Shown here: positions 1 to 32,000 of the stretch, in pieces
Position numbering within the stretch: the first letter of the stretch is position 1
Layout: every line of letters starts with the position of its first letter
Origin: Candidatus Saccharimonadota bacterium
GTDB lineage: Archaea > Nanohalarchaeota > Nanosalinia > Nanosalinales > Nanosalinaceae
Assembly: GCF_047555085.1 (NCBI RefSeq)
Contig: NZ_CP180230.1
Span: 540,001-572,000 of the forward strand
Reading direction: 5' to 3'
DNA: 32,000 nucleotides
Translations under genes and position numbers: made by a program
The notes under the pieces: generated by a model
The model's database searches: none
Told to the model about the DNA's origin: nothing
What the model saw: the letters and a program-made list of their open reading frames with translations, nothing else

Positions 1-741
1 TGCAGAAGGACTATTATCATTATTAAGAGGTCTCACATAGTCTCCATTGCCCCACTCGTAAAGCGTCTGGATTTCAGATTGAGAAAGAGACCGGTTGTAT
101 ACCCTCATAGGGCCGCTTGTAAAATCTGTATATGTCTCTGACTTTCCATCCCCCTTGTTCCTTGCACCCATGAAGTATGCACAGTTCTCTGAATCATGAT
201 CTGTCTGGAAGTTAGGCATTCCATCGAAGGCCTCAGAGGCCTTTTGTACACCATCTACAAAAAGCCTGATCTGTGATCCATCGCAAGTTACCGTTATATT
301 GTACCATTTATCAGGATCTACAGATTCTCCTGTTGAAATATGATATCTCTGAGTTGAAGAACTACCTTCACCTCTATACGCTCTCAAGTATATACCGCCT
401 TCAGCCCAAGTGCCATCATCTACACCTACAGAAATCGAATTATCATTACCGGCATTTGAACCATCATAATCCGTCACACCTTCCATTGTATTGGCCGTGG
501 TATTTGGCTTGATCCATCTAGAGATGCTAAAACTACCTCCTGCAGAAATTAAATCATTCATAGATCCTATATTGACATATCCGCTATTCCCCTCGAAGCT
601 TATTGCCTCAAGGCCTCCTTTACCAGCTACGCCCTGTGTAAGGCCTCCGTTCAGATTCCCGTGATTTCCGTTGCCAGAAAGATCATAGGCCTTTGATCCG
701 GATTTTTCGTGTAGAGGCCACCAGCCAATCAATCCAGTCAT
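1..741 (-). CDS. LamG / concanavalin-A-like lectin domain protein. Partial: the N-terminus is in the window and the C-terminus runs off the left edge.
   Basis: Not in the ORF track because no stop lies in the window. My reverse-strand translation from the ATG at 741 is open all the way to position 1 (247 codons). It reads MTGLIGWWPLHEKSGSKAYDLSGNGNHGNLNGG...SFSISRWIKPN...DKWYNITVTCDGSQIRLFVDGV...MRVYNRSLSQSEIQTLYEWG, the typical LamG_3 pattern. There is no N-terminal signal peptide. Confidence 0.75.
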   Translation of the reverse strand, partial: MTGLIGWWPLHEKSGSKAYDLSGNGNHGNLNGGLTQGVAGKGGLEAISFEGNSGYVNIGSMNDLISAGGSFSISRWIKPNTTANTMEGVTDYDGSNAGNDNSISVGVDDGTWAEGGIYLRAYRGEGSSSTQRYHISTGESVDPDKWYNITVTCDGSQIRLFVDGVQKASEAFDGMPNFQTDHDSENCAYFMGARNKGDGKSETYTDFTSGPMRVYNRSLSQSEIQTLYEWGNGDYVRPLNNDNSPSA

Positions 742-919
742 CTCTACTTAATCTTTGTAGAGGCCTGTGTTAAATCTGTTTGCAGAGAAACGGGAAATTT
801 TAGGAGAAAAATTGATGCAGTGTCCGAAAATCTCAATGAGATTTTCTTAAGCAAGCAAATGAGAAAATTTGCGGCCGAAGCAGTATCTGCTTCTCTGAGC
901 ATCAAAAGAAATTTTTTGA

Positions 920-991
920 TGCGGTGTCCGGGATTTGAACCCGGGTCGCGTGCATGGCAAGCACGAGTCGTAGCCACTGGACCAACACCGC
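920..991 (-). tRNA. tRNA-Gly (anticodon GCC)
   Basis: The reverse complement GCGGTGTTGGTCCAGTGGCTACGACTCGTGCTTGCCATGCACGCGACCCGGGTTCAAATCCCGGACACCGCA folds as a cloverleaf. The acceptor is GCGGTGT/ACACCGC, the anticodon stem is CGTGC/GCACG with loop TTGCCAT, and the T arm is CCGGG-TTCAAAT-CCCGG. No CCA is encoded. Confidence 0.93.
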
Positions 992-1102
992 TTTCCTGTG
1001 TAAAGTAAGAAGTGGTGTTACTGTTTTAAATTAAATGTGGAGGCCTGTAACATGTCAAGAAAATGCCGCTGATTTAAATTAGATACGGGGTAAAAACTTT
1101 CC

Positions 1103-1342
1103 ATGCCTGAGACAAAGATGTCGAAATGTGTTTTCTGCGGGGAATCCGCAACAAAGAAAAACTCCGCCGGACAGCCGGTCTGTAACGAACACAAGGACGA
1201 CGATCCGAAGGAAGTTGCCTGTCCGGAATGCGGGATGCCGATGAAGATCAAGGAAGGCCGCTACGGATTCTTCTGGGGATGCGAAGGATACCCTCAGTGC
1301 GAGGAAACTTTCCAGGTAGAGGCCCTGATCGACGACGAATAA
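1103..1342 (+). CDS. Small zinc-ribbon protein with a topoisomerase-type C4 zinc finger
   Basis: 79 aa. It has CxxC...C pairs (CVFCG..CNEH; CPECGMPMKIKEGRYGFFWGCEGYPQC). The latter matches the zf-C4_Topoisom pattern. The AT-rich box ATTTAAATTA lies about 28 nt upstream. Confidence 0.65.
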   Translation: MPETKMSKCVFCGESATKKNSAGQPVCNEHKDDDPKEVACPECGMPMKIKEGRYGFFWGCEGYPQCEETFQVEALIDDE

Positions 1343-1382
1343 AAAACAAAAACTTTTATTGTTACCTGTAGATAGTTACAGC

Positions 1383-2084
1383 ATGAGTGGTGCTGATTTC
1401 TTCGATACCAGGATGGAAACAGTAGATGACGTGGTTGAGAAGATGGATCAGTTCGAAAAATTTCTTGATGAGAGAGGCCTTGAAAGTTTCAGGCCTTTCC
1501 TGAGAGCATACAGAAAAATTACTCTGAAAGTGATTCAGGCCTCGGAAAAAGACGTCTTCGATAATCCGGGGAAGCTTGAGGAGCTTGATATCCGTTTCGC
1601 AGAGCCTTACTTTGAGGCAATGGAGAAATATTTTCTTGAAGGAGAGAAAAAACAGCCGTGGAAAGAATACCTGAATTACGTTGAGAGAGATGATTCAAGG
1701 CCTGTGCTGGAGCTTTTGCTTGGTATAAATGCACATATCAACGCTGATCTGGGCCAGGCGATGAAAGAAACTGATTACAGCGAGAGACAGGACTTCGAGG
1801 AGATAAACAGGATTCTTCTGGAGGCATTGATCCCTGTAATGGCCGATACAGCTGTACAGAGGAAAGATTTCGAGACACTGGGATTCCTGGGCGTACAGCC
1901 TGTAGCATTCCTGGGCCTGAAAAAAGTAGTTCAATGGAGAGAACAGGCCTGGAAGAACAGAAATAAGGACATCACGGTACTGAGAAAAGAAACAGAGAGG
2001 AAAGCCTGTGAACTGATCGGCATAAGACATGATAACTCGCTGAAAGGCCTCTTCGAGAAGCCAGGAAAGATTCTTTCTGCATGA
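1383..2084 (+). CDS. Hypothetical protein, DUF5995-like
   Basis: The track ORF 1359..2084 starts at TTG, and I prefer the in-frame ATG at 1383. The pattern FRPFLRAYRKIT...FDNP...LDIRFAEPYFEAM...LLLGINAHINADLGQAM resembles the DUF5995 signature (NAHIN.DL). The family call is from memory. Confidence 0.6.
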   Translation: MSGADFFDTRMETVDDVVEKMDQFEKFLDERGLESFRPFLRAYRKITLKVIQASEKDVFDNPGKLEELDIRFAEPYFEAMEKYFLEGEKKQPWKEYLNYVERDDSRPVLELLLGINAHINADLGQAMKETDYSERQDFEEINRILLEALIPVMADTAVQRKDFETLGFLGVQPVAFLGLKKVVQWREQAWKNRNKDITVLRKETERKACELIGIRHDNSLKGLFEKPGKILSA

Positions 2085-2130
2085 AGTCCAGTATTAAATA
2101 ACTATACGGATTCAATAATTTACACGAAAA

Positions 2131-2263
2131 GGGCCTGTAGCTCAGCTGGACAGAGCACTCGGTTCCTAATACCTGCTTCTGCGAAGAATCCGGGTTTGAG
2201 AAAATCTTTTTGATTTTCGATGGAAATACCGAGAGGTCGAGGGTTCAAATCCCCCCAGGTCCG
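2131..2263 (+). tRNA. tRNA-Arg (anticodon CCU) with a 59-nt intron at 37/38 (intron 2169..2227)
   Basis: Exon 1 is GGGCCTGTAGCTCAGCTGGACAGAGCACTCGGTTCCTA. Exon 2 is ACCGAGAGGTCGAGGGTTCAAATCCCCCCAGGTCCG. The anticodon stem is CTCGG/CCGAG. The intron 3' segment GGAA pairs with U32-C35, flanked by the 3-nt bulges UAA and AUA, giving a bulge-helix-bulge. The acceptor contains a G3:U70 wobble and the T stem has one A-C mismatch. Confidence 0.85.
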
Positions 2264-2384
2264 TAAACTCTTTTTGAGGGATTTGACAGCGATCAAGAAA
2301 ACAGAGAGTTTTCGGCGGGTTCGAATCTCATCAGGCTCGAAAATTTTTCCCTAACTTTTTTGTGGAGGCCCTCTACAAATTTTT

Positions 2385-3272
2385 CTATATAGAGGCCATC
2401 GCTACTCCAATAACTATCAGTAATGTGGCAACGAGTTTCTGGACGAGTATTTTTCTGTCCAGTGGTTCATGGATGATTTCAGGATGCAGTTTGCTGATTG
2501 CTGTTGCTGCGAAGAAGATCAAAAGAAATCTTGTCTTTGTAATTGTTGAGACAAGTACTACTGAGCCGAGTGAGACTGCGAGGAAAAACGTGGCCTGTGC
2601 GACTCCTGAGACAAGGCCTGAAAGCATCATGAGTTCAAGGCCTTCAGTATTTTCTTTTATGGCTTCGCGTGATCTGTAGATCAGAGGTGCTGAGAACAGC
2701 ATTCCCATGATTCCGAAGTAGAATAGTAGAGGCCAGATCTCGATTCCTGTGGACACGTGTTTGAATATGACTTCTCTGACTGAGTATGCGAATGCGGATG
2801 CGAGTGCTGCTGCAAGGCCCCAGCTGGACTTCATCTTTCTCAGGCTGTGCAATGGATCTTCAAGCGAGATCAGGATACATCCAAGTACTGTCAGGGCGAC
2901 TCCTGCATATGCAAGAGGTGTTAAAAGCTCCCCTAGAAAGATGAATGAAAGTACCGAGATGAATACTATATCGAATGAAAGTACTGGTGCGAAACGTGAT
3001 ACTTCTTCGCTGCCGACTCCGGAGAACCAGAAGTAGTTGGCCAGTACGTAGAGGCCTCCGATCAGGACTCCTGCGAACAACGTGCCTGGATTGAAGCTGA
3101 ATCCTCCGATGAAGTAGGATATAACGACTACTGCAAGACAGTTGAAGAATGCGTGGAGGCCTCCTGTCCCCATTGGATCATCGAGTTCTGAATCGATCAC
3201 GAACTTGTCAAGTAAAACAACGAACGCCCAGCCGACTGCTGCAGCAAGCGCAAAAAGTATCCATAGCTCCAT
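2385..3272 (-). CDS. EamA/DMT-family membrane transporter
   Basis: 295 aa with about 10 hydrophobic helices arranged as two EamA-like halves. It starts MELWILFALAAAVGWAFVVLLDKF. Confidence 0.7.
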   Translation of the reverse strand: MELWILFALAAAVGWAFVVLLDKFVIDSELDDPMGTGGLHAFFNCLAVVVISYFIGGFSFNPGTLFAGVLIGGLYVLANYFWFSGVGSEEVSRFAPVLSFDIVFISVLSFIFLGELLTPLAYAGVALTVLGCILISLEDPLHSLRKMKSSWGLAAALASAFAYSVREVIFKHVSTGIEIWPLLFYFGIMGMLFSAPLIYRSREAIKENTEGLELMMLSGLVSGVAQATFFLAVSLGSVVLVSTITKTRFLLIFFAATAISKLHPEIIHEPLDRKILVQKLVATLLIVIGVAMASI

Positions 3273-3718
3273 GGAAAAAATTTCCTGACAGCGTTTATTA
3301 ATATTTCAGGCCTCTTTGCTCCAGAGAAAAATTCCTGTTTTTCATACAGGATTTTTCTGGATACTGTAGGCACTCTTTAACTGGATATTAAAGAAATTTG
3401 AGAAAGTTAGAGGCCTTCTAGTTGCATTCAAGGCTGCCTGATGTTCTAGGCATCGGATACTGTGCCATGAACAACTGCATTGAGCCTTCCATGTCGGCCT
3501 TCGAGTTTATGTCAATTTTTCCCCTCATTTTTTGATTTCCCCTCCCAAGGTAAGTTTTTCTTCCGTAATCCATGCTTGTCCGCGGTAGAATTTAAAAAGT
3601 TTGGTCCTGAAGTAGAGTGGCTTATTCACTGTGTAAACAGAACTTTCGCCCCTGGCAGGCGATTACCGAGAGATCAGTCGGTATTTTATTATTCAGAGAA
3701 AGAAAATTAGTTTCCCAG

Positions 3719-4849
3719 ATGCATTCGGCACCATACGAGATAAAAATCAGAGCGGATTCTGGGGAGGCCTCCAAGGAGCACAGTTTCCGCTCAGCACCCG
3801 GTATTTCCAGGCCTGAAACAGCTTTGAGAGAGGAAATCATGCTTTTGAAAGCGGCAGATATAGAAACTACTTCATCGGTGCTTGTTATCGATTCAAGGAT
3901 CGGTATAGAGGGCGTGGTGATCGGTGATAGAGCAAGGAACGGCAGAGTGATGATGACAAGCTCCCGTACACGTGAAACACTGCTTTCGGAGCTTAACAGG
4001 AAGAGAAACGATCCAGAGGCCTCTACAGAAGTCATGCTTACATCGAATATTTCAAAGGACTCTCTCAGGAAGTACGAAAGAGCTGTCTATGCGCCAAGGG
4101 ATAAAGATCCACTCTACCTTGTTAAACAGAAGATGGTGGAGGCTTCACAGGTTCTGCGTGATTCAGGGATTCTTTACATCTCCTCAAGCAGCAAAGTTGC
4201 CTCGAAACTGAAGGATTTCGCCAGTGAGTTTGGAGAAGTACGTGAAACAGTGGAGAACGGCGTTTCCGTACTTGAGATAACTGTTGAAGAGGCCTCTACA
4301 GAGAATGTTGTGGAGGAAAGCCGGCTACAGCACTCTATCAAAGGAGAAAAAGCAAAGTTCAAGGCACTGAAAGGCCTTTTCACGGGCAACGACATGAATC
4401 GCGTTGAGATGCTTTCAAGGGAGATAAGCTCAGGAAAAGGCAAATTACTGGATGCCTCATGTGGATTTGGACTTGTAGGCATATTTGCATCGAAACTTTA
4501 CGGCTATGACGTAGACTTCACAGATAGAGACAGATATATGACAGACTACACAGAAAACAATGCCTCCTTGAACAATCTGGAAGACTTTGAGGCCTTTACT
4601 GAAGATGGAGTGGAAAATTTTCCGTCGATGAAGTACGACGTGATCACCTATCAGGTGAGCGAAGGTTTTGACAGCAAAGTTTTCCGCCAGGATATGAGAG
4701 ACTGTTTCAAGGCCCTGAAGAAAGGAGGAGAGTTATTCGTGGCTCACAGGAAAGATTTCAGGCCTGAAGGTACGTTGAGAACTGTCTTCGGGAACTGTGA
4801 TGTGCGGAGAAGGGAGTTCGATTTCCAGGTTTCTTCAGCTGAGAAATAG
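3719..4849 (+). CDS. Class I SAM-dependent methyltransferase, two-domain RsmC/COG2813-like
   Basis: The track ORF 3617..4849 was trimmed to the in-frame ATG at 3719 (MHSAPYEIKIR...). The C-terminal half has SAM motif I, LLDASCGFGLVGIF, and motif GGELFV. The upstream 34 codons are non-acidic and look non-coding. Confidence 0.6.
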   Translation: MHSAPYEIKIRADSGEASKEHSFRSAPGISRPETALREEIMLLKAADIETTSSVLVIDSRIGIEGVVIGDRARNGRVMMTSSRTRETLLSELNRKRNDPEASTEVMLTSNISKDSLRKYERAVYAPRDKDPLYLVKQKMVEASQVLRDSGILYISSSSKVASKLKDFASEFGEVRETVENGVSVLEITVEEASTENVVEESRLQHSIKGEKAKFKALKGLFTGNDMNRVEMLSREISSGKGKLLDASCGFGLVGIFASKLYGYDVDFTDRDRYMTDYTENNASLNNLEDFEAFTEDGVENFPSMKYDVITYQVSEGFDSKVFRQDMRDCFKALKKGGELFVAHRKDFRPEGTLRTVFGNCDVRRREFDFQVSSAEK

Positions 4850-4940
4850 GATTTTCGGTGTTTACTGGTGTAAGGGATTGCTTTCTGGAGCGTCTACCGG
4901 TGCATATAATTTATTAATAATGCGGAGGTATTGGTTAAAC

Positions 4941-5642
4941 ATGGCTGACGACGATTCAGATTTTAAAGATATTCTAGAAGGAACGGTCGATGAAGTGAAG
5001 GATCGAATCAGGGATCTTGACACACCTGATTACGAAGGCCTTCTGGATGCAGAGAAAGAAGGTAAAGACAGAAAAACTGTGAAAGAGTTCCTGGAGTCCA
5101 AGCTTCCTACAGATGATGAGGAAGAAGACTCCGAGGAAGAGTCCGAGGAGGAAATAGTCGAAGAGATCGAAGAAGAGACTTCTGGAGGTCTACTGGGATC
5201 TTACTCGCCGACATCTGTACTGGCGGGCGGAGTTATCCTAGGCCTTGTAATCGGATTCGTAGCAGCAGGTTTCGCAGGTGTCTCCGGAACTGCAGATACC
5301 GGAACACAGGCTGATGCAGAACTGGTAAGACAGTCTGTTCAGACAGTTGCAGGCGTAGGACTTAACACTACTCCTGACGTTTCAGAGCCTGTTGTCAGAC
5401 ACTCCATGTACAACATGAACGTTTCTACTGACGTACCTACAGAGAACGGTACAGTCACGCAGTCACAGGAAGTATTCGTCACACTTGACGGAGAATACCT
5501 GTTCATCGCTCAGAAACAGTTCGGACAGTACATCAGACCACTTGACCTTCAGAACGCTGTACAGCGCGCACAGGCAGCACAACAGCAGCAGACGGTCAAC
5601 GAGTCCCAGACAGGCGACTCCTCGGATAACACAACCGAGTAA
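4941..5642 (+). CDS. Hypothetical single-pass membrane protein with an acidic N-terminal domain
   Basis: The track ORF 4797..5642 was trimmed to the ATG at 4941 (MADDDSDFKDIL...). It has a poly-E/D linker, a TM segment VLAGGVILGLVIGFVAAGFAGV, and then an extracytoplasmic T/Q-rich domain. Confidence 0.6.
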   Translation: MADDDSDFKDILEGTVDEVKDRIRDLDTPDYEGLLDAEKEGKDRKTVKEFLESKLPTDDEEEDSEEESEEEIVEEIEEETSGGLLGSYSPTSVLAGGVILGLVIGFVAAGFAGVSGTADTGTQADAELVRQSVQTVAGVGLNTTPDVSEPVVRHSMYNMNVSTDVPTENGTVTQSQEVFVTLDGEYLFIAQKQFGQYIRPLDLQNAVQRAQAAQQQQTVNESQTGDSSDNTTE

Positions 5643-5720
5643 AAACTTCACTCCACATTTTTCTTTTATTTTCTCCAGCTTCCGGAAATTTTCTTAATTG
5701 TTGACAGACCAGTCTCTAAC

Positions 5721-6278
5721 ATGAAAACTGTTACAGTAATAGGAGGCGGAGTCTCAGGCCTCCAGGCAGGAGTATTCACAGCTAAAGCCGGAGAAGACAC
5801 TCTTGTACTTGACACAGGAGAATCTCTTGTAAAAAATACGTCAAATATCAAAAATCTAATAGGCCAGGACTCTATAGCCGGAAATGAACTACTGAAAAAA
5901 GGAAAAGATAAACTCGAAAGATTCAACGGCGAACTGAAAGAAGAAAAAGTAGAAAAAGTTGAAAGAACAGATGAAGGCCTCAAAGTAACGACTTCTGAAG
6001 ACGAGTACATGACCGAATACGTCGTAGTGGCCTCTGCCGGAAATCTTGATTTCCTTGAACTCGATGTAGAGTTCGAAGACGGCGCTGAAGGCCCATACAT
6101 GATGGATAAACATCTGAAGACCGACGACTCCAACAAGGCCTGTGAAAACGTTTATGCAGCCGGCCTGGCGAACTCCTGGGAGTACCAGACGTCTATCGCT
6201 ATCGGAGACGGTGCGAAAGCTGCTGTAAATCTTCTCAGCGATCTCAGGGATGAGCCTTACACAGATCACGATACCTAG
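5721..6278 (+). CDS. FAD-binding oxidoreductase. It is thioredoxin-reductase-like but has only the FAD domain.
   Basis: 185 aa. The N-terminal dinucleotide motif is VIGGGVSGLQAG..DTLVLD. The C-terminal part VYAAGLAN...AIGDGAKAAVNL is typical of the second half of the TrxR FAD domain. There is no second GxGxxG/A NAD(P)H domain and no CxxC. Confidence 0.7.
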   Translation: MKTVTVIGGGVSGLQAGVFTAKAGEDTLVLDTGESLVKNTSNIKNLIGQDSIAGNELLKKGKDKLERFNGELKEEKVEKVERTDEGLKVTTSEDEYMTEYVVVASAGNLDFLELDVEFEDGAEGPYMMDKHLKTDDSNKACENVYAAGLANSWEYQTSIAIGDGAKAAVNLLSDLRDEPYTDHDT

Positions 6279-6289
6279 AGGCCTCTCCA

Positions 6290-6946
6290 ATGAAGTACGA
6301 CGCAGTGATCTTTGACTTTGACGGAGTTCTCATCGACTCAGGGTTCGATGGGTTTGAATGGGCTTTAAAGGAGCGTAAAAAACTGGCAGAGGTGAATGGC
6401 TGGGATATAGACTTTGAAACAGTCGGACAGGGAGTATTCCAGCCACAGGACGTCGAACTGGAGAAGATCCTTGAGAAGGAGGGCCTTTCCTGGGAGCAGC
6501 TGAAACTTCTTGAGAAAGCTGTTGCGGAGAGGAAAGTCGAGATGGCCTCTACAGGAGAGCTTGAAATCTTCAACGACGCTGAAATAATTCTGGAAGGCCT
6601 TGACTGTCAAATGGCAATCGTCAGCAACGCGTACAACGACTATCTAGCAGGAATAATGGAAGGCCTGGAGATCAAGGATTATATGGATTTCTGGATCGCT
6701 CCACGTATCGAAAACATACGCAGCTACCGGGAGAGAATGAAACCGGAACCAGAGATGGTCGAAGAAGCGCTTGAAGAGCTCGGTACAAGGAATGCGATAA
6801 TGATCGGGGACCAGATAGAAGATATTATGGCAGCCAGAAAGGCAGGCATCGACTCGATATACATAGACAGGAACGGCGACACCGAGGAAAAAGCAGATCA
6901 CTCCGTTGAAAGCCTGAAACAGGCCCTGGAAATCATCCGGAGTTAA
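6290..6946 (+). CDS. HAD-superfamily hydrolase (phosphatase-like)
   Basis: Motif I is VIFDFDGVLIDS, motif II is IVSNA, and motifs III/IV are K...GDQIEDIMAARKAGI. Confidence 0.85.
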   Translation: MKYDAVIFDFDGVLIDSGFDGFEWALKERKKLAEVNGWDIDFETVGQGVFQPQDVELEKILEKEGLSWEQLKLLEKAVAERKVEMASTGELEIFNDAEIILEGLDCQMAIVSNAYNDYLAGIMEGLEIKDYMDFWIAPRIENIRSYRERMKPEPEMVEEALEELGTRNAIMIGDQIEDIMAARKAGIDSIYIDRNGDTEEKADHSVESLKQALEIIRS

Positions 6947-7670
6947 CTTTCTCTATCATCTTCTCCAGGCCTTCTATTAGACGCGGTGAAGGCCTGTTCA
7001 ATAGAGAATCATCGACTACATAGACTTCCTCGTTGTCAACGGCGGATATACTCTGCCAGTCGCTTCTCTTCTCCAGTTCCTGCGTGCTCAAGGCATCTCC
7101 AGCACCGCAGATATTCATGAAAATATATTCAGGATCAAATTTCTTCAGTTCATCTATTTCAAATTCTCTGCTTCTCTCGCCGTCTTCCAGGAACGGTTCT
7201 CCGCCGGCTTTTTCGATCAGGCCTGGAATCCAGTTCCCTGATGCCATCGGCGGATCCATCCACTCCTCGCAGTAGATTCTCGGCGATCCCTCAAACTTGA
7301 GGCCTTCCAGATCGTTTTTCATCTCTTCTACAAGTTTTTCAGCTTCTTCCTTTCTGTCCACGACTTCTCCGATCTCGATTATACTTTCAAATACTTCTTC
7401 AATGGAGTGAGGCTTCACCTGGTGTACTGGAAAGCCTTTTTCCTGGATTTTTTCGACGGCCTCGTCCTGAAGATCATCCGATGCCAGGATCATATCGGGA
7501 TCGAACTCTATGATTCTCTCGATCTTGGGATTCGTCCATCCTCCGATACTCGGCTTTTCCAGGGCCTCTTCCGGATAACTGCACAGCGAAGTCGTTGCGA
7601 CGATATCGTCTTCAGCTCCGATAGCATACAGAATTTCGGTGTTCGACGGCGCCAGGGAGATGACTTTCAT
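6933..7670 (-). CDS. BtuF/TroA-like (class III) substrate-binding-protein homolog without a signal peptide
   Basis: 245 aa. It starts MKVISLAPSNTEILYAIGAEDDIVATT...GGW..P..E.I....PDMILAS...NRPSPRLIEGLE, matching the Peripla_BP_2 pattern. There is no leader or lipobox. Its 3' end overlaps the convergent HAD gene by 14 nt. Confidence 0.75.
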   Translation of the reverse strand: MKVISLAPSNTEILYAIGAEDDIVATTSLCSYPEEALEKPSIGGWTNPKIERIIEFDPDMILASDDLQDEAVEKIQEKGFPVHQVKPHSIEEVFESIIEIGEVVDRKEEAEKLVEEMKNDLEGLKFEGSPRIYCEEWMDPPMASGNWIPGLIEKAGGEPFLEDGERSREFEIDELKKFDPEYIFMNICGAGDALSTQELEKRSDWQSISAVDNEEVYVVDDSLLNRPSPRLIEGLEKMIEKVNSG

Positions 7671-7727
7671 GGAGAAAATTTTGAGGCCTGAAAGTTTTAC
7701 AAGTATTTTTACAACAAGATTTTTTCT

Positions 7728-7949
7728 GTGGATCTGAGTTTTCGAAGCTTCATCAAAGATATTGCATTCAGGATACTGATGGCAGCTGCAGGAGTAGGCC
7801 TCTTCGTATCTCTCGCACTAGCCGGCGACTACTTCGATATAGGCCTTCTTCAGTCATCCGGAGGAATACTTCTCGTACTCCTGATTGGAGGCCCCGTTAC
7901 ATTCGTAGTGGCTCTTTTACTGTACTACACGGCTGGAAAAAGAGTTTAA
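7728..7949 (+). CDS. Small two-TM membrane protein (hypothetical)
   Basis: 73 aa from a GTG start, with an alternative ATG at 7779. It has two hydrophobic helices. An AT-rich box lies about 20 nt upstream. Confidence 0.45.
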   Translation: MDLSFRSFIKDIAFRILMAAAGVGLFVSLALAGDYFDIGLLQSSGGILLVLLIGGPVTFVVALLLYYTAGKRV

Positions 7950-7981
7950 CTTTTTGCTCTCAAAAATTTGATACAGTTTCT

Positions 7982-8389
7982 ATGAGCAGAGACATATACG
8001 ATCTGGATGAAAGCGAGTACAGAGTCCTTGACACCACATCCGAAGGCCCTATAACAAGTGAGGAAGTTATAGAAAAGCTTGAAGATCCTGACAGCGAGGC
8101 TATAGCTCAGGATGATTTCGATGATAGAGATTATACTCTCAGAGATTATTTCTGGATAGAGGAAGATCAGTTCCCGAGAAATATCAGGGACAACAAAGAC
8201 AATCTGGCGGCAACTGCCATAGGACTGGGAATTTTCTCCGGAGGACACTACATTGCGTACCAAGATCCTTCGATAGCGAAAACAGCACTTGTTTCTGTCC
8301 CTCCTGCAATGTATCTTTCAGGCCTCAGAGTTCAGGAACAGGAGCTTGGAGAGGCCTTGATGAACTCGGTAGAAAATCTCACAGAATAA
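7982..8389 (+). CDS. Hypothetical acidic protein
   Basis: 135-aa ORF with a D/E-rich composition consistent with its neighbours. I recognise no family. Confidence 0.5.
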   Translation: MSRDIYDLDESEYRVLDTTSEGPITSEEVIEKLEDPDSEAIAQDDFDDRDYTLRDYFWIEEDQFPRNIRDNKDNLAATAIGLGIFSGGHYIAYQDPSIAKTALVSVPPAMYLSGLRVQEQELGEALMNSVENLTE

Positions 8390-8444
8390 AAGACAGAAGT
8401 TACTATCATCTAGTTATAAAAATTATCTTGTATATATGTTTTTT

Positions 8445-8816
8445 ATGACAGGAGTTATCGCCGATAATGAAAAAGAATACGACGCATTGGATGTTGAGGC
8501 TGCGATCGACGATGCGTACACTATCGCAGAAAATATTGATACATACCGAGATGAAGTTGAAGATGCTATAGAGATGATAGAAAGTATGCCTTACGCCGTG
8601 AACGAAGACGGGACTTATACCGAAGGTCAGCTTGAACAGACTATCAGAGGCCTTAACACTCTGGAAAATATTCAGCATCTTGCAGATCCTAACTCATTTG
8701 AAGGGAAAAAAGATCAGGAAGCTGCTGACAGCGTAAGATTTATCGAACGTACACTTGAGCACAGGGCCTTCAGGCCGGCAAGAGATGAAGGACGTTTGCA
8801 GATGGATGAAGACTAG
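8445..8816 (+). CDS. Hypothetical acidic protein
   Basis: The track ORF starts at 8436. The second ATG at 8445 fits a leaderless start downstream of TAGTTATAAAAATTAT better. I recognise no family. Confidence 0.5.
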   Translation: MTGVIADNEKEYDALDVEAAIDDAYTIAENIDTYRDEVEDAIEMIESMPYAVNEDGTYTEGQLEQTIRGLNTLENIQHLADPNSFEGKKDQEAADSVRFIERTLEHRAFRPARDEGRLQMDED

Positions 8817-8849
8817 AGAAAAAAGGCACCTTCCAGGTTCGGCATCCAA

Positions 8850-8861
8850 TTTTTAATTATA
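8850..8861 (+). promoter_or_regulatory. Candidate TATA box for nfo
   Basis: TTTTTAATTATA is centred about 24 nt upstream of the ATG at 8880, consistent with an archaeal leaderless promoter. The evidence is sequence only. Confidence 0.35.
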
Positions 8862-8879
8862 GCTTTCTGATATCCAGTT

Positions 8880-9722
8880 ATGGAAATTACAATCGGAGCG
8901 CATGTAAGCATCTCGGGCGGAATGGACAAAGCAATCGAAAGACAGGAAGATATCGGAGGAAACTGCGGCCAGATATTCGCAGGAAGCCCGCGTACCTGGA
9001 GCGTCTCAGAATATGAAAAAGAGGAAGGAGAAAAGTTTCAGGAGATGCGAGATGAGAAAGGCCAGAATCCTTACGTGATCCACTCCACCTATCTTGTCAA
9101 CCTTGCAACGCCAAAAGACGATCTCTTCGAGAAATCGCTGAACTGCCTTCAGAGCGAGCTTGACGCAGCAGCAACTCTCGGCGTAGAATACGTAGTATTC
9201 CACCCGGGAGCACACACAGGATCAGGCCGCGACACAGGTGTAAAAAGGATCGCAGAAGGAATCGACGAACTGGATATACCGGAAAATGTAACTCTTTTAC
9301 TTGAAAACACCGCTGGAAAAGGTACAACACTCGGAAGATCGATGGGAGAACTCAGAGACATGATCAAACATGCAGAAACTCCTGATGAAAAGATCGGAGT
9401 CTGCATTGATACATGCCACGCACACGCAGCAGGATACGACCTCGTCAGTGAAGAAGGATTCCAAGACTTCCTTCAGGAGATCAAAGAGGACATAGGCCTT
9501 GACAAGATCAAAGTACTACATCTCAACGACTCAAAAGATGAACGAGGAAGCGAAAAAGACAATCACATGGATATAGGCTATGGAGAGATCGGCGATGAAG
9601 GATTCTCAAACATCGTCAATGCTGAAGAGTTCGAAGACCTGCCGATAATCCTGGAAACACCAAGCGACAAGAGAGCAGGATACAAGGAGAACCTGGAACA
9701 CATCCTGGAACTCAGAGAATGA
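8880..9722 (+). CDS. nfo: Endonuclease IV (AP endonuclease family 2)
   Basis: Conserved blocks are HVSISGG, IFAGSPRTW, HSTYLVNLA, VFHPGAH, LLENTAGKG, CIDTCHAHAAGYD and LHLNDSK...GS.KD.H..IG.GEIG. Confidence 0.95.
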   Translation: MEITIGAHVSISGGMDKAIERQEDIGGNCGQIFAGSPRTWSVSEYEKEEGEKFQEMRDEKGQNPYVIHSTYLVNLATPKDDLFEKSLNCLQSELDAAATLGVEYVVFHPGAHTGSGRDTGVKRIAEGIDELDIPENVTLLLENTAGKGTTLGRSMGELRDMIKHAETPDEKIGVCIDTCHAHAAGYDLVSEEGFQDFLQEIKEDIGLDKIKVLHLNDSKDERGSEKDNHMDIGYGEIGDEGFSNIVNAEEFEDLPIILETPSDKRAGYKENLEHILELRE

Positions 9723-10285
9723 AACCTCCAGAGAAACTCAGGGAAGACGAAAAGTTAAGGCCTCTGATAGAGGAACACGGCGAGCTGGAACTTGAGGCCT
9801 CGGAAAATCCTTTCGAGAGAATGGTAACATCTATAGTAAATCAGCAGTTGTCGACTCAGTCGGCAGAGGCCATCAGAAGTCGTCTGTTCGATAATTTCGA
9901 GATATCTCCAGAGGCCTTGCTGGATGCTGACAAGGAAGAACTTGCGGATGTAGGCCTTTCAAGGCAGAAGATCGATTACATCAGATCTGCGGCCCGGCAT
10001 TTTATCGAGGATGATCTTTCAGTGGAAAAGTTTTCCAACATGAGCGATGAAGAAGTTATCGATGAGTTGACTGATATCCACGGTGTCGGTGACTGGACTG
10101 CGAAGATGTTCATGATCTCGGTGCTGGCCCGTGAAGATGTCTTCCCTGTTGAGGATCTGGGTATAAGGAGGGCTATGGAAGAGGTCTATGGCCTTGAGTC
10201 GAGAGGTGAGATGAGGGAGAAGGCGGAGGACTGGAGGCCTTACAGGGGTCTGGCTTCGCGTTATCTGTGGCGGGCAGTTGATTGA
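9719..10285 (+). CDS. HhH-GPD DNA glycosylase (AlkA-like 3-methyladenine DNA glycosylase II)
   Basis: The protein has VNQQLSTQSAEAIRSRL and a helix-hairpin-helix plus catalytic Asp region, LTDIHGVGDWTAKMFMISVLAREDVFPVEDLGIRRA. Its start overlaps the nfo stop (ATGA). Confidence 0.88.
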   Translation: MKPPEKLREDEKLRPLIEEHGELELEASENPFERMVTSIVNQQLSTQSAEAIRSRLFDNFEISPEALLDADKEELADVGLSRQKIDYIRSAARHFIEDDLSVEKFSNMSDEEVIDELTDIHGVGDWTAKMFMISVLAREDVFPVEDLGIRRAMEEVYGLESRGEMREKAEDWRPYRGLASRYLWRAVD

Positions 10286-10289
10286 GGCC

Positions 10290-11036
10290 TTAAATCATTA
10301 GTTCATCCAGTTCGTCGGCAATTTCTTCACGTGAATAACTGTCTTCGCTCTGCGCAGCGTATTCATTATCCACAGCTTCAAGATGATCGTAGACGTCTTC
10401 TACAGCTTCTGTGATGTCATCAGCTTCCACTGATACAGAGGCCTGTCTCGGATTTTCAAGATTCATATCTACTTCTTCAGGGCCTACTGCTTCCAGTGCT
10501 GCCTTCTCAAGTTCGCCATCAAAGTCGTCGTACATCCATTCGTTGAAGCTGTAAGTAAAGTTTTCATCGCCTGAAGTACCATGGTACTGTATATCAACGC
10601 CGAGGCCTGTATAAGGTAGCTGTTCAGTCCACTGTGCTCCAAGGCCCTGACTGGAAATAAGTTCAACGGCATCAACTACAGCTTCGTTCCTTGAATCGCC
10701 AATTACTTCTGTAGCCGCTATCTCTCTGTCCAGGCTGTCGATGTAATTAAGCAGCTCTGCTCCTGCATGTTTAAAATCCTCCATCTGCACATGGACTCCT
10801 GGCTCTCCAACAGCAGCCTTAACTTCTTCACCGGAAGCATCTATAGCAGCCTCAGTAGTTGCAATTATGTTCTTTTTATCGTAAACTGCCTCATCCATAC
10901 TGATCTGTACGCTAACCGCATCTTCATCAACGTCAACCACTGCAATATCAGCTTCAAAACCTGTTCTAGTCAGCGGATAAGACATAGAAACTGCTGAATC
11001 ATTTTCTCCGGAGTCTGAAACAGAGTCCGTGCTCAT
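10290..11036 (-). CDS. Hypothetical, extremely acidic protein
   Basis: 248-aa ORF with no recognisable family. It is convergent with the AlkA-like gene, with only 4 nt between the stops. Confidence 0.55.
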   Translation of the reverse strand: MSTDSVSDSGENDSAVSMSYPLTRTGFEADIAVVDVDEDAVSVQISMDEAVYDKKNIIATTEAAIDASGEEVKAAVGEPGVHVQMEDFKHAGAELLNYIDSLDREIAATEVIGDSRNEAVVDAVELISSQGLGAQWTEQLPYTGLGVDIQYHGTSGDENFTYSFNEWMYDDFDGELEKAALEAVGPEEVDMNLENPRQASVSVEADDITEAVEDVYDHLEAVDNEYAAQSEDSYSREEIADELDELMI

Positions 11037-11078
11037 ACAGTTGTGATGAATAAGTGACAGTTAAAAAGTTTCTCTTTT

Positions 11079-11759
11079 TTACTCGAAGTCTCTGATATCT
11101 ACAAGCGAGACCTGAGTGAAGAAATCCGGGGAATCCAGTCCAACTTTATCCAGGGCCTGAGGAGGAATCCCGATATCTGCTACGTATATCTCGCCAGAGT
11201 TCTGATGAGTCATCGAGGCTTTCAGGGCTCCAAAAGTTACCGTATAGTCAGGCCTGACACAGTTCCTGTCAAGTGTTCCAGCCTCTATATCAAGGCCTGT
11301 AGGAACATCGATTGAGATAGTTTCAGCGCTCCAGTCATTGATTTTTTCAGCAGCACTTTCCACAGGCTCCCTCAGATCGCCTTTCATACCGTATCCGATA
11401 AGAGCATCAACGTATATACTCGCCGAGGGAAAATCACGTGCAACAACACTTTGATCCAAAGCCTTCAAGGCCTCCAGCTTCTCAACTACAGTATCCGAAA
11501 GCTCTTCCTCATCAAACGGCGTGAAGACCTCTACCTCGAAACCCCACGAGAAAAGTCTCCGAGCAGCTACAAGCCCGTCAGCACCGTTGTAACCTCTCCC
11601 ACAGATAACAGCTATCTTCACACCACTGGAGAACTCCTGACGCAGAAAATCAGCCACCTGATAACCAGCAGCCTCCATCAAGGCCCCTACAGAAATACCA
11701 TAATCCTCCGGCAAAATCCTGTCAAGTTCCTCCAACTGGCCTCTGGAAGCTTTCTCCAT
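11079..11759 (-). CDS. nnrE: NAD(P)H-hydrate epimerase (YjeF N-terminal domain)
   Basis: 226 aa. The YjeF_N pattern is present: LMEAAG..VA..., VICGRGYNGADGLVAARRL, DALIGYGMKG, SIDVPTGLD. Confidence 0.85.
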   Translation of the reverse strand: MEKASRGQLEELDRILPEDYGISVGALMEAAGYQVADFLRQEFSSGVKIAVICGRGYNGADGLVAARRLFSWGFEVEVFTPFDEEELSDTVVEKLEALKALDQSVVARDFPSASIYVDALIGYGMKGDLREPVESAAEKINDWSAETISIDVPTGLDIEAGTLDRNCVRPDYTVTFGALKASMTHQNSGEIYVADIGIPPQALDKVGLDSPDFFTQVSLVDIRDFE

Positions 11760-11889
11760 GAAAAATTTCTAGGCCTCTACACGAATAAAAGTTTCCTGAG
11801 AAAAATCAACGAAGAAATTTTTCATAAGACACTGTTAGGTAATTTAAAGCTCAGGCCTCGAATATTTTCTATACACGCACACTGTGTGC

Positions 11890-12082
11890 GGGGGTGTAGC
11901 TCAATCCGGGAGAGCGTCCGCCTCCAGAATATTACTGGAGGAATGAGAACTGTTTCGCAAGAAACGGTTCGATGATTAAAAGATTGAAACTGGCTTACAG
12001 TTTCCTACTTCCCAGAAAATCCATTGAGGATTTTCCACTTGGAGATAGCGGAAGGTTGCATGTTCAAATCATGCCACCCCCA
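11890..12082 (+). tRNA. tRNA-Trp (anticodon CCA) with a 119-nt intron at 37/38 (intron 11928..12046)
   Basis: Exon 1 is GGGGGTGTAGCTCAATCCGGGAGAGCGTCCGCCTCCAG. Exon 2 is AGCGGAAGGTTGCATGTTCAAATCATGCCACCCCCA. The acceptor is GGGGGTG/CACCCCC, the anticodon stem is TCCGC/GCGGA, and the T arm is GCATG-TTCAAAT-CATGC. GGAG (12041-12044) pairs with C32-C35, flanked by the bulges AGA and AUA, giving a BHB with the same geometry as in tRNA-Arg. Confidence 0.9.
11935..11978 (+). ncRNA. C'/D'-like K-turn plus guide element inside the tRNA-Trp intron (putative Cm34 guide)
   Basis: The guide CUGGAGG (11935-11941) is complementary to C31-G37. The D'-like AUGA lies at 11943-11946. A 10-bp hairpin GAACUGUUUC-GCAA-GAAACGGUUC spans 11947-11970, followed by a 3-nt bulge and the C'-like AUGAUUA at 11972-11978. 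The fifth nucleotide upstream of the D' box pairs with C34. The D' position-1 A and the C' position-6 U can pair in place of the consensus C-G. Confidence 0.45.
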
Positions 12083-12140
12083 TTTTCCCATTCCATTGCC
12101 TCAGGATATTTTTTATTCAGGCCTTTGTTCAATAGTTTCT

Positions 12141-12683
12141 ATGAGTGACTGTCTTGTTGCTGTGCATCCTATCTATGATGTCAGCGAGCATTTTCCGGAT
12201 TATCGTCTGGAGGAGCGTTCTGTGGCTGCTGTAAAAAATTTTTCAGGAGATACTCTATGTCTTGCTTACAAGGATGGAGAAGGTGTTAGAAGGCCTTATG
12301 GAGGAAGAGATCTGTATGGCCATGTTATAGATGATCCTAACTATGGTGAAGTTCCTGATCCTGTAGCTGAGATGATTGTGAAGAAGTATGATCGTGTTTT
12401 CGTAATGGGAGGATTCTTGACGGCGTGTGTATCGAAGTTTTACTCGAAAATACAGTCTCTGAATGAAAAATCCGGTGAAAATACTGAAATAGTGATCCTT
12501 GTTGACCTGCTTATCTCACAGGCCAAGAAAAAAGTTGAGAGGGAAGTTAACGGAGAAAAAGGGGAGATATGTCAGGGAATCCCCGCTCCAAGCATGGAGT
12601 GGGAGACTAACTATGAAGACAAGATAGCCAAGTACTTCGGAGCTGAAAACGTAGAGGCCGTTGAATGGAGGACTATGAAATAG
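12141..12683 (+). CDS. Hypothetical protein
   Basis: The track ORF 12024..12683 begins inside tRNA-Trp, so I trimmed it to the ATG at 12141 (MSDCLVAVHPIYDV...). The segment RVFVMGGFLTACV faintly resembles isochorismatase-like folds, which is too weak for a call. Confidence 0.5.
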   Translation: MSDCLVAVHPIYDVSEHFPDYRLEERSVAAVKNFSGDTLCLAYKDGEGVRRPYGGRDLYGHVIDDPNYGEVPDPVAEMIVKKYDRVFVMGGFLTACVSKFYSKIQSLNEKSGENTEIVILVDLLISQAKKKVEREVNGEKGEICQGIPAPSMEWETNYEDKIAKYFGAENVEAVEWRTMK

Positions 12684-12749
12684 TCGCTAGGATACTTTTT
12701 CGGCTTCAGGCCTCAGCTTGAAATCTTTTGCCTGTTATACTTCTATGTG

Positions 12750-13709
12750 ATGATCAGGGAGAAGGATGGGATCCATATCGATAGTTCAAGATTTGTGATG
12801 GATGCCCGAAGCACGAAGGGAGAGATAAATTTTACTTCACATGCTCACATGGATCACGTCCACAGAAACTCTGAAAGTGTAGTGGCCTCTGATCTAACGG
12901 CGAAACTGGCCTCTGAAAGACTCGATAAAAAACTGGAGGCCTCAAAGCATCCTGATATCCGTCTTCTGGATTCCGGGCATATACTGGGATCTTCCTCTGC
13001 GTTGATTGAAAACGGCGATGAAAAAATTCTTTACACGGGAGATGTTTCACTTCAGGACAGGGCCTATCTGGAGGGATTTGATCCTGTTGAAGCCGATAAG
13101 CTTGTAGTGGAGTCTACATATGGAATACCGGCTTACCGTCTTCCTGATCAGAGGGAAGTCGAGAAAGATATCAAGGCCTGGATAAAAGAGACGGAAAGTC
13201 CTTTCCTTTTCGGATACTCTCTGGGGAAGGCCCAGAAGATCCAGTACCTTGTACAGGAAGTAACTGACAGGCCTCTAGTAGCTCACGGCGCTGTGAAAAA
13301 GATGAATGATGTCGTGGAGAAGCATACTGATCTGGAGTTCAACGCTCTGGAGTACGGCGAGAACAAGGATTTATTGAGGAAAGGTGAAGGAATCTTCATA
13401 GGGCCTACAAATTTCTCCCGTAAAGATGCTTTGAACAGGCTTGTCGACGAGGCCTCCGGGAAAAAGGCCGGATTCTCCGGCTGGGGAGTACAGGATTCTT
13501 ACAGGCATCGCGGCGGCTACGACAAAGTCTTCCCGTACTCGGATCACTGCGGATTCGACGACCTGGTGGAGCTCGTGGAGAAAGTCGATCCCGAGAAAAT
13601 CTACACCCACCACGGATTCGACGAGGCCTTCGCAAAGCACCTCTCCAGTAAAATGGGGTACAACGCCAGAGCGTTGAAAAATAATCAGGCCTCGCTGACA
13701 GATTTCTGA
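12750..13709 (+). CDS. MBL-fold beta-CASP-family nuclease (short, mRNA 3'-end-processing-factor-like)
   Basis: Motifs present are FTSHAHMDHV (HxHxDH), SGHILGSS, YTGDVS, VVESTYG and a C-terminal YTHHGF. The ATG at 12750 follows the track's GTG at 12747. Confidence 0.75.
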   Translation: MIREKDGIHIDSSRFVMDARSTKGEINFTSHAHMDHVHRNSESVVASDLTAKLASERLDKKLEASKHPDIRLLDSGHILGSSSALIENGDEKILYTGDVSLQDRAYLEGFDPVEADKLVVESTYGIPAYRLPDQREVEKDIKAWIKETESPFLFGYSLGKAQKIQYLVQEVTDRPLVAHGAVKKMNDVVEKHTDLEFNALEYGENKDLLRKGEGIFIGPTNFSRKDALNRLVDEASGKKAGFSGWGVQDSYRHRGGYDKVFPYSDHCGFDDLVELVEKVDPEKIYTHHGFDEAFAKHLSSKMGYNARALKNNQASLTDF

Positions 13710-13756
13710 AAAAATTTGGCGGAAGATTTTAACGTCAGCAGCTTCATCAAGTAAGT

Positions 13757-14113
13757 ATGACACATCTGGCGGATAAAATCTGTAAAGTCGCTTCTGAAGG
13801 AGAAGGGCTGAAAGGCAACGACGTGCCGCATTACAGGGCACAGCTCCACAGCGACTGGGATGTCCGGGAGGAAGCACTTACACGTAAATTCAGTTTCAGG
13901 GATTTCAGCGAAGCAGTGGAATTCGCCCAGGACTTAACAGATCTCGTGGACAGTCAAGGACACCACCCCGAAGTAAATCTTTCCTACGGCGAGGCCTCTC
14001 TGAAGTTCTCAACTGAAGAAGTAGAAGGCCTACACGAAAACGACTTCATCATGGCCGCAAAAATCGACAGACTCCACAGAAAACTTGAAGCACAGGAAAA
14101 GGCCTCTAACTAG
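13757..14113 (+). CDS. Pterin-4-alpha-carbinolamine dehydratase (PCD/DCoH family)
   Basis: 118 aa. The signature is W.....LTRKFSFRDFSEAVEFAQDL..LVDSQGHHPEVNLSYGEASLKFST.EV.GL.ENDFIMAAKID. Confidence 0.85.
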   Translation: MTHLADKICKVASEGEGLKGNDVPHYRAQLHSDWDVREEALTRKFSFRDFSEAVEFAQDLTDLVDSQGHHPEVNLSYGEASLKFSTEEVEGLHENDFIMAAKIDRLHRKLEAQEKASN

Positions 14114-14117
14114 ACTT

Positions 14118-14131
14118 CTAAAAATTTTTAG
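14118..14131. terminator. Perfect 14-bp palindrome CTAAAAATTTTTAG between convergent genes, a possible bidirectional oligo-T terminator
   Basis: A5T5 gives a T5 run on both strands. It lies 5 nt after the PCD stop and overlaps the Toprim gene stop codon. Archaeal termination commonly uses oligo-T tracts. Confidence 0.3.
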
Positions 14132-14553
14132 TTGAACGTGTACAGTCGGGAGAGTGCTGCGTCGATGAATTTCTGTTCTTTGTCCTCGAAAAGCGGCGTC
14201 GCGGCTTCTATAGTCATCCTTCCGTTGGATGTAAGCTGTTTTCCGATCTCTTCACGGGAGCTGTGAGAGTTTTTGACTTCTCCCTGAAGGGCCTGACTGA
14301 TTTTTCTGTTCTGTTCTTTCCCGTGTTTGTCGAAGTCTGTCAGTACTGCTGTTCTCTCCGATCCTCTGGAGACATCTTCGACGAGATCTTCGATAGTTCT
14401 CTCTGCGGATAGAAAAATTTTGCCGTCGAATCCAAGCTTTCTCATCACCTGTCGATCCGCAACTCCTTCGACTATGATGGAATCAAGATCTCTATCAAGC
14501 TTCTCTACAACGGCCTCGAGCTGTTTCAGCTCTTTGAACTGTTCCTGACGCAT
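14128..14553 (-). CDS. Toprim-domain protein (small primase-like / RNase M5-like, COG1658 type)
   Basis: 141 aa. It carries IIVEGVADRQVMRKLGF (the Toprim Glu) and AVLTDFDKHGKE (DxD-type motif). Confidence 0.7.
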   Translation of the reverse strand: MRQEQFKELKQLEAVVEKLDRDLDSIIVEGVADRQVMRKLGFDGKIFLSAERTIEDLVEDVSRGSERTAVLTDFDKHGKEQNRKISQALQGEVKNSHSSREEIGKQLTSNGRMTIEAATPLFEDKEQKFIDAALSRLYTFN

Positions 14554-14593
14554 TATAAATTTCTTTCTATACGTACAGATTTTTAACGATTTT

Positions 14594-15832
14594 TTACATC
14601 TCCATTGAGGCCTTGACTTTCCTGCTGAGTACAGGACTTACAGAGGCCTGATATACTGTCTTCACTGTGTCTCTGAAGCTTGAAATATTTTCCACTGTGT
14701 CTCCGTACTTTATTTCTCTGTCCTCAGTTATCTCGAACTCTATCTGGAATTTGCCGTTCTTTATCTGTCCGAAGTCTTTTCTGGCGTTGATTTTTCTCTC
14801 CTTTATGGATTCAAGAGCTTTCGAGTTGAGATGTACTTCAACACGGTGTTTTACATCGTTCTCTGTTGCGACACGGGCCTTGAATCCGACTTCGTGGGTG
14901 TCCTCTATCTCTATGTAGCCGTCGTGCCATTTCCTCTGAGTTGAGATCTTTGGAGTGAACAGCTCTGCGACTGTCACTGGGGACATGATCGAGGCCTCTT
15001 CTCTGATCTCCTCCTCGATCTTGTTGAGTGGCAGTACATGAGGCGAGTCGATGTCGGCGTCAAAAGTATCCAGAGCTGCGAAGAATACGTCGCTACCGGA
15101 GTCCTGCATCAGATTTTTCGCCTCCTCAACTTTTCCAGGGACGCTTCTCAGGGCCTCTCTTGAGTAAGGTATATCTATCAGAAAGATCTTGTTCCGGTGT
15201 TCATGCGTCAACTTCGCCTCTACAGGCAACTGCTTCTCGAAAGGCGCTTTATCAAGATCCAGGCCTATATAACTTGTTTCAAGCTCTTCAAGCGTGTTCA
15301 ATGCACGTTTTCTTGCATCCTCGAAAGGCTTCAGTGATCGTGACAGAAGTCGGGCCTGGCTCTGACTTAACTGCTTTCTCTCCAGCATCTTCGCCACGTC
15401 CCTGACAACTTTTTCAGTATCTGTATAGACAAGTTCCTTCTGCAAAAACTGGTGTATAGATTTGAAGTTGACGTGCTCGTATTTCTCTGTATCAACTTTT
15501 CCACCGGCGCTTGTAACAAAAATTCCACGGAACTCGTGATTAGAGGCCTCGTTCAGCTCCAGGCCCAGATCGATAGGATTGGATTTCAGCATTTCAAGAT
15601 ATTTTTCCATCCTCTGCCTGTCATCGGAGTTTATCTCCGGCTTGTTTTTGGCATCGACCACCCAGACCTCTTTTTTTCCTTTTCTCGTGATTCTTCCCAC
15701 GAAATCAGGCCTTGAATCATCTCTCAGGCTTCCAACTCTTTCGGAGTGATCCATGTAGCCTTCGTACTGTCTAAGAACGTCTAGGACATCTGTCTGGAAG
15801 ACCATCCAACTGCTTTCGTCGTTGCCTGTCAT
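14594..15832 (-). CDS. Mrr-like PD-(D/E)xK restriction-endonuclease domain fused to an unknown C-terminal region of about 280 aa
   Basis: The N-terminal 130 aa, W.VFQTDVLDVLRQYEGY...SRPDFVGRI..KGKKEVWVVDAKNK...FRGIFVTSAGG, fit the Mrr_cat layout (D...(D/E)xK, then a GIFVT strand). I do not recognise the remainder. The start overlaps the stop of the upstream wHTH gene (ATGA). Confidence 0.65.
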   Translation of the reverse strand: MTGNDESSWMVFQTDVLDVLRQYEGYMDHSERVGSLRDDSRPDFVGRITRKGKKEVWVVDAKNKPEINSDDRQRMEKYLEMLKSNPIDLGLELNEASNHEFRGIFVTSAGGKVDTEKYEHVNFKSIHQFLQKELVYTDTEKVVRDVAKMLERKQLSQSQARLLSRSLKPFEDARKRALNTLEELETSYIGLDLDKAPFEKQLPVEAKLTHEHRNKIFLIDIPYSREALRSVPGKVEEAKNLMQDSGSDVFFAALDTFDADIDSPHVLPLNKIEEEIREEASIMSPVTVAELFTPKISTQRKWHDGYIEIEDTHEVGFKARVATENDVKHRVEVHLNSKALESIKERKINARKDFGQIKNGKFQIEFEITEDREIKYGDTVENISSFRDTVKTVYQASVSPVLSRKVKASMEM

Positions 15833-16734
15833 TCTATCACTTCGTAGTCGTCGATCTCCCCATCCCCGTTCATATCCAGTCCCTGTACTACTCTGTAAAA
15901 ATCCCCTTCGCTGTAGTTATCTACTAGGCTTTCCAGGTTTTTGAAGGCTAGCACCGCAGCCTCTGTACCAGAATTTCTGACACCGGCTACAAGGAAAACA
16001 GCTTCGTCCTCGTTTTCAGGATTAGTCGTCTTCGCAACCACGCCGATAGCGTCCTCGCTGTAGGAGGTTTCTGGCGTACTTATCTCCCTGTATGGAAAAT
16101 TTTCTCCCTCAAAACTTACAGGAAAGGCCTCGTTGAACCTCCGTGTAATCGTGTTAGTCAGTACTCCGCCGATAAGTATCATGCTGTCTTCAAAGAGAGA
16201 ATCACGAACGATCTCTGTATCCAGGAAAACATTTTTTCCATCGGCTTCTCCAAACTTTCCGACCTCTAGGCCTATCTCGCCTGCCAGATGTCCGTCACGG
16301 GCCTGTACCTTGTCCGGGCCGTGCTGTTCCGGGGAGCCTACTACTATACGGCCTCTAACTTCTCCGTTCCGTATGAAAGGCCTGAGAAAACTTTCTGCTT
16401 TGGCATCGATTACAGGCCTGAAATTTTCTTCTCCAGAAGCTCCTGTGTCGAAGACGTAGGAAGGTGCTGAAGCAGCGTAAAGCGTTGCTGATCCTCCAGA
16501 AACTTTCTTTTCATCTGTCTGCTCGATCAGGCCCGAGTCCTCCAGCTTGTTGAAGTGGTAGTAAATCTTCTGTTTCTCCAGGCCCAGTTCCCTGGCTACC
16601 TCTCTAGGATACATTTCCTCCTCGGCCAGAAGTTCTATAATTTTTCTCCGTGTATCATCTGAAAGAGCCTTCAACTTTTCCTCGTCAAGCTCCTGAGAAT
16701 CTACGGTTTCGTTGCCTCGAAAAAGCTTCACCAT
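15829..16734 (-). CDS. ArsR-like winged-helix transcriptional regulator with a large C-terminal domain
   Basis: The track ORF starts at the TTG at 16758, and I prefer the ATG at 16734. The wHTH is LSDDTRRKIIELLAEEEMYPREVARELGLEKQKIYYHFNKLEDSGLIE. The roughly 210-aa C-terminal domain has unknown function. Confidence 0.7.
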   Translation of the reverse strand: MVKLFRGNETVDSQELDEEKLKALSDDTRRKIIELLAEEEMYPREVARELGLEKQKIYYHFNKLEDSGLIEQTDEKKVSGGSATLYAASAPSYVFDTGASGEENFRPVIDAKAESFLRPFIRNGEVRGRIVVGSPEQHGPDKVQARDGHLAGEIGLEVGKFGEADGKNVFLDTEIVRDSLFEDSMILIGGVLTNTITRRFNEAFPVSFEGENFPYREISTPETSYSEDAIGVVAKTTNPENEDEAVFLVAGVRNSGTEAAVLAFKNLESLVDNYSEGDFYRVVQGLDMNGDGEIDDYEVIE

Positions 16735-16870
16735 TTTGAACAGTACTACACTGGTCAAAGAACTTTTTTACTGCTTTCGGTGGTTTTCTGCTCTCCACAT
16801 TATAAGACTTGTGGAAAAACATAGAATCCGGTACAAGGCCTATAGTACCGGTTTTTCAGGGTTTCAGAGC

Positions 16871-16880
16871 TTTTATTAAT
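16871..16880 (+). promoter_or_regulatory. Candidate TATA box for glmS
   Basis: TTTTATTAAT is centred about 31 nt upstream of the MCGIVG start codon (16906), consistent with a leaderless or near-leaderless transcript. Confidence 0.35.
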
Positions 16881-16905
16881 GAGGGATGCTTATTTGTGTA
16901 CAGCG

Positions 16906-18627
16906 ATGTGTGGGATTGTAGGATACTATGGACAGGACGAGGCCTCGGACAAGATTTATAGAGGCCTGAAGAAGCTTGAGTACAGAGGATATGACTCGGC
17001 AGGAATGGCTACTGCAGGAAATCCGACGATAAAAGTTGAGAAAGCTGTTGGAACAGTTGATAACGTCAGGCCGGAGATCGATGGTACTTCCGGTATCGGA
17101 CATACACGATGGGCCACTCACGGCGGCGTTACAGAGGAGAACGCTCATCCTCATGTAAGCCAGGAGGAGAGAGTTGCTGTTGTCCACAACGGAATAATCG
17201 AAAACTATCGCGAGATCCAGGAGGAACACCTTGAAGATGTCGATTTCAAGTCGGAGACGGATACAGAAGTTATTCCTCATCTTCTGGAGAAAAAACTAGA
17301 GAACAACAGCATAACGGACGCTATCAGAGAAGTTATAGATATACTTGAAGGAAATTATGCGGTTTCTGCAGTACTTAATACCGGCGAGCTTATAGCTTTC
17401 AGGAAAGGCTCTCCTCTTGTACTGGGCCTGACAGACGATGAATACTTTATCGCATCCGACGTTACACCGTTCCTTGAGCATACTGATCAGGCAGTTTTCC
17501 TGAAGGATGATGATTACATGGTGATCGATGGAGATCACAGAATATTTAACGACGGCGAGGAAGTCGATAGAGAAGTTCAGAAGATAGACTGGGATGCAGA
17601 ACAGGCCTCGAAAGAAGGATACGACCACTTCATGGAAAAAGAGATCAGAGAGCAGCCTAAAACCGTGAAAAGAGCTGCTTTTCAGGACAGAAGCGATATG
17701 GAGGAAGCTAGAAGAATGATTGAAGAAGCCGACAACGTTTACATTACAGGATGCGGGACGGCCAGTTTCGCAGCTTCCCTTGGAGCAAGGTATCTGAGAG
17801 AAGCCGGATCTAAAGTACATACAGAACAGGCCCACGAACTTGAGTACAGAAAAGATGAGATAAAAGAAGATGATCTTGTTATAGCTGTCAGTCAGAGCGG
17901 AGAGACAGCTGATCTACTTTCACTGCTTGAAGAAGTTGATTCAGATGTACTGGCTGTAGTCAATGTCGTTGGATCAACACTTGCACGTCAATCAGAACAC
18001 AAGTTATACGTTAACGCCGGGCCTGAAATCGGAGTTGCCAGTACGAAAGCATTCACCGCCCAGCTTGCTGTACTGCGTCTAATATCTTACACTTTACAGG
18101 ACAGGCTTGAGGAAGGACGTGAAAAGCTTCTGGATACTGCAGAAAAGATCGATGATGTTCTTGAGAGGAACAAGAAATCTGTGCAGGAATTAAGCGAATA
18201 TCTTACAGATAAGGACCACGTGTACTTCATAGGAAGGAATCATGGATACGACATGGCCAGAGAAGCTAATCTGAAGCTGAAAGAGCTTTCCTACATCCAT
18301 GCAGAGGCCTTTCCAGGCGGAGAGTTCAAGCACGGTACTCTGGCTCTTGTAGAGAACGGTACACCCGTAGTATCCTTCCTCAAGGACGATCATTTCGAGG
18401 CTGCTTACTCAAACATGATGGAGGCTCATTCACGTGGAGCTGATATAATCTCTGTAGGAACGAGGGAAGTTGAGGAATCGAAGGCTCACATCAGTGTTCC
18501 TGAGGATGAGAACGCGGAGATACTTGAGATTGTGCCTTTCCAGATGGCGTCATATCTGACATCAGTGAAGAAAGGAAACAATCCTGATAAGCCACGGAAT
18601 CTGGCGAAGTCAGTTACCGTGAAATAA
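16906..18627 (+). CDS. glmS: Glutamine--fructose-6-phosphate aminotransferase (isomerising)
   Basis: The track ORF 16879.. was trimmed to give the obligatory N-terminal Met-Cys (MCGIVGYYG). It has a class II glutamine amidotransferase domain, two SIS domains (ITGCGTAS, VSQSGETADL) and a C-terminal KPRNLAKSVTVK. Confidence 0.97.
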   Translation: MCGIVGYYGQDEASDKIYRGLKKLEYRGYDSAGMATAGNPTIKVEKAVGTVDNVRPEIDGTSGIGHTRWATHGGVTEENAHPHVSQEERVAVVHNGIIENYREIQEEHLEDVDFKSETDTEVIPHLLEKKLENNSITDAIREVIDILEGNYAVSAVLNTGELIAFRKGSPLVLGLTDDEYFIASDVTPFLEHTDQAVFLKDDDYMVIDGDHRIFNDGEEVDREVQKIDWDAEQASKEGYDHFMEKEIREQPKTVKRAAFQDRSDMEEARRMIEEADNVYITGCGTASFAASLGARYLREAGSKVHTEQAHELEYRKDEIKEDDLVIAVSQSGETADLLSLLEEVDSDVLAVVNVVGSTLARQSEHKLYVNAGPEIGVASTKAFTAQLAVLRLISYTLQDRLEEGREKLLDTAEKIDDVLERNKKSVQELSEYLTDKDHVYFIGRNHGYDMAREANLKLKELSYIHAEAFPGGEFKHGTLALVENGTPVVSFLKDDHFEAAYSNMMEAHSRGADIISVGTREVEESKAHISVPEDENAEILEIVPFQMASYLTSVKKGNNPDKPRNLAKSVTVK

Positions 18628-18673
18628 GGCCTTTTTCGAAAGATTTATACCGTTAGAGGCCTCTGGATAGTCC

Positions 18674-19180
18674 ATGACTAACAGAAAGATTGTCTTCGGA
18701 CTTGTACTGCTGACTCTTTTCATGGCTCAGGGAGCAGCACAGGAGAAAACACTGGAGCCTGTAAACTTTACACAGTTTAACGATACTTCTGGAAACTCGT
18801 CTTCAGGTGTCGAGCTCGATGTTCTGAAGCAGGTATTCAACGATAACTCCGATCAGCTTCCGTCGTTCGCCGCATCCCTGATAGGAGATCAGACTGTCAG
18901 AGTTAACATGTCCGGTATCGATGATGAAGGCCTTCTTGAGGAAAACTCGTTAAGCTTCAGAACTTCAGGCAGGAACATCACAGAGATCAAATGGGGCAGC
19001 TACAACGGCACTACACTGGAGATAAGCATCACTCAGGAGAACCTGGAGAGACTTATGGAGTCGGAACAGCCTGTAGTAGAGGCCTCACAGATGCTTAAAA
19101 ACGGGGATATAGAATACGAGACCTACACCTTCACTAACAGCATCAAGTTCGGTATTCTGGAGTTCTTCCTCGGACTGTAG
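18674..19180 (+). CDS. Hypothetical secreted protein
   Basis: 168 aa. The N-terminal signal-peptide-like segment is MTNRKIVFGLVLLTLFMAQGAAQE. There are several N-x-S/T sequons. Confidence 0.55.
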   Translation: MTNRKIVFGLVLLTLFMAQGAAQEKTLEPVNFTQFNDTSGNSSSGVELDVLKQVFNDNSDQLPSFAASLIGDQTVRVNMSGIDDEGLLEENSLSFRTSGRNITEIKWGSYNGTTLEISITQENLERLMESEQPVVEASQMLKNGDIEYETYTFTNSIKFGILEFFLGL

Positions 19181-19231
19181 AAAAGTAAAAGAAACGGAGG
19201 AGAAATTTCTCTCCCTTATATTATTTCTATT

Positions 19232-19921
19232 TCAGCGTTCTGATGACATGACGACTACTTTTGCATCAGTTTGAGATTCTACATCGTCCTTGAACCTGTT
19301 TGTATCAGCTGTCGTCTCGTCTATATATCCATAATGGATCGGAACAACTTTTCCAGGCCTTGAAAGTTTTACAGCAGTAACTGCTTCATCCTGATTCATC
19401 GTGTAATGTCCTCCAACAGGCATAAATGCTACATCAACGTTTTCTTCCGCTAAATCCTCCATTTCCGGCACAGGATCTGTATCAGAGGCATGGTAAAATG
19501 TTACGCCGTCAAGATCAAATATTACTCCTGTACAGAGGCCTTGTGGATGGAAGATTTCATCTGCTTCCCTGTATTCTTCCATGTTGTAGGCTTCTACGCC
19601 CCTGAATCTGTGATCCTTGGCTTTTACAGTTGTTCCGGGCCTGAGAACTTTTGCCTCGAGATCTTCGGGCACTTCGTCTTCAGAATCTTCAGTGCATATC
19701 ACCACTGTACCTCGTTTTTTCAGGGCCTGTATAGCTTTCTTGTTGAAGTGATCAAAATGGCTGTGAGTTGAAATTATTACATCAGCCTTATCTTCTTCGG
19801 ACATATCACCCATGACTTCACTCCAGGGATCAACGTACACCGTGAACCCGTCGGAATCCTCAAGTTTTACCGATGCATGACCGTACCAGGTAGCCTCCAC
19901 AGAATCAAATAACTCGCTCAT
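19232..19921 (-). CDS. MBL-fold metal-dependent hydrolase (UPF0173-like)
   Basis: The track ORF was trimmed to the ATG at 19921 (MSELFDSVEATWYGHASVKL). The metal-ligand motifs STHSHFDH, YHASDT, GGHYTM and PIHYG are intact. Confidence 0.8.
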   Translation of the reverse strand: MSELFDSVEATWYGHASVKLEDSDGFTVYVDPWSEVMGDMSEEDKADVIISTHSHFDHFNKKAIQALKKRGTVVICTEDSEDEVPEDLEAKVLRPGTTVKAKDHRFRGVEAYNMEEYREADEIFHPQGLCTGVIFDLDGVTFYHASDTDPVPEMEDLAEENVDVAFMPVGGHYTMNQDEAVTAVKLSRPGKVVPIHYGYIDETTADTNRFKDDVESQTDAKVVVMSSER

Positions 19922-19988
19922 AATATAACACCATCTAGAACATGTCAAGACAATCATATCAAGTTAACGGAAAAACTTTTCGAGGCCT

Positions 19989-20585
19989 CTAATCCCCGAT
20001 AAATCTGCATGCAATATTCCTGTCCTCGAGATCTGCCTTCAAGTTGTCCCTGTTGAGGCCTTCCCCGAATCCTCCGCCGAAAAGATACGGGACAACTATA
20101 TCCGGCTTAATCCTTACAGCAGTCCTTACAACATCCTCAATATCAACTTCTGTAGAGGCCTGCAAAAATGCTAGATCGACACGATTCTCCAGTTCTATAA
20201 CATCTTCACGGAAACCGGAGTTCCCTGTAGCGTAGAAAGAGGTTCCCTGCATATCGAAGCGGTAGGAAAGGCCTTCACCGCTCTCCAAGGTCTCGATCTC
20301 CACACTGAAGATATCAAGAGTCTCGCCGGCTTCAACGAATTCAACGTCCTGACACGGGATTTCTTTACCGTTCAAAGAGTTCGGGAGTACAACACATGTT
20401 CCACGTCCGCATACATTTTTCAGGGCCTCAAAGTCAAAGCATTCCTCGGCAGTAATCAGAACTATACCGGCCTCGAAACGCGGCGACTGCGGACCTGGAT
20501 CCACCGCTACAGTGAACTCTCTGTCCCGTACACGCAGCGATGCACCGCCATCCCAGAACACTTCAAATCCATTGTGTTCAAACAA
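19989..20585 (-). CDS. MBL-fold paralog with degenerate metal-binding motifs (likely non-catalytic)
   Basis: 198 aa from a TTG start, so the start is uncertain. It is collinear with the neighbouring MBL gene (FWDGGASLRV..FTVAVDPG; VDLAFLQ; DIVVPYLFG). However, HSHFDH is replaced by AEECFDF and the later His ligands are lost. Confidence 0.6.
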   Translation of the reverse strand: MFEHNGFEVFWDGGASLRVRDREFTVAVDPGPQSPRFEAGIVLITAEECFDFEALKNVCGRGTCVVLPNSLNGKEIPCQDVEFVEAGETLDIFSVEIETLESGEGLSYRFDMQGTSFYATGNSGFREDVIELENRVDLAFLQASTEVDIEDVVRTAVRIKPDIVVPYLFGGGFGEGLNRDNLKADLEDRNIACRFIGD

Positions 20586-20744
20586 AAGTAGTTGACACCC
20601 TTTAACCTCCCTGTGAAAGGCCTGTAAGCCGTATACTTAAATCTATTACCTGTAAAAAATCTGAAGAGAAAAAATCCGGAGGCTATACTTAATAAAAATT
20701 AGCCACCTCAAATCTTGTTACAAGGCCTAGTCGCGTTATCTGAC

Positions 20745-20759
20745 GCGGGGGTAGCCAAG
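20745..20759 (+). repeat. 15-nt direct repeat copying the 5' end of tRNA-Leu
   Basis: GCGGGGGTAGCCAAG at 20745-20759 is identical to 20803-20817, the first 15 nt of tRNA-Leu, with a period of 58 nt. Confidence 0.85.
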
Positions 20760-20802
20760 AGTTTCTTGCCAACCCAAGCCTTCATCCAGCATAATACGGT
20801 AT

Positions 20803-20885
20803 GCGGGGGTAGCCAAGTGGTCAAAGGCGCAGGACTTAGGATCCTGTCGGTTAGCCGTTCGCAGGTTCGAATCCTGTCCCCTGCA
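20803..20885 (+). tRNA. tRNA-Leu (anticodon UAG), class II with a long variable arm
   Basis: The sequence is GCGGGGGTAGCCAAGTGGTCAAAGGCGCAGGACTTAGGATCCTGTCGGTTAGCCGTTCGCAGGTTCGAATCCTGTCCCCTGCA. The anticodon stem is CAGGA/TCCTG with loop CTTAGGA, the variable arm is CGG-TTAG-CCG, and the T loop is TTCGAAT. Confidence 0.9.
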
Positions 20886-20981
20886 TTTCCTTCTGGAATA
20901 ATTTCTCAAGTTAAATCGGTGGAAAAACTTTTTCAGACGTTTTAAGAGTTGCTAGTTATTTCATAGGCCTTGAACAGTATT

Positions 20982-21302
20982 ATGGATTCAAAATTTGTGA
21001 TTTTCGGTAAGTGGGATAACCACGGGAATGATAGAAATCTTCGTTTGACGGCGCAGGACAGTCAGAAAGTTGACAGTGATGTGGAGCTAGTGTTCAAACA
21101 CGGGAACAAGCATGTATCGGATATAGAGAACGTTTCTGATCTTAAAGATGTTATAGAGTTCGCTTCTAGGAGGCCTGTCGAAGGATTTGGCATGGATGAG
21201 GCCTGTAAAGCGATTGAGCTTTTCAACGAGTATTACAGGGCTGAGATGGATCCTGAGGAAGCTCTCAATGGATGGAAGCTGGACAGAAAGATCAAGTCCT
21301 GA
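20982..21302 (+). CDS. Hypothetical protein
   Basis: The track ORF (TTG at 20970) was trimmed to the ATG at 20982. It is 106 aa with no recognised family. Confidence 0.5.
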   Translation: MDSKFVIFGKWDNHGNDRNLRLTAQDSQKVDSDVELVFKHGNKHVSDIENVSDLKDVIEFASRRPVEGFGMDEACKAIELFNEYYRAEMDPEEALNGWKLDRKIKS

Positions 21303-21357
21303 AACTTCGAATATCAAATTGATTTTTTAATGCAGGCCTTACAATAGTACTTGTAAA

Positions 21358-22011
21358 ATGGGATTTTTTGCTGAGTTCAAGAAAAGTTTCATTTCAGGCC
21401 TTGTAATGGCTCTGCCTTTTATCCTGACACTTGTTATAGTTGGATTTGTCGTTGAATGGGCTTCATTCTTGATTGATCCTGTTGTTCAGGCTACAGGCCT
21501 TATACAGTTTACAGGGAATTTTGAGTTGCTTGCACGTTCTATCGCTGCATTTATAGTTGTAATTTTGCTGGCAGGTCTTGGTTTTATCTCGAATAAGACG
21601 CCACGCTCCAGGTTCAGAGTGTTTATCCGCCGTGTAATCAGCGATATTCCTCTGCTTGGTTCTATCTACGTTACAATTACTCATATTTCCGAGTCTATGC
21701 GTGGTACTGAAAGCAGGTTCAAGAAGATTGTTCTGCTTGAGTATCCGAAAGACGGTATCTACACACTTGGCCTTGTCACGGCTGATGCACCAAGCCAGAT
21801 TGAGGACGAGGTTGCCGAGGATGCTGTCTCAGTCTTCATACCTTTCAGCCCTAATCCTACAATGGGCAGTCTAATCATGATCTCGGAGGAAGACTTCGTT
21901 GAACTTGATATGAGCGTCAGGAAAGGCCTCAAGCTTCTTCTAACTACAGGAATCTCATTCGAGGAAAAAGAGATACCTGAAAGCGTTAGAGGACGGATCA
22001 AAGAGCTCTAG
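21358..22011 (+). CDS. DUF502-family membrane protein
   Basis: 217 aa. It has two N-terminal TM helices, then DIPLLGSIYVTITHISESM and a soluble C-terminal domain (YPKDGIYTLGLVT...PFSPNPTMG), as in the DUF502 family. Confidence 0.75.
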   Translation: MGFFAEFKKSFISGLVMALPFILTLVIVGFVVEWASFLIDPVVQATGLIQFTGNFELLARSIAAFIVVILLAGLGFISNKTPRSRFRVFIRRVISDIPLLGSIYVTITHISESMRGTESRFKKIVLLEYPKDGIYTLGLVTADAPSQIEDEVAEDAVSVFIPFSPNPTMGSLIMISEEDFVELDMSVRKGLKLLLTTGISFEEKEIPESVRGRIKEL

Positions 22012-22023
22012 ACAGAAAATTTA

Positions 22024-22461
22024 TCATTCTGAAGCCTTTTCTCTTTCAAGCCTGTATAGATCATCAGACACGTAGCTCTCGATAAGCAGAAGGATATTGT
22101 ACGTGAAAGTTGTGTTGGCACCTATCAAGAGAGCGAGATAGCTCAGCTCTATACCTTCCAGGCCAGTTATCATCAGGTAGCTTATGAATACAGTTCCCAG
22201 CGAGGCCAGTATATGTATCATTGAACCTATAACCATGTCTGTATCCGGCGTAGAACTTACACGTGATAAAATATCTCTGAACGCCAGTGCAGCAAGCATG
22301 CTGAATCCTATAACTCCTCCAAGGACGAAGAATAAAACATCCAAAGCCATTAAGTCAAAAGTCTGAAGCAGAAGAGCTCCTGACCCCCAGACCGATAAAG
22401 TATATCCATAGGCCTCTGACTCGGATTTCACGTTTTCTCTAAGCCGTCTTGACGGATTCAT
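22024..22461 (-). CDS. Hypothetical 4-TM membrane protein
   Basis: 145-aa ORF with four hydrophobic segments. It is convergent with the DUF502 gene. Confidence 0.55.
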   Translation of the reverse strand: MNPSRRLRENVKSESEAYGYTLSVWGSGALLLQTFDLMALDVLFFVLGGVIGFSMLAALAFRDILSRVSSTPDTDMVIGSMIHILASLGTVFISYLMITGLEGIELSYLALLIGANTTFTYNILLLIESYVSDDLYRLEREKASE

Positions 22462-22553
22462 GATAAACGGTATCTCCGGGATATGTTATAATGTTTTCGA
22501 AATCGAGAGGCCTCTGGAGACAAGTTTTATCTTGAAGCTGTACGAAGTAAGGA

Positions 22554-23306
22554 ATGAAGAGTATGGGCCTGATAAATCTGGATGAAGTCGAGAAGACGTA
22601 TCAGCTCGGTGAGACAACTGTTAACGCGTTGCGAGGATCAGATGTTGAGATAGAGGAAGGTGAGTTCGTGGCAGTTATGGGGCCTTCCGGCTCGGGAAAA
22701 TCCACTTTGATGAATATGATAGGCGCTCTCGATACTCCTACCAGCGGATCTGTTTCTATAGATGAAGAGGAGATTTCAGGCCTTTCCGAAGATGAGCTTG
22801 CACTGTTGAGAAGCAAGAAAGTTGGATTTGTTTTCCAGGAATTTAATCTTCTGAACTCGATGAATGCTATGCAGAACGTGGCTCTCCCCATGATATTCAG
22901 AGGTACTCCCAAGAAGAAGCGTGTGGCACGGGCCTCTGATCTTCTTGAAAGAGTAGGTCTCGGCGACAGAAAAGATTTCAGGCCTTCCGAGCTTTCCGGA
23001 GGTCAGCGTCAGAGAGTTTCTATCGCAAGATCACTGGCTAATGATCCTGAAATAATACTTGCTGATGAGCCTACAGGTAATCTTGATACAGAGACAGGTG
23101 AGTCAATCATGAAGCTTCTTACGGAGTTGAATGATCAGGGGAAGACGATTATAATGGTTACTCATGATCCTAACGATGCTGAGTATGCTGATCGTGTTAT
23201 AGAGATAGTTGATGGCGTTACAAATCCTGAAGCTGAAGAAAGTTCTCAGGAAGAACTTAAACATAAAGGCGATAAAGAAGAAACTGAGGAGGATAAAGAT
23301 GAATAG
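22554..23306 (+). CDS. ABC transporter ATP-binding protein (MacB/LolD/FtsE-like)
   Basis: Walker A is GPSGSGKST, the signature is LSGGQRQRVSIARSL, Walker B is ILADEPTGNLD, and the H-loop is VTHD. It has an acidic C-terminal tail. Confidence 0.93.
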   Translation: MKSMGLINLDEVEKTYQLGETTVNALRGSDVEIEEGEFVAVMGPSGSGKSTLMNMIGALDTPTSGSVSIDEEEISGLSEDELALLRSKKVGFVFQEFNLLNSMNAMQNVALPMIFRGTPKKKRVARASDLLERVGLGDRKDFRPSELSGGQRQRVSIARSLANDPEIILADEPTGNLDTETGESIMKLLTELNDQGKTIIMVTHDPNDAEYADRVIEIVDGVTNPEAEESSQEELKHKGDKEETEEDKDE

Positions 23307-24480
23307 GAAAAATTTTGTTTTGATTGCCCTGGTCTTATTGACAGGGTTTGCGACAGCTCAAACTTCAGTAAATCTTGATGTTGATAAAGTTAATATGGAG
23401 CCTGTTCCGCTCCAGACATCTGAATATGCTGATATCTGGCTTGAAGTGACTAATGACGGTGACACCGAGGCAGAGGATGTTGAACTGGAGTTCACGGAGA
23501 ACTATCCTTTTTCCGTCGATCGTGGGGACAGGAAAAGCTGGGATGTTGGAACGCTGGTTCCAGGGGAAGAGTATCTTGTACATCTCCAGACGCGTGTAGA
23601 TGAGAATGCTGTTCAGGGAGTTAACGAAATAGAGTTCAGGACTACTTCCAGCTCCGGTATCTCAGTTACACACAGTGTGCCTGTTGAGGTCAGAAGCGAT
23701 AACGATCTTCTCACAATCTCAGATGTAGAGTTCCCGGCAACAGTCGCACCAGGTTCAGACGAAGAAATGACTTTTTCGATAAACAATCTTGCTGACGGCC
23801 AGATAAAGAATATTGAAGTGAAACTGGATCTTTCAAACGTCCCGATAGCGACATCAGGCACAACTTCACAGGCAGTAACTAAACTTGAATCCGATTCCAG
23901 TACAGAGGCCTCATTTGAGCTCAACATCGATGAATCTGCTGAAAACAGCGTTCACAAGATACCTGTATCTATGACGTATGAAAACGAGGCCGGCACAGAG
24001 TTCACAAGAGAGACCACTGTCGGAGCTGTAATAGGAGGGCAGCCTGATCTAAAGGCAGGCCTCAACGGTGTAGAATCCGAGCTTACACCAGGTTCAACAG
24101 GCACGGTTACTATCAGACTTGTTAATCAGGGCCGTGGATCAGCAGACTTCGTGGAGCTGAATATCGAGGACTCAGAAGAGTTTGAAGTGCTTTCTCCTAA
24201 CTCGGTTTATCTGGGAAGCATGGATGCTGACGACTATCAAACAGCAGACTTCCAGATACATGTATCATCGGAAGCAGAAAATATCTCAGCTCCTGTACAG
24301 ATTTCTTACAGTGATGCAGCAGGCGAAGAATCACTTACGCAGAGCGTTGAGATCCCTGTATACACACAGAGTCAGCTTCAGAGCTATGGATTAGCCAGCA
24401 GCGGAAGCCCGCTACCTCTGATCATTGTTATCGTATTAATCGGCGGAGGAGTCTACTACTGGAGGAAAAAGCGATCTTAA
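23299..24480 (+). CDS. Surface protein with CARDB/COG1361-like beta-sandwich repeats and a C-terminal TM anchor
   Basis: The track ORF 23209.. was trimmed to the ATG at 23299 (MNRKNFVLIALVLLTGFATAQT, a signal peptide). It has repeated V-x-V-x-N-x-G-type modules and the C-terminal anchor PLPLIIVIVLIGGGVYYWRKKRS. It overlaps the ATPase gene by 8 nt. Confidence 0.7.
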   Translation: MNRKNFVLIALVLLTGFATAQTSVNLDVDKVNMEPVPLQTSEYADIWLEVTNDGDTEAEDVELEFTENYPFSVDRGDRKSWDVGTLVPGEEYLVHLQTRVDENAVQGVNEIEFRTTSSSGISVTHSVPVEVRSDNDLLTISDVEFPATVAPGSDEEMTFSINNLADGQIKNIEVKLDLSNVPIATSGTTSQAVTKLESDSSTEASFELNIDESAENSVHKIPVSMTYENEAGTEFTRETTVGAVIGGQPDLKAGLNGVESELTPGSTGTVTIRLVNQGRGSADFVELNIEDSEEFEVLSPNSVYLGSMDADDYQTADFQIHVSSEAENISAPVQISYSDAAGEESLTQSVEIPVYTQSQLQSYGLASSGSPLPLIIVIVLIGGGVYYWRKKRS

Positions 24481-24492
24481 AGGCCTGAGAAG

Positions 24493-25692
24493 ATGTTCCT
24501 AGATTTCCTGAAACTTGCAGTCCGGAATATACGTCACAGGAAGAGAAGAAGCTGGCTGACTATCCTGGGAACTATGATCGGCATTCTTGCGATAGTATCA
24601 CTTATATCTATAGGACAGGGCCTTGAAAATTCTGTTCAGCAGGAAGTGCAGGATATCGGAGGAAATAAAGTGTTCATCTCTCCTGGAGGAGGATCGTTCC
24701 AGCGTTTTACAGGTACAGCAGACACTCTTTCTGAAGAAGATCTCTCTGTGATCCGCAATACTAGAGGCGTAGAAAAAGCAGCCAGCGTCATAACAGGATC
24801 TGTAATAGCAGATTATCAGGGAGAAAAAGAGTACATGACTATCCGAAGCGGGCCTCTGGAAGGAAATGAAGAGCTTATACAGGAGGTTGATGCTTTAAAC
24901 GTCGAAGAAGGTCGATTTATGAGGCCTGCCGATACCACAAACATTGTTCTGGAGGAAAATACTGCTCAGGATACATTCGAGGAGGAACTTGGCGTAGGGA
25001 GCAGGATAGAGATCGAAAACGAAAAATTCCGTGTGGTAGGCATAGTTTCCAGAGGACTGAGTACAGGAGGAGGCCTCTACATGAATATTGATCAGGCCAG
25101 GAAGCTTCTTAACAGATCTGAAGGATACGATTCTATAGTGGCGGAGGCTCAGGATGGAGTGGAGCCTTCTGATCTTGAGGATAGAATCAGGAGAAATCTA
25201 AGGCAGTCACGCAACTTGGATGAAGGAGAGGAAGATTTCTCTACTAGAACTGCCGAAGACATCATAAGATCATTCAATAATCAACTGGCTATAATCAGAG
25301 GAGTACTTGTTGGCATAGGAGGCATCTCTCTTCTCGTAGGAGCTGTAGGGATTATGAATACGATGTACACGTCGGTAGTGCAGAGGACACGTGAAATAGG
25401 AGTCATGAAGGCGATCGGAGCTACCAGAAAACAGATAATGCTGATATTTATGATAGAATCCGGTATCATCGGTGCTGTAGGAGGCCTTATAGGAGCGATT
25501 CTTGGGGTAGGGCTGAGTAGTCTGGCTGCGGAATACGTGTCCCGCAGTATGGGCCTTGCTTTCTCCGCATCGGTAAGCTCCGAGCTCCTGATCGGATCAG
25601 TGTTTTTTGCGTTTGTAGTTGGAATGATTTCCGGTGTTTTACCTGCAAGGAAGGCTGCCAGGCTTAAGCCTGCGGAGGCGTTGAGTTACTGA
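24493..25692 (+). CDS. ABC transporter permease, MacB/FtsX type
   Basis: 399 aa. The layout is TM1, a large extracytoplasmic domain, and a C-terminal FtsX module (GIMNTMYTSV.QRTREIGVMKAIGA....I..IF..E). Confidence 0.88.
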   Translation: MFLDFLKLAVRNIRHRKRRSWLTILGTMIGILAIVSLISIGQGLENSVQQEVQDIGGNKVFISPGGGSFQRFTGTADTLSEEDLSVIRNTRGVEKAASVITGSVIADYQGEKEYMTIRSGPLEGNEELIQEVDALNVEEGRFMRPADTTNIVLEENTAQDTFEEELGVGSRIEIENEKFRVVGIVSRGLSTGGGLYMNIDQARKLLNRSEGYDSIVAEAQDGVEPSDLEDRIRRNLRQSRNLDEGEEDFSTRTAEDIIRSFNNQLAIIRGVLVGIGGISLLVGAVGIMNTMYTSVVQRTREIGVMKAIGATRKQIMLIFMIESGIIGAVGGLIGAILGVGLSSLAAEYVSRSMGLAFSASVSSELLIGSVFFAFVVGMISGVLPARKAARLKPAEALSY

Positions 25693-26897
25693 TGATAGAG
25701 GAATTTTTCAAGCTTTCATACAGGAATATTCGTTACAGAGGTCGTCGAAGTATTCTTACAGTTATAGGTGTTTTCATAGGTATCGCTGCAGTGGTGGCTC
25801 TTGTATCTCTGAGTCAGGGCCTCCAGACATCAGTAGAGAACGAGTTCCAGAGCATTGGAGCAGATAAACTTTTCATAAGTGCAGGGCAGAGCACCCAGAG
25901 TTCTGCATCAGACAGGAAGCTTATGCAGCAGGATCTTGAGGCGGTGAGAAATGTTCAGGGAGTTGATGCTGCTGGAGGAGCTCTTTTCCGGACAGTGAGG
26001 ATGAGTTATCAGGATGAACAGGCCTTTGGAATACTTCTGGGTATTCCTACTGATGAGACACGTGAGATAGTGGAGACTTCATGGGCTATGGAGATAGAGT
26101 CAGGTAGAAGTATACGCCCTACCGACACTTCCAGTGTTGTTATAGGGAGCAGTACATCAGCTTCAAAGTTTGAGGAAGAGATAGGCCTGAGAAGGCAGCT
26201 GGAGATAGAGGACGAGGAAGTACGAGTTGTTGGCGTCATGAAGCCGACAGGAGATCCTTCAATAGACGGATCAGTACTGCTGCCTCTGGAAAGATCACGT
26301 GAACTACTGGATATAAATGATGAAACATATGACTGGATTTTTGCAAGAATGCAGCCAGGATTCGAACCGGATGAAGTGAAGGAGGACGTAGAAGAGGCCT
26401 TGAGAGATTCAAGAGATGTGGATGAGGACAATCAGGATTTTTCAGTTTCCACACAGGAAGATCTGCTTGAATCATTCAACAGCATACTGGGGCTGGTGCG
26501 TGGCGTTGTGATCGGCATAGCATCCATATCTCTTCTTGTGGGTGCTGTAGGAATCATGAATACAATGTATACTTCCGTGACTGAGAGAACACGTGAGATC
26601 GGAGTTATGAAAGCTATAGGAGCCACAAGAAAACAGATACTCACAATCTTCCTGATAGAATCCGGTATAATAGGAATGATAGGAGGCCTGATAGGCTTAC
26701 TGGCAGGATTAGGTCTCTCAACAGTTGCAGCCATGGCCGCCACAGAACTAGCTCAGCTGCCGATAAATCCATATATTTCCGCAGAACTCGTTGTATTTTC
26801 TCTTGGATTTGCGTTCCTGCTGGGGATGATCTCCGGATTCCTTCCGGCCAGGAAAGCAGCTAATCTGGAGCCGGCAGAGGCATTGAGATATGAATAG
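25692..26897 (+). CDS. ABC transporter permease, MacB/FtsX type (paralog of the preceding gene)
   Basis: 401 aa with the same architecture and shared blocks (LLVGAVGIMNTMYTSV.ERTREIGVMKAIGATRKQI). Its start overlaps the preceding stop by 1 nt. Confidence 0.88.
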   Translation: MIEEFFKLSYRNIRYRGRRSILTVIGVFIGIAAVVALVSLSQGLQTSVENEFQSIGADKLFISAGQSTQSSASDRKLMQQDLEAVRNVQGVDAAGGALFRTVRMSYQDEQAFGILLGIPTDETREIVETSWAMEIESGRSIRPTDTSSVVIGSSTSASKFEEEIGLRRQLEIEDEEVRVVGVMKPTGDPSIDGSVLLPLERSRELLDINDETYDWIFARMQPGFEPDEVKEDVEEALRDSRDVDEDNQDFSVSTQEDLLESFNSILGLVRGVVIGIASISLLVGAVGIMNTMYTSVTERTREIGVMKAIGATRKQILTIFLIESGIIGMIGGLIGLLAGLGLSTVAAMAATELAQLPINPYISAELVVFSLGFAFLLGMISGFLPARKAANLEPAEALRYE

Positions 26898-26915
26898 AAA
26901 AAGAGAAATAAGTTA

Positions 26916-26935
26916 GAGGCCTGGAAAAAGGCCTC
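26916..26935. terminator. Hairpin GAGGCCU-GGAAAA-AGGCCUC between convergent genes
   Basis: A 7-bp perfect stem is built from two AGGCCT copies. It sits in the 48-nt spacer between the permease stop (26897) and the sod stop (26946). Confidence 0.35.
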
Positions 26936-26945
26936 CAAGTGAGCT

Positions 26946-27548
26946 CTAGTTGAAAGTTTCTGTAAGTTCGGAGTAGTTTTCCTCGACGTTGTCCCAGTTG
27001 ACGACGTCGAAGAAGCTGTCGATGAAGTCTCCGCGCTTTGGTCCGTAGTCGTGATAGTACGAGTGCTCCCATACATCCAGGGCAAGGACAGGGTGTGCTC
27101 CCCATACCGCTCCATCGTCGTGCTTATCGACTGCGACGTTGTGTAGCTCGTCTTCGCGTGGGATGTAGACCAGTAGCGCCCATCCGGAGGCGCTTGAAGC
27201 AGCTGCCTTGAACTCCTTCTTCCAGGCCTCGTAACTTCCGAAATCCTCCTCGATCTTCTCCATTAAATCGCCGGAAGGCTTGCCTCCACCGTTCGGAGAC
27301 ATGTTCTCCCAGAAAAGCTCATGCAGTACGTTTCCACAGAAATTATGTGTAAACGAGTTCAGCAGGCTTCCGGTAGAAGAGTAATCACCGTTTTCTCTCT
27401 GTTCCTCAAGGCCCTGTTCAGCGTTGTTCCATCCGTTGACGTATCCCTGATGGTGTACGTCGTGATGCCATTCAAGGACCTGCTCGGAGATAGCGGGTTC
27501 GAGAGCGTCGTATTCGTAAGGTAGTTCTACAAGACTTCTGTCTGTCAT
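26946..27548 (-). CDS. sod: Fe/Mn superoxide dismutase
   Basis: Matching blocks are LPYEYDALEPAIS, WHHDVHHQGYVNG and DVWEHSYYHDYG..R..F. Confidence 0.97.
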   Translation of the reverse strand: MTDRSLVELPYEYDALEPAISEQVLEWHHDVHHQGYVNGWNNAEQGLEEQRENGDYSSTGSLLNSFTHNFCGNVLHELFWENMSPNGGGKPSGDLMEKIEEDFGSYEAWKKEFKAAASSASGWALLVYIPREDELHNVAVDKHDDGAVWGAHPVLALDVWEHSYYHDYGPKRGDFIDSFFDVVNWDNVEENYSELTETFN

Positions 27549-27636
27549 GTTTTAATTTTTCACCGTTTCCTAGATTAGGTACGACTAATTTATTCCTTCC
27601 GGTAACGTTTTCAAAACCTGAAACACATCCGGTACT

Positions 27637-27849
27637 ATGAATATCCTGATACCTACTGTAACTTTCATCGTTGGATTTCTTCTAGGGCTTGGAGCCATGA
27701 TACTTTACATCCAGTACAGCATGTACTCACAGATGAGCGACCTCGAGAAGCATATGGACGAGATGCAGAATATGGCTGCAGGAGATTTTGAGTTCCCTGA
27801 TATGGAAGATGAGACCTCAGAAAAGGAGAAAAAAGAAGAAGAGGAATAA
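27637..27849 (+). CDS. Small single-TM protein with an acidic tail (hypothetical)
   Basis: 70 aa. It has an N-terminal TM helix, IPTVTFIVGFLLGLGAMILYI, and a C-terminal E/K-rich tail. Confidence 0.45.
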   Translation: MNILIPTVTFIVGFLLGLGAMILYIQYSMYSQMSDLEKHMDEMQNMAAGDFEFPDMEDETSEKEKKEEEE

Positions 27850-27874
27850 GACCGATTTTTCCTTACTGGTCTAA

Positions 27875-28108
27875 TTATTCCTGATACGTTTGATAACCGA
27901 AGTAGACCTGGTACAGTCCTGCAAGACCAACTAGAAGGTATACTGCAGGTGCCAGGACCTCGACTCCCACTACACTTGCCAGAAGATCTACGACATTCAA
28001 GTTCATCTCTGTGAATGTTCCTAGACCATCTAGACCCCAGTTAAGTGCTCCAATAACGACTAGCACGTAGGAAGCGAGTTCAATTTGATTCATATCTTCC
28101 ATAAGCAC
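27875..28108 (-). CDS. DUF378-family small membrane protein
   Basis: 77 aa. The signature VIGALNWGLDG...N.V..L......VY.LVGLAGLY is characteristic of DUF378. The exact start Met is uncertain. Confidence 0.7.
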   Translation of the reverse strand: MLMEDMNQIELASYVLVVIGALNWGLDGLGTFTEMNLNVVDLLASVVGVEVLAPAVYLLVGLAGLYQVYFGYQTYQE

Positions 28109-28153
28109 CTAAGTTTTAGTCTTCAACCCATTAAAAGGTAACGAAGAGGAAAC

Positions 28154-28516
28154 CTACTTTTCGTCTTCAAGACGCTCTGCAGTCCTCTCCATCTCGTCAG
28201 AGATGCTTCTAAGCTCCTCAATAAAGGCCTCTGTACGGGCATTGTACTCTTCCTTGATCTCGACGTCTCTCAACGCAACTCTCAGATGCGACTCCTTTAC
28301 CTTCGCCATCATCTCGGCCTCATCTAGAGTACCTTCGATGATCTCATCTAGAAGGCCTGAAAGAACAGTGTTGATAACGTGTGGAACGTCTCCATCAAGA
28401 GTCTGTTCATCATCCATTTTCTCCCTTAGAAGTCGTGCGATACGTCCCTCGGAGAGAGCTAGATCAGAGTTTTCAAGCTGTCCATAATCATTCGGTATAA
28501 ACTTCTCAAGATCCAT
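28154..28516 (-). CDS. Hypothetical protein, possibly a histone-fold-like core with a helical C-terminal tail
   Basis: 120 aa. The segment LSEGRIARLLREKM...VPHVINTVLSGLLDEIIEGTLDEAEMMAKVKESHLRVALRDV has the helix-loop-helix-loop-helix spacing of archaeal histone / CBF-NFY folds. This is pattern-level evidence only. Confidence 0.5.
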   Translation of the reverse strand: MDLEKFIPNDYGQLENSDLALSEGRIARLLREKMDDEQTLDGDVPHVINTVLSGLLDEIIEGTLDEAEMMAKVKESHLRVALRDVEIKEEYNARTEAFIEELRSISDEMERTAERLEDEK

Positions 28517-28548
28517 GAATAAAGCAGAGAAACTGAATTTCTTAAACG

Positions 28549-29139
28549 TTACAGGCCCTGAACAGCAGAATCATAGAAACGCTTCAGAAAGGCCTCTCCA
28601 ATAACATTCCCGTACTCTTCATGCATCGGATCAGAAAGATCCTCAGGATCATCAAAGACTATGTAATTGCTGACCTCGCCTAACTTGGCCTCTTCAACAT
28701 CATCGGGAACAGTATCACTTGCAACGATATGAGGATGATGAAAAGTAGTATTTCCGGCGTAAGCAACTACAGGCCCATCATCGTGAGTATAATCCACAAG
28801 CGAACGGAGGCCTTGAGCAGCATACTCTGCGAACTCTTCATCTCCCGGAAAATAACTGTGATCATTCAGGACAAGCATGTTCCTGCGCTCATGCCCCTTC
28901 ATATCTGCCGTTTCAACGATGTAGAAGTCATTATTCTTCTGGAAAACTATTTCCCCCTGATTATACGGGTAATCAGTTATAGTACACAGCGCACATCTTT
29001 TATCCTGTAAAGGAGGCACCACAAAGCCTTCAGAAAAATCTTCCAGACCTTGAAGAAAATCACTAAGACGTGGCTCCGCCTCACCCGGTTCAAGAAGAGC
29101 TTCGATACCCTGTGAATCCTGTTGCGGAAACTGTCGCAT
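28549..29139 (-). CDS. Hypothetical protein with a HIT-like layout and a degenerate histidine triad
   Basis: 196 aa. It reads CALCTI....GEIVFQKNNDFYIVE.....GHERRNMLVLNDH...TTFHHPHIVA, resembling the HIT family order, but HxHxH is not intact. Confidence 0.5.
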   Translation of the reverse strand: MRQFPQQDSQGIEALLEPGEAEPRLSDFLQGLEDFSEGFVVPPLQDKRCALCTITDYPYNQGEIVFQKNNDFYIVETADMKGHERRNMLVLNDHSYFPGDEEFAEYAAQGLRSLVDYTHDDGPVVAYAGNTTFHHPHIVASDTVPDDVEEAKLGEVSNYIVFDDPEDLSDPMHEEYGNVIGEAFLKRFYDSAVQGL

Positions 29140-29259
29140 CCTTCCCTACAGGAAAGTTCTCGCACCATATTTAAGAAATGAACCCGGGAAGGAGAGGCCT
29201 TCGAATTCATTCGAGGCCTTTTATTCAAAAAGCTTTCATTCCATGAATCTATTTACAGC

Positions 29260-29334
29260 GCGGTTGTGGTGTAGTCCGGCCAATCATGTTGGCTTCTCGA
29301 GCCAACGACCCGGGTTCAAATCCCGGCAACCGCA
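29260..29334 (+). tRNA. tRNA-Glu (anticodon CUC)
   Basis: The sequence is GCGGTTGTGGTGTAGTCCGGCCAATCATGTTGGCTTCTCGAGCCAACGACCCGGGTTCAAATCCCGGCAACCGCA. The anticodon stem is TTGGC/GCCAA with loop TTCTCGA, and the T arm is CCGGG-TTCAAAT-CCCGG. Confidence 0.9.
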
Positions 29335-29410
29335 AATATTTTCGAGTATTTCTACTGTTTCTCACGTAAAAAATCAGAGACAGAACGGACTGATACTGTA
29401 GAAAGTTATT

Positions 29411-32000
29411 TCATCCGCTGAATTCATCGAATTCATTCATCCTGTCTCCGTATTTTCTTGACAGCTTTCTTCTGAAAGTTACCTCTATAGCTGTGAATAC
29501 TGTAAGTGCTGCTGCAATGTATCCCCATTCAGTGAGGCCTAGAGGTACTACACCGAAGAATTCTGAGACTGGTGTGTATACTACTATCAAATGGCTTAGA
29601 GATGCCAGGCCTATCATAGAGATCAGCCATTTGTTGTCACGGAGCTTTAATCCGTAGTCTCTTCGAATGACCTGGAACATGATTATCTCGAAGAAAGCCA
29701 GTGCCATGAAGAGCATTGTCTGTGCTGTTGCAAAGTTCTGCTTCAGAATTACTCCAAACAACTGCTCCTGAAGGAAAAACAATGGAAGCATAGTAGCTGC
29801 TGCAAGAGGGCCTGTAAACGCTATCATAGCCAGTATCTTCCTGTCTATAATCGATTCATCAGGATCACGTGGATCTCTCTCCATGATACCTTCTACCTTT
29901 GGATCCTCTCCCAGTGCAATAGCTGGAGGACCATCGCTAGCGAAGTTCACCCACAGTATCATCACTGCTGTAAGCACAGAGGCCTCAGAAGCTGCAAAGG
30001 CCTGCTCTGGGCCGCTGAAGAAGAGGCCTGCTATCAGAGTCCCCAGGAATATGAACATCACTTCCCCTGAGTTAGTCGAGAGCAACTGATTCGTGACTTT
30101 TCTTATATTGTCGAAGACTGCTCGTCCTTCCGAGATAGCATCTCTTATAGTTACGAAGTTGTCGTCCTGTAGTACCATGTCGCTGCTTTTCTTGGCGACG
30201 TCTGTTCCTCTCTGTCCCATGGCTACTCCGACATCCGAGTTTTTCAGCGCAGGCGCATCGTTCACTCCGTCACCTGTCATAGCCACGTTGTATCCGTGAT
30301 CCTGAAGGGCCTGAGAGATTCTGACCTTATGTTCTGGAGAGACTCTTGCAAATATCTCTGTCTCCTTAACGGCCTCACCAAGCTCTTCATCACTCATCTT
30401 CTCTATCTCCTGGCCGGTGATAGCTCCTTCAGGATCAAATCCAAGCTCCTTCCCTATAGCCTTCGCAGTCTCGATATTATCTCCAGTCGCCATGATCACG
30501 CCGATACCTGCATTCCTGCAGTCATTAACTGCATCCTCTACTTCTTCACGTGCCGGATCTATGATTCCCTGAAGGCCCAGAAATACCATGCCACTTTCTA
30601 TATCTTCTTCAGAGGCCTCGTCATCATCCAGATCTTTTCTTGCGAATCCAAGAACTCTCAAGGCCTCTCCTGCGTACTCATGATTCTTTTCAAGTATCTC
30701 CTCTTTCTTCTCCTCAGTAAGCTTTTTCTCCTCGCCCTCAAGCAGGATCCTGTCACACCTGTCCAGGACTACTTCAGGCGCTCCCTTCATATAGGCCTGG
30801 GAATCGTCAGTAACTACGGTCATCCTTTTCCTGTCAGATGAGAAAGGTATACTTCTGACACGTTCTTTATCGTTCTCTATGCCTGCCTTGAGGCCTGAAA
30901 TCAACAAGGCCTTTTCAGTTGGTTCTCCACTGAATCCATCGTCTCTTTTCTCTGCATTGTTGCAGTAGACTCCACATTCAAGTACAGGCCTGAGATACTC
31001 CGAATCTATCTTTTCTCCGTCTTTTTTGAAAAGGCCTTGCGTTGATTCGCCTGTGCCTGTAACACTGTAGTCTTCTCCCTGGAAATGGACTTTTTCCACT
31101 GTCATTACGCCCTCAGTCAGAGTTCCTGTCTTATCGGTTACAATGTAGTTAACTGAGCCAAGTGCCTCAACTACTGGAAGACGCCTTACGAGAGCATTTT
31201 TATCTATCAACTTTCGGGAGCCCAGGGCCAGAGTTAAAGTAACTATAGCAGGAAGCGATTCAGGTATAGCCGCAACAGAGAGGCCTATAGCCAGTATGAT
31301 AACTGTTAATGGGCCTGCACCTGTCATAGTCGCCTGTATAAGTGCTGTTAAAGTGACTATGCCGACAACAAGATATCCTATCTTCTTTCCTAGAACATCT
31401 ACTTCCTCCTGGAACGGTGTCTGGCCACTATCTGCTTCCTCAAGCTCCTCCGCTATATCCCCTACCTCGGTATTCATGCCTGTATCCGTGACTATGGCCT
31501 TTCCACGGCCTTTCACCACGTGCGTGTTCATGAAAACCATGTTTGACTGTTCGGCTACTGCAGCTTCTTCATCAGTGACGCCAGGACTTTTTGACACATT
31601 CCGGCTCTCGCCCGTAAGCGCTGATTCATCAGTTGCAAGCGATTCACTCTCCAGAAGTCGTGCGTCAGCAGGAACAGCATCACCCTGCTCAAGATAGACA
31701 ATATCACCTGGAACGACCTGTGTGGAATCAACCTCCATCTTTTTACCGTCCCTCATCACTGTAGACTCCGGCGTCGCCATCTCTTTAAGAGCCTGAATCG
31801 ATTTCTCTGCCTTGTAATCCTGTCTGAACCCGAAAAGTGCATTAGCGAAAAGTATCAGAAATATTATCGCTGCTTCACGGTACTCAGGCGTATGATCCGG
31901 CAATAAACCTATGGAAAGAGAAAGTAAACCTGCTGCCATCAGCAGATATATCAGATTATCGTTAAACTGGCTGAATAAAATTTTCAGTGCAGAATCGGAC
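29411..32000 (-). CDS. P-type cation-transporting ATPase (P2, Ca2+/cation type). Partial: the N-terminus lies beyond the right edge.
   Basis: Motifs present are DKTGTLTEG, KGAPE, TGDNIETAKAIG, MTGDGVNDAPALK and IPESLPAIVT. The reading frame stays open upstream of the track's Met at 31939 (..ALKILFSQFNDNLIYLLMAAGLLSL, typical of the pre-TM1 region) to position 32000. Confidence 0.93.
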   Translation of the reverse strand, partial: SDSALKILFSQFNDNLIYLLMAAGLLSLSIGLLPDHTPEYREAAIIFLILFANALFGFRQDYKAEKSIQALKEMATPESTVMRDGKKMEVDSTQVVPGDIVYLEQGDAVPADARLLESESLATDESALTGESRNVSKSPGVTDEEAAVAEQSNMVFMNTHVVKGRGKAIVTDTGMNTEVGDIAEELEEADSGQTPFQEEVDVLGKKIGYLVVGIVTLTALIQATMTGAGPLTVIILAIGLSVAAIPESLPAIVTLTLALGSRKLIDKNALVRRLPVVEALGSVNYIVTDKTGTLTEGVMTVEKVHFQGEDYSVTGTGESTQGLFKKDGEKIDSEYLRPVLECGVYCNNAEKRDDGFSGEPTEKALLISGLKAGIENDKERVRSIPFSSDRKRMTVVTDDSQAYMKGAPEVVLDRCDRILLEGEEKKLTEEKKEEILEKNHEYAGEALRVLGFARKDLDDDEASEEDIESGMVFLGLQGIIDPAREEVEDAVNDCRNAGIGVIMATGDNIETAKAIGKELGFDPEGAITGQEIEKMSDEELGEAVKETEIFARVSPEHKVRISQALQDHGYNVAMTGDGVNDAPALKNSDVGVAMGQRGTDVAKKSSDMVLQDDNFVTIRDAISEGRAVFDNIRKVTNQLLSTNSGEVMFIFLGTLIAGLFFSGPEQAFAASEASVLTAVMILWVNFASDGPPAIALGEDPKVEGIMERDPRDPDESIIDRKILAMIAFTGPLAAATMLPLFFLQEQLFGVILKQNFATAQTMLFMALAFFEIIMFQVIRRDYGLKLRDNKWLISMIGLASLSHLIVVYTPVSEFFGVVPLGLTEWGYIAAALTVFTAIEVTFRRKLSRKYGDRMNEFDEFSG

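Follow-up and report, generated by a model that had tools for sequence, protein, structure and literature searches.

Abundance of AGGCCT in the window

The question raised by this locus is why a single palindromic hexamer, AGGCCT, recurs throughout it. The window (the whole stretch of DNA analysed, 32,000 bases) comes from a complete Candidatus Nanosalina genome (Nanohaloarchaeota) of ∼1.05 Mb (1,046,238 bp), and its GlmS is a 100% match to WP_414837266.1 (Candidatus Nanosalina sp.). Exact counting gave 140 copies, ∼1 per 230 bases (mean spacing 223 nt). The window has a GC content of 45.9%; the zero-order and first-order Markov expectations were 6.5 and 7.8, and dinucleotide-preserving shuffles gave 7.2 ± 2.5 (maximum 15), an excess of 18–21-fold (∼19-fold). 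The maximal-order Markov expectation of 133 is near the observed count, but this figure is circular and uninformative because its sub-words themselves arise from AGGCCT. The hexamer ranked first in the window, ranks 2–6 were its own overlapping hexamers, and the top unrelated hexamer, AGAAAA, had 52 copies. Its one-off neighbours were found in only 1–29 copies each (GGGCCT 29, AGGCCC 19), and the hexamer is therefore sharply defined. The copies and related features are listed below.

1–32000, no strand: field of 140 dispersed AGGCCT copies (exact count), with first bases at:
0–5 kb: 228, 237, 611, 641, 687, 761, 1041, 1475, 1491, 1537, 1698, 1945, 2045, 2614, 2638, 3052, 3157, 3308, 3411, 3765, 3809, 4017, 4290, 4372, 4590, 4760
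5–10 kb: 5036, 5240, 5756, 5975, 6136, 6279, 6595, 6661, 6967, 6990, 7219, 7300, 7684, 7796, 7841, 8320, 8352, 8648, 9494, 9758, 9795, 9912, 9952
10–15 kb: 10235, 10285, 10439, 10603, 11250, 11293, 11468, 11771, 11853, 12119, 12291, 12708, 12937, 13174, 13269, 13450, 13624, 13687, 13992, 14026, 14100, 14608, 14644, 14992
15–20 kb: 15261, 15544, 15707, 16125, 16268, 16378, 16414, 16836, 16940, 16962, 17603, 18305, 18627, 18657, 18928, 19080, 19355, 19536, 19983
20–25 kb: 20056, 20156, 20269, 20618, 20723, 20965, 21171, 21199, 21334, 21396, 21495, 21924, 22410, 22508, 22778, 22980, 23906, 24057, 24481, 24922
25–30 kb: 25071, 25482, 26020, 26183, 26395, 26684, 26917, 26929, 27224, 28225, 28353, 28590, 28808, 29195, 29214, 29535, 29607, 29980, 29998
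30–32 kb: 30024, 30613, 30661, 30793, 30891, 30907, 30986, 31032, 31281
1475–1542, plus strand: three copies, one per codon phase, in gene 1359–2084 (DUF5995); start-codon offsets mod 3 of 2, 0 and 1, read as xxA GGC CTx (1475), AGG CCT (1491) and xAG GCC Txx (1537)
3406–3421: intergenic copy at 3411 with the near-complete extended palindromic consensus gTTAG·AGGCCT·tCTAg
6279–6284: intergenic copy immediately 3' of the stop codon of gene 5721–6278, the next start codon being 6 nt on
10285–10290: copy across the junction of two convergent genes; the last stop-codon base of gene 9719–10285 is its first A
16828–16851: 24-nt palindrome CCGGTACAAGGCCTATAGTACCGG upstream of glmS, containing AGGCCT
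18627–18662: two intergenic copies (18627, 18657) between glmS and the next gene, 18657 with the flank gTTAG·AGGCCT·CT
26917–26934: a pair of intergenic copies, 12 nt apart, flanked by convergent genes, 26917 with a TTAG flank
29980–30029, minus strand: densest cluster, 3 copies in 50 nt, within P-type ATPase gene 29411–31939
920–991, minus strand: tRNA-Gly, without AGGCCT
2131–2263, 11890–12082, 20803–20885 and 29260–29334, all plus strand: four further tRNAs, without AGGCCT

Coding sequence holds 116 copies, and the other 24 lie between genes or at gene edges; the density is 7.7 per kb in intergenic DNA vs. 4.0 per kb in coding DNA (∼2-fold). All three codon phases are used (18, 46 and 52 copies), and the occupancy of available contexts is alike among them (0.72, 0.61 and 0.57 in the same order). 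In the coding part of the window, synonymous-codon shuffling within genes produced only 22.4 ± 4.1 copies (maximum 35) and codon-order shuffling 9.1 ± 2.9. Spacing was no more regular than random occupancy of available contexts. The five tRNAs (three detected by ARAGORN and two intron-containing ones by Rfam) lack the hexamer, which is thus kept out of these strongly constrained RNA genes. As a separate observation, other palindromes are avoided in the window (CTAG, 47 vs. 131 expected; CAATTG, 0 vs. 8.8 expected).

Trivial explanations can practically be dismissed: usage of codons or dipeptides, dispersed repeats or miniature mobile elements, motifs acting in RNA or peptides, and artefacts of assembly. 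Only the circular maximal-order Markov figure speaks for them. Against them, a large excess survives all three kinds of shuffle, and the hexamer occurs in every phase, on both strands and between genes. The 140 sites are surrounded by 134 distinct 12-mers, so AGGCCT is not part of a longer repeat. Sites originate by substitution in ungapped alignments, flank symmetry persists in transcript orientation, and the abundance is seen in five independent assemblies of different sources. Readings as a peptide or RNA motif and as a promoter or terminator signal were rejected. The position relative to genes is not sharp; seven copies in four motif-bearing loci abut or overlap stop codons.

An earlier note on this stretch had claimed ∼140 copies by hand count, 5–10 expected (∼20-fold excess), a sharply defined 6-mer, all three phases within one gene (1475, 1491, 1537), independence of frame, strand and coding status, no explanation by codon or dipeptide usage, and absence from five tRNAs. 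All of this held. Its GC estimate of 43–44% failed, and its intergenic positions held except that 18656 should read 18657. The outcomes it had named as refuting, an observed/expected ratio near 1 or confinement to one codon phase, did not occur. Among the checks it proposed, the maximal-order Markov comparison was uninformative, and the codon-preserving shuffle and the spacing analysis gave the results above; those on flanks, orthologous positions and methyltransferase or Vsr genes are given below.

Distribution among related genomes

All evidence comes from ∼90 kb of one syntenic region. AGGCCT was counted 78 times in 14.5 kb of L081, 83 times in 21.7 kb of L082, 70 times in 21.7 kb of L083, 19 times in 5.7 kb of L084 and 8 times in 2.4 kb of L208. 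The motif-free loci gave 4 copies in 21.7 kb (L085), 3 in 21.7 kb (L086), 1 in 13.9 kb (L087), 1 in 15.5 kb (L210) and 0 in 9.4 kb (L211). The density is 3.2–5.4 per kb in four related lineages and ∼0.14 per kb in Nanohalobium constans and the sister clade. Bootstrap support for monophyly of the motif-bearing clade is 100%, also with motif columns masked, and a single, clade-specific gain explains the distribution.

Low-GC inserts lack the hexamer (L081 2501–4500, 0 copies in 2 kb); it has not yet arrived in recently acquired or foreign DNA. A lineage "dialect" was also found: AGAGGCCTCT accounts for 14 of 70 sites in L083 vs. 5 of 140 in the window. The CCGGTACAAGGCCTATAGTACCGG palindrome is kept in L081 and L082, while L083 has AACCTC where AGGCCT stands; motif-free L085 retains the palindrome, AGGCCT included. 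It is a separate, site-specific conserved element that includes the hexamer by chance.

Saturation of silent contexts and amino acid replacement

AGGCCT occupies most of the spots able to hold it silently: 60% of silent-compatible contexts are filled in the window, 84% in L081, 76% in L082 and ∼55% in L083, vs. 4% in the sister clade. Conservation between genomes was 0.67/0.56/0.29, 2.4–3-fold better than for control hexamers (0.22/0.20/0.12). Occupancy at sites shared between genomes (0.92/0.90/0.64) is barely above overall occupancy (0.84/0.76/0.56), which indicates that site sharing follows from saturation.

Proteins have also changed. The same alignment columns provide 32–39 AGGCCT-compatible contexts in motif-bearing genomes vs. 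18–23 in motif-free ones, and at 46 of 70 motif positions the amino acid context is incompatible in all outgroups. Examples of changes at motif positions are EEF to EAF, QTS to QAS and QP to RP. We concluded that amino acids at weakly constrained residues have been replaced, creating AGGCCT sites.

Specificity of the core and flanks

From neighbour counts we derived the shift in motif-to-neighbour odds in motif-bearing relative to motif-free genomes. It was 32–77-fold at positions 3/4, 24–70-fold at 2/5 and 4–13-fold at 1/6; all six positions are favoured, also against transversion neighbours. The flanks extend the motif weakly and with twofold symmetry (TTAG·AGGCCT·CTAA), more strongly in intergenic DNA, where pooled half-sites have T at −4 (27/48), T at −3 (26/48), A at −2 (23/48) and G at −1 (21/48). 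Complementarity between paired flanks does not exceed chance; the bases are therefore read per half-site, and a hairpin reading was rejected. This profile is that of a twofold-symmetric protein–DNA interface with a strong GGCC core, weaker outer A/T and weak TTAG/CTAA flanks.

Mutational bias alone, with very-short-patch-type (Vsr- or Mig-like) repair of T:G to C:G at a methylated inner cytosine, is very unlikely. In its favour, depletion is strongest for the inner transition neighbours AGACCT/AGGTCT, at 0.38-fold of motif-free genomes vs. 0.83-fold for AAGCCT/AGGCTT. However, transversion neighbours and outer positions are also driven (4–70-fold in odds), so such repair alone is insufficient. 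Among silent glycine codons, depletion of GGT does not exceed that of GGA or GGG, and we infer that 55–84% occupancy would be unreachable if only one position pair were protected. The Dcm/Vsr effect in E. coli is known to be modest, and the window's only glycosylase (9719–10285) is an HhH-GPD protein that is AlkA-like, not Mig-like.

Selection of AGGCCT as a protein-binding site is unlikely; the protein would be an abundant dimer with sequence specificity, acting in chromatin, DNA architecture or segregation, and cells would need a high site density. The twofold-symmetric ∼14-bp preference, stronger between genes, supports such selection, as does the better conservation of sites; a conservation argument was likewise used for selection on HIP1 (Xu et al.). 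However, saturation accounts for nearly all of the extra conservation: conditional occupancy hardly differs from overall occupancy. Spacing and position relative to genes give no support, and a selective advantage would be needed at each of ∼4,500 sites. Archaeal chromatin proteins are not known to be hexamer-specific.

Search for a cognate enzyme

Searches of the 32-kb window and of ∼58 kb of L081–L083 turned up no gene for a DNA methyltransferase, Vsr or restriction (Type II) endonuclease; these ∼90 kb amount to only some 8% of a genome. The window's MTS-domain protein (3617–4849) does not fill this gap: it is RsmC/MJ0882-like, has no NPPY-type motif and is also present in motif-free L085.

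Comparison with known systems

In its behaviour AGGCCT resembles a cyanobacterial highly iterated palindrome (HIP), and HIP1 as the closest precedent, proposed in the earlier note, held. HIPs include HIP1 (GCGATCGC), GGCGCC in Calothrix PCC 7103 and GGGATCCC in Synechococcus JA strains (PMC4390886, PMC5861425). CAGGCCTG, over-represented in Synechococcus sp. PCC 6312 (PMC5861425), has a core identical to AGGCCT. Shared properties are a short perfect palindrome that is also a Type II recognition sequence, observed/expected of at least 15 with thousands of copies per Mb, presence in every reading frame and between genes, spread by substitution rather than insertion, on/off occurrence between related lineages, palindromic flank extensions that vary by lineage, one-off variants differing mostly at outer positions, and conservation above control words. 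In contrast to the cyanobacterial HIPs, the host is a salt-loving archaeon, a DPANN episymbiont with a 1-Mb genome. AGGCCT is a hexamer and HIP1 an octamer, and its 3,200–5,400 copies per Mb exceed the published HIP1 range of 300–2,700 per Mb. Explicit evidence for near-saturation of silent contexts and for amino acid replacement is given here, and a cognate methyltransferase was not identified in the ∼90 kb examined. The 10–90-kb periodicity of HIP1 is beyond the reach of a 32-kb window.

Dcm/Vsr (CCWGG, E. coli) and Mig.Mth (a T:G glycosylase linked to a GGCC methyltransferase, Methanothermobacter) are similar in methyltransferase site enrichment and depletion of the deamination-type neighbour; the AGGCCT effect is far larger and involves all six positions, and neither vsr nor mig turned up in the loci examined. 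AGGCCT is also a bona fide Type II site (StuI), as in restriction-site avoidance, which short palindromes usually undergo, but the sign is opposite, enrichment instead of depletion.

A methylation-independent signal for DNA uptake or recombination, propagated by molecular drive in the manner of DUS (Neisseria) or USS (Pasteurellaceae), remains possible. The motif would spread, where tolerated, by homologous replacement, given a receptor or recombination protein with a preference for conspecific DNA that carries AGGCCT. DUS and USS likewise build up genome-wide at all tolerated positions, affect protein sequences, have clade-specific dialects and weak flank preferences, and are missing from recently acquired DNA; drive suffices there and no benefit per site is needed. 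The saturating, position-independent pressure and the random-like spacing also fit, and a role as a DNA uptake sequence has been proposed for HIP1 in a 2026 preprint. Against this reading, known uptake sequences are 9–12 nt, asymmetric (non-palindromic) and present at ∼1 per kb, whereas AGGCCT is a 6-bp palindrome at 4–5 per kb. Known competence proteins read them in naturally transformable bacteria; no DUS/USS-like system is known in Archaea, no uptake sequence or competence system is known in nanohaloarchaea, and no uptake genes were seen in the loci examined.

A proposed self-DNA mark as the best explanation

Within Nanosalina, one sub-clade carries AGGCCT as a highly iterated palindrome, and the whole hexamer is favoured by a genome-wide, position-independent pressure at the level of double-stranded DNA. 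Our best guess is that AGGCCT serves as a watermark of self-DNA, recognized by an enzyme specific for it (probably a methyltransferase) and spread by biased fixation; this is inferred without data on methylation status and may well prove wrong. In this scenario a DNA enzyme that is restricted to the clade and has Type II (StuI-like) sequence specificity would read the motif; a cytosine methyltransferase, orphan or persistent, is the likeliest candidate, and AGGCCT would then be a methylated mark of self-DNA. Alleles with the mark would be fixed preferentially, through methylation-directed repair (a ratchet of Elhai's kind for HIPs) or because conspecific DNA with the mark is taken up, survives or recombines preferentially, a route now proposed for HIP1. 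The build-up of copies would thus reflect a drive that only coding constraint holds back, not site-by-site selection.

The self-mark reading draws on the excess, the on/off distribution among lineages, the saturation, the protein changes, the density contrasts, the drive at all six positions and the flank symmetry described above. It is also supported by analogy, as cyanobacterial HIPs co-occur with cognate methyltransferases and carry palindromic extensions (PMC4390886). Against it stand the lack of a cognate methyltransferase in the ∼90 kb examined and the ∼14-bp preference, which is wider than usual for Type II methyltransferases and fits a dimeric DNA-binding protein equally. To our knowledge, neither a DNA uptake sequence nor methyl-directed mismatch repair has been described in Archaea, and equilibrium sequence patterns cannot tell drive from weak genome-wide selection. 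Among the causes suggested in the earlier note, very-short-patch-type repair is disfavoured as the sole one; a methyltransferase link, an uptake or recombination signal and a DNA-binding-protein site are still possible, each only as inference. In the literature searched, AGGCCT in Nanosalina is the first archaeal counterpart found of the long-unexplained cyanobacterial HIP1.

Abundance of AGGCCT in the window

The palindromic hexamer AGGCCT has an exact count of 140 in the window of 32,000 bases (4,375 per Mb; GC content 45.9%), where 6.5 copies are expected from base composition and 7.8 from a first-order Markov model. Dinucleotide-preserving shuffles of the window gave rise to 7.2 ± 2.5 copies, with a maximum of 15. 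AGGCCT is the top-ranking hexamer of the window, and ranks 2–6 are taken by its own overlapping hexamers GAGGCC, GGCCTC, GGCCTT, GGCCTG, and AAGGCC; it contains 140 of the 249 GGCC tetramers. The one-off neighbours occur 1–29 times each, and only GGGCCT (29) and AGGCCC (19) are elevated among them. As many as 134 different 12-mers surround the 140 sites, so no longer repeat lies behind the motif. The pooled motif-bearing loci contain 371 copies in 89.9 kb. All of this evidence comes from one syntenic region, made up of the 32-kb window and ∼58 kb of sequence belonging to three additional lineages with the motif. We concluded that the AGGCCT excess is real and strong.

Placement in coding and intergenic DNA

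For the coding tests, 39 curated genes were used, which together span 90% of the window. These coding sequences carry 116 copies of AGGCCT, vs. 22.4 ± 4.1 (maximum 35) after within-gene shuffling of synonymous codons and 9.1 ± 2.9 after shuffling of codon order. The synonymous shuffle is a conservative null because the motif itself inflates codon usage. The coding copies are distributed over the three codon phases as 18, 46, and 52, and the density in intergenic DNA (24 copies in 3.1 kb, or 7.7 per kb) is twice the coding density of 4.0 per kb. An earlier note, made from the sequence alone, had claimed that codon or dipeptide usage does not explain the motif and that the tRNAs are free of it. 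The first claim held in the synonymous shuffle, and the second held for all five tRNAs of the window. Two outcomes had been named there as refuting the excess, an observed/expected ratio near 1 under a codon- and dinucleotide-preserving null and confinement to a single phase; neither was fulfilled in the shuffles and the three-phase counts. Trivial causes of the excess can in our judgment be virtually ruled out.

The spacing of AGGCCT is marginally more even (CV 0.84, P about 0.02) than if copies were placed uniformly at random. At the local scale of the window, no extra evenness was detected relative to random occupancy of silent-compatible contexts, the amino-acid contexts able to encode AGGCCT without protein change (P 0.1–0.2), and regular spacing was rejected on that ground. 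Relative to start codons, AGGCCT is avoided in two intervals, −36 to −26, where the TATA/BRE zone lies, and −10 to +30. A role as promoter or terminator element was rejected, as no sharp peak was seen at start or stop codons.

Distribution among relatives

The window shows archaeal traits such as intron-containing tRNAs, S-layer domains, and TrmB-type domains. Its GlmS shows 100% identity to Candidatus Nanosalina sp. WP_414837266.1/XOE43782.1, and GlmS homologues place the window in Nanohaloarchaeota near Candidatus Nanosalina; exact look-ups of other window proteins gave no recorded entry. A genome-collection scan with GlmS was dominated by distant GlmS genes and yielded no relatives. The loci of relatives are listed here with their AGGCCT counts. 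L208 was the single 2.4-kb match in a metagenome scan with a 412-aa lineage-specific protein. The motif-bearing relatives are represented by bins under ENA ERZ28654222, ERZ28435421, and ERZ28435294 and JGI Ga0102942, and the motif-free ones by GCA_042218365.1, ERZ23491536, JGI 3300007616, and CP040089 (Nanohalobium constans).

Table. AGGCCT in relatives' loci, with GlmS identity to the window
L081, motif-bearing: GlmS 91%; 78 copies in 14.5 kb
L082, motif-bearing: GlmS 89%; 83 copies in 21.7 kb
L083, motif-bearing: GlmS 80%; 70 copies in 21.7 kb
L084, motif-bearing: GlmS 80% (same GlmS as L083); 19 copies in 5.7 kb
L208, motif-bearing: no GlmS identity given; 8 copies in 2.4 kb
L087, motif-free: GlmS 79%; 1 copy in 13.9 kb
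L085 (GCA_042218365.1), motif-free: GlmS 78%; 4 copies in 21.7 kb
L209: GlmS 77%; 4 copies in 5.2 kb
L210, motif-free: GlmS 74%; 1 copy in 15.5 kb
L211, motif-free: GlmS 74%; 0 copies in 9.4 kb
L086 (Nanohalobium constans), motif-free: GlmS 68%; 3 copies in 21.7 kb

For a tree of the window, L081, L082, L083, L085, L087, and L086, seven shared genes supplied 2,201 aligned residues. The window and L081–L083 formed one clade, with (L085, L087) as sister and L086 as outgroup. The motif-bearing clade received 100% bootstrap support, and still did so after every motif-touched alignment column was removed; convergent amino-acid changes mimicking a motif clade were thus rejected. Since the motif-bearing genomes are monophyletic, the trait was gained once, on the stem of the clade. 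The lineages that retain it have diverged to as little as 70% amino-acid and 68% nucleotide identity. Hexamer counts of the motif-free loci revealed no substitute hyper-abundant hexamer. In L209, 4 of 10 GGCC tetramers are part of AGGCCT, slightly above chance and not hyper-abundant.

Specificity of the hexamer and its flanks

Motif-to-neighbour odds were compared with those of motif-free genomes. The odds are shifted 32–77-fold at positions 3/4, 24–70-fold at positions 2/5, and 4–13-fold at the outer positions 1/6. All nine neighbour classes are shifted, the transversion neighbours by 12–70-fold. By the same comparison depletion is strongest for AGACCT/AGGTCT (0.38-fold), and GGGCCT/AGGCCC is enriched 7-fold.

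Just outside the hexamer, T is avoided at −1, where 12 of the 140 window sites have it, and A at +1, where 8 do. All four genomes show a twofold-symmetric flank preference, T(−4,−3) A(−2) G(−1) · AGGCCT · C T A A, which is strongest in L083 and in intergenic DNA; its symmetry persists in transcript orientation, and its information does not exceed 0.33 bit per position. The two flanks are no more mutually complementary than base frequencies predict. An origin of the flanks from hairpins or template switching was rejected accordingly, and the shared extended flanks or hairpin potential of dispersed repeats (REP/MITE-like) were not found. Being symmetric but not complementary, the flanks indicate that the motif is read as double-stranded DNA, per half-site, and not as RNA or hairpin. 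The 10-mer AGAGGCCTCT accounts for 14 of 70 sites in L083 vs. 5 of 140 in the window. With a lower occupancy of about 55% yet stronger AGAGGCCTCT, the L083 lineage appears to have its own "dialect" of the motif.

Saturation and origin by substitution

Among silent-compatible contexts in alignments of orthologous codons, AGGCCT filled 84% in L081, 76% in L082, and about 55% in L083, vs. 4% in the motif-free L085 and L087. Across the whole window occupancy is 60%; by phase it is 72% (R-P), 61% ([KQE]-A-[FLSYCW]), and 57% (x-G-L), in the order of the 18, 46, and 52 coding copies. We infer from these figures that, under a simple two-state equilibrium, the shift in occupancy would correspond to a scaled coefficient of about 3.6–4.8.

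Conservation of AGGCCT sites between genomes was 0.67, 0.56, and 0.29, which is 2.4–3 times that of any hexamer (0.22, 0.20, and 0.12). Where another genome has a site, occupancy (0.92, 0.90, and 0.64) is barely higher than overall (0.84, 0.76, and 0.56), so site sharing reflects saturation plus amino-acid conservation. Per-site selection is unnecessary to explain the shared sites. The rival view, in which AGGCCT sites are selected because an architectural protein binds them, is considered unlikely.

AGGCCT sites align gap-free with non-motif hexamers of relatives and are displaced by 1–12 nt between lineages. In identical ungapped columns, 32–39 compatible contexts were counted in motif-bearing vs. 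18–23 in motif-free genomes. All outgroups were compatible at only 8 of 70 motif positions and none at 46, and at 10 of these 46 the outgroups agree on the older residue. Examples of the replacements (outgroup to motif-bearing) are EEF to EAF, QTS to QAS, KDF to KAW, TGI to TGL, and QP to RP. Proteins have been altered to accommodate AGGCCT.

Candidate enzymes and very-short-patch repair

The window and L081–L083 (∼90 kb examined) yielded neither a DNA methyltransferase nor a Vsr or Type II endonuclease, and their sole restriction-type gene is of the Mrr family, at the edge of L082. Nor was a vsr- or mig-type mismatch enzyme detected in the window or the relatives' loci, the only loci searched for it. 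Two genes of the window were considered as candidates:

3617–4849: 410-aa protein, C-terminal domain of the MTS methyltransferase type, weak match to PADLOC mad2
9719–10285: HhH-GPD glycosylase, adjoining endonuclease IV

The first was rejected as the AGGCCT methyltransferase, being RsmC/MJ0882-like, without an NPPY-type motif, and with an orthologue in motif-free L085. That orthologue is only 46% identical, so the protein evolves faster than those of neighbouring genes. The glycosylase was rejected as a Mig-type T:G enzyme since it is AlkA-like.

The earlier note had also raised the possibility of biased very-short-patch repair linked to a cytosine methyltransferase. Under such repair, AGGCCT should be enriched only in exchange with the neighbours that arise when the methylated cytosine is deaminated (C to T), and the observed enrichment is not so limited. 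As only the C/T pair at that cytosine is within its reach, this repair is inferred to be incapable of explaining the outer positions; the transversion neighbours, the 55–84% occupancy, and the amino-acid replacements would likewise remain unexplained. With all neighbour classes shifted, the proposal is disfavoured as sole mechanism, and we consider it very improbable that very-short-patch repair alone makes the excess.

Low-GC inserts, viral sequences, and other features

Two inserts in the motif-bearing loci have 35–39% GC and nearly no AGGCCT:

L081 2496–4403: low-GC insert
L082 about 3900–4700: low-GC insert

A 635-aa protein that matches nothing in Pfam or among phages is encoded in one of them, and a Fic-domain gene lies in the other. 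AGGCCT was absent from the 2 kb of L081 2501–4500 and was present at only 1–2 copies per 1.5-kb window in L082 3501–5500. The signature appears to be gained with residence time; the inserts were probably acquired recently and have not yet taken on the motif. A phage tblastn search with the L081 insert protein and a viral-contig search with a neighbouring gene gave no match. The hits returned by an IMG/VR scan for triple AGGCCT were chance matches or tandem repeats, with no nanohaloarchaeal virus identified among them. A fragment of an unrelated viral contig, with 36% GC (L088; IMG/VR UViG_3300029432_000018), has 13 copies of AGGCCT in 3.6 kb, with recurrent TTAAGGCC.

Further features of the window are as follows:

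2131–2263: long-intron tRNA gene
11890–12082: long-intron tRNA gene
16828–16851: 24-nt palindrome CCGGTACAAGGCCTATAGTACCGG, upstream of glmS
20745–20759: 15-nt copy of the tRNA-Leu 5′ end, 58 nt upstream of the gene (20803–20885)

Only Rfam detected the two long-intron tRNA genes, which ARAGORN missed. The 5′ end of a mechanically called ORF (12024–12683) overlaps with the second gene, and the true start of this ORF must therefore lie further downstream. The CCGGTACAAGGCCTATAGTACCGG palindrome is kept in motif-bearing L081 and L082; L083 has AACCTC where AGGCCT is expected, and motif-free L085 retains the palindrome including AGGCCT. It is likely a site-specific operator independent of the genome-wide motif. 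In relatives, the neighbourhood of the tRNA-Leu copy holds an integrase together with a type III restriction-modification system in L085 (14443–20069) or an MmeI-like type IIG enzyme in L086 (13881–17972). This neighbourhood may be an integration hot spot. Several other palindromes are avoided in the window (CTAG 47 vs. 131 expected, CAATTG 0 vs. 8.8, CTTAAG 2 vs. 10, GAATTC 6 vs. 16, and GGGCCC 0), and GTAC and TATA are about 2-fold enriched, possibly as footprints of other restriction-modification systems.

Comparison with known systems

Highly iterated palindromes (HIPs) of cyanobacteria, among them the octamer HIP1, provide the closest comparison, and AGGCCT is a member of this class phenomenologically. 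It meets the criteria of gross over-representation of a short perfect palindrome (observed/expected at least 15; hundreds to thousands per Mb), dispersal over all frames and intergenic DNA beyond codon usage, spread by nucleotide substitution rather than as an inserted repeat (ungapped alignments; 134 distinct 12-mers at 140 sites), and lineage-specific presence (motif-bearing clade vs. motif-free sister clade and outgroup). Better conservation of sites than of control words is also met, though saturation largely accounts for the gap. A further HIP trait is quasi-periodicity on a 10–90-kb scale; over the 32 kb of the window, only local spacing can be seen, and it is no more even than random filling of compatible contexts. 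HIP1 occurs at 300–2,700 copies per Mb, and cyanobacterial HIPs show lineage-specific replacements such as GGCGCC, palindromic extensions, and one-off variants deviating mainly at the ends; they co-occur with cognate orphan methyltransferases, and a methylation-directed repair ratchet has been proposed (Elhai, PMC4390886). HIP1 sites are conserved, and CAGGCCTG is over-represented in Synechococcus PCC 6312 (Xu et al., PMC5861425); the core of this HIP is AGGCCT, as in Nanosalina. Unlike the cyanobacterial HIPs, the present motif is a hexamer at 3,200–5,400 per Mb, with demonstrable saturation, in a DPANN episymbiont of the Archaea. No earlier description of AGGCCT abundance in Nanohaloarchaeota was found in the literature searched.

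DNA uptake sequences (DUS/USS) share genome-wide accumulation under coding constraint and clade dialects with AGGCCT. They are asymmetric 9–12-nt motifs read by a competence receptor, whereas AGGCCT is a 6-bp palindrome with symmetric flanks. An uptake or recombination drive independent of methylation remains a possible but less favoured rival.

Proposed mechanism and significance

In the one syntenic region that supplied the data, the pressure on AGGCCT is clade-specific, genome-wide, exerted on the entire hexamer at the level of DNA, twofold-symmetric, and bounded only by functional constraint. The motif would be read by a sequence-specific enzyme with StuI-type specificity, for which a persistent cytosine methyltransferase is the most probable candidate; this is inferred, and no such gene was found in the ∼90 kb examined. 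Persistent orphan m4C and m5C methyltransferases are on record in archaea, in a restriction-modification survey that covered a single nanohaloarchaeon and reported no persistent system for DPANN (PMC10609329). Marked sites would then spread through biased fixation, either by a methylation-directed repair ratchet or because marked conspecific DNA is preferred in uptake, survival, or recombination. Taken whole, this inferred reading falls slightly short of probable in our estimation. The remaining probability rests with mechanisms beyond those proposed, which are possible.

The clean on/off contrast between sister clades (GlmS 80% identical to the window with the motif, and 78–79% without) should make the causal gene findable by comparing gene presence and absence among genomes, and saturation at 55–84% of silent opportunities lets the strength of the pressure be measured. 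AGGCCT strongly skews the tetranucleotide signatures used in binning, and StuI or HaeIII digestion is a potential diagnostic for the motif-bearing clade. The motif also shapes codon and amino-acid usage (Ala, Gly-Leu, and Arg-Pro).

HIPs in cyanobacteria have been an open problem for 30 years, with selection, repair ratchet, and uptake signal undecided; AGGCCT is an independent HIP-like origin in another domain of life, in 1 Mb genomes. HIP1 has been proposed as a self-DNA watermark or DNA uptake sequence in a 2026 preprint. A bolder reading, offered only as a possibility, is that AGGCCT is the first archaeal "self-DNA watermark," marked or read by a clade-specific enzyme. An episymbiont must, on this reading, import host nucleic acids; conspecific DNA would be repaired from, kept, or recombined, host DNA would be food, and molecular drive would spread the motif. 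If the watermark reading is true, the motif-bearing clade would represent an independent origin of a HIP1-type system.
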